Source: an uncultured virus (IMG/VR IMGVR_UViG_3300021255_000111)
Lineage: Duplodnaviria > Heunggongvirae > Uroviricota > Caudoviricetes
Length of the DNA: 64,000 bases
IMG/VR virus record: IMGVR_UViG_3300021255_000111
Reading direction: 5' to 3' (one strand)
In this document: piece after piece, positions 1 through 64,000 of the stretch
How positions within the stretch are numbered: the first letter of the stretch is position 1
Layout: every line of letters starts with the position of its first letter
Notes under the pieces: model-generated
The model's input: only the letters and a program-made list of their open reading frames with translations
Databases searched by the model: none
Told to the model about the DNA's origin: nothing
Position numbers and translations under genes: made by a program

Positions 1-1
1 G

Positions 2-205
2 GACTTTGCGAACCTCATCTATACGGAAGGAAGAGGCATCGCATCCCACGCCCTTGCTCTGAAAATCTACAGTGGTGACAAGGACACCGAGTATAACGAA
101 GAAGAGGTGGCCATGATTCGTGATTTCTCGAAAATCTGCAGTCCTTGTATCATTGATGCGTTTGAAACCCTCTTAAATGACAATGGCCATGACAAAGACA
201 ACTAA
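2..205 (+). CDS. 3' end of a hypothetical phage protein (partial)
   Basis: Open frame from position 2 (DFANLIYTEGRGIASHALALKIY...) to TAA at 203-205. Confidence 0.6.
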   Translation, partial: DFANLIYTEGRGIASHALALKIYSGDKDTEYNEEEVAMIRDFSKICSPCIIDAFETLLNDNGHDKDN

Positions 206-725
206 TAGTATTGGAGCAGGAGCCATGTGGCTCACATTTGGCAATGAGGCCTTGCAGGCTATCCATGATTGCCGTTGGCAGATTGTCTGCTGTGTGTTCA
301 TGCTCATCTTCGACTTCTGGTGGGCCTATTCAGAGAACAGGCATCACTTGAAGCACGCTCAGACAGAGAAAGAGAAGAAAAAGTATGAGTGGCGCACCTC
401 ACTGGCAGTACGTAGGACATGCGTCAAGTTCGTTGACTACCTCACTTTCCTTCTGGTTGGTGTTGTCATCGGACTTGCCATCACAGAGCCTTACGAACTT
501 GCCGACCACGTACAGACTGCTGCGGCAGGCATCCTCATAGGCTGCGGCTGTGACGCTGTTTCTGCATGGGGCCACATCTGCGTGGTGCATGGATGGAAGT
601 TCAGACCATCTGACATCTGGAAGTTTTTGAAGCGTTTTGCCGTAGCCCTCATCAAGAAGAAGAGCGAGGACGTAGGTGAGGCCCTTGAAGAGACATTCGA
701 CAAAGAACAAAATATGGAGGACTGA
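177..725 (+). CDS. Holin-like membrane protein
   Basis: Several hydrophobic segments, 'SLAVRRTCVKFVDY' resembling Bacteroidetes phage holins, upstream of an amidase; start could be a later Met. Confidence 0.7.
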   Translation: MTMAMTKTTNSIGAGAMWLTFGNEALQAIHDCRWQIVCCVFMLIFDFWWAYSENRHHLKHAQTEKEKKKYEWRTSLAVRRTCVKFVDYLTFLLVGVVIGLAITEPYELADHVQTAAAGILIGCGCDAVSAWGHICVVHGWKFRPSDIWKFLKRFAVALIKKKSEDVGEALEETFDKEQNMED

Positions 726-727
726 TT

Positions 728-994
728 ATGAAAAAGATTATCGAGTTTCTGAAAAAGGTATTTGAGTGGTTAGGTGACAGCCATCGTTTGCTTCACCTTC
801 TGTTAGGAATGGTTTTCGGACTGTTCGCAAACACGCTGTATTGCGCCATCTATGGTGGTGCAGGTGTGGCAGGTGCTCTGGAGTTCAAGGACTATCAGTG
901 GGGCGGCAAGCCAGACTGGATAGATTTCCTTCTGACATTCGGAGGAACCGTCCTTGGTTTCTTGGTACGTATCTTGGTCATCAAAATGTTTTAG
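728..994 (+). CDS. Small membrane protein in lysis cassette
   Basis: 88 aa, 2-3 hydrophobic helices, between holin and endolysin. Confidence 0.55.
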   Translation: MKKIIEFLKKVFEWLGDSHRLLHLLLGMVFGLFANTLYCAIYGGAGVAGALEFKDYQWGGKPDWIDFLLTFGGTVLGFLVRILVIKMF

Positions 995-997
995 GCT

Positions 998-1657
998 ATG
1001 GATAAGAAGCATGTCATCATTGTGCTTGGTACGGCACACCTCGCCACGACACCTGGCAAGGGCTCTCCAGACGGAAAGTTCAAGGAGTACCGCTACAGTC
1101 GTGAAATGGTCAAGATTATCAAGGCCATCCTCGAAGGCTATGGCTACAGGGTGTTGGTTGACTATGAGGCAGACAAGTTGCCTAAGACCATGCAGACAGC
1201 CAGTATCAAGCAGGAGCAGTCCAGAGAACTTGGGCTGAGAGTGAACTACGTCAACGAGATATGCCGGAACAATGGAAAGGGTAACGTTCTGTATGTTTCC
1301 ATCCACTGCAATGCTGCAGGAGCCGATGGCAAGTGGCATGATGCAAGAGGATGGAGCGTCTATACGTCACCCGGCCAGACAAAATCGGATGAGTTGGCCA
1401 CCTGTTTGTGGAAGAGCGCAGACAAGAACCTGCCTCACAGCCACAAGAACACCATCCGTGCCGACTGGTCTGATAAAGACCCCGACTACGAGGCTGCACT
1501 GTATGTCTTGACAAAGACTAACTGCGTTGCCGTATTGACAGAGAACCTGTTCCAAGACAACAAGGAAGATGTTGCGTACCTCACATCGGACGAAGGCATC
1601 CACGCCATTTCGAGGCTGCATGTCGAGGGTATCATAGACTTCATAGAACGATTCTGA
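998..1657 (+). CDS. Endolysin, N-acetylmuramoyl-L-alanine amidase (Amidase_3-like)
   Basis: Zn-amidase motifs: N-terminal H..E, 'YVSIHCNAA', 'AVLTENLFQDN'. Confidence 0.9.
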   Translation: MDKKHVIIVLGTAHLATTPGKGSPDGKFKEYRYSREMVKIIKAILEGYGYRVLVDYEADKLPKTMQTASIKQEQSRELGLRVNYVNEICRNNGKGNVLYVSIHCNAAGADGKWHDARGWSVYTSPGQTKSDELATCLWKSADKNLPHSHKNTIRADWSDKDPDYEAALYVLTKTNCVAVLTENLFQDNKEDVAYLTSDEGIHAISRLHVEGIIDFIERF

Positions 1658-1659
1658 CA

Positions 1660-1944
1660 ATGGATAGACTAAAGAAGTTTGACAGGGTAGAGTTCGTCAC
1701 CTATATGCCATCAGACAAGGAGTATGGTGTGCTGTATGTCAGCGTGTACTTCGGACTGGCTATCTGTCTTTGCCCAGACGGATGCGGAGAGGAATGTGTT
1801 ATGCCGTTGAAGCCCAACGACCCAGAAGGGTGGACCTACGAGGAAGAGAACGGCAAGGTAACACTCTCTCCATCTGTTCTGGAAACGTCCTGTCCGAACA
1901 AGGCGCATTTTTTTATTAGGGAAAACAAAATTATTTGGGTATGA
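1660..1944 (+). CDS. DUF6527-like small Cys/His protein
   Basis: CPDGCG...W...TLSPSV...C...HFFIR pattern. Confidence 0.6.
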   Translation: MDRLKKFDRVEFVTYMPSDKEYGVLYVSVYFGLAICLCPDGCGEECVMPLKPNDPEGWTYEEENGKVTLSPSVLETSCPNKAHFFIRENKIIWV

Positions 1945-2570
1945 CAGACAAAGAGTATTTCGACCAATTATGGGATAGGAGCAAAGGACGGCTGTTGATT
2001 GCCGCCCTCCTGCTCTGCCTTATCGTCAGTATAGTGTTCAACGTCCACCAGTGCAGCAGGCCTCAGTACGAGCCTGCCAAGTCAGACACGACTACCACTG
2101 TTGAGATAAAGAACCATGTTGACACCATGCCAAAGGAACTGAAGCCAGAAAAGGTTGTCGGCCATGTTACCGTACCTTTCATCCCCAGTTTCTCAATGAG
2201 CGGAAAGAATAAGCCTGCTGAAACCATCTTATATGAACGGAATCGTGAGAATAAGACTGATTCAACCTGCTTGTTTGAACAGAATTGTGAAAATAAGCAT
2301 GAAACGGCTGATTCCATCACCTTAGATGTTGTTCAGCGGACTTATGGAGATTCAACCTACACAGCCTACGTCAGCGGACCTAAGTTCGGAAGCGTAGGGC
2401 CTCAACTTGACAGCATCAATGTAAGGCAGATGTATGTCACCAGAGAAATCACCAATACCGTTGTCGAGCGGAAGCACTGGCATTTCGGTATCGGCACAGG
2501 TGCAGGACTTGGAGTGACAAGCCGCAAGTTTGATATATGGGTAGGCGCAGTGGCAATGTATGAATTTTGA
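1935..2570 (+). CDS. Spanin-like / lysis-associated membrane-anchored protein
   Basis: N-terminal TM helix, C-terminal amphipathic beta strands ending in F, last gene of the lysis cassette. Confidence 0.55.
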   Translation: MGMTDKEYFDQLWDRSKGRLLIAALLLCLIVSIVFNVHQCSRPQYEPAKSDTTTTVEIKNHVDTMPKELKPEKVVGHVTVPFIPSFSMSGKNKPAETILYERNRENKTDSTCLFEQNCENKHETADSITLDVVQRTYGDSTYTAYVSGPKFGSVGPQLDSINVRQMYVTREITNTVVERKHWHFGIGTGAGLGVTSRKFDIWVGAVAMYEF

Positions 2571-2649
2571 TTTGTGTTTCATAGGCAGATGCAACAGCGG
2601 TTGCAGAATGATTGTTTTAGGTTAGTAGTTAGTTTTTATAGTTTTTTGT

Positions 2650-2687
2650 CTCGGTAGCTGTTCGTGAGGAATCGCTACCGATTTTTT
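2650..2687 (+). terminator. Rho-independent terminator of the lysis operon
   Basis: tcggtagc...gctaccga stem followed by a T6 tract. Confidence 0.75.
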
Positions 2688-2693
2688 ACGTCC

Positions 2694-2775
2694 TCTCAGC
2701 GTTTTTCTACTTCACGCCCTAACAACTACCCACCTCGAAAGCAAAAATGTCTCACAGCGTCCGCAATCGTCCTCT
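2694..2775 (+). repeat. Dispersed intergenic repeat, short family, copy E1
   Basis: tctcagcgt...cgccctaacaactacccacc...aaaa.gtctcacagcg...gcaat; related copies at 38.7, 46.7, 52.8 and 58.0 kb. Confidence 0.75.
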
Positions 2776-2920
2776 ATGAGAATCTAAGACTGCCATCCTT
2801 ACAACCGCAAAACCGCAACAGGCGCACGATCATCCTGCAACAGTTAATAATTGATAACGTCCAAAATCGGCCACTGGCCGTTAAGCGCAGTTAATTATCC
2901 GTTAATATTAGATTATTTTG

Positions 2921-3085
2921 ACATTGTTAAGGCTCAGTTAAGTTAACCAACCGTTAAATTCGGATTCTAAAGTTTTACAAGCGTTCCAATTTTCATCCCC
3001 TTACACTTATCCCACCCACTTGGAATTTGGCGAATAGCGAGGATTTTGCTCAAAAAAGTTCAAATGTGCAATTTTCCAACCGTTA
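2921..3085 (+). repeat. Dispersed intergenic repeat, long family, copy A
   Basis: cagttaagttaa...cgttaaat...cccttacacttatcc...ggattttgctcaaaa...aaatgtgcaa; copies at 19.1, 34.05 and 44.55 kb. Confidence 0.8.
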
Positions 3086-4333
3086 ATCTTTGTTTATACC
3101 CAGAACATAGTCCATGACCATTCTGTTGGCTCTGTCAACCTTCTCCCTGTTGAAGTCAATGTAGATGGCCGTTGTCTTGTTCGTTGTCGAGTGACCGAGG
3201 GCAGCTGATATGGTAGCGTCTGGAATGTCGAGTTCGCTTGCGATGGTTGCCCATGTATGACGTGCCCAATACGATGACAGTCCAGGAAAGGCAGAATGAT
3301 GCACCTTGTGTAGCCTGTGTTTCTTTGAGCCACGTTTCCACTCTGGATTCGGCTCATAGGTGACAGGCCCTATCTCCTTCAGTCCCCTGTCGAACTTCTT
3401 GGTGAATGTCGTTGGCTTGGATATTCCGTCAAGGAGGTTGAGCAGATACCCCTTCCCACTGTAGCGGCTGATAATCTCAATCGCCTCTGGTTCTACCTTG
3501 ATGGAGTACATCTTCTTCGTCTTGGCTCTCTTATAGACCAGATACCCTTCATTGGAAATCTCATACAGCAGGCACAGGTCAGTAACATTGATGCCGATGA
3601 GGAAGAAGGACAGCTTGAACATGTCAAGGTAGCGTTGCTGATACGGCTCCACAGGATAGTTGAACAACTCTCTTAGTTGCTCCATAGTGAGTGACCTCTT
3701 CTGTGTGGCCTCTGGACGGATCTTGAATTTGCGGAACGGATAGACACTTATGATGTCGTTGTCTATCGCATCATTGAACACGGCACGGATATTGCGAAGG
3801 TGGATATTCCTTCCGTTCTTGGCAGGATTGTACTTCATCAGAAACCTGTCGAAGCCGTCAAGCCATTCCTTGTTTATTTCCTCGAAGGTGCGAGTTCTGG
3901 CCTTGCTGTCATACTCCAGAACACGTTTTATCGTTATCTCGTATTTCTCCTTGGTGCTCTGTGCATCCCTTGTTGCAGCGTAAGCCTCCATCCTTGGCAG
4001 AAAGGCATTAGGCTCCACGTCTTTAGGCTCCAGTACCGCAAGTACCTTGTTCTTTATCTGCGTTGCGGTGAGTTTCGTCAGTTCGCCATCAGCGGTAAGC
4101 CTCATCACGATATTGGCCACCTCTGTCTTTCTGGTATCAATATACGAGTTGAGTTTGTTCTTGTTCGGATGGTCTTTGATTTTCTCCCTTACTGCATCCC
4201 ACTGGGAAGGGAATATCCAGAGTTTGAGCGGAATGTATGCCGAGGAACCCTTCTTGTTGATTCCGATTTTGATTTGCGCCTCATCTGCTCTAATTGTCCT
4301 TTTGTCGAGATAAAGATGTATTGATGCTGCCAT
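3083..4333 (-). CDS. int: Tyrosine recombinase/integrase (Bacteroidetes arm-binding + SAM-like + catalytic domains)
   Basis: 416 aa; 'YWARHTWATIA', 'ALGHS', 'TTAIY' catalytic region; adjacent to a tRNA-derived attP. Confidence 0.92.
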   Translation of the reverse strand: MAASIHLYLDKRTIRADEAQIKIGINKKGSSAYIPLKLWIFPSQWDAVREKIKDHPNKNKLNSYIDTRKTEVANIVMRLTADGELTKLTATQIKNKVLAVLEPKDVEPNAFLPRMEAYAATRDAQSTKEKYEITIKRVLEYDSKARTRTFEEINKEWLDGFDRFLMKYNPAKNGRNIHLRNIRAVFNDAIDNDIISVYPFRKFKIRPEATQKRSLTMEQLRELFNYPVEPYQQRYLDMFKLSFFLIGINVTDLCLLYEISNEGYLVYKRAKTKKMYSIKVEPEAIEIISRYSGKGYLLNLLDGISKPTTFTKKFDRGLKEIGPVTYEPNPEWKRGSKKHRLHKVHHSAFPGLSSYWARHTWATIASELDIPDATISAALGHSTTNKTTAIYIDFNREKVDRANRMVMDYVLGINKD

Positions 4334-4338
4334 ATCTG

Positions 4339-4397
4339 TTGCGGTTAGTTGCGGTGTATTTGCGGTTTTTTCAGCAAAATTGCGGTTGAATTGCGGT
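4339..4397. repeat. Integrase arm-type sites, left arm (5 x TTGCGGT)
   Basis: TTGCGGT at 4339, 4349, 4360, 4380, 4391. Confidence 0.75.
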
Positions 4398-4492
4398 GGA
4401 TTTTGCCCTAAAAGTCCTCAAAGTTCCACATGATTTGACTGAAATCGTTTCTTCATTGCTCTCTTGAAACCCCGATGTACAGGGCGTTTTCC

Positions 4493-4550
4493 TGCGGAGA
4501 GAACAGGATTCGAACCTGCGAACCGGTTTTGCCGGTTACACGCTTTCCAG
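4493..4550 (-). other. attP core: 3' half of tRNA-Ser(GGA)
   Basis: Minus strand CTGGAAA-GCGTG-taaccggcaaaaccggtt-cgcaggTTCGAATcctgttctctccgca: anticodon loop, long variable arm, T arm and acceptor 3' strand; the 5' half is absent. Confidence 0.88.
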
Positions 4551-4612
4551 ACCTGCGACAAAAAGTTGTAAGGTGCTGATTTTGAACACGTTGAAAAATC
4601 GCTGTTTCCGAC

Positions 4613-4653
4613 TTGCGGTGTATTTGCGGTTTTTTCGGTTCCAAAGTTGCGGT
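4613..4653. repeat. Integrase arm-type sites, right arm (3 x TTGCGGT)
   Basis: TTGCGGT at 4613, 4624, 4647; ttgcggtgtatttgcggttttttc is identical to the left arm. Confidence 0.75.
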
Positions 4654-4724
4654 TTGACCCATTCTCGACCATATTTGTTTCACTATGTTACAATATCAGT
4701 TATAAAGTTAAAAATACGTAATAA

Positions 4725-4802
4725 TTAGATTATCTTAGTCTAATCTAAAAATATTTTCGTACCTTTGCATTGTGCAATCACTAATAACAGTGCAAATGTA
4801 CG
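4725..4802. promoter_or_regulatory. Operator inverted repeat plus opposed promoter pair
   Basis: TTAGATTA-N8-TAATCTAA; TACCTTTG -7 box on + (~4760); TACATTTG on - (~4793-4800); paralogous to 8860-8935. Confidence 0.65.
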
Positions 4803-4873
4803 GAATTTCCGTTGTTGTACCAAATTGAGAGCACAAAGTAGTCTATTTATTAACGTTTTTAACACTAAGAGCA

Positions 4874-5086
4874 ATGAAAAAGTCAATGAAAGAGTTGTGG
4901 CTTCTCTGGAAAAAGTCAGTCGCTTGGGATGAGAAAACCTTGAAGCAGAAGTTGATTAGTGCATGGTTCAGCCTGTCGTTCCCACTTGTGGCCATTGTAG
5001 GCGGATCATGGCTTGCAGTCATCGCCATCGTGAATCTTGTTGCGGCAGCGTATTTCACTGTCAAGAATGTACCAGTTAGCGAGTAA
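4874..5086 (+). CDS. Small membrane protein
   Basis: 70 aa, two hydrophobic segments, CACTAAGAGCA-ATG leader. Confidence 0.7.
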   Translation: MKKSMKELWLLWKKSVAWDEKTLKQKLISAWFSLSFPLVAIVGGSWLAVIAIVNLVAAAYFTVKNVPVSE

Positions 5087-5098
5087 GGAGGACAGGCT

Positions 5099-5914
5099 AT
5101 GAAAAAGGAAAATGTAAAGTTGTTCAAGCAGTTCCTCGTTCATCGTGGTCTTGACACGTTATTCAGAGGTTTGTACAGGCAGTACCGCTTTGACAAGAAC
5201 CCAGAGGACTTCGACCAGTACCTGGAGCAGGTGGATTCCTACTTTGTCATCGAGGAAGCGTTTGACTTCAACAAGATTAAGGCCTCATCTTCATTTGACG
5301 GAGGCTATTGGGCGCAACTCTCCAAGCGTTGGCGCAAGTACATGAAGAAGCAGGCAGAGCATGGCTACTACAGGGATGAGGTTATTATCCCGAGAAGGCC
5401 AGTCATGAACGCAGACGGTAGTGTTCACGTATCACCTACTGCACCACCACCCCACATGCCGGAGCCAGAGCGTCCATAACCAGAGATTGAGCATGACTGG
5501 TCTGGTATGAACCTTATCCCACTGAAGGCTACAGGCAAGCGTCAGATGGACCCGCCATCAGCCCATCAGATAAGGGTGTGTACGACCAGTGGCAACACTG
5601 TTGTTCTGAGCACGTATCTCTCATCGCCTCTCGTAGAGAACGGATTGATGACTATGGAAATGCAGGTTGACCGAGACACCAACAGAATGGTGTTCGTGTT
5701 CGGTACCAGTTCGCAGTACACAGTCCATCAGTATAGTAGTAACCTGTACTCTGTCGCTCACAAGTCCATCATTGAATACCTCCAGAAGTATATCAAGACC
5801 AAGTTCGACCCAAAGAAGGTGTACTACATCAGTACAGGTGACACCATCTGGAACAAGGATAAGACGAAGTGCGCTGTCGTTATCACCAACAAAGTAATTG
5901 AGAAGGAGAGATAG
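5099..5914 (+). pseudogene. Hypothetical gene split by one in-frame TAA (or two adjacent ORFs 5099-5479 and 5507-5914)
   Basis: Both ORFs share a frame; ...PEPERP*PEIEHDWSGMNLIP... reads continuously across TAA 5477-5479. Confidence 0.5.
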
Positions 5915-5916
5915 TT

Positions 5917-6141
5917 ATGAAGAATACCGTATTAGCCAAGAGCGTCATTCTCATTGATGTCATGCTGAATGGTTCTTTCGTCTGCCAAGTACAGATGCCT
6001 CATTGTGCTCTCTTTCCTGTCAGCGAAAGAGAGGTGCGCCAGTTTGTTATTGATAAACGTCCGAGCCTAAAGGGTAAGGCTTTTAAGACAGAGTTCTCGA
6101 CAGCCGCCCCACTCTTGAAGCAGGACACAAACGTAGGATGA
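5917..6141 (+). CDS. Hypothetical phage protein
   Basis: Tightly packed co-oriented ORF. Confidence 0.6.
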   Translation: MKNTVLAKSVILIDVMLNGSFVCQVQMPHCALFPVSEREVRQFVIDKRPSLKGKAFKTEFSTAAPLLKQDTNVG

Positions 6142-6144
6142 GCT

Positions 6145-6549
6145 ATGACTATCACTATTTTCGCTTTGTTCGTAGCATACACCCTGTGTTGTATTGCTGA
6201 TGGCCCAGACGTAAAGCCCATTATCAAAAGACGTCTGAGTAGGTATCTTGAGGTGCAGGCAAATCGCCTGCATCCCATCCAGTACATCCATCCTGTTATA
6301 AGGCAGGCCCGTGACAGCCGTCTGGAAAATGTCGTTAGATTCGGAGAGGATGAGATTTTGAGTACAATGAGACGCAAGCACTGCTCACCAGAAATGGCTG
6401 TAAGGCTAATTACTGATGATAGCAAAAGTTATCTGGCAAAATCCATTGCAAAGGCTCTGCTCGATGGCGGGTTCGTTGAGTTCAAGACTGACAGGGATTT
6501 TACAGGTGCATTTTATGTTAGGGCTATTTGCTACGCTACAAAATATTGA
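6145..6549 (+). CDS. Hypothetical protein with N-terminal hydrophobic segment
   Basis: Operon packing. Confidence 0.6.
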   Translation: MTITIFALFVAYTLCCIADGPDVKPIIKRRLSRYLEVQANRLHPIQYIHPVIRQARDSRLENVVRFGEDEILSTMRRKHCSPEMAVRLITDDSKSYLAKSIAKALLDGGFVEFKTDRDFTGAFYVRAICYATKY

Positions 6550-6553
6550 GACT

Positions 6554-7027
6554 ATGAGAAAGTTATATCAGTTCTTGTTTAAGACGTTTGTCTCTCAGAT
6601 ATTCATCTGGAAGTTCTACACCATCAAGGAGTTCTTTCAGAATGGTGGATATATCTTCACTCTCATGCCTGGCTGTCAAGATGGCACGAATCTTGGGAAC
6701 TATTGCAAGTACCTGTCCTATGATGCTTTCGTAAAAGACTGGCCACATAACCACTGGCTTCGTGGTGAGCATTCAGAATATGTTATCTATGGAGTAAAGG
6801 CAAAGTACGATAATGTTCCAGAGCATGGATTTGTCTGCAGGGTTCCAAAGAATGTTCCGAACTATCCGAATGTCGCACTGGCAATAATAGTTAGCGGAAT
6901 CGTCATCGTTGCCTGTTCTTTGTTCTGTCTGTCCGCTATAGCAGGATTCACCTTCATAGGTGCTGTAGTAACTTGCATTGGTGCCCTGCTGTATCGCCAG
7001 AGTATTCGTTTACCAAAAGAAAAGTAG
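6554..7027 (+). CDS. Hypothetical membrane protein
   Basis: ATG 6554 follows the upstream stop; two C-terminal TM segments. Confidence 0.6.
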   Translation: MRKLYQFLFKTFVSQIFIWKFYTIKEFFQNGGYIFTLMPGCQDGTNLGNYCKYLSYDAFVKDWPHNHWLRGEHSEYVIYGVKAKYDNVPEHGFVCRVPKNVPNYPNVALAIIVSGIVIVACSLFCLSAIAGFTFIGAVVTCIGALLYRQSIRLPKEK

Positions 7028-7032
7028 TAAGT

Positions 7033-7275
7033 ATGCCAGACCTGTTTGATAAAGACCCTGCATTTGTCTACAGAGACAAGAAGGGCCGCTTCGCCACTCC
7101 AGAGAAAGCGATGACAGACAAGGCCATCGAGGAAAACAAGATGCTGCGTCTGCAGGTCGAGAAGTTCAGACGTGCCTACCTTGCAGCCGCCAGTATGTCA
7201 TCGAAATACCATCGTGAGTTGGTGGAACTCAAAGATAGGGTCAAGAATCTACTGAAGGAAGGAGGTGCAGTATGA
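7033..7275 (+). CDS. Hypothetical coiled-coil protein
   Basis: ATG 7033; stop overlaps the next start (ATGA). Confidence 0.6.
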   Translation: MPDLFDKDPAFVYRDKKGRFATPEKAMTDKAIEENKMLRLQVEKFRRAYLAAASMSSKYHRELVELKDRVKNLLKEGGAV

Positions 7276-7472
7276 TTACCTGTGACGAGCCAGTAGTTAA
7301 CGCATCCAGTCGCTACAGTATCGGCCAGACATGCGCCATCCTCAATATTACCAGAAAGACTTTGGCCAAGTACACCAAGGCAGGTCTTATCAAATGTGGC
7401 TATCGGCCACAGACATACCGCAAGTTCTATACAGGGCTTGACATCATGAAGTTCTGGAGGGCTGCGGTGTAG
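7272..7472 (+). CDS. Excisionase-like/MerR-type HTH protein
   Basis: 66 aa, 'YSIGQTCAILNITRKTLAKYTKAGLI' winged-HTH pattern, near int/attP. Confidence 0.7.
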   Translation: MITCDEPVVNASSRYSIGQTCAILNITRKTLAKYTKAGLIKCGYRPQTYRKFYTGLDIMKFWRAAV

Positions 7473-7493
7473 TTTTCTTTAAAGCCATTTACG

Positions 7494-7530
7494 ATGCCCA
7501 CCGCCTGTGAAGGTCGTTGGCATTTTTCTT
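7494..7530 (+). terminator. Probable terminator
   Basis: atgcc...cctgtgaagg...ggcat stem followed by a T tract. Confidence 0.55.
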
Positions 7531-7650
7531 GCCGTCCTGCAAGCGTCCAACAACCGTCCAACCATCAACCCCTTTATATAAAGGCTTTCCGAAGGACTGC
7601 GAGGCTAAAAGCGTCCAACAAACGTCCAGCAAACGTCCACAACTAAAGAA
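7531..7650 (+). repeat. Stand-alone iteron-like array (CGTCC, 11-bp period)
   Basis: CGTCC at 7533, 7544, 7555, 7612, 7623, 7634; near-identical to the repeats inside the replication gene. Confidence 0.8.
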
Positions 7651-7720
7651 TATATATGTATAGTTATTCCTTTCAGTCATAACTCTACAAACAAACAAAT
7701 ATACGTGCGTGTGCGCGATA

Positions 7721-8119
7721 TTACTGGAAGCGATAGTACCTGTAACTCTTACCAGACAGTCCGAAGCCAACTTCATCAAGTTGCATGTAGTCACTGCCGA
7801 ATGAAATGTAATACACCAAGGTACGAGTTTTCAGATATACATCGTCAACGGAGTACTGGCTTGTTCCATTGATGGCCGATTTCTCATAGGCATACCTATA
7901 TGAGCCATCTGTAAAGAATTGCAGGGTGTCGTGGTTCTCGACCTCCTTATAGTCAATCGTCTGGATTGGTGCTGAATACCTGTTTACCCACTTTCCGATA
8001 ACAGCCTGTCTGTTGTAGGCCGCTTTCTGTTCTGCCGGATTTGGCGCATCGTCACCGTCACCGCCCCCACAGGATGCAAGGCAAACAGCGGCCACCATGA
8101 TTGTAAAAAGTCTCTTCAT
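7721..8119 (-). CDS. Lipoprotein (lipocalin-like), candidate superinfection exclusion
   Basis: MKRLFTIMVAAVCLASC signal II/lipobox; 'IGKW' motif; downstream of the repressor on the same strand. Confidence 0.7.
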   Translation of the reverse strand: MKRLFTIMVAAVCLASCGGGDGDDAPNPAEQKAAYNRQAVIGKWVNRYSAPIQTIDYKEVENHDTLQFFTDGSYRYAYEKSAINGTSQYSVDDVYLKTRTLVYYISFGSDYMQLDEVGFGLSGKSYRYYRFQ

Positions 8120-8151
8120 ATACAAATATACATTAAAGAATAAAAAACGTC

Positions 8152-8499
8152 TCATATCGAATCTATTACGGAATCACGGAACATCTGTCCGTTGCCACAC
8201 AACAGCCATTCAGCAGAAACACCGTAGTCATGTACCAAGAAGGACAGCCATTCTGGTTTTAGGAATCGTTTCTCTGGCTCGCTGCGAAGGGTGCTGAAAT
8301 TCCAGTAGTTGATGCCGTATCTGTCAGTGAAGGTTTTCATGCCTCGGATTCTTCGCTGCATCTGTAGTGTGTCGATGGCAAGGAAGAAGCGTTTGGTTAT
8401 TGCCACACCTTCTGTAGAAATCTTGATAATCATAGCGTATAGTATTTTCCGTTCAGATAGAAGATGTGCGCTTGTTGGCAGTCTTTTCAAAATCGCCAT
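8152..8499 (-). CDS. HTH DNA-binding protein
   Basis: 'YGVSAEWLLCGNGQMF' XRE-type C-terminal signature; start may be a later Met. Confidence 0.7.
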   Translation of the reverse strand: MAILKRLPTSAHLLSERKILYAMIIKISTEGVAITKRFFLAIDTLQMQRRIRGMKTFTDRYGINYWNFSTLRSEPEKRFLKPEWLSFLVHDYGVSAEWLLCGNGQMFRDSVIDSI

Positions 8500-8836
8500 T
8501 CTCCATCATGATAGAGAGCAGGCGTTCAAGGTTGCTTGCATCCCTCTCATGAATCTCGATGAGTTTGTCTATCCTGTCGAGAAGCTGCGGAACCAGATCT
8601 TGTTCGTTGACAGCCGAAACAGGAACATCTTTCAGCATTTCACCTTGGCCTGTCATGAGCCAGTCGGTGTTCAACTGAGGAAACCTCGCACTGATAGCGT
8701 TCAAGGATGATTTGCGCATCCTGGAGTTCGTCTTGTCAACGAATCCGTTTGCCAGACCAGCCTCACGCTCGAATACTGACTTGTCAAGGCCGATGTGGCC
8801 GAGAAAATCCATCAATCTACCTTTTACTGCGTCCAT
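8453..8836 (-). CDS. CI-like XRE repressor
   Basis: 'FEREAGLANGFV', 'LNTDWLMTGQGEML'; divergent from a Cro-like gene. Confidence 0.75.
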   Translation of the reverse strand: MDAVKGRLMDFLGHIGLDKSVFEREAGLANGFVDKTNSRMRKSSLNAISARFPQLNTDWLMTGQGEMLKDVPVSAVNEQDLVPQLLDRIDKLIEIHERDASNLERLLSIMMENGDFEKTANKRTSSI

Positions 8837-8859
8837 TGTTAAACTACATTAAATTTTAG

Positions 8860-8935
8860 TGCAATCTATGATAATCTAAGATTATTTTACTACCTTTGCA
8901 CCATCATTATTTATATAACAGTGCAAAAGTACAAA
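8860..8935. promoter_or_regulatory. Immunity switch: operator palindrome and opposed promoters
   Basis: ATAATCT-A-AGATTAT palindrome; TACCTTTG (+, ~8891) and TACTTTTG (-, ~8924-8931). Confidence 0.7.
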
Positions 8936-8946
8936 AAGTTATTTGA

Positions 8947-9186
8947 ATGGCAAACAAAATTGAAAGAAAACCGCAGAAAATGACCCTAAAGGGCTATTAT
9001 CAGAATCTTCCAGATGCAACGCATCCGAAGACTGATTTCATCACTCGCATCATGAGTGAGTGCGGAGTATCGTTCACTACAGCCCGAAACTGGGTGATGG
9101 GTGTCACAAGGCCGGACAAAGAAGAGAATGTCCGCAAGTTGTCAGAAATGACAGGTATCAAGGCAGATGACTTATGGAAAAGTTAG
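8947..9186 (+). CDS. Cro-like HTH protein
   Basis: 'ECGVSFTTARNWVMGVTRP' HTH, divergent from the repressor. Confidence 0.75.
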   Translation: MANKIERKPQKMTLKGYYQNLPDATHPKTDFITRIMSECGVSFTTARNWVMGVTRPDKEENVRKLSEMTGIKADDLWKS

Positions 9187-9725
9187 AGTTCTACATCTAC
9201 GAGAATGAGTTATGGTGCAAGTATGCTGATGGCCGTAACGAGCAGGTCACCGAAAGCGACACAGAACTGATTGGTGAAATGCTTGGACTGATTAAGGACC
9301 ACTATCCTACAGCCTACAAGGCTCTGGAGAAGGAGTACCAGAAAAGTGCAGCCAACCCTCGCTACTTCCAGTGGCTCATCGTTCGTAGGTTCTGTAAGTG
9401 TAACTTCGGCAAACTTGACACAACGAAACTCGATATGGAGGAATCTGGCCGTTTTAACTTCGAGAAGGTTGAGTGTCCTCTTCGTGGAGAGTGCAAGTTT
9501 GAGGGAGTTATCTGCTTTCCCACTTTCAACACGAAGCTGTCTGAGGCAGAAATGCGTGTCATGCGGCTTGTGTATAATGGTGCCTCGAAAGAGGATATAG
9601 CCGAACAGTTGTATCTCTCTCCGAACACCGTCAAGAATCATATCAAATCGGTGTACTGTAAACTCGGCATCCATGAAAAGGCAGAGTTCATCCAGTATGC
9701 CAACAGGAATCATTTATTTAGTTAA
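9174..9725 (+). CDS. LuxR-type HTH transcriptional regulator
   Basis: C-terminal 'LSEAEMRVMRLV...IAEQLYLSPNTVKNHIKSVYCKLGI'. Confidence 0.85.
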   Translation: MEKLEFYIYENELWCKYADGRNEQVTESDTELIGEMLGLIKDHYPTAYKALEKEYQKSAANPRYFQWLIVRRFCKCNFGKLDTTKLDMEESGRFNFEKVECPLRGECKFEGVICFPTFNTKLSEAEMRVMRLVYNGASKEDIAEQLYLSPNTVKNHIKSVYCKLGIHEKAEFIQYANRNHLFS

Positions 9726-9759
9726 CTTATATGTTTCACAATTTAAAGCACTAAGAGCA

Positions 9760-10704
9760 ATGGGATTGATTAAGAAAAGTAACGAAATCGCTATTCAGCG
9801 TAATGTGAAGATGATGGTTTACGGACAGGCAGGTATGGGTAAGACCACCCTCGCACTGTCAGCCCCGAAACCGCTGTTGCTTGACTTCGATAACGGTGTC
9901 AAGCGTGTGAATAACTCTCACCTCGGAGATGTCGGAATCGTCCAGATTACCAACTGGCAGGAGGTAGTAACCCTTCTGACTACGGAGAAAGCAGATCTGG
10001 CACCGTTCGAGACCATCGTGGTTGACACCATCGGCAAGATGATGGACTTCATCATCGCCTACCGATGCGGAGGACGTAACCCCAGAGTACAGGATTGGGG
10101 TATGATTAACTCTGACTTCAAGTGGTTTGTTAACGCCCTGTCGGAACTCGGCAAGCACCTTATCTTCGTTGCACACCGAGACACACGAAAGGAAGGCGAT
10201 GATACCGTATTCGTTCCTGCACTCAGAGAGAAGTCGTACAATGCCATCGTGACGGAACTCGACCTTCTGGGCTATCTGGAAATGAAGAATGAGAACGGCA
10301 TCCAGAAGCGTTCCATCACATTCGACCCGACCAGTCGCAACGATGGCAAGAACACCTGCCAGTTGGATGGTGTCATGTGGATAAACAATATCCTCGACCA
10401 GAACGGACAGCCGACAGCACCGAACGACTTCATCCAGAAGCGCATCATTGACAAGTACCAGAACATGATACAGGTCAAGGAGAATGCGCAGGCCGAGTAC
10501 AACAAGGCTCTGGCCGAGATTAAGGAGGCAGTGGAGTTGATTACCGATGCACAGGGAGCGAACCACTTCATCGAGCATATCAATGACTACAAGAATCTTG
10601 GAAACTCCGTCATCCTGTATGCAAGAGACCTGTTCTCTGCCAAGATGAAGAATCTGAAGTTGAAGTACAACAAGGAAACCAAGAAGTACGAGGATGCAGC
10701 CTAA
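9760..10704 (+). CDS. AAA_24/Sak4-like ATPase (recombination)
   Basis: Walker A GQAGMGKT, Walker B IVVD; start reassigned to AAGAGCA-ATG at 9760. Confidence 0.8.
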   Translation: MGLIKKSNEIAIQRNVKMMVYGQAGMGKTTLALSAPKPLLLDFDNGVKRVNNSHLGDVGIVQITNWQEVVTLLTTEKADLAPFETIVVDTIGKMMDFIIAYRCGGRNPRVQDWGMINSDFKWFVNALSELGKHLIFVAHRDTRKEGDDTVFVPALREKSYNAIVTELDLLGYLEMKNENGIQKRSITFDPTSRNDGKNTCQLDGVMWINNILDQNGQPTAPNDFIQKRIIDKYQNMIQVKENAQAEYNKALAEIKEAVELITDAQGANHFIEHINDYKNLGNSVILYARDLFSAKMKNLKLKYNKETKKYEDAA

Positions 10705-11461
10705 GATTCAGTTTAAGTTCTACGCCACGCTGTTGGATGCGTATCAGAACTACATCGACAGCGACATCATCTGGGAGCGGTATTGGGGATTCTCTGAGAA
10801 TCCTCCCCACTCTCCAGAGGAATTTAGAGAGGCGCAGTTCCAGGCGTTGATTGACAGAATCAATCGTGTCCCCTTCGACAGCGAGAGGGCAGACAAAGGA
10901 ACGGCATTCAATGAAGTCATAGACTGCATGGTCAAGGGCGAGAACTCAGACAAGATTAAGGTACAGAGAGTGAAGAATGATGATGGAAAGATACTCGGTC
11001 TGAACGTTACCTATAACGAACGGACGTTCTACTTTCCCATCACTCTTTGCAGGGAGGTGGCCGACTACTACAAGGGAGCACTGGCGCAGCAGTTTGTTGA
11101 GGCTGTGTTGCCCACCATCTACGGAAACGTCCTGCTGTACGGCTACATCGACTATGTGCTTCCCTTCTGCACTCATGACTTGAAAACAACAGGTAGTTAC
11201 TCTGTTGGAAACTACAAGAACCACTGGCAACACCTTGTGTACCCCTATGCGTTATACCAGAACGGATGCAACGTCCCGGACTTCGAGTACAACGTGGTCG
11301 AGTTTGGAAAGAACAACTCCTACCAGACGTTCACTGAAAGTTACTCATACGTCCCAGAACGTGACGTTCCGAAGCTGACGCAGCACTGTGAGGACTTCAT
11401 CAGATTCCTGCAGGATAATAAGAGTTTGATAACAGACAAGAAAATATTCGCATTGATATGA
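10694..11461 (+). CDS. PD-(D/E)XK exonuclease-like protein
   Basis: 'GYIDY...HDLKTT', 'WQHLVY'; follows the Sak4-like gene. Confidence 0.7.
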   Translation: MQPKIQFKFYATLLDAYQNYIDSDIIWERYWGFSENPPHSPEEFREAQFQALIDRINRVPFDSERADKGTAFNEVIDCMVKGENSDKIKVQRVKNDDGKILGLNVTYNERTFYFPITLCREVADYYKGALAQQFVEAVLPTIYGNVLLYGYIDYVLPFCTHDLKTTGSYSVGNYKNHWQHLVYPYALYQNGCNVPDFEYNVVEFGKNNSYQTFTESYSYVPERDVPKLTQHCEDFIRFLQDNKSLITDKKIFALI

Positions 11462-12426
11462 ACAAAGAAGAAAAGAATATCGTTCCGGTAGCGGAACTTC
11501 AAGCAGAGCAACTTGAACTGAAGGTCAGTGAAAAGACCATCGGTAGCCTCACCACCAACGCCAAGGAGATTCGTGACTTGGTAAAGGCCGCTCTCCCAAA
11601 GTATGACATCAGTAACTATTCGTCCGATGACATTGCCAAGGCAAAGGCTGACAAGGCCCTGCTGAACAAGGCTCAGAAAACCCTCAATGACAAGCGTATT
11701 GCCTTCGAGAAGGAGTTTATGGCTCCCTTCGGAGAGTTCAAGGAAGTGGTTGCTGACACCTGCAAACTCATCAAGGATGCAGTAGGCAAGATTGATACTG
11801 TCATCAAGGAGGATGAGCAGCGTAGCAGGGATGAGAAGAAGGCCAGTATCGAGGCACTGCCAGAGATACATGAGTTTGAGGCTCTTGGCCTCTCCATCCA
11901 GACCATCTGGAATGAGAAGTGGCTGAACAAGACCACATCGTTGAAGTCCATCAGTACAGAGATAGCAGAAAAGACCAAGGCCGTCAAGACGGATCTTGAA
12001 ACGCTGAAATCCTTTGCCGAGGACTACGATGTTCTGGTTGTCCGCTATAAGGAGAGTTTGAATCTGAACGACACTGTAGCCTATGCCAACCAACTGAAAG
12101 CCCAGAGGGAGGCTACCAAGGCCGCAGAGGCCGCCAAGGAGGAAGCACCTGCCAACACTCCATCCGAGCAGACAAGCGAGGCTCCTGCAGGACAGCAAGA
12201 GGCTCAAACGGAAAGCACTGCACCATCCAACAGCAACGATGACGCAGAGGCAGACGCTATGGATGCTTTCGCAGCCGCTATGGGTGTAGAGGTCGAGGCT
12301 CCCAAGCAGGAGCAGAAACCTGTTGTCTATCCAAGAACGTATGAGATTAACGCTACAGATGAGCAGTTCAATAAGATTGAGGCTTATCTGAGCCAGTTAG
12401 GAGTAAACTTCACTATTCAAGATTAA
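11458..12426 (+). CDS. DUF1351-like coiled-coil protein
   Basis: 'AKADKALLNK...IAFEKEFMAPFGEF', 'WLNKT'. Confidence 0.7.
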   Translation: MNKEEKNIVPVAELQAEQLELKVSEKTIGSLTTNAKEIRDLVKAALPKYDISNYSSDDIAKAKADKALLNKAQKTLNDKRIAFEKEFMAPFGEFKEVVADTCKLIKDAVGKIDTVIKEDEQRSRDEKKASIEALPEIHEFEALGLSIQTIWNEKWLNKTTSLKSISTEIAEKTKAVKTDLETLKSFAEDYDVLVVRYKESLNLNDTVAYANQLKAQREATKAAEAAKEEAPANTPSEQTSEAPAGQQEAQTESTAPSNSNDDAEADAMDAFAAAMGVEVEAPKQEQKPVVYPRTYEINATDEQFNKIEAYLSQLGVNFTIQD

Positions 12427-12430
12427 GACT

Positions 12431-12943
12431 ATGCCAAACCAAGTAACAGGATTTATCCTACAGATTGGCCAGACCGTTTCCGTACCCACTCGGAACGGTC
12501 AGCCATTCCAGAAACGAGAACTGATTCTGGATGCGTCAAACTACGACAGGTTCACTGGTCGTAAGATTGAGAACTATCCTTCCATGGAGTTCACACAGAA
12601 CAACTGTTCCAAGTTAGACAACTTCAAGGTAGGTGACCTTGTAACCGTATCTTTCGTGCTCTCTGGAGTAAAGTCAGAGAAAGACGGACAGGTGAACTAC
12701 TTTACGCACGTCAAAGGCTACGACATCGTGCCGTTCCAGAGACAGAACGTATATCAAGGCGCACAAGGAGGCCAAGCCTCTGCACCTGCACAACAGCCCA
12801 CCCAAGGACAGCAAATGTCTCAGCAAGGCCAAAATGCTGGTCAAACGGCTGCATCTGGAGCACCTGCACAACAGCCCTTCCCACCTGCTGTTGATGAGAA
12901 CGGAAACCCGATTAACGGAAACGCAGACGATTTACCATTCTAA
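12431..12943 (+). CDS. DUF3127-like single-stranded DNA-binding protein
   Basis: OB-fold-like N-terminus, Q/G-rich linker, acidic 'DDLPF' tail. Confidence 0.8.
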   Translation: MPNQVTGFILQIGQTVSVPTRNGQPFQKRELILDASNYDRFTGRKIENYPSMEFTQNNCSKLDNFKVGDLVTVSFVLSGVKSEKDGQVNYFTHVKGYDIVPFQRQNVYQGAQGGQASAPAQQPTQGQQMSQQGQNAGQTAASGAPAQQPFPPAVDENGNPINGNADDLPF

Positions 12944-12946
12944 GGT

Positions 12947-13387
12947 ATGGCACTCTACAACTTGAAGAATCCGTATGACCGCCAGAGGTTCAAGGAGAAG
13001 TGTAATGCACTTGTCTTGAAGCAGGAGTATGTGGAACTGAAAACGAAGCATACCAACAGGACGTTGGCGCAGAACAGTTACCTGCACCTCATTCTCGGCT
13101 ACTTTGCCAGTGAGTTCGGCTATACTCTGGATGAGGTCAAGATTGACTTCTACAAGAGAAAGTGTAATGCGGACATCTACGTTGTGGAGAGAGTGAATAA
13201 GAGAGGCCGCACTGTGAAAACCCTTCGCAGTTCATCGGACCTTGACAAACTGGAAATGACACGAAGCATCGAGCGTTTCAGAAACTGGTCCTCTGCTGAG
13301 TGCGGCCTTTATATTCCATCTGCCAATGAGGGAGAAGCGTTATTCTATGCTCAACAGCAAGTAGAGCAGTATCAGAATTTTATGTAA
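12947..13387 (+). CDS. NinB-like protein
   Basis: 'RTLAQNSYLH', 'RSSSDLDKLEM'. Confidence 0.6.
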   Translation: MALYNLKNPYDRQRFKEKCNALVLKQEYVELKTKHTNRTLAQNSYLHLILGYFASEFGYTLDEVKIDFYKRKCNADIYVVERVNKRGRTVKTLRSSSDLDKLEMTRSIERFRNWSSAECGLYIPSANEGEALFYAQQQVEQYQNFM

Positions 13388-13409
13388 AACAAGAATTATA
13401 GCAAAAATT

Positions 13410-13811
13410 ATGAACGAAGTAACTATTGAACTGCAAAAGTACAATGCAGTAAGAGACAGAGCCAAAGAGGCCGACCGTCTCGAAACAGAAATTGAGGAAT
13501 TGAAGAAGAAACATGAGGATGAGATTCACCAACTCAAAGAGAAAGGAAAGATTGCCGTCATGGTTGAATCGCCATTTGGAAGAGTGTTTGGAGGAAAGCC
13601 ACACATCTTGGAGATTGTCGGTCTTGACAAGGTGCGTTCCGAGATAGAGCAGCATATCATTGATAATGAGGTTGAAAAGGCTAAATCAAAACTCATCAAT
13701 GAACTGGCTGAAGCCAATGCCAAGGTATCAGACCTCGAAGCCAAGATAGAGTATCTTCAGAACCGCAGTCTGTGGCAGAGAATAGTAAATGTTTTTAAAC
13801 CATCAAAGTAA
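13410..13811 (+). CDS. Hypothetical coiled-coil protein
   Basis: Operon packing. Confidence 0.6.
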   Translation: MNEVTIELQKYNAVRDRAKEADRLETEIEELKKKHEDEIHQLKEKGKIAVMVESPFGRVFGGKPHILEIVGLDKVRSEIEQHIIDNEVEKAKSKLINELAEANAKVSDLEAKIEYLQNRSLWQRIVNVFKPSK

Positions 13812-13818
13812 TAAAGTT

Positions 13819-14532
13819 ATGTTAGCAAATCTGTTAGATTATCGCCCCGAAAAGATTGAGTTTGTCTTGACCGAGGCACAGCGTGAAATGTACAAAGACG
13901 TTCTGACCATCTGTAACGGTGCAAAGAATGCCGATGAGGCCATCAAGGTTTTCAACGAGAAGTTCAACTGTCTGTTCCCAGAAGGTGAACTGGCCACCAG
14001 AAAGTACGATGCTCATGAAATCGGTGAGATTCGTGAAGAGTACTGTCTGAAGCAGGAGAACGAGGCTCCCATGCGCAAGGATGAGTTAGAGACTACTCTG
14101 GAGCGCATTAAGGCCATGAAGAAGAAGGCCGAAGATGCCTACAACTCCGTCCTGTTGGAGATTGCCGATCTCGCTGCAAGGGTGAAGAAAGGCACTACTG
14201 ACTTCAACCTTCCTGCAACCCAGACCGTCCGTATCGCTCTGAACGGAAACTTCTGTTTCTTCTCATGGGTGGACGGCCAGATGCAGTTGGTCAAGGTCGA
14301 GGAAATCCCCGAGTGGGACAGAAACTCTCTCTGGAGCCAAGAGGACTGGAACCGCAAGGCCATGAAGGAGGTGTTCGGTATCGAGTTCCCAGAAATCAAG
14401 AAGCCTGCCAGTGCAGACGATGCTGATGATGCCGATAAGGGCGATGATGACCTTCCATTCCCTTCCGAGGAAGAGGTGGCAGCTGAACAGCAGGCCGCTG
14501 AGAAGAAGGGCAAAGGCAAGAAGAGTAAGTAA
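13819..14532 (+). CDS. Hypothetical phage protein
   Basis: ATG 13819; acidic DDLPF-like segment near the C-terminus. Confidence 0.65.
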   Translation: MLANLLDYRPEKIEFVLTEAQREMYKDVLTICNGAKNADEAIKVFNEKFNCLFPEGELATRKYDAHEIGEIREEYCLKQENEAPMRKDELETTLERIKAMKKKAEDAYNSVLLEIADLAARVKKGTTDFNLPATQTVRIALNGNFCFFSWVDGQMQLVKVEEIPEWDRNSLWSQEDWNRKAMKEVFGIEFPEIKKPASADDADDADKGDDDLPFPSEEEVAAEQQAAEKKGKGKKSK

Positions 14533-14587
14533 TCAAGTTCGGTGAGGTGTGGTTTTTCCATGCCTCACCTTTCCTACATCAAGAGCA

Positions 14588-15766
14588 ATGAAATATCAGT
14601 TAAGAGAATACCAAAGGGATGCAAGTATAGCGGCTGTCAAGTGCTTCAAGTCTAAGGGCAAAAGGAACGGCTTGCTCGTTCTGCCTACAGGAGCAGGAAA
14701 GAGCCTCGTTATAGCAGACATCGCATCTAAACTGGATGGTCCCCTGTTGGTGTTCCAACCGTCAAAGGAGATTCTTGAACAGAACTTTGCCAAGTTGCAG
14801 AGTTACGGCTGTTGGGATGCCGGAATCTATTCAGCGTCAGTAGGCCACAAGGACATCAACCGTATCACCTTCGCCACCATCGGAAGCGTCATGAATCACA
14901 TGGAGGACTTTGCTCACTTCAAGAACGTCATGATAGATGAGTGCCATGGAGTGAACAGCAAGGCAGGCCAGTACAAAGAGTTCCTGGAGGCAGAGGACAG
15001 GAAGGTTGTCGGACTGACAGCAACTCCATACCGCCTCTGTAGTTACATGAGCGGAAGCATGTTGAAGTTCATCACCAGAACGAAGCCACGTATTTTCGAT
15101 GACGTTTTGTACTACTGCCAGATTTCAGACCTGTTGGCCAAGGGCTACCTCGCCAACCTGCATTACTATGACCTAACGACATTGAACCTCGACAGGGTGC
15201 GTTCCAACTCCACAGGAGCAGACTTCGATGACAAGTCCTTGAAGGAGGAATACATCAGAAGCGGTTTCTATGACAAGCTGACCACTACCACCATCCGAGT
15301 ATTGAGACCGAAGAGCGGAATACCCAGAAAGGGAGTGCTCACTTTCACCAGATTCATAGAAGAGGCCGACAGTCTTGTTGGAAAACTGAGGGCTGTAGGT
15401 ATCAATGCCGATATTGTCACAGGAGAGACACCCAAGAAGGAACGTGAATCCATCTTGGAGCAGTTCAAGGCAGGAAGAATCAAGGTAGTTGCCAATGTTG
15501 GCACCCTCACTACAGGTTTCGACTATCCAGAACTTGATACTGTCATCCTTGGCCGTCCTACTAAATCCCTCGCTCTCTACTACCAGATGGTAGGCAGAGC
15601 CATCCGACCCTGCAAAGGTAAGGACGGATGGATAATAGACCTTGGAGGCTCATACAGGCGATTCGGCAATGTTGCCGACTTGAAGATAGACCTTGAAGCA
15701 CCATGCTCTTCAAGGTGGTGCGTGACCTCTCACGGAAAACAACTAACGAACGTATTATTCAGATGA
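14588..15766 (+). CDS. SF2 (DExH) helicase
   Basis: PTGAGKS, DECH, TAT, QMVGRAIR; start at AAGAGCA-ATG. Confidence 0.9.
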   Translation: MKYQLREYQRDASIAAVKCFKSKGKRNGLLVLPTGAGKSLVIADIASKLDGPLLVFQPSKEILEQNFAKLQSYGCWDAGIYSASVGHKDINRITFATIGSVMNHMEDFAHFKNVMIDECHGVNSKAGQYKEFLEAEDRKVVGLTATPYRLCSYMSGSMLKFITRTKPRIFDDVLYYCQISDLLAKGYLANLHYYDLTTLNLDRVRSNSTGADFDDKSLKEEYIRSGFYDKLTTTTIRVLRPKSGIPRKGVLTFTRFIEEADSLVGKLRAVGINADIVTGETPKKERESILEQFKAGRIKVVANVGTLTTGFDYPELDTVILGRPTKSLALYYQMVGRAIRPCKGKDGWIIDLGGSYRRFGNVADLKIDLEAPCSSRWCVTSHGKQLTNVLFR

Positions 15767-16137
15767 AGAAGAAGATATATATCAGCGGCCCTATCAGTGG
15801 CCATGACATTGAAGAGAGAAAAGCCGATTTCGCCAGAATCAAGGAGTACCTGGAAAAGTTAGGCTATGAAGTGTTCAACCCAATGGAGAATGGCTTGCCT
15901 CCTACAGCAACCACGGCAGAGCACATGAAAACGGATATTGAGGCCCTGTTGAAATGCGACTGCATCTATATGATGAAGCGATGGAATCATAGTGCAGGAT
16001 GCCAGACAGAGTTCCTTGTTGCCACCGCCATAGGTCTGGAGTTCATCTTTGAGGTGTGCGATACTATGCCTTCATCTTTCTTCGGCAAGGTAGAGAACGA
16101 GAACGGAAAAATGGTTCACAAAGTCAAATTCGTATAG
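15763..16137 (+). CDS. DUF4406 / nucleoside deoxyribosyltransferase-like protein
   Basis: 'IYISGPISG', 'VFNP', 'WNHSAGCQTE'. Confidence 0.75.
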   Translation: MKKKIYISGPISGHDIEERKADFARIKEYLEKLGYEVFNPMENGLPPTATTAEHMKTDIEALLKCDCIYMMKRWNHSAGCQTEFLVATAIGLEFIFEVCDTMPSSFFGKVENENGKMVHKVKFV

Positions 16138-16139
16138 CC

Positions 16140-16631
16140 ATGCCCTACTATATCAAGCGTTGGCCAAAGAAGGCCAAATCCGAAAGCAAAGAGGCTAAAA
16201 CGAAGTCAAAAGTCAGCAAGCCTCGCAAGCCAAATCTGGTAAAGAAACTGGATCGTGTCTTTGCCCTGTATATCAGACTGCGTGACGTAATGCCGAACGG
16301 CTACGTCAGGTGTATCTCCTGTGGAAACATCAAAGCGTTTGAAGATGTTGACTGCGGTCACTACCATTCCAGAACACACATGGGAACCAGATTCGATGAG
16401 CAGAACTGTAATGCTGAATGCCAGTACTGCAACCGATTCTGTGCTGACCATCTGGATAAGTATGCCATCAATCTGGTCAAGAAGATTGGCAAACAGAGAT
16501 TTGACATGCTGAGAGTGAAGGCCAAGACTCCTAAACACTTCATGGACTTCGAACTGGAGCAGATGATTGAGCACTACACCAGAGAGGTTAAGAAGTTGAG
16601 TACGCTGAAAGGTATCAAGGTGAATCTGTAA
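16140..16631 (+). CDS. NinG/Rap-like HNH recombination nuclease
   Basis: 'YIRLRD...CISCG...DCGHY..R...RFDEQNCNAECQYCN'. Confidence 0.85.
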   Translation: MPYYIKRWPKKAKSESKEAKTKSKVSKPRKPNLVKKLDRVFALYIRLRDVMPNGYVRCISCGNIKAFEDVDCGHYHSRTHMGTRFDEQNCNAECQYCNRFCADHLDKYAINLVKKIGKQRFDMLRVKAKTPKHFMDFELEQMIEHYTREVKKLSTLKGIKVNL

Positions 16632-16656
16632 ACTTCGTTAAAAATGACGTTAAAAG

Positions 16657-16689
16657 TATTTGTTATTCAAATATTATTCGTTACCTTTG
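16657..16689 (+). promoter_or_regulatory. Class II phage promoter
   Basis: TATTTGTTATTCAAATA; TTTG-N19-TACCTTTG. Confidence 0.8.
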
Positions 16690-16830
16690 CAAGCGTAACA
16701 CCATCCGCTGAGTGGCATCAGTCGGGAAGATATAACAAGGCTCTGTCAAGTAGTATTCCTATGCCACCTCCATCATTGGAGAGGAACACGAAAGACAGGG
16801 CTTTTGATTTATACCAGAATATGTAGGAAT

Positions 16831-17601
16831 ATGGAGAGTTGGATAAAGATATACCGAAGATTCCTCGATTGGGAGTGGTACGGCAAATCTGAAATGGTTC
16901 ATCTGTTTCTTCATTTGCTTCTGAAAGCCAATGTCGAGGACAAACGATGGCAGGGAATAGTCATCAAGCGTGGCCAACTCGTTACAGGGCGTGGCAGTCT
17001 TATCGTAGAGACTGGTATATCGGAGAGAACTATTCGCACCTGCCTCCAGAAACTACAGGAAACAGGCGAAATAATAGTAGAAGCGTCCAACCGTTTTAGC
17101 CTCATAACTATCTGTAACTATGATAGTTACCAAGAACGAGAAACCGAAAGCGTCCAGCAAACGTCCAACCAACGTCCAACTACTAACCAACAAACGTCCA
17201 CGACTAAAGAAGGTATAGATTCTTCTGGCGAAGAATCAAACAAAACAAATATAACACGCACGAAGAAAACCAAGGCAGATGTGGCAGCTGACACCAAGAA
17301 GCGTATGTCAGACTTCTACAACTCCCTCATCCCATACGTCCAGATGTACGGAAAGCAGATGGTTCGTGAGTTCTACAACTACTGGAGTGAGACAAACAAA
17401 TCTGGTAGCAGGATGCGTTGGGAAATGGAAAAGACGTGGGTTCTTGAAAAGAGGCTACAGTATTGGAGCAGAAACGAAAAATCATATAGCACTAAGAGCA
17501 ATGAAAGTCAGTCAGATAATAGAACAAGGGAGGAAAGAGATAGAGGCGCATCGGACCTCGTTACCAGACTGCTTGCCGAAAACAAGCCAGTTGGTCAGTA
17601 A
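16831..17601 (+). CDS. Replication initiator (lambda O-like) with internal iterons
   Basis: 'WIKIYRRFLDWEWY', HTH, iterons at 17151-17200, C-terminal 'FYNYW' domain. Confidence 0.8.
   Translation: MESWIKIYRRFLDWEWYGKSEMVHLFLHLLLKANVEDKRWQGIVIKRGQLVTGRGSLIVETGISERTIRTCLQKLQETGEIIVEASNRFSLITICNYDSYQERETESVQQTSNQRPTTNQQTSTTKEGIDSSGEESNKTNITRTKKTKADVAADTKKRMSDFYNSLIPYVQMYGKQMVREFYNYWSETNKSGSRMRWEMEKTWVLEKRLQYWSRNEKSYSTKSNESQSDNRTREERDRGASDLVTRLLAENKPVGQ
17081..17210 (+). repeat. Origin iterons inside the replication gene
   Basis: CGTCCA at 17084, 17151, 17162, 17173, 17195 (11-bp period). Confidence 0.8.
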
Positions 17602-18334
17602 GTTCGGGAATCTCGTTTCCTTCATCACTGAGTTCAATCCAGATGTGCAGATTCAGTTTGGAATGAACAAGGAAGTGGCGTATTTCTGTGACACCCCTAC
17701 ACTGGCAACCCTAAGAGCGGAGTATGGAACCAATGCAGCAACAGTATGGCTCGTTCCACAGATAAAGGATTTGAGCGAGTACTGCGGATGCAAGGGAAAG
17801 ATTACTGATAGCCAGATGGAGCAGTGTGCAGGTATTATCGCAATGACCTATCCGTTCTTGAAGGTATCTGAACTGATGCTGTTCTTTGTGAACTTCAAGG
17901 CAGGGCAGTATGGAAAGTTCTACGGATCAGTTGACCCTCTTACCATCACAACAGCCCTGCGAGAGTTTATCAAGGAACGTGCAGCCGCCTACGAAAAGCA
18001 TGAGAGAGAGGAAAGGGAACGTGCTGATGCCGAGGATAAGAAAAACGCCATCACCTATGACGAATATCTGTCAAAGAATGGAATAAAGATTTCAAAGGCC
18101 GCAGGGAGTTCAAAACCTGCCAAGCCTACAACTACCCCACCCGAAGAGCGCAAACGTAACAGCGAGGACTATACGAAGTCCTGCGCAGAAAATCTGATAA
18201 GCAACGCATACCACTGCAAGCCAGATGACTTGAAGATGATGCGTGAGATGTTTAAGAACAAGTATGGATGCACTCCAGAAGAGTATATTGAGAAGGAGAA
18301 AAACAATCGAAGAAATGAAATACAAGGCAAGTAA
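17501..18334 (+). CDS. Replication accessory protein (DUF6633-like, loader position)
   Basis: In-frame ATG after AGCACTAAGAGCA; 'LKVSELMLFF..FKAGQYGKFYGSVDP'. Confidence 0.65.
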   Translation: MKVSQIIEQGRKEIEAHRTSLPDCLPKTSQLVSKFGNLVSFITEFNPDVQIQFGMNKEVAYFCDTPTLATLRAEYGTNAATVWLVPQIKDLSEYCGCKGKITDSQMEQCAGIIAMTYPFLKVSELMLFFVNFKAGQYGKFYGSVDPLTITTALREFIKERAAAYEKHEREERERADAEDKKNAITYDEYLSKNGIKISKAAGSSKPAKPTTTPPEERKRNSEDYTKSCAENLISNAYHCKPDDLKMMREMFKNKYGCTPEEYIEKEKNNRRNEIQGK

Positions 18335-18468
18335 ACAGGTTGTGCGTTTGGTCAATGAGATTATGACGCATGTAGAGAACGCAAAAGAAGAATTGGATAG
18401 GTTGAACATCGGCAACTGCCATGATGAGTTGAACCATATCCGCACTATGGATATAAAACTTGAATACG

Positions 18469-19026
18469 ATGAACAAGAAGAGATTGAATGAATTAGCCAG
18501 AAGCATCCATGAGACAGCCACCACTCACGGATGGCATGAAGAGAAGAAATCGGATGCCCACTGGCTCTGTATGGTGATGACCGAGATTGCCGAAGCTGTT
18601 GAGGCCCATCGTAAAGGCAATAGAGCAAAAATGGACTTCTTTATCAAGTTCACTGATGTCAAGAATATAACGGACGGCTATTGGAAGTTGTGCTATGACA
18701 CCTTCATCAAAGGCAGTCTGGAGGAAGAGTTTGCCGACATCGTTATCAGAATACTCGATTTCGCCAACGAGAAGTTTGGTGATAATATGGAATGGCGAGA
18801 ATGGTGCGTCAGAGACCTCTCCAGTAAGACATCGTTCACGGAGAAAGCCTTCTCCCTGCTAAGATGGATGACCTCTGACGATATAGGCATGAGTGAGATA
18901 ACGCTGTTTGTACAGTACATGTATTCCTGGGCCAAGACCTTTGAAATGGATCTGGACTGGCATATTGATGCGAAGATGCGCTACAATGCCATGAGGCCAT
19001 ACCGGCATGGAAACAAGGCATACTAA
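18469..19026 (+). CDS. MazG-like nucleotide pyrophosphohydrolase
   Basis: 'TEIAEAVEA', 'EEEFADIVIRILD', 'KMRYNAMRPYRHG'. Confidence 0.8.
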   Translation: MNKKRLNELARSIHETATTHGWHEEKKSDAHWLCMVMTEIAEAVEAHRKGNRAKMDFFIKFTDVKNITDGYWKLCYDTFIKGSLEEEFADIVIRILDFANEKFGDNMEWREWCVRDLSSKTSFTEKAFSLLRWMTSDDIGMSEITLFVQYMYSWAKTFEMDLDWHIDAKMRYNAMRPYRHGNKAY

Positions 19027-19106
19027 CAGTCAATATCTGTTAATGTATAAATCAGTATAGTCGCAACTTCAAAAGAAGATAAAAATGGAGCATTTTGACA
19101 GCAGTT

Positions 19107-19260
19107 AACATTGGGAAAGTTCAGTTAAGTTAATGGAAAGTTAAATCCGTTCACAATCGGGCTACAGCAGTTCCCAATTTTACCCCCTTTATACTTATCC
19201 GCTCACTGAAAAATATGAGCACCTTGCGAATTTCGCTCAAAACGGACAAAATGTGCAAAA
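19107..19260 (+). repeat. Long intergenic repeat, copy B
   Basis: cagttaagttaa (19122)...ccctttatacttatcc...gaatttcgctcaaaa...aaatgtgcaa. Confidence 0.8.
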
Positions 19261-19268
19261 CGTCAATA

Positions 19269-19370
19269 GTTAAACTTAGTCAATGTGCATGAAACTTTTG
19301 AATCCATCGTTTTGATATTCAGAAACTTTGTTGTAACTTTGCCAGAGCAAACATTTAAAAGTAAAGAGCA
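19269..19370 (+). promoter_or_regulatory. Class I promoter cassette
   Basis: cgTTTTGATATTCAGAAA...TAACTTTGccagagcaaac...aaaagtaaagagca; TTTG-N19-TAACTTTG. Confidence 0.85.
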
Positions 19371-19610
19371 ATGAAATCGGTAAAATGTACAAACTCAGAA
19401 AGCAAGTCTGTTTCGTTCTGCTTGAACGGACATGAGACTAACCAGATTATCGTCAATGCCAAGCAGGACGGAGAGTTCTGGTTTCACATCGGAATGTATA
19501 AGACATTGAAGAATGCCAAGAAGCAGGCCATCCGTCAGATGACGTTATTCGGCTACACTCTCGACCAGAAGGAACTTGACGATGTAACCATAGACAGCCT
19601 GCTATCATAG
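19371..19610 (+). CDS. Small early protein
   Basis: First gene after a class I promoter. Confidence 0.7.
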   Translation: MKSVKCTNSESKSVSFCLNGHETNQIIVNAKQDGEFWFHIGMYKTLKNAKKQAIRQMTLFGYTLDQKELDDVTIDSLLS

Positions 19611-19621
19611 GAGGAACGATT

Positions 19622-20023
19622 ATGGAGACAAAAGAACTTATGATTGGTAACTTGGTTATCTGGGAGGTCACGAAAAAACCTGTTCAGATAACGGCAATAT
19701 CTAAGAACTATGTCTGTGCCAATGATGGCACTTCATCATGGCAGAGAAAAGAGAGTTACAGCCCCATTCCTCTTGAAAATGATTTTCTTGAAAATAACTT
19801 CGATAAGGTGAATGGAAACTATTGTATCAGCGATGAATACTTTGATTTTGAACTTCGTGAGTACAATGACGGGGCGTACCTTGCTACGTACCATTGTTGT
19901 GAAATGAATCTGCCAGACGCACAAGTACCGTCCATCTTCTATCTGCATCAGCTACAGAATGTATTATGTATGTTCGGGATAAAGAAGGATTTTATCTTTG
20001 ATAATGAATTTAAAAACGAATAA
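19622..20023 (+). CDS. Hypothetical phage protein
   Basis: 'ELMIGNLV', 'PIPL', 'YLHQLQN' pattern. Confidence 0.65.
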   Translation: METKELMIGNLVIWEVTKKPVQITAISKNYVCANDGTSSWQRKESYSPIPLENDFLENNFDKVNGNYCISDEYFDFELREYNDGAYLATYHCCEMNLPDAQVPSIFYLHQLQNVLCMFGIKKDFIFDNEFKNE

Positions 20024-20028
20024 CCGTT

Positions 20029-20397
20029 ATGATTAAGCCTCGATATATCTACCTATTGAGTGATTGTGGCCACTATGAGATAAAAGCACGTCTTGTATCA
20101 CAGCAGAACGGCTATTCGAATGACTACTACGGCACGAAGAAAATATACTCTGGTGCCTGTTGGAGTGTGGAAATGCTGAAAGACCATCAGCGAGTATCAG
20201 ACATCAAAGGCTACCACTATGGACGTTATGGCCAACTCGCTCTCTGTCAAGGAGGCGTGAAGCTGAACAAGAACACCATCCTCTTTGGTGCTGTACTGAC
20301 AGGATTGTTCACCAGAGCCTTGAAAGAGGTTGACGGTGAGAAGATACGTAAGCAATGGCATAAGGAATATGCCGAAGCCAGAAAGCAGTTTGGATAG
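20029..20397 (+). CDS. Hypothetical protein
   Basis: Operon packing. Confidence 0.6.
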   Translation: MIKPRYIYLLSDCGHYEIKARLVSQQNGYSNDYYGTKKIYSGACWSVEMLKDHQRVSDIKGYHYGRYGQLALCQGGVKLNKNTILFGAVLTGLFTRALKEVDGEKIRKQWHKEYAEARKQFG

Positions 20398-20449
20398 TTA
20401 TAGGATTCGCAGGAGTAACCGCCCTGCACGTTTAAACCAATATAGAGCA

Positions 20450-21058
20450 ATGAAAGAGTTAAAGTTAGATGTGCCACAGGAAAAGGCACAGGAGTTCGCA
20501 AAAGAAATGATTGCACTCGCAGAGAAGTATGATGTTAAGGTTAAAGGTATTGACACCTTGCTACCCATCACAGAGAGAGTAAAGACCTATGAGGATGCCT
20601 GTCATGTACTCGGCTTCGAGCCTGTAGATTTCTACAAGTTACGTTATTCGTCACCCATTGATGGTAGTCGATGCTTCTTGGAAAAAGATGAGGTAGCCTA
20701 CATCAAGTTAAAGACTATCGCTGCCGCCCTCAACGAAGGATGGGAGCCTCAGTTTACTACTGATGAATACCGTTGGTACCCTTGGTTTACTCTCTGGACG
20801 GAAGAGGAACTGAAAGGCAAGTCAGAGCAATGGAAGAAAGACCATGCGCTGTGGCTCTTTGGCGGTGACTCGGACACCGGTGCGGCGTGCGGTCTCGCTT
20901 GTGCGAACTCGTACTCCGCTTGGTCGGGCTCGAACTCGGCCTTCTCGGCTCGCCTTGCTGTCAAGTCTGAGGAACTGGCCGTTTACTTCGGTAAGCAGTT
21001 TATTTCCATCTGGGCTGACTATGTAGGTCCGTTTAACCGAAAGGAGGCTGAGAAATGA
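20450..21058 (+). CDS. Putative DGR target protein with CLec-like variable region
   Basis: Start at TAGAGCA-ATG; C-terminal 'GGDSDTGAACGLACANSYSAWSGSNSAFSARL' encoded by A-poor VR-like DNA. Confidence 0.7.
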   Translation: MKELKLDVPQEKAQEFAKEMIALAEKYDVKVKGIDTLLPITERVKTYEDACHVLGFEPVDFYKLRYSSPIDGSRCFLEKDEVAYIKLKTIAAALNEGWEPQFTTDEYRWYPWFTLWTEEELKGKSEQWKKDHALWLFGGDSDTGAACGLACANSYSAWSGSNSAFSARLAVKSEELAVYFGKQFISIWADYVGPFNRKEAEK

Positions 21059-21660
21059 AGATGATGTTCAATGAGAAGTACGGTCTGCAAAAGGCCGTAC
21101 TCTCTCGCACTAAGACCAAGACAAGACGTAACGGCAATAAGGTGGCCAAGAAGTATGCCGCTTATTGTGTTGCCAATGAAATGAAAGGGAACGAAGATTA
21201 CCTTTCCCTTGAAGAGTATGCCATCAGCAAAAGCCCATTCAAGGTTGGCGATGTTGTTGCCATCCAACAGAGTTACAAGGAACTGTTGGATGAAGAGTAT
21301 ATGCCAACGAGTATCGAGAATGAGGTTATCAGAATGGTCGAGCAGAATCATATCGGATGCACAAACAAGATGTATGTTAAGGCCGAGTTGATGCCTCACC
21401 ATGTCCGCATAACGGAGATAAGGTTTGAGCAGCTGAAATGTATATCTGACGAAGAGTGCCTGGAGGAAGGTATCTACAGGAGAGACGATGTAATAGATTG
21501 CAATATGAATCCCGTTGTCCGATACCAGTACTACGGAACTCCAGAAATGTTTGCCACTCCCAGAGACGCTTTCGCATCGCTCATTGACAAGATAAGCGGG
21601 AGAGGTACTTGGGAGAAAAACGAATATGTTTACGTATATGGAATTGAAAGGATAGATTAG
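21055..21660 (+). CDS. ASCH/PUA-like protein
   Basis: 'AVLSRTKTKTRR', 'RITEIRFEQLKCISDEECLEEG', 'WEKNEYVYVY'. Confidence 0.65.
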   Translation: MKMMFNEKYGLQKAVLSRTKTKTRRNGNKVAKKYAAYCVANEMKGNEDYLSLEEYAISKSPFKVGDVVAIQQSYKELLDEEYMPTSIENEVIRMVEQNHIGCTNKMYVKAELMPHHVRITEIRFEQLKCISDEECLEEGIYRRDDVIDCNMNPVVRYQYYGTPEMFATPRDAFASLIDKISGRGTWEKNEYVYVYGIERID

Positions 21661-21688
21661 TTATGAAGTTGAACGAACTTAATTTGTT

Positions 21689-22231
21689 GTGATTATGGAA
21701 AAGAAAGAAGCAATGAAAATATTAAAAGACTTTCACGATAAGTCAGCACTATTCTCAGTAAGAACAGCCTTAGATACTGTTATTCCAGAACTCAATGAGA
21801 GTGAGGATGAAGCGCATATTGATAGCCTACTAAAAAGACTTGAAGGAATATGTAAGCCAGGCGCAGCGTTTATATCCACAAGATTTGCGATTAGCGAAGA
21901 TGCTGATTGGCTCAAATCTCTCAAAGGCAGAGTACAACCAAAACAAGGATGGAGTGAAGATGATGAGAAGGAAAGAAAACGAGTTGTTGGTCTTCTTGAA
22001 GGATGGATGTCCACATTCAAAGAAACGTGTTATGCGGAAGATTGTAAACGTGGTATTGAATGGCTCAATTCCCTCATACCTCAACCTAAACAAGAGTGGA
22101 GTAAAGAGGATAGAAAGATAATAATAGAACTTATCGGTATATTTGAATCAGCTGTTGATGGTGGAAATGTAACATTTCCGTATAGATTAGTGAAAGATTA
22201 CATAAGGGTGTTAAAGTCATTAAAAGGTTAA
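21689..22231 (+). CDS. Hypothetical protein with internal QPKQxWSxxD repeats
   Basis: Two repeats; AT-richer than neighbours. Confidence 0.6.
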   Translation: MIMEKKEAMKILKDFHDKSALFSVRTALDTVIPELNESEDEAHIDSLLKRLEGICKPGAAFISTRFAISEDADWLKSLKGRVQPKQGWSEDDEKERKRVVGLLEGWMSTFKETCYAEDCKRGIEWLNSLIPQPKQEWSKEDRKIIIELIGIFESAVDGGNVTFPYRLVKDYIRVLKSLKG

Positions 22232-22233
22232 TT

Positions 22234-22695
22234 ATGAAGAGCAGTACAATAGTTGACGGTATAAAAGTACCTACAGAAGTAGAAGAGTTTTCTGACATCA
22301 GCACCATAGAAGTTGAGGTTGGAACAACAGGTTACAAGGGTGGAGATACAGGACAGGGATGCCGCACGTATTTCCGCATCAAGGATTTGTGTGATACTGA
22401 TATGCGTTGTGACTTTGAGCCTATAGGCACTGGCAACCATGTTGGAGAGGTCGCGATCAGTTTTGGTGGTGATTCAGAATTGAACACCTTCATGGATGGA
22501 CTGAGATTTGCGGCTGACAGTCTCGAAGGACAGGTCAATGGAAAGATGTCTGTGGAACCACGCTTTACCCATGAGGAAACGGCATTGATGCTTCAGATTA
22601 TCCAGTCACAAATCAGTGTGCCATTCCCTAATGAAATACGTAATGGCATTTTGAAGCGAATCAAGAGTAAACTCGAAAAACGTTACGAGGAATGA
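22234..22695 (+). CDS. Hypothetical phage protein
   Basis: 'VEVGTTGYKGGDTGQG' motif; operon packing. Confidence 0.6.
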   Translation: MKSSTIVDGIKVPTEVEEFSDISTIEVEVGTTGYKGGDTGQGCRTYFRIKDLCDTDMRCDFEPIGTGNHVGEVAISFGGDSELNTFMDGLRFAADSLEGQVNGKMSVEPRFTHEETALMLQIIQSQISVPFPNEIRNGILKRIKSKLEKRYEE

Positions 22696-23114
22696 AGAAA
22701 ATGAATTGTTACCTGTGCGAGTATGTTTTCCATCCTGCAGACACCCCAATTAAGGAATGTAAGACGGATGATTTGTCTTGTGGCCATCCCAGATATGATG
22801 GTGCAGCACCTATCAGTGCAGTCACAAGATGTCCCAAAGTAAAACGATAATGACTATGGATAAGGAAGCAAAGCGCATCTATAACCGCAAGTATTACGAA
22901 GGCCACAAAGGGCAAATCAAGGCCGCTCGCAGGCTTTTGTCCTCCACCCCTACACCTGCAAGCATCGAGGCCCATCGTGAAGCCTCACGGAATTACTACA
23001 GACGCATGAAAGAGAAGGAAACTCCAGAGGAACGAGAGGCCAGACTTGCGAAACGCAGAGAGAAGTATAAGAAGGGTAAATCGTTACGCAATGTTAAGCC
23101 TCCAGAAGAGCCAT

Positions 23115-23216
23115 GTTAATCTTCTGTAATGTACTGAAAATCAATAGATATTTCGTTTTGATATTCAGAAATCTTTGACTAACTTTGCCAGAGCAAACCC
23201 CTAAAAGTAAAGAGCA
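23115..23216 (+). promoter_or_regulatory. Class I promoter cassette
   Basis: TTTG 23157, TAACTTTG 23180, ccagagcaaac...aaaagtaaagagca. Confidence 0.85.
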
Positions 23217-23600
23217 ATGAAACGAGCAGAAGAAATTCAGATTTTACAGTCCCTCAAAGGTGATACCTATTTTGCGGACTTCTTCGGAGAGCACGACATC
23301 GACCAGATGTGTGAGAACATCAAGAATGACTTCGGTCTGGAGTTAGGTTGTAACTTCTACCAGAAGGCTGAAATCTACCAGAAGCAGGTCAAGGACACCG
23401 AGAAGAAGGCCAAGGAGCAGAAGGAGAATTTCGTCCGTGGTCTGATAGATGACTTTGACGGTCATATCCCATCCGAGATTTACGACAGACTGGAAGATGC
23501 AGTTGGAAAGCTGTTCATCATCAACTGGAAGCGTCAGCAGGAATATCCGCTCACAGAAGCAGAGATAGACTGGCTGGTCACTGTAGCGAACAAGAAGTAA
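23217..23600 (+). CDS. Hypothetical early protein
   Basis: AAGAGCA-ATG start after a class I promoter. Confidence 0.7.
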   Translation: MKRAEEIQILQSLKGDTYFADFFGEHDIDQMCENIKNDFGLELGCNFYQKAEIYQKQVKDTEKKAKEQKENFVRGLIDDFDGHIPSEIYDRLEDAVGKLFIINWKRQQEYPLTEAEIDWLVTVANKK

Positions 23601-23645
23601 AGGTAACGGCATGGCTAACCACCCTGCCATCTAAAAGATAGAGCA

Positions 23646-23900
23646 ATGGAAATCGTAGAAAAGAACGTTAAGGATGGTGCACGTGAATACAAGTTTGATA
23701 ACGGTGCATGGGTAAAACTCGACATTGATGGCGAGTATGGTTCTTGGGAGTACCAAGAAGATGAGGATGATGAGGAAACCTACATGGAAGGTGGAATCTG
23801 GTTTGACGGCAAGCAGATTGAGGACTACGATGGCTGTTTTGAACTGCCAGAGGAAGTTGTTGCTGCACTGAATGAACTCGGTTACTCACTTGATGAATGA
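23646..23900 (+). CDS. Very acidic small protein (possible DNA mimic)
   Basis: 84 aa, strongly D/E-rich; AGAGCA-ATG start. Confidence 0.6.
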   Translation: MEIVEKNVKDGAREYKFDNGAWVKLDIDGEYGSWEYQEDEDDEETYMEGGIWFDGKQIEDYDGCFELPEEVVAALNELGYSLDE

Positions 23901-23903
23901 CCT

Positions 23904-24197
23904 ATGGCAATGACCTACGACTACTCGACACGTAAGATAACACGTGATTGGCACATCAGACGGCACGATGAAAAGTGTCGTCTGAGCGGTTTGCCTGCTT
24001 ATGTTGGTGGTGACAGATGTCATAAGTGTCCGTATAACAAAGGCACGGAATTTAACTGGCAGTCAAGAGAACTTGAAGATACGTTCTTCACCCTTTGCTC
24101 GCATCCAGAGGCAAAGGATTCTGAAAATACAGGAAATGTACTCTGGCGCATCTATGACAGGTTTGAAAGTGAAGCACTTGCACACATGTACGACTAA
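23904..24197 (+). CDS. Cys-containing hypothetical protein
   Basis: Operon packing. Confidence 0.6.
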   Translation: MAMTYDYSTRKITRDWHIRRHDEKCRLSGLPAYVGGDRCHKCPYNKGTEFNWQSRELEDTFFTLCSHPEAKDSENTGNVLWRIYDRFESEALAHMYD

Positions 24198-24209
24198 AGG
24201 AACAGAGCA

Positions 24210-24494
24210 ATGAACACAGAAGAAACGAAGCAATCAGCATACCAGAGAATCAAGGAGCAACTTGACAAGTTGTTTGTTCCTGGTTCCATCCCCAATGTCA
24301 AAGCCTTCAAGAAGATTATCTCTGACCTCAGAAAGCGTATCAAGTTACTTGAAGCAGGAACTCCCTTCTTTGCCTCCGGCATGGAAGATGTCTCAAAGGC
24401 TCAGTCGGCAATCGCCAGACTGAGTGGTGAATTACAGGCATATCAAGAACGGTATGCCTTGATACAGGAACGTTTAAAATCGAATGCAGTATGA
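24210..24494 (+). CDS. Hypothetical protein
   Basis: AGAGCA-ATG start. Confidence 0.65.
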   Translation: MNTEETKQSAYQRIKEQLDKLFVPGSIPNVKAFKKIISDLRKRIKLLEAGTPFFASGMEDVSKAQSAIARLSGELQAYQERYALIQERLKSNAV

Positions 24495-24701
24495 AGAAGC
24501 CGAAAGTAGAAGTAATCTTTGACCCAGAGCAGTTCAAGGGCCTCACAGCCAAAGATGTTGTGAGATTTATCCAAAAGCACGAACGGACAGCCATCGTAGG
24601 TTGGAAATTTGGTAAAGACCGCCACATCGTCCGTTATGAGACATTGAATGATTTGAGATATTACAAGGAGCACAACCCTTATTCAGAAAAGTAGTGTATG
24701 T

Positions 24702-26414
24702 ATGGAAGACATTAGACTGTTATACATTGACCTGTTCTGTGGCGCAGGCGGCACGTCAACAGGTGTCGAGAAAGCCACCATCCATGGTGAGAAATGTGCC
24801 AAGGTGATAGCGTGTGTGAATCACGATCCCAATGCGATAGCCTCACACGCTGCCAACCATCCAGAGGCAGTACACTTTACGGAGGATATAAGGACGTTAG
24901 AGTTATCACCCTTACTCCTGCACCTTCAGAAGAAAAAAGCCGAATATCCGAACGCATACGTAGTCCTATGGGCCTCGCTTGAATGCACCAACTTCAGCAA
25001 AGCCAAAGGTGGTATGCCAAGAGACGCAGACAGCCGTACTCTGGCTGAACATCTGTTCCGTTACATCGAAGCCATTGACCCAGACTATATCCAGATAGAG
25101 AATGTCGAGGAATTTATGTCTTGGGGTGATATGGATGAGCACGGCCATCCTATCAGCAAGGACAAAGGCCGTCTGTATATGCGTTGGATTTACAATGTTC
25201 AGAAGTATGGCTATGACTATGCGTATCGGATTCTCAATGCTGCTGACTACGGAGCCTACACCAGTCGTAAGCGTTTCTTCGGCCAGTTCGCCAAGAAGCA
25301 CCTTCCTATCGCTTTCCCAGAGGCCACACACTCGAAGGAAGGAGATAGCGGGCTGTTTGGTTCTTATCAGAAATGGAAGCCTGTCAAGGACGTTCTGGAC
25401 CTCAAGGATGAGGGAGAATCCATCTTCGGAAGAAAGAAACCTCTGGTAGAGAAAACGCTTGAACGCATCTATGCAGGATTGGTCAAGTTTGTCGCAGGAG
25501 GCAGGGAAGCATATGATGCGTACATGATAAAGTACAACTCTATGAGCCAGAGAGGAGCCTATCAGCCGCCAAGTATTGATGAGCCTTGTCCTACTGTTGC
25601 CACCCAGAACCGCCTTTGTGTAGTCAAGGTATCGTACCTCTCCAAGCAGTTCTCTGGAGAGCCAGAAAGTAAGAATATAAGCGTTGATGGCCCTGCAGGA
25701 GCGATAACGACTATCGATCATCACGCACTTGTTAGTGCAGAGTTCCTGTCAGCGTACTATGGCAATGGATATGAAACGCCAGTTGATAAGCCTTGCCACA
25801 CTATCCCGACAAAAGACCGTTTCCAGAAAGTGAAGCCATGTTTCCTGGATATGCAGTATGGCAATGGCACTCCGTCATCAGTAGAACGCCCTGCACCAAC
25901 CGCAACCACCAACCCGAAGTATCAGTTAGTGACAGCTGACCACTGGTTGATGGATACGTCCTTCAATAACTTTGGCAGTTCCATCGAAGAGCCATCAAGA
26001 GTTATCACAGCAAACAGGAAATGGCACTACCTTATGAATCCTCAGTTTGCCAGTAAGGGTGGCTCTGTTGATTCCCCTTGCTTTACTTTGATTGCGAGGA
26101 TGGATAAGATGCCTCCGTATCTCATTAGTACGGAAGAAGGTGTAGGTATCGAGGTCTATGAAAGCGACAGTCCAATGACTGTCAAGATTAAGGAGTTCAT
26201 GGCAGCGTATGGCATCTATGACATCAAAATGCGGATGCTGAAAATCTCTGAATTGAAGCGTATCATGGGTTTCCCTGTTGATTACGTACTGAAGGGCAGT
26301 CAGGCAGAGCAGAAGAAGTTTATAGGCAATGCAGTAGAGGTTGGAATGGCCAGAGTGTTATGCGAAGCCCTCTGCTATCGCCTTGAAGATATTGAAAAGA
26401 GAAAGGCAGTATAA
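24702..26414 (+). CDS. DNA (cytosine-5) methyltransferase with repeated TRD-like modules
   Basis: Motif I 'DLFCGAGG', motif IV 'SLECTNFS', motif VI 'ENVEEF', 'RKRFF', motif X 'IGNAV'. Confidence 0.9.
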   Translation: MEDIRLLYIDLFCGAGGTSTGVEKATIHGEKCAKVIACVNHDPNAIASHAANHPEAVHFTEDIRTLELSPLLLHLQKKKAEYPNAYVVLWASLECTNFSKAKGGMPRDADSRTLAEHLFRYIEAIDPDYIQIENVEEFMSWGDMDEHGHPISKDKGRLYMRWIYNVQKYGYDYAYRILNAADYGAYTSRKRFFGQFAKKHLPIAFPEATHSKEGDSGLFGSYQKWKPVKDVLDLKDEGESIFGRKKPLVEKTLERIYAGLVKFVAGGREAYDAYMIKYNSMSQRGAYQPPSIDEPCPTVATQNRLCVVKVSYLSKQFSGEPESKNISVDGPAGAITTIDHHALVSAEFLSAYYGNGYETPVDKPCHTIPTKDRFQKVKPCFLDMQYGNGTPSSVERPAPTATTNPKYQLVTADHWLMDTSFNNFGSSIEEPSRVITANRKWHYLMNPQFASKGGSVDSPCFTLIARMDKMPPYLISTEEGVGIEVYESDSPMTVKIKEFMAAYGIYDIKMRMLKISELKRIMGFPVDYVLKGSQAEQKKFIGNAVEVGMARVLCEALCYRLEDIEKRKAV

Positions 26415-26912
26415 AGCAAAGAGGTATGGAAAATTCAAAGCTGATTATAAAATGTCCTAAATGCCGTACAAATAAGGAGATTATCGCGTCAGAAACAATA
26501 GAAGCGACAACAGACTTTACTTTTGTAAATGGCGTTTTGACTTGCACTAATAATGAATATGGTTGCGGTGTAAGCATGAGTTTTACATGTAAGAACTGCG
26601 GGCATCGTTGGTATGGGAGAAAAGGAATAACAATAGATTGCTATACAGATTAAGTATATTGAAGTATGATTACCTACGTTCCAACAGTTCACCACAAATC
26701 CCATCCTAAAGTGATGGTTTGCCCCTTCGGTGAGAGAGACCTCCAGAATGATGAGTGTTATTCTGGTAGCGGTCATAACAAATGCCCTTACTTCGTCCGT
26801 TACGAATGGTGTAATGAGCATGACGGTTGCGTTTCCTGCACTCATCCGCCCAAGCCAAAGTATATCGAATTGGACCTATTTGGGTAGCGAAACTCTCAAA
26901 AATATTTAAAAG

Positions 26913-26945
26913 TATTTGTTATTCAAAGGAAATTAACTATCTTTG
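26913..26945 (+). promoter_or_regulatory. Class II promoter of the modification cluster
   Basis: TATTTGTTATTCAAA; TTTG-N19-TATCTTTG. Confidence 0.8.
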
Positions 26946-26963
26946 CAGCAAAGTTACAGAACT

Positions 26964-28067
26964 ATGAAGTATGACTATCTTATAGTAGGAGCCGGTCTAT
27001 TCGGTTGCACCTTCGCTCGTTTGGCCACGGACGCAGGTAGAAAATGTATGGTAATTGACAGACGGCCACAATTCGGAGGTAATACGTATTGTGAAGAGAT
27101 TGAGGGAATCACCGTCCACAAGTACGGCCCTCATATCTTTCATACCTCGAATGAGGACGTTTACAGATTTGTCACCTCTTTGGTCAAGGTTGAGCCGTTC
27201 ACGAACAGACCCATTGCTCGCTTTGGTGGCAAGTTGTACAACCTGCCGTTCAACATGAACACGTTCAATCAGATGTGGGGTGTCACTACACCTGCCGAGG
27301 CAATGAACAAGATTAAGCGTCAGAGTTGGTTTGTAGGTGACATCGAGAATCTGAGAGACAAGGCAATCTCGCTTGTAGGAAAGGACATCTACAAGAAATT
27401 GATTAAGGGCTACACCGAAAAGCAGTGGGGAAAGAAATGCGTTGAACTCCCTGCGTCCATCATCACTCGCCTGCCAGTCAGATTCACGTTCGACAACCGT
27501 TATTTTAACGACCGCTACGAGTTTATCCCTGTCGGGGGCTACAATACCCTAACCGATGCACTTTTGAGAGACATAGCGGCAGTTCCTTGTGTTGACTTCT
27601 TCGATGCTAAGAAAGACGTGTTCGAAATGGCAGAGAAGGTGGTGTTCACAGGAAGGATAGACCAGTTCTACGACTACAGGTTTGGTGAACTCGAATATCG
27701 TTCCCTCCTGTTCAAAAGTAAGGTGTTCGACACAGACAACTTCCAAGGAAATGCAGTCATCAATGATACGAGTAAGAATGTCAAGTACACCAGAATTATT
27801 GAGCACCGCCATTTCCAACATCCGAAGAGGAATATCAATAAGACGGTTGTTACTTACGAATATCCTGCATCAGTCGAAGAGACAGGTGAACCGTACTACC
27901 CGATTAACGATGAAAGGAATACAGCCATCTATCAGCAATACAAGGCACTGGCCGATAAGGAAGAGAAAGTGTTGTTTGGTGGCAGACTGGCAGAGTACAG
28001 ATATTATGATATGGACGATGTAATAGAATCAGCGATGAAGTTATGGAAATCAGAATTGAACCGATAG
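26964..28067 (+). CDS. glf: UDP-galactopyranose mutase
   Basis: 'YDYLIVGAGLFG', 'HKYGPHIFHT', 'GYTEKQWG', 'EPYYP', 'GRLAEYRYYDMD'. Confidence 0.93.
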   Translation: MKYDYLIVGAGLFGCTFARLATDAGRKCMVIDRRPQFGGNTYCEEIEGITVHKYGPHIFHTSNEDVYRFVTSLVKVEPFTNRPIARFGGKLYNLPFNMNTFNQMWGVTTPAEAMNKIKRQSWFVGDIENLRDKAISLVGKDIYKKLIKGYTEKQWGKKCVELPASIITRLPVRFTFDNRYFNDRYEFIPVGGYNTLTDALLRDIAAVPCVDFFDAKKDVFEMAEKVVFTGRIDQFYDYRFGELEYRSLLFKSKVFDTDNFQGNAVINDTSKNVKYTRIIEHRHFQHPKRNINKTVVTYEYPASVEETGEPYYPINDERNTAIYQQYKALADKEEKVLFGGRLAEYRYYDMDDVIESAMKLWKSELNR

Positions 28068-28546
28068 ACAGGAAACATGCGAAAGATACCTGGCAGTATA
28101 GGAATGACCCAGACATCTGGAAGTTCACGTCATGCGATACTCCTTTGCCTGCAACTCTGAACACAGAAGAGCAGTGCTATATCTTTCGTGGGCAGGACCC
28201 AAAGAACAGAATGTATGCCATCATGGTAGATGACGTGGCCGTAGGAGCGGTAACATTGAAGCAGATTGGCTTCGGGACAGCCGCCATCGGATATTACATA
28301 CTGATGAAAGATTTGTGGGGAAACGGCATCTGCAAGGAAGCTGTTCGACAGGTCATGGAGATTGGCTTTGACGAGTTGGATCTTGATTTGCTGTACCTCT
28401 GGGTACACTCTGATAATGTCGCATCGTTCAAGGTCGCTCGCTCCCTTGGATTTTATAGTGTGGCCATGTCTTTTACGAACATGAATGTGCATAGACTTGA
28501 AATGACAAAGACTGTATGGAAAAGCAAGAAAAACGAATTGAAGTAG
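28043..28546 (+). CDS. GNAT (RimJ/RimL-like) acetyltransferase
   Basis: 'IGYYI...LWGNGI', 'DNVASFKVARSLGF'. Confidence 0.85.
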   Translation: MEIRIEPIDRKHAKDTWQYRNDPDIWKFTSCDTPLPATLNTEEQCYIFRGQDPKNRMYAIMVDDVAVGAVTLKQIGFGTAAIGYYILMKDLWGNGICKEAVRQVMEIGFDELDLDLLYLWVHSDNVASFKVARSLGFYSVAMSFTNMNVHRLEMTKTVWKSKKNELK

Positions 28547-29133
28547 TAGAACTCAAAGTAAGCGAACTGAACTATGAGTTTGAAAACCCACGTAAGCCTC
28601 TCACTCCAAAGCGCAAGCAGGCCTTGGAGGAATCACTGGAGAAGTTAGGCGATTTTGGTGTCATCGTCATTGATGAGAAGAATAGTATTCTCTCTGGCAA
28701 CCAGAGAGTTAAGATACTCCTTTCTCTCGACCCGAACAGGAAGGTGCTCTGTAAGCGTCTCATTGGCTATACCGATGGCGAGAAGAAAGCCGTCAACATC
28801 AAAGCCAACACCCATGCAGGTGAATGGGATATGAAGAAACTTGCCGAATGGACTGGAAGCCTCCATATCGACCTCTCGACAGACTTGACCGTACTGAATA
28901 CCAAGGAACCAAAGATTAAGGACATGGAACTGATTCGGTACGAGAAGTATGACTACGTGATGATTGTCTGCCGGAACGAGGTTGACTATAACAACCTCAT
29001 CCGTGCTCTCGGTATAGAGGATAAGAAAGTGCTCATCGCTCATACCAGAGACAAGGACAGAAAGATTAAGGCACGTGCCATCTGGTATGATGACATGAAA
29101 GCCCAGATTGTACCTAAAAAGAAGAAAGGATGA
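28516..29133 (+). CDS. ParB/Srx-like domain protein
   Basis: 'ENPRK...LEESLEKLG...IVIDEKNSILSGNQR'. Confidence 0.75.
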   Translation: MEKQEKRIEVVELKVSELNYEFENPRKPLTPKRKQALEESLEKLGDFGVIVIDEKNSILSGNQRVKILLSLDPNRKVLCKRLIGYTDGEKKAVNIKANTHAGEWDMKKLAEWTGSLHIDLSTDLTVLNTKEPKIKDMELIRYEKYDYVMIVCRNEVDYNNLIRALGIEDKKVLIAHTRDKDRKIKARAIWYDDMKAQIVPKKKKG

Positions 29134-30164
29134 AAGACTTCAATGTTTTGTTTACGTGCTGTGCGAACCACTTCAAGGAGCGTGCTGACAGCCTAAGAGA
29201 GAACGAGGATGGCGTTAAGGTCGGTATCTATGCTGCCAACTGCAATCCAGATAATCTGCCGCCAGACGATTTGGTTGACGGAAACTTCATCGTTCCACCC
29301 ATCACGGCACCAGAGTACCTTGATAAGATACTCGCAATCTGTCTCGGTCATGGAATAGACATCATCATCCCGACTGCTACTGTAGAGTTGCGGATGATGG
29401 CAGAGAACAATGGATTCTTTGAGCGTCACGGCATCAAAGTATCTGTAGCATCACCAGAGGCTATATCTGTCTTGAATGACAAAATGGCCCTACAGCGTGT
29501 TTACGGTTCTCTCATGCCCATCCAATCCACCCCCAAGACAATAGACGATTTAGCGGACTTCTACAGGCTTCTGCCGAAAGATTCTGGAGTTTGCTGCAAA
29601 CTCTCTGACCATGCAGGAGGGAACGGCTTCGCCATCGTTGATGATGAAAAGGCAACAGACATCACCCTGTTCAATAAGTTCGGGGAGAATACGTATATCA
29701 GCAAGGCTACCCTTGCTCAGATTGTATTGAAGAATCCTGGCCGTATCATTGTGCAGGAGTATGTCAAAGGTATTGACTTCTCTGTAAGTGTTCTGGCATG
29801 GAACGGTGCTGTTACACATATTGTCGGCTATGCAGGCTACCAGATGAGTTATGGTGCCATCGTGAATGGAGAGATACGCTACAACAGCAAGGCTTATGAG
29901 ATAGCAACTAAGCTGACTAAGGAAATCTGTCTTGATGGTAACGCATGTTTCGACTTCCGCATCAAGGATGACGGAACGGTGGTGCTTCTGGAGGTAAACC
30001 CCAGAGTTAACGCCTCACTGCCATTCGTTTGGAAGGCAGGAGTGAATATGCTATACCTCAGATGTAAGAACCTGTATGGTGATTACTCCGACATGTATCA
30101 GTACAACAACATCAAGTTTGGCCTCAAAATGAAGAAGTATCATGGAAGCAGGTATTTCCTTTAA
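29130..30164 (+). CDS. ATP-grasp ligase (carbamoyl-phosphate synthase-like)
   Basis: 'LNDK', 'IVQEYVKG', 'FDF', 'LLEVNPR'. Confidence 0.85.
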   Translation: MKDFNVLFTCCANHFKERADSLRENEDGVKVGIYAANCNPDNLPPDDLVDGNFIVPPITAPEYLDKILAICLGHGIDIIIPTATVELRMMAENNGFFERHGIKVSVASPEAISVLNDKMALQRVYGSLMPIQSTPKTIDDLADFYRLLPKDSGVCCKLSDHAGGNGFAIVDDEKATDITLFNKFGENTYISKATLAQIVLKNPGRIIVQEYVKGIDFSVSVLAWNGAVTHIVGYAGYQMSYGAIVNGEIRYNSKAYEIATKLTKEICLDGNACFDFRIKDDGTVVLLEVNPRVNASLPFVWKAGVNMLYLRCKNLYGDYSDMYQYNNIKFGLKMKKYHGSRYFL

Positions 30165-30876
30165 CATCTACGTCATGTCCTACCAGAGATATGACCGCAT
30201 CGTTACTCAGAATCTCTTCGAGTACTGTACGTATGTTGTCAGAGAGGAAGAGGCAGAGAAATACAGGGAGGCAGGAGTAAAGAACCTGCTCATCATTCCC
30301 AAGGATTGTCCTGTCTGGAACTTCATGGACACTCTCTGGTGGACGATCTGGAACACTCCAGAGGACGTTATCTTCATCGCAGACGATGACATCACTCGTT
30401 TCATCTACAGGATGAATAACTGGTTGGCAATAGATACCGCCAACTTCAACAATCCTGTTGAGACGGTGACGGCTGAGATAGAGCGAATCGCTCAGATTCT
30501 TGTTGACCTCAATTTGGGTCTGGCGTATGACGGACCACAGAAAACGCTCTTCGCCTATGACAGAGAATGGAACTTCAAAGGAATGCCCGGTCACTGTCGG
30601 TGGGTGAACAAGAAGGCTCTCAAAGCCAAGTACGACTGCAAGGACATGGCCTCATCTGATATTGATATGGCCATGCAGGAAATGTTGCTCAATCGCATCA
30701 CCTTGCAGCCGAAGTATTTCCTGTCTGACGCAGGTCAGATGGAAACCAACGCAGGCGGTGAGACGAATACCAGAGAAGAGACGTTCCAAGGCCGTCTGGC
30801 GATGGAGAACAAATGGGGAAAGTACTACCAGTATGATGTGCGCAAGAATCAAGCCAAAATCAACATAAAAAGGTAA
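30142..30876 (+). CDS. GREB1/TET-associated-type GT-A glycosyltransferase
   Basis: 'IYVMSYQR', 'VVREEEAEKY', DxD-like 'ADDDI', 'DIDMAMQ'. Confidence 0.65.
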   Translation: MEAGISFNIYVMSYQRYDRIVTQNLFEYCTYVVREEEAEKYREAGVKNLLIIPKDCPVWNFMDTLWWTIWNTPEDVIFIADDDITRFIYRMNNWLAIDTANFNNPVETVTAEIERIAQILVDLNLGLAYDGPQKTLFAYDREWNFKGMPGHCRWVNKKALKAKYDCKDMASSDIDMAMQEMLLNRITLQPKYFLSDAGQMETNAGGETNTREETFQGRLAMENKWGKYYQYDVRKNQAKINIKR

Positions 30877-30966
30877 AAGAAATTTATTGCGTTAAACTTT
30901 GATAACTGTTTGGAAATCAGCCAATTATTTGGTAACTTTGCAAATAAAACCAATAAAGCAAAGAAT

Positions 30967-31968
30967 ATGATGAACAAAGGTGGTTATACACGACATTCAC
31001 ACAACATGTTTGAGGTGTCAAGCCTCATTCAGAAAGCGTTAAGGCGTAGGGATGCCAATATGGCTTACTATGCCGCAAACGAGTTGATACCAAAGTACAG
31101 GAACTATCTCTGGAAGAGACTTTTCACTGTATCGGCAGAGGACTGTTTCGACATGATTACTGGCCGTATCGTTCAACTCCACACACAGGACACCAACAAG
31201 CAGGATGACAAGAACATCGCTGTTGCCGTCTCTACACTGTTGAACGCAAGAAAGAACAGGGATGCAGACTACTTCGCCTGCAATCTCTTGAACTCCAGAG
31301 ACACGAAAGATATATCAATCTATTGTGAGGAACTTGTTGATGACAAGACATGTGCATCCAAGAACGGACATTGTATGTTTGACCTCGCAATCTGTCTTAG
31401 AAACGCTATTGACGCAGGTGACGATGAGTATGCCGGCTATGCCTGCAATGAACTGTTGGTCTATTACAGGAACTTCGCTTGGAAAACGCTCATCATGAAA
31501 GCAAAGGAAATGGGCTTTGAACCAGTGGTTGCAGAGGTGCGTGCTTTAAAGGCTGCAGACGAGATAACGAAGCAGTCAACTATACTCTACTACTCCAAGG
31601 CCCTAACAACGTTGCTAAAAGTCCGCAAATGGCGTAATATCGAAAATTTCCTGCCATCCTTCATATACAATGACAAGATAGACCTCAGAATGTTCGACAA
31701 TGTGCAGTACCGTATACCAGATTACGTCTATGACTGTCATACCTATATTGGCAAGGTGAGAGGTCGCACGAAGCAGGAGTTTATCGTTGATGAGCAGGCC
31801 GCTCTCACTCCACATATACAGGGAGAGTACGATAACGCCAGTTGGTCACATTTCTTCTGGCTGTGCGAACACGGATTCTATCGGGAGGACTATACTCCGC
31901 ATCCTTCCAAGGAGCGTATGAAGGAACTTGAAACAGGAACCGTACAACTAAATCTGTTTGGTGAATGA
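30967..31968 (+). CDS. Protein with two MgsA/RarA C-terminal-like helical modules, no ATPase
   Basis: 'SLIQKALRRRD...LWKRLFTVSAED' with an internal duplicate; own promoter TTTG-N20-TAACTTTG at 30909-30940. Confidence 0.6.
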   Translation: MMNKGGYTRHSHNMFEVSSLIQKALRRRDANMAYYAANELIPKYRNYLWKRLFTVSAEDCFDMITGRIVQLHTQDTNKQDDKNIAVAVSTLLNARKNRDADYFACNLLNSRDTKDISIYCEELVDDKTCASKNGHCMFDLAICLRNAIDAGDDEYAGYACNELLVYYRNFAWKTLIMKAKEMGFEPVVAEVRALKAADEITKQSTILYYSKALTTLLKVRKWRNIENFLPSFIYNDKIDLRMFDNVQYRIPDYVYDCHTYIGKVRGRTKQEFIVDEQAALTPHIQGEYDNASWSHFFWLCEHGFYREDYTPHPSKERMKELETGTVQLNLFGE

Positions 31969-32348
31969 GAAAAGTATCAGATGCAGTAGCCGCCAAGTTG
32001 GCGGCAAAGACACAACGAAGGAAGAATAAACTTCTGAAAGCCCTTGCCGAAAGCAAGGGTATCGTTGCGTATGCCTGCGAGGCTGCAGGTGTAAGCAGAA
32101 ACACGTATTATGAGTGGTTCAAGAACGATGAGGACTTCAAGCAGAAAGCGGAGGACATCACCGAAGCAACCCTTGACAGAGTTGAGGCCAAACTGTTGGA
32201 GGCCATCAATGATGACAACCTAACAGCCATCATTTTCTATCTGAAAACGAAAGGCAGGAACAGAGGCTATGTAGAGAGGATAGAGAATGAGCACATGGGT
32301 AACGCTTTCGAGAAGCTGATGAAGGAATTACCAGACGAAGAAGAATGA
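31965..32348 (+). CDS. Terminase small subunit (HTH)
   Basis: 'ACEAAGVSRNTYYEW', 'AIIFYLKTKG..RGY'; directly upstream of TerL. Confidence 0.8.
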   Translation: MRKVSDAVAAKLAAKTQRRKNKLLKALAESKGIVAYACEAAGVSRNTYYEWFKNDEDFKQKAEDITEATLDRVEAKLLEAINDDNLTAIIFYLKTKGRNRGYVERIENEHMGNAFEKLMKELPDEEE

Positions 32349-33859
32349 CCGTAGAGGAAAAGGGAAGAAGCAGAATGCAGGCATGGAGAAACGACTGGCC
32401 ACTGTTTGCCAAAGAAGTGCTCCATGCTCGACTTGACGATGAACAGATAGCGATACTGCGTGCCGTCCAGACTGAGAGGATGGTTGCTGTCGCTTCTGGA
32501 ACGGCAAGAGGCAAGGACTATATCGCTGCCGTTGCCGCCATCTGTTTCATGTACCTCACCCCACGTTTCGACAAAGATGGCAACCTCGTAAAGAATACGA
32601 AGATTGCCATGACTGCACCTACAGGCCGACAGGTGAAGGACATTATGATACCAGAGGTGTCACGTCTCTTCAAGAAGGCAGGCATCCTCCCTGGTGTTCT
32701 GTTATCAAACGGCATCCGCACCACCTATCAAGAATGGTACTTGACTGGCTTCAAATCGTCAGCAGACAACACTGAGGCTTGGTCTGGATTCCATGCTGTG
32801 AACACGATGTTCATAGTCACTGAGGCATCTGGTATTCCAGAGGCTACGTATAATGCCATCGAAGGTAACTTGCAAGGTAATTCTCGCCTGCTATTAGTAT
32901 TCAACCCAAACGTAACAACAGGCTACGCAGCGAAAGCCATGAAGTCACCACGTTTTAAGAAGTTCCGTCTAAACAGCCTCAACGCAGAGAACGTGGTAAA
33001 GAAGAAGAGTATCATTCCCGGACAGGTGGATTACGAATGGGTTAAGGATAAGGTGGAGAACTGGGCAACCCCCATCCGTCAAGATGAGTTTGATGAAGGT
33101 ATGGGTGACTTCCGTTGGGAAGGTGCTTTCTACCGTCCTAACGACCTGTTCCGTGTCAAGGTGCTTGGTATGTTCCCGAAAGTGTCTGAGGATATTCTTA
33201 TCCCTTACGAATGGGTGGAACTGGCCATCAAGCGTTGGCATAAGTTGAAGGAGGAAGGATTTACAACCAAGAAACACGCACGTGTCGGTGTCGATGTCGC
33301 AGGCATGGGTAGAGACTGTAGCGTTCTGTTGCCTCGTTACGGATCGTGGGTTCCGAAAATCGAGGTTCATCAGTCTGGAGGAAATGCTGACCACATGAAG
33401 ATAGCAGGAAAGACGGTCATCTACCTGCAAGATGAGAAAGCCAAGGCGTTCATTGATACCATCGGTGAGGGCGCAGGTGTATATTCTCGACTGCAGGAGT
33501 TGGAGTATTATAATTCATACTCCTGCAAGAACTCGGAAGGAACGAGAGGCCTGCATGACATCACAGAGCAGTACACGTTCGCCAACATGAGGGCGTATCT
33601 CTTCTGGTGTGTTAGGGACTGGTTGAATCCGAAGAATGGCTTTGCTCCTGCCTTGCCTCCAGATGACTTGTTGGTTGAAGAGGCTACAGATATTCACTGG
33701 TCATTCCTCAGCAACGGCTCGATAATTATTGAGAAGAAGGAGGAAATAAAGAAGCGTCTGAAACGCTCTCCAGACCGCTTTGATGCTCTGGCCATGACAT
33801 TCTATCCACATGATTATGACTACGCAAATGATGAAAAGTTGCTAAATAATTTGCTGTAA
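32345..33859 (+). CDS. terL: Terminase large subunit
   Basis: 'GTARGKD' Walker A-like, 'IVTEASG', RNase H-like 'GVDVAGMGRD', 'SPDRFDAL'. Confidence 0.9.
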   Translation: MTVEEKGRSRMQAWRNDWPLFAKEVLHARLDDEQIAILRAVQTERMVAVASGTARGKDYIAAVAAICFMYLTPRFDKDGNLVKNTKIAMTAPTGRQVKDIMIPEVSRLFKKAGILPGVLLSNGIRTTYQEWYLTGFKSSADNTEAWSGFHAVNTMFIVTEASGIPEATYNAIEGNLQGNSRLLLVFNPNVTTGYAAKAMKSPRFKKFRLNSLNAENVVKKKSIIPGQVDYEWVKDKVENWATPIRQDEFDEGMGDFRWEGAFYRPNDLFRVKVLGMFPKVSEDILIPYEWVELAIKRWHKLKEEGFTTKKHARVGVDVAGMGRDCSVLLPRYGSWVPKIEVHQSGGNADHMKIAGKTVIYLQDEKAKAFIDTIGEGAGVYSRLQELEYYNSYSCKNSEGTRGLHDITEQYTFANMRAYLFWCVRDWLNPKNGFAPALPPDDLLVEEATDIHWSFLSNGSIIIEKKEEIKKRLKRSPDRFDALAMTFYPHDYDYANDEKLLNNLL

Positions 33860-33883
33860 TTACGAAAGATGAAAAAAGTTTTG

Positions 33884-33891
33884 TAACTTTG
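33884..33891 (+). promoter_or_regulatory. -7 box (TAACTTTG) of the candidate sRNA
   Basis: Matches TAnnTTTG; no canonical -33 TTTG at 19-21 bp spacing. Confidence 0.6.
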
Positions 33892-33896
33892 CAACC

Positions 33897-33965
33897 GAAA
33901 TCGTTTCTTTTGACGATTTCATTGCTCTTAGTGCTTCGGTTCGTGATGAATAGGAGCACTTTTTC
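33897..33965 (+). ncRNA. Candidate antisense sRNA-1 against (A)GAGCA-AUG start regions
   Basis: 5' hairpin GAAATCGT/ACGATTTC, unpaired ATTGCTCTT, terminator AGTGCTTC...GGAGCACT plus T tract; complementary to 15 gene starts. Confidence 0.75.
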
Positions 33966-34044
33966 TGTTAATAAGCGTTATTGGCCACTGGAGGCAATCA
34001 ATCGTTAAGCAACCGTTAAAACTCTGTTAGCATTAACTAATCTT

Positions 34045-34200
34045 GACAATGGGAAAGTCAAGTTAAGTTAATGATTCGTTAAATCCTTCTCCTAAAGTTC
34101 TACAATAGTTCCAAAAACGGCCACCCTTATACTTATCCATCTGCATGGAATTAAGGCCACCATGAGGATTTTGCCCAAAATGGTTGAAATGTGCAAAAAG
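34045..34200 (+). repeat. Long intergenic repeat, copy C
   Basis: 42-bp identity with copy D (agttaagttaatgattcgttaaatccttctcctaaagttcta). Confidence 0.85.
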
Positions 34201-34206
34201 TTATCT

Positions 34207-34319
34207 GTTAATCTTCTGTAATGTATTGATAATTAAAAGTTTAATCGTTTTGATATTCAGAAAATAATGTGTAACTTTGCCAGAGCAAACAGCATTAAAC
34301 AACTTAAAAGTAAAGAGCA
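34207..34319 (+). promoter_or_regulatory. Class I promoter cassette
   Basis: TTTG 34249, TAACTTTG 34272. Confidence 0.85.
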
Positions 34320-34562
34320 ATGGAAACGTCAAGAATTAGTTTGAATCAGATTGAGGTTGACACAGCAACCTATCGTTGGAACCTCGGTAGAGCACCCAAA
34401 GGAAAAGGCCAGTGGTATTTCGCCATCGGTAACAGAAGAGAAGCAATGGATGACATCACGAAAGCGTTTGCCACAGGGTACATGTCTTACACTGATGCCG
34501 TCAAGGTCGCTAAGAGAGAAGCCCAGAAGAAGGGCGTTACTACCATCTACGTCTTACCATAA
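34320..34562 (+). CDS. Small early protein
   Basis: 'GRAPKGKGQWYF'; AAGAGCA-ATG start. Confidence 0.7.
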   Translation: METSRISLNQIEVDTATYRWNLGRAPKGKGQWYFAIGNRREAMDDITKAFATGYMSYTDAVKVAKREAQKKGVTTIYVLP

Positions 34563-34572
34563 CTCAACGGAT

Positions 34573-34815
34573 ATGAAACTGATAGGAACGTATAAGATAC
34601 CAGAATACGCTATCTGTGCCATTGAATATGGTGATTATAGCGGTATCTCGGATGAGGATGAGCAGGAGATTAAGAATTTCCTCATCAGAGAGTTTCCCAA
34701 TGGGTATGTAGTTGATTGGCATACTAACGAACCAGAGCATGAGCCGTACTTCTCATCGGTGCCAGAATTTGGACTGCCAACGACAGTAGTAGATGCAGAT
34801 TTTTATGAACCCTAA
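34573..34815 (+). CDS. Acidic small protein (DUF6926-like)
   Basis: 'IPEYAICAIEYGDYSGISDEDE...EPYFS..PEFG'. Confidence 0.6.
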   Translation: MKLIGTYKIPEYAICAIEYGDYSGISDEDEQEIKNFLIREFPNGYVVDWHTNEPEHEPYFSSVPEFGLPTTVVDADFYEP

Positions 34816-34827
34816 AAGATAAGAGCA

Positions 34828-35838
34828 ATGAAATCAGAATTAGTAGTAGAGAAGTTCGCTGACTTGATAATAGAGCGAATGGAACAGATGAAAGAAGCGA
34901 AATGGGAGAAAGGTTGGATTGGTACCACGTTTGGCGAAATGCCGATGAACATCAGAGGCAGGGAGTATAACGGAACGAACTCGTTCCTGCTTTTCCTCCT
35001 TGCAAGCATGAAGGACTGGAAGTACCCCCTGTTTGCAACCTTCCACCAGATTAAGGAACTCGGAGGCAGTATCAATAAGGGAGCAGAATCGTTCCCTGTA
35101 CTCTACTGGAAGATTGTGTACAAGACCAAGGACGGTGAGAAGATTGACAGCCTCGATGGACTTTCCAGAGAAGAGAAGAAAGCCTGTACGTACTATCCTG
35201 TGTTGAGGTCGTATAACGTATTCAACATCAGTCAGACCAACTTGGAGGAAGTTGCCCCGAAGGTCATAGAGAAGCTGAAGGTCAAGTTCCATGTTGAAGA
35301 GCCTCCGAAGGACACTCTTGGAATGTATGAGAACGCAGACATTGACGATATGCTGACGTACCAGAAGTGGCTTTGCCCCATTCACTACCAGAATCCGTCA
35401 AACGAAGCCTACTACCGTCCAAGTAAGGATGAGATAGTAGTGCCTATGAAAACGCAGTTCTACGATGGTACAAGTGAAGAGAAGAAGTATGTCAGCGGTA
35501 TGCGGTTCTACGATGTCCTTCTGCACGAAATGGCTCACTCAACAGGTCATGACAGCCGTCTGGCCAGAGGCAAGGGCAATCCGTTTGGCTCCAAGGAGTA
35601 TGCCAAGGAGGAACTGGTTGCAGAACTCACCGCAGCCATCATCGGCCAGACACTCGGCTTTGACCCTAAGATTATGGATAACAACGCCTGTTATCTGGAT
35701 TCGTGGATAAAGACCATGAAGAAAGAGCCAAAGTTTATCGTCTCTGTCCTGGCTGATGTTAACAAGGCAGCTCAGATGATTCTCGAAGTAGTGAATAAGG
35801 AACATGAAGTATTAGTAGAAACGGAGGAAGAAGCATGA
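34828..35838 (+). CDS. ardC: ArdC-like antirestriction protein (ssDNA-binding + zincin metallopeptidase)
   Basis: 'GREYNGTN', 'ATFHQ', 'YNVFNISQT', HExxH 'LLHEMAHSTGH', 'YAKEELVAE'. Confidence 0.85.
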   Translation: MKSELVVEKFADLIIERMEQMKEAKWEKGWIGTTFGEMPMNIRGREYNGTNSFLLFLLASMKDWKYPLFATFHQIKELGGSINKGAESFPVLYWKIVYKTKDGEKIDSLDGLSREEKKACTYYPVLRSYNVFNISQTNLEEVAPKVIEKLKVKFHVEEPPKDTLGMYENADIDDMLTYQKWLCPIHYQNPSNEAYYRPSKDEIVVPMKTQFYDGTSEEKKYVSGMRFYDVLLHEMAHSTGHDSRLARGKGNPFGSKEYAKEELVAELTAAIIGQTLGFDPKIMDNNACYLDSWIKTMKKEPKFIVSVLADVNKAAQMILEVVNKEHEVLVETEEEA

Positions 35839-36026
35839 AGTATCAAGTAAAGATAATAGAAACCCTCTCTCGCATTGTCGAGGTGGATGCCCAGAGTAAC
35901 GATGAGGCTTGGGATAAGGTTGAGAAGATGTATAAGAAATCCCAGATAGTCTTGGATGACACAGACTTTGATGGATATGAGATATATGGTCTTGGTGAGG
36001 TCAAGGATGGAAACGAAAACCAGTAA
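35835..36026 (+). CDS. DpnD/PcfM-like protein
   Basis: 'YQVKIIETLSRIVEVDA.S.DEA...Y...IVLD..DF'. Confidence 0.7.
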   Translation: MKYQVKIIETLSRIVEVDAQSNDEAWDKVEKMYKKSQIVLDDTDFDGYEIYGLGEVKDGNENQ

Positions 36027-36246
36027 GGCTATAGGATTGTTCAAGGATGGCAGGTTGCGGGATGCGCTTGCCATCTTCAAAACCTTCAAGATTGGCTTCA
36101 CGAAGGATGAGCGCAGGACCATCCAGATAGCCAGTGAGACATTGAACGGATCTGGCCAGTTCTACCAGAGGCTTGGCATTGATACCGCTCTGGAGGTGCA
36201 AAAGTCAATAACTGTTATCAAGCAGAAGTACATGAAAGTCCTATAG
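36007..36246 (+). CDS. Hypothetical protein
   Basis: ATG 36007; 'FYQRLGID'. Confidence 0.6.
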   Translation: METKTSKAIGLFKDGRLRDALAIFKTFKIGFTKDERRTIQIASETLNGSGQFYQRLGIDTALEVQKSITVIKQKYMKVL

Positions 36247-36347
36247 TTAATCTTAGTTTATGTGCCGAAAATCTCTGGAAGCATCGTTTTGATATTCAGA
36301 AATAATTGGCTAACTTTGCCTGTGCAAACCTATAAAAGTAAAGAGCA
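36246..36347 (+). promoter_or_regulatory. Class I promoter cassette
   Basis: TTTG 36288, TAACTTTG 36311. Confidence 0.85.
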
Positions 36348-36551
36348 ATGAAATTAGTCGAAATCAAACACAGAAAGAATGGTAAGGAGTATGTGAAGCG
36401 TGGTGCTTACATCTACTCGGTGAAGAAGAACGGTGAGTTATACGCTCATCCAGTATGGTACGAGGCTCTGTATGGCGAGAACACACAAGAAGATGTTCTG
36501 GCTCGTCTCCAGAGGTTGAATCCTAAGAGCAGATTTGAATTGAAGAAGTAA
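36348..36551 (+). CDS. Small early protein
   Basis: AAGAGCA-ATG start. Confidence 0.7.
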   Translation: MKLVEIKHRKNGKEYVKRGAYIYSVKKNGELYAHPVWYEALYGENTQEDVLARLQRLNPKSRFELKK

Positions 36552-36568
36552 CCCTAAAAGATAGAGCA

Positions 36569-36925
36569 ATGAAATTAGTTACGAAAGAAGTAGAGAAACG
36601 ATTGCAGGAATATCCGCTCTACAGTCAAGACGGCAAGAAGAAGGATGCAATCTGTGTAGTGAAGTTCTTTATGTGTGGTGTCAACTACACTTGGTACATT
36701 CTGGAAGCAGACTTGGAGAATAAGGTACTCTTCGGCATCACCATCAACAGCCACGGTGAAGCTGAATACGGCTACACCAGTCTGTCTGAACTTGAAACAG
36801 TCAAGAACAGTTGGGGGCTTGGAGTGGAGCGAGACCTGTACTTCGAGCCAACGAAGTTGTCAGACATTGACGATGACATCTTGAAGAAGTTCTTGGATAA
36901 CCTTTATTCGGAGGATGCAGCATGA
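36569..36925 (+). CDS. DUF2958-like protein
   Basis: 'VVKFF...TWYILE...EYGYTSLSEL...VERDLYF'. Confidence 0.8.
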   Translation: MKLVTKEVEKRLQEYPLYSQDGKKKDAICVVKFFMCGVNYTWYILEADLENKVLFGITINSHGEAEYGYTSLSELETVKNSWGLGVERDLYFEPTKLSDIDDDILKKFLDNLYSEDAA

Positions 36926-37070
36926 GTAAGATGAAAGATTGTTGCGAGAGTTGCAGGCATTGGAAGAGCATGGACCTCCATTACTATGAGTGTACTAACA
37001 GGTGGAGCCAGAACTATGGCAGAAGCATGAGTAGAGGACAGTCTTGTAACGAGTTTGAAGAGGATTGACT

Positions 37071-37355
37071 ATGGGAAAGAAGTCTGACGCAGGAACCATG
37101 ATTACCCCTGCATATCTCTATGATAAGGACGGTAAGCAGATTGGCTTCACCAACTATGACAACAAGGCGATTGCCTATGCGATGGCCAATCACGAAAGAG
37201 TAGATAAGGCTGAGACCTTTGATGCTATGTTCGGCAAGGTCACTGTTGAGAGGAAAAGTTTCTCTGCATCAGCACTTGAAAAGGTCAAGGATAAGAGAAA
37301 GTACGGTGAGCACCTGCTGTTTTGGGTAGGTGCTCCCTTGGTTGTTAACAAGTAA
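37071..37355 (+). CDS. Hypothetical protein
   Basis: Co-oriented ORF in an island. Confidence 0.55.
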   Translation: MGKKSDAGTMITPAYLYDKDGKQIGFTNYDNKAIAYAMANHERVDKAETFDAMFGKVTVERKSFSASALEKVKDKRKYGEHLLFWVGAPLVVNK

Positions 37356-37630
37356 TCAGAATAAGTTATGAAACAGGTATATGTATTATCGTACAACGCA
37401 GGTGTATTAGGAGTGTTCTGGTCAAAGGACAAGGCACTGGCAGAGAAGAGAGACTATATAGATAACGACTACAAGGGCGTTAAGGTTGAAGAATTTTATG
37501 TTTACTAAGATTATGGTGATGAAATACAAGATAGAGAACGGAAAGCACTTGCAGGCTATTCGTAGTCCTTATGATGGACGTGTAACTGGTTGGATAGACA
37601 TTACCGACAAAAACAAAAGGAAATAAGATT

Positions 37631-37990
37631 ATGGCACAGGAAGTAAATATCAGTCAGTCGAACATCAAGATAGAACTGACACCTATGATGAAGCAGTACT
37701 ACGATTTTAAGGAGAAGCATCCAGAGGCATTGTTACTCTTCAGATGCGGTGACTTCTACGAAACCTACGAGGAAGATGCTGTAGAAAGTGCAAAGATACT
37801 CGGCATCACTCTCACCAAGCGGACTTCTGACAAGACTAAGATGGCAGGATTCCCTCATCACGCCCTCGACACCTATCTGCCGAAACTGATAAGAGCCGGC
37901 AAGAGGGTTGCCATCGTTGACCAGTTGGAAGACCCCAGACTTACCAAGAAGTTGGTGAAAAGAGGAATAACAGAATTGGTGAATCCGTAA
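37631..37990 (+). CDS. Stand-alone MutS domain I protein
   Basis: '[32 protein letters not shown]', '[22 protein letters not shown]'. Confidence 0.88.
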
Positions 37991-38699
37991 AGGCGGTACG
38001 GCCAGATTCAACGTTCTGGCCATCAGCAAGCGCAAGAGAGTTATCCGTATTTTCGGAGGCGAAGTCCCTTTGAAGTTGCACTCCCGAAACATTAGAAACA
38101 GACAAAAACAGGAACTTGAAAGCGGACGCAGGAAGTCGAGCCAACAAAGAGACATGAAAACTGTGTTGGGGCTTTTAGAACTGTGCAGGAACAGTCCGAA
38201 TATGTCACGCGAAAAGGTTTTGACAGGTTAAGTGACACCCAAAGACCACGTTACGGAGTACAGGGCATGGCAAGTGGAAAGGAATCACCTCTGCCTTTCC
38301 CTTTCCAGAAAAAGAACAGATAATATGGCACAGTCAAACGAAACGAAATGTCACCACACCAGAAGGGATGGCCGTAAGGTTATCTGGGAGTACATGGGAA
38401 TCACCATGCTTGAACCATCCAAGAAAGCAGGTAAAGACCCCTGCAAGAATTGTTGGGCGAAGGATCTGTGTGACAAGGATGAGTGTGGCCGCAAGTTATA
38501 TCCATTATTCGTAAACAAAGTGAAATGAGAAATAGAGTAAAGACAAGAACGGAATCATGGCTGATTCAGCAGATGTGGAACTGCCGTCAAGAAGCCAACC
38601 TGTACCAGACGGAGAGATTCAAGAACAATCCGTCTCGCTTTCTTGCTGCATCCTACATGCAGCGAAGCCAAGAGAACTACAGAGTACAATTAAGGCTCT

Positions 38700-38765
38700 A
38701 CAGAGGATTTTTAGCCTCTCGCCCTAATAACTACCCACACACAGAAAAATAACGTCTCAAAACGT
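38700..38765 (+). repeat. Short intergenic-type repeat, copy E2
   Basis: cgccctaataactacccac...aaaa..acgtctca; overlaps the end of a small ORF. Confidence 0.65.
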
Positions 38766-38833
38766 TTTATTTTGGCTCATCTTTTAGGTTGGATAGTGGG
38801 AATTTGAGAAATTCAAATAATTTTGGTTAAAAG

Positions 38834-38866
38834 TATTTGTTTTTCAAATAATTCTCACTATCTTTG
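38834..38866 (+). promoter_or_regulatory. Class II promoter of the portal operon
   Basis: TATTTGTTTTTCAAATA; TTTG-N19-TATCTTTG. Confidence 0.8.
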
Positions 38867-38894
38867 CGGCTGTAATTACAAAAATCTTTAAAAG

Positions 38895-40361
38895 ATGGGC
38901 GATATATCGAAAGTTATAAATTTCAAGAGCGAAGACAAGAACGCCATTGTTAACGCCTTGAAGCGGAAGTCTGTTAAGGTTGCAGACTGGGATGAATCAG
39001 TCAAGGACTATGAGCCTACCCTGCACAAGATTGTTAAGGACAATGAAGTGCTGAAGGATAAGATTCGTTCTGACGGTACTGTTGAGAAGTCTGCCAGAAT
39101 CTATGTTGGTCTGGAGAAGCTGTTGTGTAAACGTGTCTCTGAGTTCACCTTTGCCATTCCAGTAAAGCGTGTCTACTCGAACATCAACAATGAAGATGGC
39201 AAGCCGAATGACATTAGGCAGGCTATCGCAAAGGCTATCGAGGCAATCTACAAGAATGTCCGTATTGATTCCGTCAACTTGAAACGTGCTCTAAAATACT
39301 ATGCAGCCTGCGAGATTTTTACTGTATGGTATGCCGTCAAGAAGAAGAATACCCTGTATGGCTTTGATTCTAACTACAAGTTGAAGTGTAAGACTTACTC
39401 TCCAATGGACGGAGTTAAGTTATACCCTCTCATTGATGAGTTAGATGATATGCTCGCTATGTCCTTCGAGTACCATAAGAAGGATGCAAATGGTGAAGAT
39501 GTGGTGTTCTTTGAGACCTATACTGAAAATCGCCATTACATCTGGAAGCAGAACCTCTCTGGAGGCGGTTGGGAAGAAGTTCTGACCGAGGTAGGAGAAG
39601 AAGGAGAGCAGTCTGGTGAAGAGATTATCCTTATGAAGATTCCTGGTGTTTACGGCTACCGTAACGTTCCTGTCTATGACGGACTGACCAATCTCAGAGA
39701 GGAAATCGAATACACCCTGTCTCGTAACTCGAATGTTATTGCCTATAACTCTGCACCAGTCTTGAAAATATCTGGTGGTGTCAAAGGACAGGAGGATAAG
39801 GGCGAGAGCCGAAGGATATTCCGTACAGAGAACGGTGGCGATGTTGCCTACGTATCATGGCAGCAGGCTATCGAGGCATTGAAGTATCATGTTGATACCA
39901 TGCTCAAACTCTACTGGATGCAGGCTCAGATGCCAGACATTTCCTTCGACAACTTGAAGAGCCTTGGCAACATCGGATTTGATGCTCGCCAGACCCTTCT
40001 CACCGATGCCCACTTGAAGGTAGGTGATGAGGCAGGAGCATGGATAGAGTTCTTGGAGCGTGAATGTAATGTCGTTAAGGCATTCTTGAAAGCGATATGT
40101 CCTAAGGAGTGGGTTAATGAGATTGACAATGTTGACGTTGAACATATCCTCACTCCGTTTATTCAGAATGATGAACTGGCAGAGATTAACAAGCGTATGA
40201 AGGCTAATGGTGGCAAAGCCATCGAGAGCCAGTTGGAATCCATTCAGCGTTATGGCCAGTCTGATGACGCACAGGCCACCTTGGAACAGATACAGACAGA
40301 AGAGAAGGTTGCCACCGAGAATCGGGCAAACGCTTTCAGCCTTGGAGAACAAACAATGTAA
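38895..40361 (+). CDS. Portal protein (SPP1 gp6-like)
   Basis: 488 aa, between terminase and minor head/capsid genes; 'NVIAYNSAP', 'MPDISF'. Confidence 0.8.
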   Translation: MGDISKVINFKSEDKNAIVNALKRKSVKVADWDESVKDYEPTLHKIVKDNEVLKDKIRSDGTVEKSARIYVGLEKLLCKRVSEFTFAIPVKRVYSNINNEDGKPNDIRQAIAKAIEAIYKNVRIDSVNLKRALKYYAACEIFTVWYAVKKKNTLYGFDSNYKLKCKTYSPMDGVKLYPLIDELDDMLAMSFEYHKKDANGEDVVFFETYTENRHYIWKQNLSGGGWEEVLTEVGEEGEQSGEEIILMKIPGVYGYRNVPVYDGLTNLREEIEYTLSRNSNVIAYNSAPVLKISGGVKGQEDKGESRRIFRTENGGDVAYVSWQQAIEALKYHVDTMLKLYWMQAQMPDISFDNLKSLGNIGFDARQTLLTDAHLKVGDEAGAWIEFLERECNVVKAFLKAICPKEWVNEIDNVDVEHILTPFIQNDELAEINKRMKANGGKAIESQLESIQRYGQSDDAQATLEQIQTEEKVATENRANAFSLGEQTM

Positions 40362-40395
40362 GAGCAATGATATTGTTAAATTAAAACGATTGATT

Positions 40396-41574
40396 ATGAA
40401 TGTAAAGAACATCATTTCGATGGATGAACTGTCGTATGTGTCACGTCAGTCATTCACAGAGAAGATTGCCATCCAAAGACTGGCAACCTATGACACACAG
40501 TTACAGCAGAAACGTGACAACCTCGCACCTATCTCCGAAGCGCAGGCCAAGGAGATTAAGGATTTCTGGAGCAAGAAACTCATGTGGCATGACGGACTTC
40601 TGAATATGAAGTATTACGATGTCTATAATGCCGTTGAGCAGGACAGGTCAAAGTTGAAGCTGTATATCCCAGACAGTTTCTTCTATGCGTTCATTGATGA
40701 GTACTTCACCAATCCACAGCGCAGTACGGCTCTTGATGACAAGAATATGTATGACATGTACTTCCCGAACGTCAAGCGTCCAAAGACTATTGCACGTAAG
40801 GTTGACGATGTGTACTTGAATGAGAACTATGAGCCGATTTCTGTCGAGGACTTCATCAAAACCTGCAAGGAGCACAAAGAGGTCATCGTTAAGTCTGCCA
40901 TCGGATCGTGGGGAGGCCACGGTGTGAAGTTCTGGGATGCCGAGAAAGATAGCGTAGAGACCCTTCTGAACTACGTCTATACCCAGAATGCAGAGTATTT
41001 CAGAGGCTCATCTGTGTATAAGCAGTACATCGTACAGGAGGTATTCAAACAGCACAAGGACTTGGCAGACATCAATTCGAGCAGTGTCAACACCATCCGA
41101 GTGATGACCCTGTTCCGTAATGGAAAGGTCAAGGCTCTGTCATCAGTGCTTCGCATGGGTGTTGACGGCAGTCGTGTAGATAACTGCAGTAGCGGTGGTA
41201 TTGTTTGCGGCATCACAGAGGACGGCCACTTGAAGGAAGTTGCCTATGATGGAGCGGCCAACCGCTTCTACCGCCATCCGCAGGGTGTAGAGTTCAAAGG
41301 ACGTATTGTTCCGGCATACGCTGAGTGTGTTGCTCTGGCAGAGAAACTGGCGTACCGCTTCTATGGAGCCTCACGCCTAATCTCTTGGGATTTCGCTGTT
41401 GCGGAAGATGGAACGCCCACACTGATTGAAATGAATATCTCGTTTGGTGAGTTGGATTTCCATCAGTTGTGTAACGGACCTATCTTCGGTGATGACACAA
41501 AGGACATCATTGATGAGGTCTTTGACCACAGCCACACTTTAAAGGAAATCATTAAGTTGTACGATAAAGAGTAA
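40396..41574 (+). CDS. Sugar-transfer-associated ATP-grasp protein
   Basis: 'LDDKN', 'IVQE..KQH', 'SSVNTIRV', 'DNCSSGG', 'SWDFA', 'LIEMN'. Confidence 0.8.
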   Translation: MNVKNIISMDELSYVSRQSFTEKIAIQRLATYDTQLQQKRDNLAPISEAQAKEIKDFWSKKLMWHDGLLNMKYYDVYNAVEQDRSKLKLYIPDSFFYAFIDEYFTNPQRSTALDDKNMYDMYFPNVKRPKTIARKVDDVYLNENYEPISVEDFIKTCKEHKEVIVKSAIGSWGGHGVKFWDAEKDSVETLLNYVYTQNAEYFRGSSVYKQYIVQEVFKQHKDLADINSSSVNTIRVMTLFRNGKVKALSSVLRMGVDGSRVDNCSSGGIVCGITEDGHLKEVAYDGAANRFYRHPQGVEFKGRIVPAYAECVALAEKLAYRFYGASRLISWDFAVAEDGTPTLIEMNISFGELDFHQLCNGPIFGDDTKDIIDEVFDHSHTLKEIIKLYDKE

Positions 41575-41579
41575 CCAAT

Positions 41580-41957
41580 ATGAAAACATCACATAAGTTT
41601 CGTGTAAAGATTGCGAACATGCTTATCTCTCTGGCAATGTTGCTAACGCCTAAAGCCCAGAGAATGCTCATTCAGAAAATGGATAAGTATAAGGCACAGC
41701 AGATAGGAACCGCTTGGGGCTTGACCAAGAAGGACATCAACAAGTTCCTGGAGGCCAACCCAGACACGCCCAAGAAGGAGGCGAGGGAAGCCACCATCAA
41801 GGAGATTCTTGGTGAGCAACGTGAGGCCATCCTTAATACCGCTGCATCCCTCATCGAGTATCGGACGTACAACAAGCACGGCCAGACAATCATTGAATCA
41901 AGATTGAACGTCTATGTCCCCAAGGAAGCCGAAACCGATGCCGAGGCAGAAGCCTAA
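41580..41957 (+). CDS. Hypothetical protein
   Basis: Operon packing. Confidence 0.55.
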   Translation: MKTSHKFRVKIANMLISLAMLLTPKAQRMLIQKMDKYKAQQIGTAWGLTKKDINKFLEANPDTPKKEAREATIKEILGEQREAILNTAASLIEYRTYNKHGQTIIESRLNVYVPKEAETDAEAEA

Positions 41958-42130
41958 GCAGGATATAGGAAACCACAGGTGCGGAGAGTGTGCGAATGTA
42001 GTTGAAGAGACGAAGTTCCACACTCTCAACCTTAAAGGAGAACCGACAATGGGCAGATGCCCCCACTATAAGGAAGGAAAGTTCTGCGTACTGTTAAGTG
42101 ATAGAAGTTGCATCAATTTCAAGCCAAGAA

Positions 42131-42517
42131 ATGGAAACGAGTAAATACCCTGCCATCGCTTATGGCAAACTGACGTTTGAAGAGAGCCGCTACCAGAGAG
42201 GTGACAAGTGGTGGTATGCCTCCACCCTTCTACGTGCCTGCCATGAAGCAGAACTGGAGCCGTTCGAGTACCCTGTTGCCTGCTATGACATGGCAAACAA
42301 GTATTTCCCTCTGGATAATATGGATGATTTCGTCTGGCAGATGAAGCGGACGTTGGAAGCAGACTATGAGAACTACCCAATAATATTGGATGATTTAGGC
42401 CAGGTTGCCGATGGCAATCATCGCATCTGCCATGCCATTCTGGATGGTAAGACAAGCGTTCTCGCCTACAGGCTCCAGACGATGCCGGCACCAGACTTTA
42501 TAAAGGAAGAAAGTTAA
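42131..42517 (+). CDS. ParB/Srx-like small protein
   Basis: 'YPIILDDLGQVADGNHRI'. Confidence 0.7.
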   Translation: METSKYPAIAYGKLTFEESRYQRGDKWWYASTLLRACHEAELEPFEYPVACYDMANKYFPLDNMDDFVWQMKRTLEADYENYPIILDDLGQVADGNHRICHAILDGKTSVLAYRLQTMPAPDFIKEES

Positions 42518-44238
42518 TGGCAAGAGTAAGGACACCGAACCAGAAGAAAGCGTATAATGCTCTGAACAACCGACTGACACAGTACGTTAGTCAAGTTCAG
42601 AGCATCTATGATATGGCCAACAGGAGGATGGCAGAGATAGCCGCCTCTACTGGCTATGACGGAGAGGTGCCCTTCTCATTCAAAGACTACCCAGAGTTAG
42701 CCGAAGCTGTTAAAGACGTACAGGCTCAGTTTGTCAATGAGATTGGTACTACCATCATGCGTGGAACCTCAGAGGAATGGAGGCAGAGTAATCTCATACA
42801 GGACCTATTGGCCGATAAGGTCTTGAAGCACTATCGGGCGCAGGTACGAGGCAAGCGGTTCAAGCAGTATTACCAGACTAACAGCGAAGCCCTCAGAGCC
42901 TTCCAGACACGCAGGGAGCGAGGTTTGAACCTGTCTGATAAACTCTGGATGCAATCTGACCTCTACAGGCAGGAAATGGAGGTCGCTATCTCTACAGCCA
43001 TCGAGAAGGGAATGTCGGCTATAACGTTGTCAAAACGAATCTCACGTTATCTCTCAGACTACCCATCCCTAAAGCATGACTATTGGGAGAAATATGCCAA
43101 GGCAGCTGACTGTCACGATTGCGAGTACCGTTCCATCAGACTGGCACGCTCTGAAATCAATATGGCCTATCGCACTGCTGAGCAGGAGCGTTGGAAGCAG
43201 TTTGACTTCATCACAGGCTATGAGATAAAGTTGAGCGGTAGCCATCCAAGGTATGATATTTGTGATATACTGAAAGGGAAATACCCCAAGGATTTTGACT
43301 GGACTGGATGGCACCCGAATGACATGTGCTATGCCGTTCCTATCATCATGAGCGAGGATGAGTATTGGGACATGAAGGATGATGATGTGCGCCCTGCCGT
43401 CATTGAAGATGTGCCAGAAAACTTCAAGGATTATGTTCGTGACAATGAAAAACGAATCAAAGCCTATGCAAAGTCTGGAACGTCACCATATTGGCAGAGA
43501 GACAATAGTAAGTACCTGGAATCTGCATTAAAGCCATCGTTCAATATGACAGAAGATGCTATAGAGAATCTGAAAAGTTCCAGAGGATTTTCAGAAATAT
43601 TGTCAGCGGAAGATTATAATAAGTCTGCCATGAAGAGATTCAACCTCCCACGCTTTGATGACGTTTTCGAGGATATGTGTGACCGCTATGAGATAACCAT
43701 AAACAGTAAGAGGTGTTACCTATACAACGACATCGTTAGTCTCGAATATTTTGGCAAGTCAAGTTCTGGTGGAACTGTAGCACTGTTAAGGAACTTCAAG
43801 AAAGGTGACAATGGTATTGAGGCAGACCATGTAGTATTTAAACTCCCAGATGAGCTGCAGGGTAAGGGAATCTCTAAAGAGGTTTTCAGAAGTCTGTTTA
43901 CCGAGTATGAAGATATGCACCTCTCTCGCATCAACTTAACAGCCAATGCGACTGTTGGAGGCTATTGTTGGGCCAAGTATGGCTTCTGTGCAAACAAGTC
44001 TGATATTCTCCATATTGCAGAAGATATACGTCACAGAGGAAAAATCTCTTCTGTTGAGTATGATGAGGTAGTTACCATCATCAACATGGTCGAAGGAGAA
44101 ACCATGCCGATGAACCTTCTCGCACAACTGCCATACGCAAAGGACATGTTAAAGGGAGAAAATTGGATAGGTCACCTCAATTTCTCAGACAGGGAACAGG
44201 TGAAATATATGAAAGATTATATTGGATATTCCAGATAA
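42517..44238 (+). CDS. MuF/SPP1 gp7-like minor head protein with C-terminal GNAT-like extension
   Basis: 'RLARSEINMAY', 'DICD', 'WHPNDMC'; C-terminal 'LPDELQGKGISK...GGYCWAKYGF'. Confidence 0.75.
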   Translation: MARVRTPNQKKAYNALNNRLTQYVSQVQSIYDMANRRMAEIAASTGYDGEVPFSFKDYPELAEAVKDVQAQFVNEIGTTIMRGTSEEWRQSNLIQDLLADKVLKHYRAQVRGKRFKQYYQTNSEALRAFQTRRERGLNLSDKLWMQSDLYRQEMEVAISTAIEKGMSAITLSKRISRYLSDYPSLKHDYWEKYAKAADCHDCEYRSIRLARSEINMAYRTAEQERWKQFDFITGYEIKLSGSHPRYDICDILKGKYPKDFDWTGWHPNDMCYAVPIIMSEDEYWDMKDDDVRPAVIEDVPENFKDYVRDNEKRIKAYAKSGTSPYWQRDNSKYLESALKPSFNMTEDAIENLKSSRGFSEILSAEDYNKSAMKRFNLPRFDDVFEDMCDRYEITINSKRCYLYNDIVSLEYFGKSSSGGTVALLRNFKKGDNGIEADHVVFKLPDELQGKGISKEVFRSLFTEYEDMHLSRINLTANATVGGYCWAKYGFCANKSDILHIAEDIRHRGKISSVEYDEVVTIINMVEGETMPMNLLAQLPYAKDMLKGENWIGHLNFSDREQVKYMKDYIGYSR

Positions 44239-44255
44239 GTTAGTATCTTTGCAGC

Positions 44256-44474
44256 ATGAAGTTAAAGGAAGAACTGACAGAGAAAATGCACTCCGAGTTT
44301 TCGGTAAGTGACGAAACAGATCAGAAGCACCGTGCAGGAAGTGTCTGGAGGCTATTAGGCTACGAGGCATCCAGACAAGATGTTGAGCATTGGGCAAAGA
44401 GGTTTGGCACTACATACGAGAAATGTATGGAGTGGATGGCCTACTGGAGAAACCTCAGAGAAAATAGTAAATGA
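44256..44474 (+). CDS. Small protein, candidate immunity protein
   Basis: 72 aa directly after MuF; own TATCTTTG box at 44244-44251. Confidence 0.55.
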   Translation: MKLKEELTEKMHSEFSVSDETDQKHRAGSVWRLLGYEASRQDVEHWAKRFGTTYEKCMEWMAYWRNLRENSK

Positions 44475-44550
44475 CAAAAAGTTGAAAATTCTTACTGTTG
44501 TGAATATGGGTGCCAAGATGGATGCAGAAGTTCATTTTGACACCCTTTAA

Positions 44551-44700
44551 CTTTGTTGAGGCTCAGTTAAGTTAATGATTCGTTAAATCCTTCTCCTAAA
44601 GTTCTATAAAAGTTTATAATATTACCCCCTTTATACTTATCCACAAGCAAGAAAATCTGGCCACCTTGCGGATTTCGCAAAAACGTACAAAATTCTGTCA
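44551..44700 (+). repeat. Long intergenic repeat, copy D
   Basis: cagttaagttaa (44564)...ccctttatacttatccac...ggccaccttgcggatttcgc. Confidence 0.85.
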
Positions 44701-44732
44701 GAAATTATGAATCTGGCGTAAAAAGTCCAATC

Positions 44733-44846
44733 GTTAAACATTTGTAATGTGCTGAAAATAAATGATTTTCCGTTTTGATATTCAGAAATAAAGCAGTAAC
44801 TTTGCCAGAGCAATACAGCAATAAAATAACTTAAAAGAATTGAGCA
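44733..44846 (+). promoter_or_regulatory. Class I promoter cassette
   Basis: TTTG 44774, TAACTTTG 44797, ccagagcaat. Confidence 0.85.
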
Positions 44847-45185
44847 ATGAAATCGTACATTATCTATCAAGTAAACGATGAGACCAAGAATGGTCGTTAC
44901 ATCAAATTCATGGGTCTGGATTTCGTAAAGGATAATGACCTTTGCACTATGAGCGGTGACCTCTGCAAACTCGACAGCGACTTGTACAACAAAGTCTATG
45001 AGGGACAGACAGAGGTAGGTGAGGATGAGGAAGCCATCGTCACTCTTGAATACCTGTACATGAAGTTCCAAGGAGAGAAGCCAGAAGGTTACACTGGCCA
45101 CAGCCTTTCAGTATCAGACGTGGTAGTTCTGGACGGAACAGCCTACTACGTGGATGACTGCGGATTTGAGAAGATTGACTTTTAA
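44847..45185 (+). CDS. YodL-like domain protein
   Basis: 'YIIYQ', 'LEYLY.KF...P.GYTGHSLSVSDVVVL...YYVDDCGF'. Confidence 0.85.
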   Translation: MKSYIIYQVNDETKNGRYIKFMGLDFVKDNDLCTMSGDLCKLDSDLYNKVYEGQTEVGEDEEAIVTLEYLYMKFQGEKPEGYTGHSLSVSDVVVLDGTAYYVDDCGFEKIDF

Positions 45186-45196
45186 ATAGAAACGAT

Positions 45197-45502
45197 ATGA
45201 ATTACAGTCAGAAGAAAGTGCTTGACTACTACAAGCAGACCAAGGGAGAGTTCAACGTTTATTCTTTCAATCCAGAGACCAAGAAGAGAGATTCGGCCTA
45301 CCTCGGCCTTGACTGCCTCACCGCCTTCCAAGAAATGGTGAACAAGGCACAGCAGGGTTTCCTCATCCTCGTTCTTGACAACGAGGGTGAAGGATATGCC
45401 TCCAGATGGGAGATAGACAACAAGGAGCGTGTTAGTTACGACACCTGCAGGCAGTGGGCTGTTAAGACTTACGTGATGTCAAACGCTATATCTAAGATTT
45501 AA
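45197..45502 (+). CDS. Hypothetical protein
   Basis: Operon packing. Confidence 0.6.
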   Translation: MNYSQKKVLDYYKQTKGEFNVYSFNPETKKRDSAYLGLDCLTAFQEMVNKAQQGFLILVLDNEGEGYASRWEIDNKERVSYDTCRQWAVKTYVMSNAISKI

Positions 45503-45532
45503 GGAGAAAATTAACCATCAATATTAAGAGCA

Positions 45533-46030
45533 ATGAAAGAAGTCTTTTTTAACGATTTGGGCAATCTGTCAGAAAGAGATTGCAAGGCCATCCGAGATAT
45601 TATGGATGGTGTGAGTTACTACAAGTTTGATGTAAGCTGGTCGAACGTCAACGGCAACTGCCGGCTGATTGTCAAGACTGACTATCCGAAGGCTACTGAC
45701 GAAGATGTCAAGAACATGTTCATGCACGTCCTTGCCTGTAAGGCTGCAGGACTGGCACACCAGAAGAAGATTTTGGAAGAGTTCGCCACTCTCCATTATC
45801 AGCATCCAGAAGGTGTGGTTATGTATGAATGGTGTAATCGCCTGTTTTTCTACTTTGGTGACAGAGACAAGGCGCAGCAGGTTCTTGACCATCCAGAGTG
45901 TGGTATCTGTATCACCTGTACGGATCCAGACAACTGGCCAGTGGCCTCCATCCCTGTAGCCGGTATGCAGGAGGCTCTAACGAAATTCAGAGAGAAGGAA
46001 GTAGAAGTGTATTACGTAAGATTATATTGA
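45533..46030 (+). CDS. Hypothetical protein
   Basis: TAAGAGCA-ATG start. Confidence 0.65.
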   Translation: MKEVFFNDLGNLSERDCKAIRDIMDGVSYYKFDVSWSNVNGNCRLIVKTDYPKATDEDVKNMFMHVLACKAAGLAHQKKILEEFATLHYQHPEGVVMYEWCNRLFFYFGDRDKAQQVLDHPECGICITCTDPDNWPVASIPVAGMQEALTKFREKEVEVYYVRLY

Positions 46031-46221
46031 TTATGGGATTCTGTAGTAAGAAAGAAGAAGCCGTTTACAACTGGCTTGTAGAGAATGGAAGCGAGAAGGT
46101 TGCTATTGAGGTGACGAATATCCTTAACTCCAACCAGATTGATGACCTCTATGACGGTCTTGTTCATGATTTCGAGATTGAGGAAGAGGATGAGGACGAA
46201 GATGAGGATGACGAATAATAA

Positions 46222-46671
46222 ATGAATCTGACTATGGATAAGATATGTAAGAATTGTCAGCACTGGAAGCCTCTTACTGACAGTTGCAAGGTAGAAGGAT
46301 GCGCAAAGGGCCATGATGTCATTAGGACTACAGACCATTGCGATAATGATTTCCTGGCCGTTGAGCCTAAGAAGGTGTATCTCATTGAAGAGGGAGATTC
46401 CCACCTATCCAAAGCCAGTCGTGTTCTGATGGGTGTTTTCGACAGCAAGGACGAACTTGAAAAAGGTGCGAGGAAACTCATCACTGAGAGGGTGAAGGAT
46501 AATTTCTCTTCTTGGGAGTGGAGAGAGAAAGACTGTACAGAGGAAGAGGCCGTACAGGATTTCATCGACCACGAAGTGCAGGTGCTCATGGATGACTACC
46601 AGACGCACTACGGAAAGGTTCTGTTCCTTGTCAGCGAAGCAACACTGAATGAGGTTGAAGAGGTTCTATAG
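46222..46671 (+). CDS. Hypothetical protein with N-terminal CxxC motif
   Basis: Operon packing. Confidence 0.6.
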   Translation: MNLTMDKICKNCQHWKPLTDSCKVEGCAKGHDVIRTTDHCDNDFLAVEPKKVYLIEEGDSHLSKASRVLMGVFDSKDELEKGARKLITERVKDNFSSWEWREKDCTEEEAVQDFIDHEVQVLMDDYQTHYGKVLFLVSEATLNEVEEVL

Positions 46672-46677
46672 CAGGCG

Positions 46678-46762
46678 CACAAGGCGAAAACTCTGTTTTC
46701 CCTACCATCTACACCACCCAGAGTATAAAAACGTCTCAGCACGTCTGCAATCGGCCTCAAAC
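46678..46762 (+). repeat. Short intergenic repeat, copy E3 (diverged)
   Basis: ccctaccatctacaccacccagagtataaaaacgtctcagcacgtctgcaatcggcctcaaacg. Confidence 0.6.
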
Positions 46763-46796
46763 GTAAAATAATTACCAATCATCTATCTTAACCACC

Positions 46797-46836
46797 AAAG
46801 GAGCGGCAAGTTTTATGGCTTTTCGCTCCTTTTTTT
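46797..46836 (+). terminator. Rho-independent terminator of the YodL island
   Basis: aaaggagcg...cgctccttt plus T tract. Confidence 0.8.
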
Positions 46837-46864
46837 ATCCACAATTCAAAAAAAGTATTAAAAA

Positions 46865-46897
46865 TGTTTGTTATTCAAATAGAATTAACTATCTTTG
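46865..46897 (+). promoter_or_regulatory. Class II promoter of the head operon
   Basis: TTTGTTATTCAAATA; TTTG-N19-TATCTTTG. Confidence 0.8.
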
Positions 46898-46901
46898 CGA
46901 C

Positions 46902-47006
46902 CGAAAGCGTGTGTTGATGCACGTGACAGAACACTGAACGTACTGAACATTGCTCATGGTGCTTTACGTTGATGGTCTGCCTGTGTTCCACTCGCAGACC
47001 ATTTTT
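46902..47006 (+). ncRNA. Structured leader / candidate sRNA-2 with the CATTGCTC seed
   Basis: aacgta/tacgtt stem enclosing CATTGCTCATGGTGCTT; terminator atggtctgc/gcagaccat plus T tract. Confidence 0.55.
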
Positions 47007-47025
47007 AAACTAAAATTAAAGCAAA

Positions 47026-47760
47026 ATGAACAAGTTTTTCAGAAAAGTTCAAGATGTGCTGAAAACGAGAAAGGAGATTAAGGCGCTCGGGTTCAGCCGT
47101 AAAGAGTTAAAGGGTATCGCTGCCAAAGTTGCCGATAAACTTGACCTCGATGATGAAGCAAGTGACGAAGATGTTGAGAAAGCGATTAACGATGAGATTG
47201 ATGCCGTTATCCCTTTCCTTCAGACTGCACAGAGCCTTGCTGACCGCCGTCTCCAAGAGTACAAAGACGCTCATCCTGCCGATGACGATGATGACTATGA
47301 CGATGACCCTAACGACCCAGATGACGATGAGGGTGGTAAGAGTCCATCGAACAAGGGCAAGAAGGGCAAGGGCAACAAGAACCAGACTGCCACTGAGAAA
47401 CTCCTTGGTGAAGCATTGGAAGCCATCAAGGGTCTCAAAACCGAAATCGCTGACCTAAAGAGCGGCAAGACTGCAGACAGCAGAAAGGCCAAACTGGAGG
47501 CACTGGTTAAGGACACAGGCCGTTTCGGTGAACGTACTCTCAAATCTTTCGCCCGCATGTCGTTCAAGGATGATGATGAGTTCGATGCCTATCTGGATGA
47601 GGTACAGGAGGAACTTGATGCCGAGAACAAGGAGAGAACCGAGAAGGGTCTTGACAAGTTAGGCACACCCCCTGCCGTCAGAACGGATGGCGGACACGAA
47701 ACACACAAGGACGATGAAGTTTTGTCGGATGATGAGGTCAAGGATCTGGCCAAAGACTGA
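47026..47760 (+). CDS. Capsid scaffolding protein
   Basis: Acidic, coiled-coil, upstream of decoration and capsid genes. Confidence 0.7.
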   Translation: MNKFFRKVQDVLKTRKEIKALGFSRKELKGIAAKVADKLDLDDEASDEDVEKAINDEIDAVIPFLQTAQSLADRRLQEYKDAHPADDDDDYDDDPNDPDDDEGGKSPSNKGKKGKGNKNQTATEKLLGEALEAIKGLKTEIADLKSGKTADSRKAKLEALVKDTGRFGERTLKSFARMSFKDDDEFDAYLDEVQEELDAENKERTEKGLDKLGTPPAVRTDGGHETHKDDEVLSDDEVKDLAKD

Positions 47761-47795
47761 TTCTCTGCTATGTCAAACAATTAAAACCAAGTACA

Positions 47796-48218
47796 ATGGG
47801 AGCAAAAACCAATCTCGGTAAGAAGGATGCCACTCTGGTTGAAGCCGGACTGGATTCTGTTGTTATCCGTCATTATGGCTCTGGTATCACTGGTGGTCGC
47901 TCACTCGATATGACTGGCTTCACTGGTACCGCCATTAAGGCAGGTCACATGACCATCAAGACACTGGATGAGGATGGCAAGAACTACACGTTCAAGCCCA
48001 TGCCAGTTGCCCAGGACGGTGTTCACTATGCGGCCCTCCCTGCAAAACACGAGTATGCAGGTGTTGTGGTTGCCTCTAAGCCTGCTGACCAAGCAATGGT
48101 CGGCATTATGGATGATGGCCGTGTCAACGATGAGGCTATGCCTTATCAGTTTGCGGATGCTGCACAGCGTGCCGCAGTCAAGGCCGCTCTGCCTAACCTT
48201 ATTTTCGAACACGATTAA
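47796..48218 (+). CDS. Head decoration protein
   Basis: 140 aa between scaffold and major capsid genes. Confidence 0.6.
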   Translation: MGAKTNLGKKDATLVEAGLDSVVIRHYGSGITGGRSLDMTGFTGTAIKAGHMTIKTLDEDGKNYTFKPMPVAQDGVHYAALPAKHEYAGVVVASKPADQAMVGIMDDGRVNDEAMPYQFADAAQRAAVKAALPNLIFEHD

Positions 48219-48231
48219 AAGCAAGTAGAGT

Positions 48232-49566
48232 ATGAAAGCATCAATGTTTATTGAATGGATTAGTTCCATCTGGCCCAAACTGGGTCTCTATGTGAAGGAG
48301 AAGACTGCGCCCATCAAGCGTACCTATCTCCATAAGACCATGCTTCGCAAGGTGTATTCCCCCGACCAGAAGTGGGAGGGCACCAGTGCCAAGACTACGT
48401 ATGTAGCCGCTGACATGGTGGCAATGGATTCACCACTGCCCATCAAGAAGCGTGGAAGTATTGCTACCTCCAACGGTAAACTGCCGAAGGTAGGTATGAA
48501 GAAAATCATGCGTGAGACGGAGATTAACACCGTCAACATCATGAAGGCTCACTACGCAACAGCCACTACCGATGAGGCTAAGAAGGCTGAGAAGCGTCGC
48601 ATCCTCCAGAACCTCACCAACGATGGTGTTGCATGTTCTATTGGTATTGATGAGAAGAACGAGGCTAACTTCCTCACTGGTCTCTCTGACGGTGTTGTTC
48701 TCGTTGAGGACGAAGATAATACCGGCACAGGTCTGCGTGTTGACTACGGCTATCTGGATGAGAATACCTTTGGTACCATCGTCAAGGGCCACGTTAGTTA
48801 CGAGGACTTCGAGAACGTCAAGAAGAAGGCTGATGCTGACGGCAACACTATCGTCAAGGTAATGCTTGCCACCTCCAAGCTGAACGAAATCCGCAAGGAG
48901 CGTTGGGCTCGTGAGTTGGTTGCTGATGCCGAGGATAAGGTTTACACCGACACAACCACGCTCAAAGTACCTTCCAAGAAGAAGTTTATCGCTGCTCTGG
49001 AGGATGAGTTTGACATCAAGGTTGAAGAGGTTGACCGTACCGTCATCTTCGAGAAGAACGGCAAGCAGAAGTCTGTCAAGCCTTGGAACGCAGAGCGTAT
49101 CATCTTCCTGTGTAACGAGGAAGTTGGCTCTCTGGTCTATGGCACACTGGCTGAGGCTACCAATCCTGTCGAGGGTGTCAAGTATGCCACTGTTGATGAG
49201 TACAAACTTATCTCCAAGTACTCTAAGACCGACCCGCTGCAGGAGTTCACTAACGGCCAGGCTCTTGTCCTGCCTGTCATCGAGGACGTTGACCAGATTT
49301 ACATCTTGGACTGCACCGAGGATAAGTCTGCCGAGGTTGACACTACAGCCGAGGAAGCCGATACTGGGGATATTTACATCACCATCAACAACAAGAAGTA
49401 CTCTAAGACCGAAGTTGCTGCACAGTTGACGGCTATGGGTTACAAGACCTCTGCAACCGCCAAGGATGAAACCATCATGAAGAAGTTTAACGCTCTGAGT
49501 GATGAGGAAGAGGAAACGTTCCTCGCTGCCGTGACAGAGATTACTGAGGGCGGTGGTGGCAATTAA
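48232..49566 (+). CDS. Major capsid protein (lambda E-like)
   Basis: Size and position; 'GKLPKVGMK', 'RVDYG', 'SKTDPLQEFT'. Confidence 0.8.
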   Translation: MKASMFIEWISSIWPKLGLYVKEKTAPIKRTYLHKTMLRKVYSPDQKWEGTSAKTTYVAADMVAMDSPLPIKKRGSIATSNGKLPKVGMKKIMRETEINTVNIMKAHYATATTDEAKKAEKRRILQNLTNDGVACSIGIDEKNEANFLTGLSDGVVLVEDEDNTGTGLRVDYGYLDENTFGTIVKGHVSYEDFENVKKKADADGNTIVKVMLATSKLNEIRKERWARELVADAEDKVYTDTTTLKVPSKKKFIAALEDEFDIKVEEVDRTVIFEKNGKQKSVKPWNAERIIFLCNEEVGSLVYGTLAEATNPVEGVKYATVDEYKLISKYSKTDPLQEFTNGQALVLPVIEDVDQIYILDCTEDKSAEVDTTAEEADTGDIYITINNKKYSKTEVAAQLTAMGYKTSATAKDETIMKKFNALSDEEEETFLAAVTEITEGGGGN

Positions 49567-49579
49567 ACTCTGATGTGAT

Positions 49580-49906
49580 ATGGGAAAGACAGTCAAACAG
49601 GCACTGATAGATGCCATCCACTACCCGATACCTGTTGGGTTCGTAGAGAACACTATTATTGAGCGTCAGCTGAAGGATGATGACGAATACACGTATGAAG
49701 TCTCTCAGTCCAAAGAGTTCAAAGGTGCTTTGGCTGACTGTCTTTACTCTCTCCTGCAAGCCGTATCAGTCCATGAATCGGATAAGAGCGTAGGCACACT
49801 GACCGATAAGGACAAAGAGAGGCTTTTGGTTAGAATAAACGCACTTTATGAAGCCATCGGTGAGGACCATCCACTTGGTCAGCCGATGGTTTACATAGGA
49901 GGATAG
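49580..49906 (+). CDS. Head-tail adaptor (DUF6706-like)
   Basis: Position after the major capsid gene. Confidence 0.6.
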   Translation: MGKTVKQALIDAIHYPIPVGFVENTIIERQLKDDDEYTYEVSQSKEFKGALADCLYSLLQAVSVHESDKSVGTLTDKDKERLLVRINALYEAIGEDHPLGQPMVYIGG

Positions 49907-49909
49907 GAA

Positions 49910-50254
49910 ATGGCTGTACTGGACTTTGCCGCTCACTTTCTCGGTTATCTGGATTCCCTTTCAGAAGGTTATACAGACAGAAAAACTGGTGACTACGTTG
50001 ACGGAAAGGAGAAATGGATTGACAACTACTGTAGATGCGACATCGTACCTGCAGGACAGGCCAACCAGATTCCCATCCCAGACGGACAGGTAGAGACCTA
50101 TTCGTACACCATCTACAACCTCCCTCGCTCATGCCGAGAGTTCAAGTACGGAGATAGAATCCGTGTCAAGATGTACGGCAATGACGATGATGTGCGTGAG
50201 TTCACTGTCAAAGGCTTCCATCGCTATCAAATGCAGTGTAAGATATGGGTATAA
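49910..50254 (+). CDS. Head closure/stopper protein
   Basis: Position in the neck cluster. Confidence 0.55.
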   Translation: MAVLDFAAHFLGYLDSLSEGYTDRKTGDYVDGKEKWIDNYCRCDIVPAGQANQIPIPDGQVETYSYTIYNLPRSCREFKYGDRIRVKMYGNDDDVREFTVKGFHRYQMQCKIWV

Positions 50255-50727
50255 GGATGACCACCTCCACCTCTGCCATTGACAGGCTGTTCAAGAAATC
50301 GTTTGAGATTATCAAGAACGAAATCTTCATGGCCTTTGCCAAACTCGGTGAGGAATGTGTGGTAAAAATCCGAGACCGCTCACAGGACGAAAGTTGGTAT
50401 GACCACACGTCCAACCTGCGCTCTTCCATTGGCTACGCCATCTATGACTACGGAGTGAAACAGATTGAATCTGCCTTCAATGTTGTAGGAAGCGGCAGTC
50501 AAGGCTCCACGGAGGGAAAGCGCATGGTAGAGCAACTGGCAAGAGAATACACCAATACCTTTGCTCTGGTAGTGATAGCCGCCATGAACTATGCGGAATA
50601 CGTTGAGGCCATCGAAGGCAAGGACGTTCTTGCATCCACAGAACTCTGGGCCAAGGCAGAGGTAGATAAACGCCTCCAGAGGGCCAAGGAATCAGCGATA
50701 CGTAAAATCAATGCCCTACAGATATGA
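50245..50727 (+). CDS. HK97 gp10-like neck protein
   Basis: 'DHTSNLRSSIGY', 'MNYAEYVE'. Confidence 0.7.
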   Translation: MGIRMTTSTSAIDRLFKKSFEIIKNEIFMAFAKLGEECVVKIRDRSQDESWYDHTSNLRSSIGYAIYDYGVKQIESAFNVVGSGSQGSTEGKRMVEQLAREYTNTFALVVIAAMNYAEYVEAIEGKDVLASTELWAKAEVDKRLQRAKESAIRKINALQI

Positions 50728-51134
50728 AATCCGATATAGACATCAAAGATGACGTTTACAAGGTCATACTCGACAGCCCCCTTCACAAAGCCGTGACAGG
50801 AGAGTTGAGCAAGCGCAAGAGACCGCATAACTCCAAGAAGGAGGATATTGTTATCTCTATCCTTGCCAACGAGACCAAGCAGGCTCAGATGGCCTACGTG
50901 AATGTCAACGTCTATGTAGCAGGAAAGAATGTCAAAGGACAGGTCGAGGAAGATACGGTAAGGCTTCGTGCTCTCTGCCAACTCTCCTTTGAACTGTTCG
51001 AGAACGTCAAGGGCAAGGATTTCCGGCTGACAATCTCAGACGGCAAGTATGAGTGCGGTCAGCGTGTCATCGAGACCGACACAGGAGAGAATATCATCAA
51101 TAACAAATTGTTGTACCAAATCATTAACGAATAA
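50724..51134 (+). CDS. Tail terminator protein
   Basis: Position before the tail tube gene. Confidence 0.55.
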   Translation: MKSDIDIKDDVYKVILDSPLHKAVTGELSKRKRPHNSKKEDIVISILANETKQAQMAYVNVNVYVAGKNVKGQVEEDTVRLRALCQLSFELFENVKGKDFRLTISDGKYECGQRVIETDTGENIINNKLLYQIINE

Positions 51135-51139
51135 GAATT

Positions 51140-51814
51140 ATGAACAAGCCGATTGGTTGGGGTAAATGTAATATCATCGTCAAGGATCTGGACGTTGAGA
51201 ACTCCAAGTGGATAAAACTCCCTACCCCTAAAGAAGATTCAACTCAGTTGCAACCTACCAAGGGTGACAAGAAGGAGGCTACCGTTGAAGGTGGTGAGAA
51301 TGAGGACGTGAAGTACGGCAAGAACAAGTACGAACTTTCCTACACCATCCGCAGAAACACTGAGCGTAAGAAGCCCTTCACTGATGTTGATGGTGTTGTC
51401 GCTCACCGTTATGCTGTCTTTGTGCAGCCGGAGAACATCAATGTTCCTGGTCCTAAACTTGACCTCACCGTTGTCACTCTGGAGGACCCCTTCGATACTA
51501 CGGACGGTGGTCAGTTGACGTACACCCACGATGCACTGAAGCCCGCAAGCGGCAACACTGTTAAGTGGGCCAAGGCTAACATCGACCTCTCTACGTATGA
51601 GGAAGGTGCCGAGATTGCTGACAACGCCATCGTCTTTACGGACGTTGACACTGATTCAACCTCTGCAACATTCACAGCAGTTGACCCCGAAAGCACTGGG
51701 TATTCCAGTAAGAATCCTTCTGCGGAAGGCTGGTATATCAAGAACGGTACTCGCTACCTGTTGGCCGAGGACACCGCTGTTGTCGAAGGAACCACCTACT
51801 ACGTTCGTTCGTAG
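51140..51814 (+). CDS. Major tail tube protein
   Basis: Position and size; short C-terminal appended domain. Confidence 0.7.
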   Translation: MNKPIGWGKCNIIVKDLDVENSKWIKLPTPKEDSTQLQPTKGDKKEATVEGGENEDVKYGKNKYELSYTIRRNTERKKPFTDVDGVVAHRYAVFVQPENINVPGPKLDLTVVTLEDPFDTTDGGQLTYTHDALKPASGNTVKWAKANIDLSTYEEGAEIADNAIVFTDVDTDSTSATFTAVDPESTGYSSKNPSAEGWYIKNGTRYLLAEDTAVVEGTTYYVRS

Positions 51815-51857
51815 TCTCTCCTATCCCTTTGCCGCCTTGGGTCAACAGGCGGCACCT

Positions 51858-51930
51858 GCTTTGATAGCTCAGTTGGTAGAGCATTAGATTTTTAATCTGA
51901 GGGTCACAGGTTCGAATCCTGTTCAAGGCA
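51858..51930 (+). tRNA. tRNA-Lys(TTT), CCA not encoded
   Basis: Acceptor gctttga/tcaaggc, D arm gctcagttggtagagc, anticodon ttaga-TTTTTAA-tctga, T arm acagg-TTCGAAT-cctgt. Confidence 0.9.
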
Positions 51931-51952
51931 CACAAATCAAAATTGTCGCAGT

Positions 51953-52666
51953 ATGGATGATAGCATAAAGATAGTACAAGATATTGCCGATACCATCTTA
52001 GACCGCCCTAAAGGCTTCTCAGTGGGTCATCGGCATTTCTATTTATGGCCAGTCACTCTTGGCAAGATGTTCCTCACCCAGAGAATAGTGGAGCAGTTGG
52101 AGATAAACGCCCAGAACCTAAAGTTGAACCCCTACGTTGAGGCCCTTCGTCTTGTAGAGACCAAGAAGGATGACTGTTGCCTGCTTCTCGCCTACCATAC
52201 GCTAAAGACAAAGAAGGAGGTCAACAATACCACCACAGTCAAGGCAAGAACGAACATTCTGGCAAAGGAACTCGGTAATGATGACATCGCCACACTGCTC
52301 ATCCTCTGTCTGACATGGGATAAGACAGCAACCTTCATGCACCATACCAAGATTGACAAGGAACTGGAACGCATGAAGGAGGTCAGCAAGTGCAAGAAGA
52401 ATAAGAACACCTTCCAGTTCGGAGGCGTGTCAATATACGGCTCCATCATAGACCAAGCATGTGAACGCTACGGATGGACCTTCGATTACGTGGTATGGGA
52501 AATATCATTCATGAACCTGCAACTCATGTTGAAGGACAGCATCAAGTCAGTATATCTGACGGACGAAGAGGCCAAGAAGTGCCACGTGCCGATAGACGGA
52601 CGCTCCGTTGACGGCAATGACGCAGAACTGATGAAGCAGGTTATCAGCGAAGGCAACTGGGACTAA
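51953..52666 (+). CDS. Tail assembly chaperone
   Basis: Between tail tube and tape measure; 'ACERYGWTFDYVVW' gpT-like C-terminus. Confidence 0.7.
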   Translation: MDDSIKIVQDIADTILDRPKGFSVGHRHFYLWPVTLGKMFLTQRIVEQLEINAQNLKLNPYVEALRLVETKKDDCCLLLAYHTLKTKKEVNNTTTVKARTNILAKELGNDDIATLLILCLTWDKTATFMHHTKIDKELERMKEVSKCKKNKNTFQFGGVSIYGSIIDQACERYGWTFDYVVWEISFMNLQLMLKDSIKSVYLTDEEAKKCHVPIDGRSVDGNDAELMKQVISEGNWD

Positions 52667-52780
52667 CAGCCACGCCACACACAAGAAAAGGCATCATCGC
52701 ACAAGAAAGACATGAATAGGTGGGGGGATTGCCGTGTGACAAAGATGACACGAAAAAAAAGACGTGCGTGTGCGTGATGA

Positions 52781-52866
52781 TTCTCAGCGTTTCAGAGCCG
52801 CCTCCCTTGCAACTTATCCATCCCAGAGGTAAAAGCGTCACAGCGAGGCTGCAATGAAGTTCAAAC
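52781..52866 (+). repeat. Short intergenic repeat, copy E4
   Basis: ttctcagcgt...cccttgcaacttatccatcccagaggtaaaagcgtcacagcg. Confidence 0.75.
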
Positions 52867-52902
52867 GGAAAGCAACGAATAACAATATAACATCATATAT
52901 CA

Positions 52903-55900
52903 ATGGCAGGAATAAAATTCGACATTACTGGTGATAACAGGAACGTTCTGCAGTCCTTCAATGAGGTGCAGAGCGGTGTAAAGCAGATGCAGCGGCAGGT
53001 TGAGGATAGCGGTGCGAGCATAGAGGATATGTTCAAGCGTATCGGTGCTGTTGCAGGCCTCACCTTTGCAGGAGTAAGTGCAAAGGAATTTGTTAGGAAT
53101 GTGATGAATGTCCGAGGTGAGTTCCAGAAGTTGGAAGTAGCCTTCACCACCATGCTCCAGTCAGAGGAAAAGGCTGCATCGTTGATGAACCAGTTAGTAA
53201 AGACTGCCGCCATCACTCCCTTTGACTTGAAAGGTGTGGCAGACGGAGCGAAGCAACTCCTTGCCTATGGTATTGCAGCCGATGAGGTGAATGAAACTCT
53301 TGTTCACCTTGGAGATATTGCCGCAGGTCTCTCCATCCCACTTGGTGACCTTGTGTATCTGTATGGTACCACGATGGTGCAGGGTAGAATGTTTACGAAT
53401 GACTTGCGTCAGTTCCAAGGTCGAGGTATTCCCATCGCTGAAGAGTTGGCCAAGCAGTTCGGTGTTGCCAAGGATAAGGTTGGTGAACTGGTCACTGCAG
53501 GAAAGGTTGGTGCAGAGCAAGTCAAGAAGGCCCTCATGGATATGTCTTCCGAGGGAGGCAAGTTCGGTGGCCTTATGGAAGAGCAGGCTAAAACCATCAA
53601 CGGCCAGATAAGTAATATCGAAGATGCCATAGATGTGATGTTCAACAATATCGGTAAGCAGAATGAGGGTATCATCAACACTGCCCTCTCTGGCGTATCG
53701 ACACTGATAGAGAACTATGAAGCTGTCGGCAAGGCTATTGCCAGTGCCGTAGCTGTCTATGGTGTGTATAAGGCAGCGATAATGACCGTTACCGCCATGC
53801 AGGCACTACAGACTGCCGGTGTTGGTGCTCTTACTGTCGCAGAGACAGCCCACTATGGATGGATAGTGCTCGTTGAGAAAGCCCAGAAACTCTTGAATGC
53901 TACCATGCTGTCGAATCCGTATGTTCTTGTAGCAACAGCCATCGCAGGTGTTGTCGCTATCATGATGAACATGAAGTCTCAGCAGGATTTGATAAACGAG
54001 GCCGAGGAAGAGTACAACCGCAAGAAGGAAGAGGCTATTGCCAAGGAGGAAGAGCACAAGCGTAAGATTGAGGAACTGCTGTCTGTCGCAGGTGATGAGC
54101 AACTGTCAACAGAGAACAGAAGGCTTGCCCTCGTTCGTCTTGAAATGCAATACCCTTCCATCTTCAAGAAGTATGATACCGAGGCAGAGAAACTGAAACA
54201 TATTCTCGACATCAAGAACCAGATTGCCGAGATTGACGGAAAGAACTCTGTCAAGAATAAGAGCAATGAACTTGATAGCGTCAATGCCAGAATCAAGGAG
54301 TTGCAGGCTATTCGTGTCAACCGTTTCCTGTCTGAGCACGGAGGCTATGTCACCTCTGGACGTAACAGGACTGACAAGGAGAATGCTGAACTGACAGCCC
54401 TTCTTAGGAAGCGTGGTGAACTCCAGAACTCCATCAGTAAGGAGCAAGGTCAGTCCTACCTCGCCAACCTCACTGGAATCAGCAACGATGACCTCCAGAA
54501 GCAGATAAACGAGCGCAGGAACCTCCTTGCTAAGATGCAGACAACCGAGAAGAAGTATGGCCGTGTTCAAGCAGGTGGAGCGAAGGGAACGTATTCAGCT
54601 AATGAGTTGCAAGGTCAGTTGCAGATTCTCGAAGCAGAGCAGAACAAGCGTAATGAGGCCAAGTACACCCCTGCACAGCAAAAGGCAATGGCCAAGAAGG
54701 CTCTTGATGAGGCTAAGAAAGCCCTTGCTGACTTTGATAACTCCACAACCAAGTACACCACAGCCGAGGCAGAGGAAGCACGTAAGAAACTTACCGATGC
54801 CGTCTCTGAGGCTGAGAAAGAATATAAGAAGTTCGGTGGCAAGACAGGTGGCAAGAAAACCGACCCTGCAAAGACATTTAAGCAGGAACAGCGGTATACC
54901 GATCTTGAAGCAGAACTTGAAAGGAAGGCCAGTCGTGATGCCATCGACCTTGAACACTCCACAAGGCAGGCCGAGATAGACGCTATGGAGGAAGGTTCCA
55001 AGAAAACCATCGCTCAGATACGTCTTGACTATGACAGGCGCAAGGAAGAGATTGACAGGGGCTATGAGGACTTGCGTATCAGAAAGATTGAGGATGCCAA
55101 GAAACTCTGGGAAGCCAATCCTGCCAACAAGGATAAGGCGTTTGACGAAACCACCGTTGACACCTCCTACACCGATGCAGAGCGTAAGAACTACGAGGCT
55201 CTGCTAAAGGCCAACGAGACAGAACTGGCTCGCAGTCTGAAAGCCAAGACTGATATGGAGATACAGGCCATCCGTGACTACTTGAAGGAGTATGGCACCT
55301 ATCAACAGCAGAAACTCGCCATCGCACAGGAGTATGCCGATAAGATTGCCAAAGCCCAGAGGGAAGGAAACACTACCGAGGTAAATCGGCTTCGTGCAGA
55401 ACAGAGGGTAACTGAGGGTGATGCCAAGGCCAGAGAACTGGCAGGAGGCATTGATTTCAGTGCCGTCCTCACCAACGTAGGCAGTGTTGCCAAGGCCCTT
55501 GCTGAAGAGACCTACAAGCGAGTACAGGAATACAAGGGTACTGATGAATACAAGAACAGCAGTGCCGAGAGCAAGAAAGCCATATCCGACCTGGAGGCAC
55601 GTCTTATCGAGAACGGTGGCGCAGGTTCAGCCTCTCCACTCAGTGCAAAGACATGGGATGATGTCACCAAGGCCGCAGAGCGTTATGACAAGGCTCTGAA
55701 AGACCTGCAGGCAAGGACAATGGAGCACTCCCTTGCTGTTGAGGCTCGTAAGCAGGCCGAGGAACAGTTGGCTCTCACCGTAGAGGGAACGGAAGAGCAC
55801 CTTGACGCTCTCAATGCTGTCGCAGAGGCTATCAAGGAAGAGAATGCCACTGGCGATGCACAACAGCAGGCACAGGGTAATGTGCAGGCTGCAGGACAGG

Positions 55901-57462
55901 ACGTACAAAACGCTTCCAACAGAGCCGCCAAGGGCTTGCAGGACTTCGAGAAGGTTCTTGGAAACATCACCTCTGGAACACTCTCTGGATTCGCCAATGG
56001 TGTTGCAGGAATTATCAGTTCTCTGGCAGGAAAGACGGAGAAAGCCGCAGACGGCCTTGTAGGAGCCATCGGAGGAAAGGCAGGTGGCCTTATCGGTGCC
56101 ATTCTGCAAATCATAGATGCACTTGGTGATGACCCTGCAGGATTCATCAGCAACATTCTTGACAAGGTAGCGGACACTATTGATGCGATTCTCAGTCAAC
56201 TCCTTACTGATATAGTACCTGCCGTCTTGGAGGGTGTTGGAAAAATCCTCACTTCCATCCTTGATGGTGTGGCCAACATGGTTACGTTCGGTCTCGCAGG
56301 AGATATATTCGGTGGTCTCTTCGGAGGTGGTGGCCATGAGGAAGAGTACAAGAAGGATCTGGAGGACTGGAAATCGAAGATTGAGGCGAACACGTATGCC
56401 GTTGAGCAGCTGACCAAGAAGATGACCGATAAGACCAAATCGCCATCCGATGCGGCCAGAGAACGTGATGCCGCCCTCTCCGCTCTGCAAGGACAGATAG
56501 CATCGAACAGAGGTTCTGCAGACTTGATAGCAGGAGATTCGGATAAGGGCTATCACTCTTGGTACTACAAGCGAAATGATTCCGGCTTCGACTATAACCG
56601 CTTCAATAGTGTCCTGGCACAGCACGGCTCGAATACAAGGGTTGGCAATGCGCAGGGTGTCATGGGGCTGTCTGCACAGGATATTCAAATCCTTCGCACT
56701 TATGCAGGACAGGCATGGGCAGACTACTTCGGTGACGTTGACAGCGAGCGCAATCCTAACGAGATAAAGCAATATCTGGAGGCTATCGGTGATTTGGCAG
56801 AGAAGGATAAGGAAATCATTTCCGAGTTCTATGCCACTCTGACGAACATGACTTTTGAAGACTTGCGTAGCAACTTCAAGAGTAAGATGATGGATATGAA
56901 GAGTGATGCCAAGACGTTCACTGATGACTTCGCAGAAATGATGACCAGTTCTCTGATGGATTCCATGATGTCAACATCTGGACTGAATGAGGCTATCAGA
57001 CAATGGCAGATAAAGTGGGGTAAGGCCCTTGAAGATGATAACAAACTCAGCGACCAAGAACTGGAAGAGTTGCAGAGGGAGTACAATGACCTTGTTCAAC
57101 GCAGTCTGGAGGTTCGTGATGAAGCCGCCAAGATTACAGGCTATACCGATAAGTACGAGCAGGAAGCATCCTCCAAGGGATTCCAAGCCATGGGACAGGA
57201 TTTGGGTGCAGAACTAAACGGACGCTTCACTGCCGTCCAGATAGCAGGAGAGAACATCAGTGCTCAGATGCTTGTTGTCGTTGCCACCCTCAACAGTATC
57301 GCATCCTTCAACCAGTCATCGAACACCGCTGTCATAGAGATTCGTGACATGCTCATCTTCACCAACTCGTATCTGGAGGACGTGGTAAGATATGCCAAGT
57401 TGCTCTACAGCGACTTTGGCGAGAAACTGGATGATATAGTAAACAACACCAAAAAGTTATAA
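52903..57462 (+). CDS. Tape measure protein
   Basis: 1519 aa, alpha-helical, 'TPFDL..VADGAKQLLAYG' tape-measure domain. Confidence 0.92.
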   Translation: MAGIKFDITGDNRNVLQSFNEVQSGVKQMQRQVEDSGASIEDMFKRIGAVAGLTFAGVSAKEFVRNVMNVRGEFQKLEVAFTTMLQSEEKAASLMNQLVKTAAITPFDLKGVADGAKQLLAYGIAADEVNETLVHLGDIAAGLSIPLGDLVYLYGTTMVQGRMFTNDLRQFQGRGIPIAEELAKQFGVAKDKVGELVTAGKVGAEQVKKALMDMSSEGGKFGGLMEEQAKTINGQISNIEDAIDVMFNNIGKQNEGIINTALSGVSTLIENYEAVGKAIASAVAVYGVYKAAIMTVTAMQALQTAGVGALTVAETAHYGWIVLVEKAQKLLNATMLSNPYVLVATAIAGVVAIMMNMKSQQDLINEAEEEYNRKKEEAIAKEEEHKRKIEELLSVAGDEQLSTENRRLALVRLEMQYPSIFKKYDTEAEKLKHILDIKNQIAEIDGKNSVKNKSNELDSVNARIKELQAIRVNRFLSEHGGYVTSGRNRTDKENAELTALLRKRGELQNSISKEQGQSYLANLTGISNDDLQKQINERRNLLAKMQTTEKKYGRVQAGGAKGTYSANELQGQLQILEAEQNKRNEAKYTPAQQKAMAKKALDEAKKALADFDNSTTKYTTAEAEEARKKLTDAVSEAEKEYKKFGGKTGGKKTDPAKTFKQEQRYTDLEAELERKASRDAIDLEHSTRQAEIDAMEEGSKKTIAQIRLDYDRRKEEIDRGYEDLRIRKIEDAKKLWEANPANKDKAFDETTVDTSYTDAERKNYEALLKANETELARSLKAKTDMEIQAIRDYLKEYGTYQQQKLAIAQEYADKIAKAQREGNTTEVNRLRAEQRVTEGDAKARELAGGIDFSAVLTNVGSVAKALAEETYKRVQEYKGTDEYKNSSAESKKAISDLEARLIENGGAGSASPLSAKTWDDVTKAAERYDKALKDLQARTMEHSLAVEARKQAEEQLALTVEGTEEHLDALNAVAEAIKEENATGDAQQQAQGNVQAAGQDVQNASNRAAKGLQDFEKVLGNITSGTLSGFANGVAGIISSLAGKTEKAADGLVGAIGGKAGGLIGAILQIIDALGDDPAGFISNILDKVADTIDAILSQLLTDIVPAVLEGVGKILTSILDGVANMVTFGLAGDIFGGLFGGGGHEEEYKKDLEDWKSKIEANTYAVEQLTKKMTDKTKSPSDAARERDAALSALQGQIASNRGSADLIAGDSDKGYHSWYYKRNDSGFDYNRFNSVLAQHGSNTRVGNAQGVMGLSAQDIQILRTYAGQAWADYFGDVDSERNPNEIKQYLEAIGDLAEKDKEIISEFYATLTNMTFEDLRSNFKSKMMDMKSDAKTFTDDFAEMMTSSLMDSMMSTSGLNEAIRQWQIKWGKALEDDNKLSDQELEELQREYNDLVQRSLEVRDEAAKITGYTDKYEQEASSKGFQAMGQDLGAELNGRFTAVQIAGENISAQMLVVVATLNSIASFNQSSNTAVIEIRDMLIFTNSYLEDVVRYAKLLYSDFGEKLDDIVNNTKKL

Positions 57463-57465
57463 GAT

Positions 57466-57993
57466 ATGGACGAGTTCAGAAAGGAAATAGATGGAATACT
57501 CAAGCACCATCCAGAGACCTATTGTACCAAGGTAGCAGGCATGGTACGTGACGATAATGTCAGCACGATAGACTTCTTGAAGTTTGTCGGCATTGGCACC
57601 AATCTCATGCTGTGGGTATGGGGAAAGGGAAGCCTGCCAACCTCCATCTACAAGAAGTACAGGGATTTGGTCGCAGAGAGCGGAGTAAGGCTTTTCTTCA
57701 ATGAAGTGCCTGCTGACAGTCTGCCTACTGATATTGTTCTTGTTGAGGATGTCAACGGTCTTGACTTCACAGGAACACAGTGTAAGGTTGTCGCAAGGAA
57801 CGCCACTGTTATTGTTGAGAACAACCACGTCTGGGGCTATGCGAAATCAACAGTCATTGGCACAGGAGCGTGTGACGCTATCATTGACGATGAAAGTCAC
57901 TTTGTCGGCAAGTCTGACAAGTGCGGCTGTGAGACCTTCGACAGAGCGACATTCTCTGGAAAAGGCTATCATCTACACACGAACAGAAAATAA
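57466..57993 (+). CDS. Hypothetical tail-region protein
   Basis: Follows the tape measure gene. Confidence 0.6.
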   Translation: MDEFRKEIDGILKHHPETYCTKVAGMVRDDNVSTIDFLKFVGIGTNLMLWVWGKGSLPTSIYKKYRDLVAESGVRLFFNEVPADSLPTDIVLVEDVNGLDFTGTQCKVVARNATVIVENNHVWGYAKSTVIGTGACDAIIDDESHFVGKSDKCGCETFDRATFSGKGYHLHTNRK

Positions 57994-57998
57994 CCGGT

Positions 57999-58084
57999 TT
58001 CTCAGCGTCTTTCGCTGTTGCGCCCTTACAACTATCCATCCAGAGGATAAAACGATCGCACAGCGGACGCTACGAAGTCCTACG
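57999..58084 (+). repeat. Short intergenic repeat, copy E5
   Basis: ttctcagcgt...cgcccttacaactatccatccagaggataaaacgatcgcacagcg. Confidence 0.75.
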
Positions 58085-58115
58085 AAGATTCTAAGAAACA
58101 TAACATCATACAACT

Positions 58116-58538
58116 ATGCAAGGAGAGTTGATTATCAATGGCCATGATGTCTATACGGACTATGGCATCAGCATGACACAGCATGGATTGTCTGCCTTGA
58201 TGACACCTGCACCGATGAAATCCTTCATCGAGAGCAAGAGCCGTCAGCAACACGGCAAGCGATTCGTGAACAAAGACCCTCGGAAGGATTCGAGAGAACT
58301 GACGCTACCCATCCATCTGACCGCACGTAACAGAAGCCAGTTCTTTGACAGATACTCGCGTTTCTGCGAAGAGATACTGGCAACAGGCTATCTGGAAATA
58401 CGCACCATGTATCAGCCTACAGTCCTGTACCGTTGCCTGTACACATCATGCTCGCAGTTCACGGAGTTTATCACGGAGTATGCCAGTTTCTCATTGAAGT
58501 TGACGGAGCCAGACCCTACGAATAGGGCCATCGAATAA
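58116..58538 (+). CDS. Distal tail protein-like
   Basis: Position; 'LTEPDP' C-terminus. Confidence 0.65.
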   Translation: MQGELIINGHDVYTDYGISMTQHGLSALMTPAPMKSFIESKSRQQHGKRFVNKDPRKDSRELTLPIHLTARNRSQFFDRYSRFCEEILATGYLEIRTMYQPTVLYRCLYTSCSQFTEFITEYASFSLKLTEPDPTNRAIE

Positions 58539-58554
58539 TAAATTCCGTTAATTC

Positions 58555-58587
58555 TATTTGTTATTCAAATAGTTTTTGGTATCTTTG
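58555..58587 (+). promoter_or_regulatory. Class II promoter of tail-tip genes
   Basis: TATTTGTTATTCAAATA; TTTG-N19-TATCTTTG. Confidence 0.8.
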
Positions 58588-58603
58588 TCCCAAGTTTTGC
58601 AAG

Positions 58604-61414
58604 ATGATACAGGTAAAGAGACTAAGCGGTGAGACGCTCATCACTCTGGATGCAGTACCAGAGGGCGCATTGGTTCACAGGGAACTGATGGCAGACCACT
58701 ATGTGAAGTTGCCATTCGACCTTGATGAGCCTGTGTACCTTCGCCTTGGTGACTATATAGAACTGCCAGACTTCGGCCACTTTGAACTCATCTTTCCTTA
58801 CGCTCCCAAGTTTGACGTGAACACAGGAGCGTATAAGTACGACCTCCAGTTGGATGCGTACTATATGAAATGGAAGAATAAGAAGTGCCGTTATATCCCA
58901 ACTGCATCTGCCAGTGAGACCTCGTTTCATCTGACGGCCACTGTTGCTACCCATCTGAATGTCATCGTCAATGGTATCAATGCCGTTGGTGACCTTGACA
59001 GCAACTTCCGCTATAACCAGACAACAAGTTTCCGTTTTGAGTTGAGGAATTTTCCTGCTGACAAGGTGGATGCCGCCAAGTACATGCAGTATGACAATAT
59101 CGACTTCATTACTGCCTTGAACAACCTCGCAGCCCTCTTCGAATGTGAATGGTGGGTAGAGGCCAACACCATCTATTTCGGCAAGTGCCAGTTGAATGGT
59201 GAGGAAGTTGAGTTTGAACTGGATCAGAACGTAGAGGAAATGACCAGTTCCGAGAGCAGTAACGAGTTCGCCACACGTATCATCGCCTTTGGCTCTACTC
59301 GCAACCTGCCATCGAACTACAGGGCGAACCAGTCAGCAGATGTTACCGTCAACGGTGTTGTTCAGAAGAGATTGATGCTCCCTGCATCCTTATGCCCAAG
59401 AGGGTACGTGCAGGATTCCACTGTTGTCAACGAGACTGAAGCTGTCGAGGCCATCGTTATTGATGAGGACATCTATCCGCACGTTGATTGTGTCGTAAGC
59501 CGTATCGAGACATACGAAAAAACCGTTGAGGATGAGGAAACAGGTGAGACAGTCACCAGAACGTTCTACCGTCTCTATGATGGCAGCGGATTCAACTTCA
59601 GTACTGACATGATTCTGGATGGCGAGACACTGCATATCCTCTTCCAGTCTGGTGCCATGAACGGCATGGACTTCGAGTGCCACTATGACGATACCGGGAA
59701 GTATTACGAGGTGGTGGCCAACGAGGACTATGGACGTTTCCTGCCAGACACCTCCCTGCATCCAAGCGTGAATGATAAGTTTGTCCTTCTGAACTGGGAT
59801 GCCACGAAGATTGCCGAGACAGGTATCATTGATGATGCCGAGCAGGAGTTGTACAGGATGGTATGTGACAAGTTGGAGGACATGAAGATAGACCCGAACA
59901 CCTATACGTGTGTCATGCGTTCTGATGAATACTCTGACATGATGGATGAGGAATCCTTCGTCAAGTACGACATCGGTCAGAGGGCAAGGCTTATCAATCC
60001 AACCTATTTCCAGTACGGACGCAGTAGCCGTATTATTGGCTATGAGATAAAACTGGATATTCCTTACGACACCCCGAAATACATTGTCGGTGAGGCTACT
60101 GCCTACTCGCACATGAAGGACATGCAGGGTCAGATTGATGCCATCACGTACAATGGTGTCAGTTACTCCGGCAACGGAAATGGTGGAGGTTCTGGTATCT
60201 ACCTCATCACCTCTACAGACACTACACCGTCAAGCGACAGTAACGCCTACTCTGCCAGACGCTCTGACAGAATGTTCCTCAGACGTGACAGAGCAGATAC
60301 AGCCTACGGACAGATAACACATGAACAGCGTTCTATCCACAAACAGGGAGCACAGTTCGGTGAGCAGTTTGTTCCTGGCCTTGTTGGTCGTGGTGGAGCG
60401 ATAGACGGCAACGGCAACGGTGAAATGCGCTCTCTGAAACTCTGGGAATGGCTGGAAGTGCCAGAGTTGCGTTACAACCGCATCACCATCTATACAGGAA
60501 TCCGATGGGACACCTTCGGAGGCGGCATCATTGAAAGCATCACTCCAGACGCACATGGTGGAGAATACGGCTCCGGCACACTGAAACTGGAGGATGGTGA
60601 GATAGGAGCCATCGCTGTAGGTGACTTGTGTATGGGTATCTGGCATGACCAGAGCGGCAATGCTGATGCGAACACCGATGACAACAGAGGTAACTTCACG
60701 TTCGCAGGCTTCAAGACTGTGTATTTCCAGATTACAGGAGTGAGCGGAGCCAACAACCAGAACTTCACATACCTTCTGAGAGGACAGTTGGAGGGAGGCA
60801 ACGGCATCCATCCGTTTGTCGGCATGAGTTTCGCAGGACGTGGCAATGTCAGCAACACCCAACGTCAGGCGTTCACCTATACGACAACGGAGTATTCCTT
60901 GTCTCTCACAGGCGTTTCTACTTGGGAATTTCAGCCCCTTAACTACTATGAGATTCGAGGCCATATAGAAGGTTTCTCGATGCCTGCAGTAGATGCAAGC
61001 GGACATACCTACACCAAGGTATTCCACGGCTACGGACAGGTATTCGGCAATGCGTACATCTTCGGCCAGTTAGACACCTTTGAGCGAATAGGCTACAGAA
61101 TGTCAATAGAGCAATCTCTTGGAGGCTCTTTGGCTCCTGGCGAAACGGAAGATGTGACCTGCACCATCTTCAACGGCTACGGTGTGAACGTCACAGACCA
61201 GTTCACTCACTTCTCGGTAACGAGGAACACAGGAGATGCGGCCTCTGATGCTGTGTGGAATGCACAACACCAGAGCGTCACCAATCCTTTCAGAATAAGT
61301 TTCAATGACCTCGGACTGGATGGCCTTCATAAGATTATGGCTACCTTCAACGTAGTGGCTACAGATGAGGCTACAGACAATACAGCAAACGGACAGGCAA
61401 ATTATTTCAGTTAA
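58604..61414 (+). CDS. Tail tip/baseplate hub protein
   Basis: 936 aa after the distal tail gene; 'ATRIIAFGSTRNLP'. Confidence 0.75.
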   Translation: MIQVKRLSGETLITLDAVPEGALVHRELMADHYVKLPFDLDEPVYLRLGDYIELPDFGHFELIFPYAPKFDVNTGAYKYDLQLDAYYMKWKNKKCRYIPTASASETSFHLTATVATHLNVIVNGINAVGDLDSNFRYNQTTSFRFELRNFPADKVDAAKYMQYDNIDFITALNNLAALFECEWWVEANTIYFGKCQLNGEEVEFELDQNVEEMTSSESSNEFATRIIAFGSTRNLPSNYRANQSADVTVNGVVQKRLMLPASLCPRGYVQDSTVVNETEAVEAIVIDEDIYPHVDCVVSRIETYEKTVEDEETGETVTRTFYRLYDGSGFNFSTDMILDGETLHILFQSGAMNGMDFECHYDDTGKYYEVVANEDYGRFLPDTSLHPSVNDKFVLLNWDATKIAETGIIDDAEQELYRMVCDKLEDMKIDPNTYTCVMRSDEYSDMMDEESFVKYDIGQRARLINPTYFQYGRSSRIIGYEIKLDIPYDTPKYIVGEATAYSHMKDMQGQIDAITYNGVSYSGNGNGGGSGIYLITSTDTTPSSDSNAYSARRSDRMFLRRDRADTAYGQITHEQRSIHKQGAQFGEQFVPGLVGRGGAIDGNGNGEMRSLKLWEWLEVPELRYNRITIYTGIRWDTFGGGIIESITPDAHGGEYGSGTLKLEDGEIGAIAVGDLCMGIWHDQSGNADANTDDNRGNFTFAGFKTVYFQITGVSGANNQNFTYLLRGQLEGGNGIHPFVGMSFAGRGNVSNTQRQAFTYTTTEYSLSLTGVSTWEFQPLNYYEIRGHIEGFSMPAVDASGHTYTKVFHGYGQVFGNAYIFGQLDTFERIGYRMSIEQSLGGSLAPGETEDVTCTIFNGYGVNVTDQFTHFSVTRNTGDAASDAVWNAQHQSVTNPFRISFNDLGLDGLHKIMATFNVVATDEATDNTANGQANYFS

Positions 61415-61417
61415 GAT

Positions 61418-62674
61418 ATGAATGAGAATCAGTTTTCCTCACAGAGGACACATACCAGAGTAAAGTTTGAGCCGCTGACTACCAGTTGTCAGTTGGTGTG
61501 CATCACGCCTCAATCGCCAACCACCCAGAGCATAAACGTTCTGAGCGGTTCGCCTCAGTACGAGCCTAACAGGTCTCTGACACCTACTGTTGTTTTCCCA
61601 GATGTACGTGCCATGGACCCAGACAACATCTTTCATCACGGCCCTGCGAACGTCTATCTGTCTCTTGATTCCCTGCAATGGTTTGTCGATGACGCTCCGA
61701 TAGCGGACGTATGGACTGCCGGTACAGACTATGAGATAGACACTACAGAGGCAGACACCAGAGGCTCTTTGAAGGTCAAGAAAAACCTCCCTGCATCCAG
61801 TAAGGCAGTGCTCCGCTTCAAGGGCAGTTTCCTCGACTGGCGTACAGGAACTATCTATAATGTTGAGAGTGACGATATGGCTCTCACCTGCACAGACAAA
61901 GGCAGCGATTCTCTGTCATGCTCCGTAGACAAGCCGAATATTGAGTACGACCCATTGTTTGATGACCTGTTGCTGTATGACTACAAGGTTGCGAGAGGTA
62001 TCACCGTGCAAGGCTCCAGAGCGGACTACGTCAATGGTAAGTGCTATGAGCAGAGCGTGAACGTTATCCTCGTCTCTGGTACATCGCAACTGAACAGCCT
62101 GCCTGCAGGAATGACCATGCGTGTGGTGCGCTTCGGACAGTCAACGGCTCTCGTTCCACTGTCTGAGACCTCTCCAGAACTGATGGCCGCTACTTTCCCA
62201 ACCATCAAGTTTGACATGCGAATGATTGACAAGGGAGAGTACGAGGTACAGTTTGTCAAGGACGGCAATGTTGTTGCCAAGGCCACCATCGGACTTCATA
62301 CCTCCACAACCATGCCGAACTTCGGCAAGCCGTTGAGGAACGCTGACATATCACCATCCCAGAAGGCATACGTCAACAGCGTTATCCTCAATCTGGAGGA
62401 CAGGCTTGTGGAATATCCAGAGTGCTACTATCTGATAGAATGGTTCACACAGGCCAAGTATAACGATAACGGCACATGGAAGTATGCCGCTGAAAAGACA
62501 TGGCAGAGAGGCGAACACCTCCTTGCCGCCATCGAAGGACTTGACATCGGCCTAACGGTCAATGACAGTTTCTTCGACCTCTGGTTTAACGTAGATGCCC
62601 ACCCTGCACGTCAACTTCTGACGAATGAGAATGGAGAGGTGCTTTCATGTAATGGCGAACCACTAATAGGATAA
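61418..62674 (+). CDS. Tail-associated structural protein
   Basis: Beta-rich, in the tail module. Confidence 0.6.
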   Translation: MNENQFSSQRTHTRVKFEPLTTSCQLVCITPQSPTTQSINVLSGSPQYEPNRSLTPTVVFPDVRAMDPDNIFHHGPANVYLSLDSLQWFVDDAPIADVWTAGTDYEIDTTEADTRGSLKVKKNLPASSKAVLRFKGSFLDWRTGTIYNVESDDMALTCTDKGSDSLSCSVDKPNIEYDPLFDDLLLYDYKVARGITVQGSRADYVNGKCYEQSVNVILVSGTSQLNSLPAGMTMRVVRFGQSTALVPLSETSPELMAATFPTIKFDMRMIDKGEYEVQFVKDGNVVAKATIGLHTSTTMPNFGKPLRNADISPSQKAYVNSVILNLEDRLVEYPECYYLIEWFTQAKYNDNGTWKYAAEKTWQRGEHLLAAIEGLDIGLTVNDSFFDLWFNVDAHPARQLLTNENGEVLSCNGEPLIG

Positions 62675-62677
62675 GAT

Positions 62678-62887
62678 ATGTTGTATTCAATTATTGATAC
62701 CAAGAAAGGAGAGGCGCACGGCATCGTTCCACGCCTCCACATACTCTGCGACAAAGGAACGAAGATGATTGTCAATGAGAACGAGTTGCGTACTGTCAAC
62801 CAAGATATAGATGCTGCGGCTGAAATGCTTGGCGGCACAGTGATGACAGAAGGAGAGATTATCAATGAAACAAAGAAACTGAAATAA
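62678..62887 (+). CDS. Small hypothetical protein
   Basis: Operon packing. Confidence 0.55.
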   Translation: MLYSIIDTKKGEAHGIVPRLHILCDKGTKMIVNENELRTVNQDIDAAAEMLGGTVMTEGEIINETKKLK

Positions 62888-62893
62888 AAGATT

Positions 62894-63931
62894 ATGAGTA
62901 AGACAGCAGGTGCGGCTTTCTCCGTCCGCTTCCTTCGTAACGGAGACCAAGTATATGTTACTCGTGACATTCTTCTGAGTAGCGGAGTAGGTGCCGCATT
63001 GTTCCAAGTCGTAGATCCGACAAGCGGTACAGTTGCTCCAGACTGGACGGTAGCGGCCAATCAGCCTATCATCCGTCTTGGTGTGCGCTCTTCTGCAGGT
63101 TATGATGCAGAGATAACAGGTGTGACATGGGCCTATGCAGGAACCACCCTCAACTTCACGTTGGACGGCTCTACATGGGTGACGGCTACAAACAACAGCA
63201 AGTTCCAAGCCAGAATCAATGGCCACTACTACGAACTGAAGATTGTCGGCAACCTCGCCAGTAAGACAGAGGTAGCGAACAAGCAGATTTCGTATGAGGT
63301 CAACTATATCAGCAACGCCATGACCGATAAGGTCAACGGTAGTGTTGATGTTCTTATCCAGACCTCTGGTTCTGATAGCCACATCATGCAGATAACCACG
63401 AACAGGGTTGAACTGGATATTACACACGACACGGCAACACTGACTGCCGTTGGCTACTATGGCACTGAGCCTGTCACTATCGGCTCTAACGGCTATACCA
63501 TCAAGTGGTACCAAGACGGCACAGAGATTGTCGGCCAGACATCGAACACGCTAACCGTCACAAGGGCTATGGTGGAAGGTGGCAGTATCTTCATCGCCAA
63601 ACTGTTCCTCAACGGCAATGCTGTTGCACAGGACAGTCAGCGTATCAACGATATTGCCGATGAGTACCAAGTTGCCTACGCTCCCACGAGTGCAGGAAGT
63701 AACTACTGCGGCATAGGCCATAATGCCGTATATACCCTCTCAGTAACCAGAAACGGCAACCCCTTCTCTGGCTCAGTGTCATACGAGTGGCAGATACTCA
63801 ACGCTGTTGGGGAGTTGAAGGGCAGTGGTACTGGCCAGACCGTCACCATCACTCCAGACCACTGCTTGGTAGGCAATGGCGAAGGTGCGTACCATGCCGA
63901 TGCTGATGTTCAAGTAACTGCAACATTCTAA
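62894..63931 (+). CDS. Ig-like-domain tail protein
   Basis: 'YTIKWYQDG...TLTVT', 'SYEWQI...TVTIT' Ig-like repeats. Confidence 0.65.
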   Translation: MSKTAGAAFSVRFLRNGDQVYVTRDILLSSGVGAALFQVVDPTSGTVAPDWTVAANQPIIRLGVRSSAGYDAEITGVTWAYAGTTLNFTLDGSTWVTATNNSKFQARINGHYYELKIVGNLASKTEVANKQISYEVNYISNAMTDKVNGSVDVLIQTSGSDSHIMQITTNRVELDITHDTATLTAVGYYGTEPVTIGSNGYTIKWYQDGTEIVGQTSNTLTVTRAMVEGGSIFIAKLFLNGNAVAQDSQRINDIADEYQVAYAPTSAGSNYCGIGHNAVYTLSVTRNGNPFSGSVSYEWQILNAVGELKGSGTGQTVTITPDHCLVGNGEGAYHADADVQVTATF

Positions 63932-64000
63932 CCATATAAAGATATGAAAGATATTACAAATTCCCCTTTCGTACACTCAATGAGTGACAGCAACTCCATC

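Follow-up and report, generated by a model that had tools for sequence, protein, structure and literature searches.

The 64,000-nucleotide stretch of viral DNA analysed here over its whole length (the window) is a temperate phage of gut Bacteroidales, and it probably carries an sRNA regulon that masks the start codons of about 15 early, replication and anti-defence-like genes as a group. In the proposed mechanism, AGAGCAAUG would be an address tag put on about 15 genes by the phage lineage, and the complementary seed, 5'-CAUUGCUC(U/A)-3', would be presented by two phage-encoded small RNAs, with sRNA1 made from its own promoter just past terL and sRNA2 as the promoter-proximal part of the head operon, a leader that ends at a terminator. 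A duplex of either sRNA with the tag would span the start codon and deny the 30S subunit and the initiator tRNA access to the mRNA, and the tagged genes would be turned down together. We infer expression of the sRNAs, repression as the direction of control and its timing from sequence. Such an sRNA-tag system was not found in Rfam or in the literature searched.

The motif AGAGCAATG had 19 exact matches in the window, while 0.95 were expected from 100 dinucleotide-preserving shuffles (largest 4), which agrees with the original prediction that a given 9-mer should occur less than once by chance in 64 kb. The + strand carried 17 of these matches and the − strand 2, and GAGCAATG had 22 matches against 3.33 expected. 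A frame check confirmed that AGAGCAATG opens 14 ORFs on the + strand (67–392 aa; starts at 4874, 9760, 14588, 17501, 19371, 20450, 23217, 23646, 24210, 34320, 34828, 36348, 36569, and 45533), and that a fifteenth tagged ORF, with its start at 44847, is opened by TGAGCAATG. The spacing between motif and ATG was zero in 15/15 tagged genes, with the tag spanning −6 to +3. One-mismatch variants of AGAGCAATG were not enriched (13 copies against about 21 expected; 32 against 22.3 for everything within one mismatch), so the motif is all-or-none, and the enrichment of exact copies without enrichment of one-mismatch copies is more in keeping with base pairing than with the degenerate preference of a protein or of the ribosome.

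The 15 tagged genes lie on the + strand and span 4.8 to 46 kb. The motif opens the 70-aa gene that leads the rightward early region at 4868..4876, the Sak4-like (AAA_24) gene at 9754..9762, the helicase gene at 14582..14590, the DUF6633 gene (277 aa) at 17495..17503, and a 202-aa gene (phrog_11581) at 20444..20452. Further tags are at 23640..23648 (84-aa gene with a CUAACCA-loop hairpin ahead of it), 24204..24212 (94-aa gene), 34822..34830 (336-aa gene with an ArdC-N domain and a zincin-like metallopeptidase), 36563..36571 (DUF2958 gene, 118 aa), and 45527..45535 (165-aa gene). A class I promoter precedes the remaining five, namely the 79-aa gene tagged at 19365..19373 (promoter 19308–19350), the 127-aa gene at 23211..23219 (23154–23196), the 80-aa gene at 34314..34322 (34246–34288), the 67-aa gene at 36342..36350 (36285–36327), and the YodL-like gene (112 aa), where TGAGCAATG is at 44841..44849 (44771–44813). 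Because a single promoter-leader cassette has been copied to give the five class I instances, the window offers only about 10 independent motif instances. The tagged set consists of early, replication and anti-defence-like genes; no head, tail or lysis gene had the tag, and the gene directly behind each of the five 'TTTGTTATTCAAA' promoters was also untagged.

The motif had also been proposed to correct over-extended gene starts. At 9760, 14588, and 20450 it did, with the upstream overlap gone and the PHROG alignments fitting, but the start at 17501 overlaps a DnaD-like ORF by about 100 nt. A second AGAGCAA is indeed present just after the −7 box in four of the five class I leaders (the leader at 36348 has TGTGCAA), but these copies are part of one repeated promoter cassette and give no independent evidence of tandem seed sites; more distant relatives, L156 and L183 among them, have no second AGAGCAA in the corresponding leaders.

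The motif belongs to the phage lineage, not to the host. In one host MAG (G001), 25 of 38 motif copies were within a 42-kb prophage (C10:71,028-112,765), and the remaining approximately 1.86 Mb had 13 copies against about 14 by uniform estimate, which means chance level. Loci around the LuxR-type regulator contained 205 gene-strand copies in 1.09 Mb and loci around TerL contained 311 in 1.53 Mb, against uniform expectations of 4.1 and 5.8, and AGAGCA was the commonest pre-ATG hexamer in 47/80 and 61/80 of these loci, respectively. The signature described as genome-wide is therefore phage-wide, and the comparison with host gene starts suggested in the original prediction gave chance level outside the prophage in the host genomes of related prophages, an outcome that favours the prediction. 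The motif was also rightly thought unlikely to be a Shine-Dalgarno element, which would be purine-rich and GGAGG-like, at a variable spacing of approximately 5–10 nt, and used in host genes, whereas AGAGCA directly abuts ATG and host genomes have it at chance level.

It is very unlikely that AGAGCA-AUG is a cis-acting initiation context, that is, a Kozak-like enhancer for strong expression to which the sRNAs would be unrelated or antagonistic. Baez et al. 2019 (PMC6847099) describe a Kozak-like context of Bacteroidetes mRNAs with A at −3 and A at −6 as positive determinants; the A at −6 of the motif agrees with this, and the zero spacing to AUG and the AAA second codon of 11/15 tagged genes would also suit such a context. 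However, the motif has G at −3 instead of the favoured A (PMC6847099), and it is not in host-wide use. A preference of the ribosome would be expected to come in degrees, but the motif does not vary. One related phage clade has lost the motif altogether, and it changes in step with an RNA encoded 24 kb away.

Two small RNAs with promoter, terminator and an exposed seed complementary to the motif were found in the window, and both are kept in relatives. The first, sRNA1 (33895..33965, + strand, about 70 nt), starts about 36 nt past the terL stop and consists of a 5' hairpin, a single-stranded seed (CAUUGCUCU), a terminator hairpin whose loop is GUGA, and a U-run, ending near 33964. Its −7 box, TAACTTTG, is at 33884..33891 (+), with a similar box at the same place in relatives, and we take it to be of the Bacteroidetes TAnnTTTG type. 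The seed, CATTGCTCT at 33920..33928 (+), is the reverse complement of AGAGCAATG and was invariant in alignment A2. The fold was common to 31 distinct variants (54 instances) with differing stems, and covariance model R1 matched the window with 90.5 bits, while the best Rfam match for this region had an E of 1.6. In alignment A6, which was fitted to the model's structure and so favours pairing, 93.1% of cells were paired compared with 71.0% in shuffles (32 distinct sequences; 0/500 shuffles reached the observed value) and 42–52% in slid controls, and 15/19 pairs had changes on both sides. Many of the G-U pairs are compatible with the + strand alone, which supports the structure on that strand. 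Most of the 31 variants folded left the seed unpaired or paired just its first 3–4 bases, and in the longer extracts L201 and L202 more of it was paired with downstream sequence. The longest predicted duplexes of sRNA1 would need the terminator stem to be opened.

The second, sRNA2 (46901..47006, + strand, about 105 nt with the 5' end estimated), has a 5' hairpin, a seed region and an intrinsic terminator (46974–47006) that ends 19 nt ahead of the ATG (47026) of the first head-module gene, which makes sRNA2 a head-operon leader that stops at a terminator; it carries CAUUGCUCA. The promoter shared by sRNA2 and the head operon (46867..46897, +) has TTTG at −33 and TATCTTTG at −7, 19 nt apart, and is one of the five 'TTTGTTATTCAAA' promoters in the window. 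The seed, CATTGCTCA at 46948..46956 (+), complements TGAGCAATG exactly and GAGCAATG over 8 nt. The architecture of sRNA2 differs from that of sRNA1, but the seed is the same and is usually shown in a loop. At 8 of the 9 sRNA2 sites tested, the terminator was 19–29 nt ahead of the orthologous head gene, the exception being L201, where the terminator pattern was absent; conservation of the sRNA2 structure was judged qualitatively.

The predicted base pairing between the sRNAs and the motif is well supported in silico. The Sak4-like gene has 17 nt of contiguous Watson-Crick complementarity with sRNA1, the DUF6633 gene forms a predicted helix of 19 nt with it when G-U pairs are included, and the YodL-like gene, the only TGAGCAATG gene of the window, has an exact 9-nt match to the sRNA2 seed. 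Prophage L093 has the seed CAUUGCUUU (CUUU), which is paired with AAAGCAATG starts; its top pre-ATG hexamer was AAAGCA (5 ORF starts, 4 of them behind a common leader), and no gene on its gene strand was opened by AGAGCAATG. This single-base compensatory case comes from one lineage alone, and the independent lineages are few overall. Another relative, L111, has both CUCA and CUCU seeds, and there TGAGCAATG opens 2 ORFs and AGAGCAATG opens 4.

Changes beyond the seed were seen at the Sak4-like gene, where the motif was present in 52/80 related loci and the target flank and the terminator strand of sRNA1 changed together (AAGCAC/GUGCUU, ACACAC/GUGUGU, AAACAC/GUGUUU, and CAAG/CUUG). Cognate Watson-Crick helices at this gene were 9–20 nt long with a mean of 15.9 (10/14 pairs at 16–20 nt), compared with a mean of 13.4 for non-cognate pairs, a comparison that is confounded by common ancestry. 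Seed and motif were also lost together: a motif-less clade (5 records, 258 kb) had 6 copies of GAGCAATG against about 8 by uniform estimate, and the sRNA1 seed was not found in it, the best R1 matches (E of at least 0.19) being a terminator hairpin without the seed. The L162-182 clade is without sRNA1 and has exactly one seed-bearing sRNA2 in 4/5 records. A crude association table had 27/129 discordant loci (18 with the motif but no seed, 9 with the seed but no motif), in part because of partial loci and the filter used.

An sRNA and a phage RNA-binding protein had been proposed as alternatives for what recognises the shared motif, and the two complementary seeds, the covariation and the co-loss point to the sRNA, with a protein neither needed nor recognised. 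That the motif is instead the site of a phage RNA-binding protein in the manner of T4 RegA, acting as repressor or activator with the small RNAs being incidental or decoys, is highly improbable. The fixed place over the start codon of many early genes does resemble a RegA-type regulon, since there too a phage shuts an early-gene set by occluding start codons, as is proposed here, and most small phage proteins have no recognised family, so a hidden RNA binder is conceivable. But the RegA protein binds loosely defined AU-rich sites, whereas here the evidence points to RNA-RNA pairing at an exact site, and the lack of enrichment of one-mismatch variants would be unusual for a protein site. A protein would also leave unexplained why two different RNAs expose the exact reverse complement, and why seed and motif change and are lost jointly. 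A Pfam scan of 62 proteins gave no RRM, KH, Hfq, ProQ or CsrA-type domain, and there was no RNA-binding domain among these or the 94 proteins scanned with PHROGs, many small proteins being without annotation; the same scans recognised no RNA chaperone gene in the phage.

It is unlikely that the sRNAs pair with the motif yet activate or process the mRNAs, by RNase-guided leader trimming, by stabilising them, or by modulating termination in the sRNA2 leader as early mRNAs titrate it. This explanation draws on the same pairing evidence as masking does, and the sRNA2 leader terminator needs read-through for the head genes, so pairing could feed back on termination. However, the duplex would cover the AUG itself, which normally prevents initiation, and the tagged leaders are A/U-rich, with no obvious inhibitory structure in them for pairing to open. 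For start-codon masking, the most likely use is early-gene shut-off once late transcription begins, which is favoured because sRNA2 comes from the late-operon promoter, and silencing in the lysogen is another plausible use. A more doubtful possibility is a developmental switch made of RNA only, the tag and the two sRNAs, which would at the same time give superinfection immunity across the phage family. In that case every early, replication or anti-defence gene with the AGAGCAAUG tag would be silenced by sRNA2 and sRNA1, and since the identical 9-mer is found in hundreds of related gut and rumen Bacteroidales phages, the sRNA of a resident prophage would silence the early genes of incoming relatives. 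The phage would thereby, in effect, have made itself an addressable start-site code, in a phylum where ribosomes take no notice of Shine-Dalgarno sequences.

The two RNAs have the sequence and predicted structural features of trans-acting base-pairing sRNAs: both have their own promoter and an intrinsic terminator, both have a conserved structure with compensatory changes (from statistics for sRNA1, qualitatively for sRNA2), the accessible conserved seed serves several mRNAs (15 gene starts in the window), and seed and target co-vary or are lost jointly in a limited number of lineages. The metatranscriptome records with relatives were contigs, a form of data that carries no information on transcript ends, strand or level. 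They resemble the bacterial multi-target seed sRNAs GcvB, Spot 42 and RyhB in having one conserved single-stranded seed for many mRNAs, pairing at the initiation region and a Rho-independent terminator. But the sites of those sRNAs are varied and imperfect, whereas here an invariant exact 9-mer is at a fixed position; unlike them, regulator and regulon are both phage-borne, and two unrelated scaffolds carry the same seed. No Hfq is known in the phylum.

Among phage RNAs, the c4 antisense RNA of P1/P7 and the CI RNA of P4 are small RNAs, cut or terminated out of an operon leader, that pair with several short complementary boxes in their own phage's transcripts, and c4 of P1/P7 masks a ribosome-binding region. 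The present system has the same combination of an operon-leader sRNA, since sRNA2 is likewise leader-derived, and repeated complementary boxes, of which there are at least 15. Homology to c4 or CI RNA was not found, and within the window only the tRNA reached the Rfam gathering score. The c4/CI type has two or three boxes in one operon and pairs at the Shine-Dalgarno region, whereas here about 15 start codons over 40 kb are involved and the seed places an anticodon-like CAU over AUG. The sRNA2 leader is also similar to the pR'-6S RNA-tR' arrangement of lambda, where a short terminated transcript from the late promoter precedes the structural genes and read-through is needed for late expression, but no action in trans is known for lambda 6S RNA, whereas the leader here bears the seed that matches the early-gene tag. 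A Q-like antiterminator was not identified in the phage.

Five exact copies of AGAGCAATG, which the original prediction did not list, were outside gene starts, three on the + strand (20824, 40361, and 54260) and two on the − strand (4454 and 33920). Those at 20824 and 54260 open frames of 12 aa within a gene and 42 aa within the tape-measure gene, respectively. The copy at 40361..40369 lies past the portal stop and ahead of the likely ATG (40396) of an ATP-grasp gene, where it opens a mini-ORF of 5 aa that is also present in the relative L154; it is possibly a 16th target. The copy at 4454..4462 (−; 12-aa frame) falls within attP, with a tRNA-like 3' piece just upstream of it and int downstream, and could be a target in an int leader or, read on the + strand, a truncated third seed.

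The 9-mer AGAGCAATG, which spans the start codon from -6 to +3 (AGAGCA fused to ATG), occurred 19 times in the window against 0.95 expected, and 17 of these copies lay on the + strand. The ATG of 14 of the 17 opened a frame of 67-392 aa, and the variant TGAGCAATG likewise opened a frame at 44847, which confirmed the enrichment at gene starts described by the original prediction; the ORF starts that it had corrected with the motif were also reasonable. The gap between motif and ATG was zero in all cases, and the flanking sequence varied among the ~10 instances outside the repeated class I promoter cassette. One-mismatch copies numbered 13 in the window against ~21 by chance, and therefore selection acts on the exact word.

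At 40361-40400 the motif opens a 5-aa mini-ORF immediately past the portal stop, which is also kept in the related locus L154, and the start of the ATP-grasp (ATPgrasp_ST) gene is probably 40396 rather than 40207. A tagged 80-aa frame (34320-34562) overlaps a 154-aa frame with a TTG start (34351-34815), the C-terminal half of which is a DUF6926 domain; the gap between the two neighbouring tags here is 508 nt in the window versus 254 nt in the 99%-identical L153, which could reflect an insertion or frameshift. GGAGG or AGGAG stood 5-18 nt upstream of 9 of 78 listed starts (728, 5099, 5917, 7272, 19622, 21055, 35835, 36922 and 49910) against ~2.7 expected from the window-wide frequency, and none of the nine was AGAGCA-tagged. 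Such SD-like words are unexpected in a phage that infects Bacteroidia, because the ribosomes of these bacteria reportedly do not read them.

To see the motif against a host background, the genomes behind related prophage loci were taken as the comparison sample. The relatives were Bacteroidales prophages and viral contigs (Bacteroidaceae, Prevotella, Parabacteroides, Paludibacteraceae and others). In the 1.9-Mb genome G001, 25 of 38 motif copies fell within a 42-kb stretch of one contig (C10), 23 of them on the gene strand and 2 on the opposite, and the other 13 fitted chance. Among the matches listed for four further genomes (G002-G005), 7-9 copies were clustered in the prophage contig with chance-level scatter elsewhere, so the comparison with host genes named in the original prediction came out in favour of a phage-specific signal. 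Gene-strand copies numbered 205 in regulator loci against 4.1 expected, and 311 in TerL loci from viral contigs against 5.8 expected, both under a uniform model. Among the hexamers that precede ORF-opening ATGs, AGAGCA ranked first in 47 of 80 regulator loci and 61 of 80 TerL loci, and in only 5 of 72 more distant genome-contig loci. Thus, the motif is the signature of one phage lineage and not the host's mode of translation start. The alternative that it is a ribosomal, Kozak-like context is contradicted, since host genes lack the motif, position -3 is a G, the sequence does not vary and a sister clade has lost it. Other candidate start signals were also rejected: ACGGTA/ACGGTG (L099), ACGCAA (L079) and TCCCGA (L089) were tandem repeats mostly within coding sequence, and GGCGAC (L117) was five scattered copies with no common context.

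The two - strand copies of the motif pointed to a complementary partner RNA. The region 33884-33965 (+), just after terL, contains in order a TAACTTTG box, a 9-bp hairpin, the unpaired seed CATTGCTCT, a GUGA-loop hairpin and a T-run, and we named the ~70-nt RNA at 33895-33965 sRNA1. An element of this type was found ~50-60 nt past TerL in many relatives, and 54 instances (31 distinct) shared one three-part fold despite differing stem sequences. RNAalifold on a raw MAFFT alignment of 22 sequences recovered just 3 pairs because indels shift the stems, and a covariance model was built from ten sequences instead, followed by model-based alignment. The model gave 36 matches at E <= 0.01 in 39 sources, 34 of which were terL-proximal sRNA1 and one of which lay elsewhere (L186, - strand, E 0.00064). 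In the resulting alignment 93.1% of cells paired versus 71.0% when shuffled and 42-52% with partners slid, counts that are flattered by fitting the alignment to the model, with a margin that is large even so. Changes on both sides were seen in 15 of 19 pairs, and the frequent G-U pairs were compatible with the + strand only. In five variants (L122, L183, L185, L188 and L189) the seed's first bases pair with an AAUGA(A/G) that lies upstream, and the seed there is predicted to be partly self-masked by target-like sequence. Neither sRNA1 nor the second RNA described below matched any Rfam family; in the Rfam scan of the window a tRNA alone reached the gathering score, and the sRNA1 region gave nothing below E 1.6.

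The second RNA, sRNA2 (~46901-47006, +, ~105 nt), combines a complete -33/-7 promoter with a 5' hairpin, the word CATTGCTCA and a strong terminator, and in relatives its seed is CATTGCTCT, usually in the loop of the middle hairpin. At 8 of 9 sites tested the terminator ends 19-29 nt ahead of the ATG of the same ~240-aa gene, which opens the head module, and therefore sRNA2 is a terminated leader of the late structural operon.

Six lines of evidence indicated that motif and seed belong together. A motif-less clade (five records, 258 kb) held 6 copies of GAGCAATG and had only a seedless terminator hairpin after TerL. In three of its loci (L354-L356, from G009-G011) this GUGA-loop hairpin lacked the 5' hairpin, the seed and the U-run, which suggests that the terL terminator is either the origin of sRNA1 or the product of its decay. 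Two loci with a degenerate seed (L190 and L191) had one motif copy apiece. The L162-182 clade kept the motif and had no sRNA1, and exactly one seed-bearing sRNA2 was present in 4 of its 5 records, the fifth record being 62% complete. In L093, a prophage of a Prevotella MAG, the seed was CAUUGCUUU and the top pre-ATG hexamer was AAAGCA, at 5 ORF starts of which 4 were behind one conserved leader, and AGAGCAATG opened no gene; seed and motif had undergone a compensatory single-base change. L111 carried a CUCA seed in sRNA1 and a CUCU seed in sRNA2, with ORF starts of both TGAGCAATG (n=2) and AGAGCAATG (n=4), and the window had the two seeds reversed between sRNA1 and sRNA2 and one TGAGCAATG gene. 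At the Sak4-like gene, where the motif was retained in 52 of 80 regulator loci, the target flank and the sRNA1 sequence differed in step among the 14 phages with both loci readable. Cognate Watson-Crick helices there were 9-20 nt long (16-20 nt in 10 of 14 pairs), and the upstream helix extension averaged 7.4 nt for cognate versus 4.9 nt for non-cognate combinations, a contrast inflated by shared ancestry in which the changes are nonetheless compensatory.

Within the window, the helix around the 9-mer averaged 14.6 nt at the 17 + strand copies versus 11.8 nt at mock sites at other starts. Mean duplex energy was -32.0 for 15 tagged starts versus -16.9 for 63 other starts, which is to be read as a contrast only, the values being inflated by treating the whole sRNA as unfolded. 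A crude 2x2 table of motif and seed had 27 discordant loci, and no statistic was drawn from it since the loci are related and partial. When viral contigs were searched by pattern for CUUU-seed variants of sRNA1, at least 119 stretches matched; the 25 top-ranked matches from 80 loci (L235-L314) were chance-like, and none of the 80 had more than one AAAGCAATG ORF start, so nothing was added to the covariation case. Together, the complementary RNAs, covariation and co-absence supported the reading of the motif as a shared sRNA target, which had been one of two proposals in the original prediction. A protein-binding site, the other one, leaves the complementary RNAs and the covariation unaccounted for.

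The first early gene, which starts at 4874, was tagged, and in the replication region so were the Sak4-like gene, the helicase gene and the DUF6633 gene. Each of the five class I promoters (TTTGATATTCAGAAA) was followed by a tagged small gene, and several genes further along were tagged as well. The products of this second group include ArdC-N/metallopeptidase, DUF2958 and YodL-like proteins by Pfam, and DpnD/PcfM-like and MutS-I-domain genes lie next to them. We interpret gene sets of this kind as characteristic of anti-defence "leading regions". The tag was absent from all terminase, head, tail and lysis genes. A second promoter family, distinct from class I, combined an extended -33 element (TTTGTTATTCAAA) with a TAnCTTTG -7 box at 16659, 26915, 38836, 46867 and 58557 (all +), where it heads respectively a DnaD-like gene, the sugar/ATP-grasp module, the portal gene, sRNA2 with the head genes, and the tail genes; the first gene downstream of each was untagged. 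A small hairpin was also seen 10-15 nt upstream of some tagged starts, with co-varying stems, an invariant CUAACCA loop and often AAGGUAACGG before it. It lies at ~23600-23632 (+) in the window, with a weaker copy at ~20405-20425, and in relatives at L153:1145, L154:2429, L156:2754, L081:12140, L193:746 and 20000, and L023:14807. TAACC was present in 46 of 355 distinct upstream contexts versus ~2% expected.

By sequence comparison, then, the sRNA-target reading is supported, and we infer from it the expression of the RNAs, repression as the direction of regulation, and its timing. Pairing with the seed would cover positions -6 to +3 and should thereby block initiation. Start-codon blocking would weigh more in Bacteroidia, whose ribosomes are described as not using SD pairing in PMC6847099, PMC3155529 and PMC7797042. 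At the onset of late transcription, early genes would be shut off via sRNA2, a reading favoured because sRNA2 comes from the late-operon promoter, and sRNA1 would be a second source of the seed. Pairing may instead activate or process the mRNAs. Besides early-gene shut-off, the system may silence the tagged genes in lysogens or confer immunity to relatives that carry the tag. Four of the metatranscriptome runs that contained 5-10% of the words were compared with 28.0-47.5 kb of the window; all were contigs, 90-99% alike and therefore from relatives, which carry no ends, strand or level and speak neither for nor against the sRNAs.

Seed-type sRNA regulons and the phage antisense RNAs P1 c4 and P4 CI share the logic of this system. 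Unlike them, it has an exact 9-mer fused to AUG, ~15 targets across 40 kb, and one seed on two unrelated scaffolds, one of which is a late-operon leader, and a large lineage of uncultivated phages has retained it in a phylum without SD pairing. A full-text literature search turned up nothing on the motif or the two RNAs, nor on an sRNA regulon in any Bacteroidota phage, and the literature matches to the 9-mer strings, among those listed, were unrelated and mostly eukaryotic and biomedical. Little has been mapped of post-transcriptional regulation in Bacteroidota or in their phages, and the system described here offers a compact, widely conserved circuit for study, made up of two small RNAs, a 9-nt tag and ~15 genes. 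Its carriers include many uncultivated temperate phages from gut and rumen Bacteroidales, as well as at least one prophage in a strain that has been cultured, Parabacteroides faecalis AGMB00274 (L111), and the circuit is therefore directly testable and experimentally tractable. If true, the circuit would explain the timing of early and anti-defence genes in these phages, could underlie cross-immunity among related phages, and would provide a rule for correcting gene starts in the lineage and an orthogonal translational off-switch for Bacteroides engineering.

PHROG and Pfam scans showed that the window phage is temperate and siphovirus-like. They placed an endolysin region at 1-2.6 kb, a tyrosine integrase at 3083-4333 (-), early and replication genes at 4.8-19 kb (including Sak4-like AAA_24, SSB, NinB, helicase, NinG and DnaD-like genes, with a LuxR/GerE-type regulator at 9174-9725), DNA methylase and sugar/ATP-grasp genes at 24.7-31.9 kb, TerS and TerL at 31965-33859, the portal at 38895, the major head protein at 48232 and the tape measure at 52903, with tail genes after it. 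The + strand holds almost every gene from 4.8 kb on. No close cultured phage was found: megablast of 45 kb of the window against phage records gave only a 67-nt match, and TerL tblastn against phage records had a top identity of <30%. An attP-like region at 4330-4670 has TTGCGGT repeats on both sides of a tRNA-like 3' fragment, which is class II-looking with a T arm and acceptor end (- strand, ~4490-4560) and received no tRNA call by ARAGORN or Rfam; a motif copy with a 12-aa frame sits between this fragment and int. The phage has a tRNA-Lys (anticodon UUU) at 51858-51931, amid the head-tail genes, and the second codon is AAA in 11 of 15 tagged genes. The genes at 26943-31968 and 40396-41574 encode UDP-galactopyranose mutase, two ATP-grasp proteins, a glycosyltransferase-like protein, a ParB-like nuclease and a large DNA methyltransferase, a set that looks like a DNA or virion sugar-modification module.

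Follow-up and report, generated by a model that had tools for sequence, protein, structure and literature searches.

What is the short structured element that directly follows the terL gene of this phage, and why does the reverse complement of its unpaired core recur across the start codons of 15 of the phage's own genes? The preliminary description of the locus had proposed a small antisense RNA acting on these starts, and each computational check that it named turned out in favour of this proposal. Having examined the element within the window (the whole 64,000-nt stretch of IMG/VR record IMGVR_UViG_3300021255_000111) and in related genomes, we consider it probable that the element, here called sRNA-1, acts in trans to repress translation of the phage's own non-structural genes as one regulon, as predicted from its sequence, conservation and targets.

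Judging from PHROG scans of 78 window ORFs and Pfam scans of 20 and 21 (three overlapping sets), the window is the genome of a temperate siphovirus-type Bacteroidales phage. The landmark genes assigned in these scans are as follows.

998-1657: endolysin
3083-4333, minus strand: integrase
31965: terS
32345-33859: terL
38895: portal
42517: head morphogenesis
48232: major head protein
52903: tape measure, then tail genes

According to the same scans, the integrase is followed by a rightward block of non-structural genes encoding a Sak4-like/AAA_24 protein (9760), SSB, NinB, a helicase (14588), NinG and a methyltransferase, and small accessory genes form two islands within the late region (34320-38750 and 44250-46670). 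The Pfam scan of window ORFs also recognised a LuxR/GerE-type regulator. The ORFs scanned gave no Pfam match to a CI-type repressor and no PHROG or Pfam match to an antirepressor, and neither collection reported a translational-repressor family; no RNA chaperone was identified in the phage. The terL relatives are prophages of Bacteroidaceae, Prevotella, Parabacteroides, Paludibacteraceae and other Bacteroidales, the sequencing runs containing window DNA are bovine or other animal gut metagenomes, and the best terL relative among GenBank phages is less than 30% identical.

The element comprises the following parts.

33884..33891, plus strand: promoter -7 box TAACTTTG, of the Bacteroidota TAnnTTTG type
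33896..33964, plus strand: predicted sRNA-1 transcript of about 69 nt, from fold and covariance model
33897..33920, plus strand: 5' hairpin GAAATCGT/ACGATTTC, from folds, with double changes in 4 of 6 modelled pairs
33921..33929, plus strand: single-stranded seed AUUGCUCUU (read as ATTGCTCTT), from fold and alignment
33930..33960, plus strand: terminator hairpin AGTGCT...AGCACT with an apical GUGA(U) loop, with double changes in 10 of 12 pairs
to 33964, plus strand: T5 (U5) run ending the terminator

The box, the 5' hairpin, the unpaired seed and the T-tract terminator thus lie and fold as first described. The plus strand folds at -24.6 kcal/mol (z -4.12; 1 of 200 shuffles was as good) into a hairpin, a 9-nt open seed and a terminator, and the seed together with the preceding C reads CATTGCTC, antisense to GAGCAATG. 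TAnnTTTG is the -7 promoter consensus of Bacteroidota, and TAACTTTG is present in 10 copies in the window against 2.33 expected, a number that none of 100 shuffles reached; reading of the window sequence found no -33 TTTG at canonical spacing 5' of the sRNA-1 box. With a promoter and an intrinsic terminator recognisable in silico, sRNA-1 would by sequence be an independent transcription unit, and 33884-33964 (+) looks like a real small-RNA gene rather than a mini-ORF or a chance inverted leader.

Perfect antisense matches had been listed for 15 gene starts, and recomputation returned exactly the same length for every one of them. All lie on the plus strand.

17488..17506, plus strand: DUF6633 protein start, ATG 17501; 19 nt, duplex -32.1 kcal/mol
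9746..9762, plus strand: Sak4-like/AAA_24 recombination protein start, ATG 9760; 17 nt, -35.5 kcal/mol
4863..4879, plus strand: first rightward gene after integrase/attP, ATG 4874; 17 nt
19364..19379, plus strand: start region ATG 19371, promoter-leader cassette gene; 16 nt, -30.7 kcal/mol
34820..34835, plus strand: ArdC-like anti-restriction/zincin protein start, ATG 34828; 16 nt
44842..44856, plus strand: YodL-like protein start, ATG 44847, cassette gene; 15 nt
14581..14594, plus strand: ResIII/DEAD helicase start, ATG 14588; 14 nt
36341..36354, plus strand: start region ATG 36348, cassette gene; 14 nt
45525..45538, plus strand: start region ATG 45533; 14 nt
23210..23222, plus strand: start region ATG 23217, cassette gene; 13 nt
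36563..36575, plus strand: DUF2958 protein start, ATG 36569; 13 nt
20444..20455, plus strand: start region ATG 20450; 12 nt
24204..24214, plus strand: start region ATG 24210; 11 nt
34313..34322, plus strand: start region ATG 34320, cassette gene; 10 nt
23640..23648, plus strand: start region ATG 23646; 9 nt

In each of the 15 targets, the complementarity spans the AUG and the first 1-3 codons. With at most one mismatch, AAGAGCAATG occurs 23 times in the window (19 on the plus strand, 4 on the minus strand); the expected number is 6.74 +/- 2.82, and none of 100 shuffles reached 23. The three best plus-strand duplex sites window-wide are the starts at 9760 (the best of all), 17501 and 19371, against a background of -11.1 +/- 3.6 kcal/mol, whereas the duplexes of the weakest targets (9-11 nt) have energies of -22 to -25 kcal/mol, which some non-start sites equal. 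The 5' arm of the terminator, AGTGCTT, lengthens the complementarity to the targets at 9760, 17501 and 4874. A repeated cassette of about 70-80 nt precedes five targets (ATG 19371, 23217, 34320, 36348 and 44847) and has the layout TTTG-N19-TAACTTTG-CCAGAGCAAAC...TAAAAGTAAAGAGCAATG, that is, a canonical host-type promoter followed by the leader.

The distribution of the motif is selective. Consistent with the earlier statement that structural gene starts lack it, no copy was found at the starts of terS, terL, the portal, the major head or the tail genes, and the integrase start is likewise untagged. Two further copies head no real gene: one at 40360-40369, after the portal stop codon and before a 5-codon ORF, and one at 54259-54268, out of frame within the tape-measure gene. 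The tagged genes of the window begin after an intergenic gap, and the overlapping or abutting genes behind them are untagged, so that blocking about 15 starts could silence entire translationally coupled runs.

The same tag is found in related phages. A total of 148 copies, from 15 genomes, stand at the start of ORFs at least 40 codons long, with the consensus AACnnnTAAAAGnnA(A/T)AGAGCAATGAAA, and GAGCAATG is commoner than its reversed-pattern control (0-3 per strand) in 18 of the 19 related records examined whole. In most of these records it is biased to the gene strand (gene strand/other strand: G006 25/3, G012 23/1, G011 13/1, G010 13/2, G016 17/2 and G019 15/0), whereas G002 (5/5) shows no strand bias. 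The one record without enrichment, G017, is an unrelated 86-kb phage that carries another leader, AAGATTATG, at 8 starts; it was considered as an example in which seed and leader would both differ, and dropped, being a different phage type in which no clear antisense RNA was found. Helicase orthologues in other phage groups have TAATG-type coupled starts without the tag, indicating that the tag is a property of the phage lineage rather than of the gene. In five host genomes (1.8-4.3 Mb), 41 of the 45 copies of AGAGCAATGAA lie on the prophage-bearing contig, and this near-confinement implies that Bacteroidales at large do not use the tag as an initiation signal. The leader consensus also runs further upstream (TAAAAG), where it has no complementarity to sRNA-1, and conservation beyond the pairing region implies that the tag has, in addition, a function of its own.

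Could that function be the whole explanation? The RNA might be real and might pair without repressing, the tag being a phage translation signal read by a protein or the ribosome, and the sRNA would then activate or stabilise the mRNA or guide its processing, for instance at RNase III sites separating cistrons. An initiation signal would fit both the extended leader consensus and the placement of the tag on genes that are independently initiated after gaps, and the phage does encode a LuxR/GerE-type regulator alongside no identified RNA chaperone. The pairing itself, however, covers the AUG and first codons of every target, and according to the accessible text of PMC11697453 such pairing blocks initiation in studied sRNAs, including FopS and GibS of Bacteroides. 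We therefore regard a non-repressing RNA as unlikely and favour translational repression.

Whether sRNA-1 is under selection as an RNA can be judged from the best 80 terL relatives in IMG/VR (70-99% amino acid identity). The expectation that relatives keep the antisense unit holds for the larger part of them: the unit lies directly 3' of the terL stop codon in 51 of the 80 and is displaced further downstream in 1 more, but in 28 it is missing within 3 kb downstream of terL. The parts common to relatives are the TAnnTTTG box, a covarying 5' hairpin, CATTGCTC, a covarying terminator hairpin and a U/T run; in five relatives, the TAA stop codon of terL forms the first triplet of the box. Among 26 distinct relatives, the box keeps T1, A2, T5, T6 and T7 without exception and G8 with at least 90% conservation, and the seed residues A38-C44 (A-T-T-G-C-T-C) are invariant, whereas both stems vary. 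Folded singly, all 26 variants place two hairpins around the seed, have the terminator hairpin and U run, and are 5-16 kcal/mol more stable on the plus than on the minus strand. GCTC is unpaired in 23 of the 26 MFE folds and ATTGCTC wholly unpaired in 16, the 5' stem taking in part of the seed in 10.

A covariance model, R1, built from six sequences recovered 28 distinct members at E<0.02, with the window element scoring 90.2 bits (E 7e-16). In the R1 alignment, which is fitted to the model structure and so favours it but with which the single-sequence folds agree independently, 96.6% of cells are paired; shuffles gave 75.2%, none of 500 attaining the observed value, and sliding the partners gave 40-48%. 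Double compensatory changes affect 14 of the 18 pairs among the 28 members, and G-U stem pairs, valid on the plus strand only, are frequent (UG in 16/28 and GU in 23/28 at two positions). A plain MAFFT alignment misplaces the indel-rich 5' hairpin, so that RNAalifold predicted no pairs from it, a problem that the covariance model solved.

In named assemblies of Bacteroidaceae, Prevotella, Gallipaludibacter and Parabacteroides faecalis, prophages carry the unit behind terL, and distant Bacteroidota terL relatives (at most 63%) have the portal gene straight after terL. P. faecalis AGMB00274 (locus L158/L299:1501-1575) is a cultured lysogen with an sRNA-1 member, which makes the idea directly testable. 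A search with R1 of 151 Bacteroidales species genomes, with strict filters and 32 candidates scored per genome, matched only the centre genome, and G019 and G015, which are fragments without terL, portal or head genes, gave no sRNA hits. Seed variants also exist, in L140 (CATTGCTT) and L131.

Co-evolution of the RNA with its targets, as opposed to a simple leader consensus, had been suggested from the window, with covariation of seed and targets in relatives as a check. Comparison between genomes bears out the flank co-variation. In 14 genomes, the match beyond the core is 5.01 nt to the genome's own sRNA-1 and 3.79 nt to those of other genomes, an excess that 0 of 20000 permutations reached and that appears on both flanks. 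The genomes compared are related and non-independent, and gene conversion among repeated copies could also yield the excess. The own sRNA-1 gives the row maximum in 8 of the 14. Specific leaders illustrate the pattern: AAGCACTAAGAG, in the Sak4-like leader of the window and of its closest relative (G012) and in the helicase leader of the latter, faces CTCTTAGTGCTT in the sRNA; the orthologous leaders of G006 and G010 have ACACACTAAGAG, facing CTCTTAGTGTGT; and several leaders of G001 and G009 have ACATAAGAG, facing CTCTTATGT. On the downstream flank, window-type targets open with ATGAAAT(C) against GATTTCAT, and G001-type targets with ATGAAAAC against GTTTTCAT. Such flank co-variation is good but not conclusive evidence of selection on sRNA-target pairing.

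The seed recurs in a second predicted RNA, sRNA-2, that the preliminary description had missed.

46890..47005, plus strand: sRNA-2, predicted seed-bearing RNA element
46890-46897, plus strand: sRNA-2 box TATCTTTG
46902-47005, plus strand: predicted sRNA-2 RNA of about 104 nt, with a 5' hairpin, a central region and a strong terminator
46948-46955, plus strand: sRNA-2 seed CATTGCTC

The first head-module gene (47026) begins 21 nt beyond the end of the sRNA-2 terminator (GGTCTGC/GCAGACC and a U run), and homologous elements occupy the equivalent place in nearly all relatives. In most sRNA-2 folds, the seed lies within the loop of a long-range stem. Two relatives checked whole, G003 and G004, have no sRNA-1 after terL, yet carry both the leader tag and a seed-bearing sRNA-2. 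The exact seed is present in sRNA-2 of about 10 of 17 genomes and is degenerate or absent in 7 (TTTGCTC in G012 and CATTGTTC in G013; none in G007, G009, G011 and G018), which makes another primary role probable. sRNA-2 probably serves above all as a leader or attenuator of the head operon, and anti-start pairing would be an added function in some lineages. One metatranscriptome contig (X19/X20) seems to begin near 46910 and enters gene 47026, although contig ends are not transcript ends.

These comparisons bear on the readings that deny the element a function in trans. The hairpins might act only in cis, terminating the terS-terL transcript, while recombination among the repeats keeps an inverted copy of the leader. 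The location of the element directly after terL, its ending in a hairpin of the intrinsic-terminator kind and the occurrence of GUGA-loop terminators of the same style elsewhere (e.g., window 2640-2690) would all suit this, yet a terminator has no need of an invariant -7 box 4-6 nt before the 5' hairpin or of an unpaired 8-10-mer that stays invariant between two stems free to covary, and the same seed stands in a second RNA of different architecture and stays constant over hosts from Prevotella to Parabacteroides; a purely cis-acting element is thus very unlikely. That the element is instead a DNA-level site next to the terminase genes, serving packaging, recombination or protein binding, is highly improbable: it does adjoin terS and terL and contains inverted repeats, but the many G-U pairs and the greater stability of the plus strand in every variant point to a strand-specific RNA and not to a DNA cruciform, and the stem sequences are free to change, unlike those of a protein-binding site. 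Finally, a minus-strand gene for a small protein (MKSSKETISVAKLQNFFHLS) using the common leader can practically be discounted, for although the leader, ATG and 20-codon ORF exist as originally described, the ORF is not conserved (4-101 codons in the 26 variants, with only MK(S/T) shared and ATG replaced by ATA in L071), the stem substitutions are pairwise compensatory, an RNA signature, and reading upstream on the minus strand (33965-34260) reveals no TAnnTTTG box.

We thus return to sRNA-1 as a predicted repressor and infer its transcription, its pairing in vivo, and the sign and timing of regulation from the features described above. In silico, it shows three features of trans-encoded base-pairing sRNAs, namely a transcription unit of its own, a conserved open seed between covarying structures, and more complementarity to functional sites of several mRNAs than chance would give. 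An RNA of about 69 nt would be transcribed from its own host-type TAnnTTTG promoter right after terL; alternatively, it may be released from the 3' end of terL mRNA, since both RNAs would share the terminator. Its parts would be a protective 5' hairpin, the exposed seed (C)AUUGCUCUU and a terminator of the intrinsic kind. The seed would pair over the start codon (approximately -9 to +6, up to 19-21 nt) of the leader (A/U)AGAGCAAUGAAA, which heads about 15 independently initiated non-structural genes for recombination, helicase, anti-restriction and small accessory functions. By covering the initiation region, the RNA would repress translation, and the pairing may also trigger duplex-dependent mRNA decay and silence translationally coupled genes downstream. 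Among metatranscriptomes, three bovine-gut runs matched 5-6% of the words, with RNA runs of the probable source sample matching as well, and the assembled contigs of four runs, which come from relatives at low depth and are unable to show small RNAs, gave no start, end or level for a 70-nt RNA, gaps in their cover carrying no meaning.

Because the integrase is untagged and the packaging/head part of the genome houses both seed RNAs, the most likely role of sRNA-1 would be to turn off translation of early and accessory genes together, either in the lysogen or late in infection. Late shut-off fits these two observations and the expectation that terL transcripts would end at the sRNA-1 terminator; expression in the lysogen from the host-type promoter, for maintenance or immunity, is an equal alternative. 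In a bolder and rather doubtful extension, the RNA would have replaced or backed up protein-repressor immunity in this phage family, silencing all tagged genes, both its own and those of incoming relatives. If so, a prophage sRNA with a universal anti-start seed would hit early, replication and anti-defence genes in one stroke, and the sharing of seed and tag among phages of Bacteroides, Prevotella, Parabacteroides and Paludibacteraceae would imply broad cross-immunity among gut and rumen phages. RNA immunity would also account for the private start-codon "barcode".

Bacteroidota largely lack Shine-Dalgarno-led initiation, Hfq and ProQ, and post-transcriptional control in these bacteria and their phages is poorly known. 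The sRNA-1/tag system is common in uncultured gut and rumen phages, and a regulon set by a start-codon tag and a dedicated sRNA, rather than by promoters, would, if confirmed, represent a new regulatory architecture in which a single 9-nt seed provides a simple handle on 15-25 genes per phage. It might also be reused as a portable multi-gene translational switch for Bacteroides engineering.

The absence of a matching RNA family, a check proposed at the outset, was borne out: Rfam 15 found only a tRNA in the whole window at gathering thresholds and, in region 33700-34400 at E up to 10, only chance snoRNA-type matches of 11-18 bits, far below gathering. The element had no blastn match among GenBank phages. 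In the portions of the literature that were accessible on Bacteroides phage and prophage sRNAs, phage sRNAs acting on early genes and the motif strings, nothing equivalent was found, and the accessible part of a 2025 phage-sRNA review (PMC12197685) makes no mention of Bacteroid*.

The closest behavioural analogy is to the start-associated sequences (SAS) of Cluster K mycobacteriophages. As described in the available sections of Pope et al. 2011 (PMC3203893), SAS is a short, asymmetric and phage-private motif found just ahead of the ATG, at a distance of a few bases, in 11-19 non-structural genes per genome; it occurs in one orientation on genes of different families, is absent from the host, and has a 13-bp consensus, GGGATAGGAGCCC, that contains the Shine-Dalgarno core and lies 3-7 bp upstream of the start codon. 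The same sections leave open whether its reader is RNA or protein, and a 2025 survey, in the text available, still calls its role unverified (PMC12699233). A lone opposite-orientation SAS copy in Cluster K phages is reported as well (PMC3203893, PMC12699233). The phage tag resembles SAS, as far as these sections describe it, in marking non-structural genes in one orientation and in being absent from the host, which is an analogy of behaviour and not of membership: unlike SAS, the tag (A/T)AGAGCAATGAAA includes the ATG, is unrelated in sequence to the SAS consensus and occurs in another host phylum. Here, moreover, a conserved sRNA gene carries the complement of the tag, whereas the sections available describe no cognate antisense RNA for SAS. 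The sRNA-1/tag system offers a testable answer to the purpose of start-associated sequences and, if the extension to RNA immunity is true, the same logic may solve the SAS puzzle.

Within the host order, the FopS/GibS family of Bacteroides thetaiotaomicron is described, in the accessible text of PMC11697453, as RNAs of about 65-70 nt with a promoter of the sigma-ABfr type named there, a single-stranded seed and a Rho-independent terminator, which repress several mRNAs via their translation initiation regions. On that description, sRNA-1 shares with them the host order, promoter type, size, and the combination of open seed and terminator, whereas FopS is chromosomal, has its seed at an unstructured 5' end and targets host susC/PUL mRNAs (PMC11697453). 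The sRNA-1 seed lies between two hairpins, its regulon would be the phage's own genes, and the Rfam scan found no sequence or model similarity to FopS.

Among phage regulators, T4 RegA is a protein with a loose operator that stops translation of many early mRNAs at their initiation regions; sRNA-1 would likewise be one phage factor acting on many early mRNAs, but its specificity would reside in an RNA with exact complementarity. The P4 CI RNA is a small phage antisense immunity RNA of the c4/sar kind, and the c4 and CI RNAs are processed from the operon that they control. P1/P7 c4 and P22 sar are presented, in the available part of PMC12197685, as small structured phage RNAs of about 70-80 nt that block translation at the ribosome-binding region and expose their recognition sequence in single-stranded form or in loops. 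sRNA-1 is like them in size, structure and a displayed single-stranded recognition sequence, and theirs serve lysogeny and immunity (PMC12197685, same part). Unlike c4, sar and CI, whose action is confined to one mRNA (ant) or to a few sites of a single operon, sRNA-1 has about 15 dispersed tagged targets per genome, and unlike c4, it lies after terL with its own box and has its targets spread over 4.8-45.5 kb. A private start-codon barcode with a cognate sRNA is thus an unusual architecture within sRNA translational control, one that resembles several known systems and belongs to none of them.

Besides sRNA-1, the predicted plus-strand RNA directly after terL, the phage carries a second predicted RNA with a seed, that is, an unpaired stretch antisense to the start-codon leader (tag) of its non-structural genes.

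46890-47005, plus strand: sRNA-2, a promoter-RNA-terminator unit with the CATTGCTC seed, just 5' of the head-module genes

The sRNA-2 element is kept in relatives, its CATTGCTC seed in only about 10 of 17, and it may serve the head operon as a leader or an attenuator. The terminator design of sRNA-1 (inner TTCGTGAnGAA, with a GUGA loop) likewise recurs in these phages outside that RNA.

2640-2690 of the window, plus strand: terminator hairpin of the TTCGTGAnGAA/GUGA-loop type
L092:19663-19724, minus strand: terminator hairpin of the same type, in the related genome G004

Given that the G004 copy comes after a TATCTTTG box plus hairpin and lacks the CATTGCTC seed, this unit may be another small RNA. 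Downstream of sRNA-1 itself, several GTTAA repeats occupy window positions 33990-34080, and many relatives (L040-L080) share AAAGTTAAAT 10-25 nt past the sRNA-1 terminator.

A further stretch, GAAATCGTTTCTTCATTGCTCTC (4436-4465, plus strand), resembles an sRNA-1 whose first hairpin has lost its 3' arm; it has no TAnnTTTG box upstream. It adjoins a fragment resembling a tRNA 3' end, GGTTCGAATCC on the minus strand (4470-4510), which probably represents the attachment site beside the integrase gene.

On the target side, some copies of the tag lie within a repeated promoter-plus-leader cassette.

19306-19373, 23152-23219, 34244-34322, 36283-36350 and 44769-44849, plus strand: five cassette copies

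All five head small accessory genes and run in the order TTTG at -33, TAACTTTG at -7, CCAGAGCAAAC and TAAAAGTAAAGAGCAATG; close to the predicted 5' end, CAGAGCAA matches the sRNA seed a second time, though only in part (7 nt). Elsewhere, AAGAGCAATG occurs as two orphan copies that head no real gene.

40360-40369, plus strand: directly 3' of the portal stop codon, with a 5-codon ORF
54259-54268, plus strand: within the tape-measure gene, out of frame

The second codon of tagged genes is near-universally AAA, and the phage encodes a matching tRNA.

51858-51931, plus strand: tRNA-Lys (UUU) gene, amid tail-assembly genes

Start-associated leaders may be common in Bacteroidales phages: in an unrelated 86-kb member of this group (G017, loci L280-L284), no fewer than eight genes start with a recurrent leader that differs from the tag, TTAAAA..ATAAAGATTATGAA, in part as components of repeated cassettes that join promoter and leader. 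For the start-associated sequences (SAS) of Cluster K mycobacteriophages, a lone copy in the opposite orientation has been reported (PMC3203893), the same oddity as the inverted leader copy that forms the predicted sRNA seed of the present phage.
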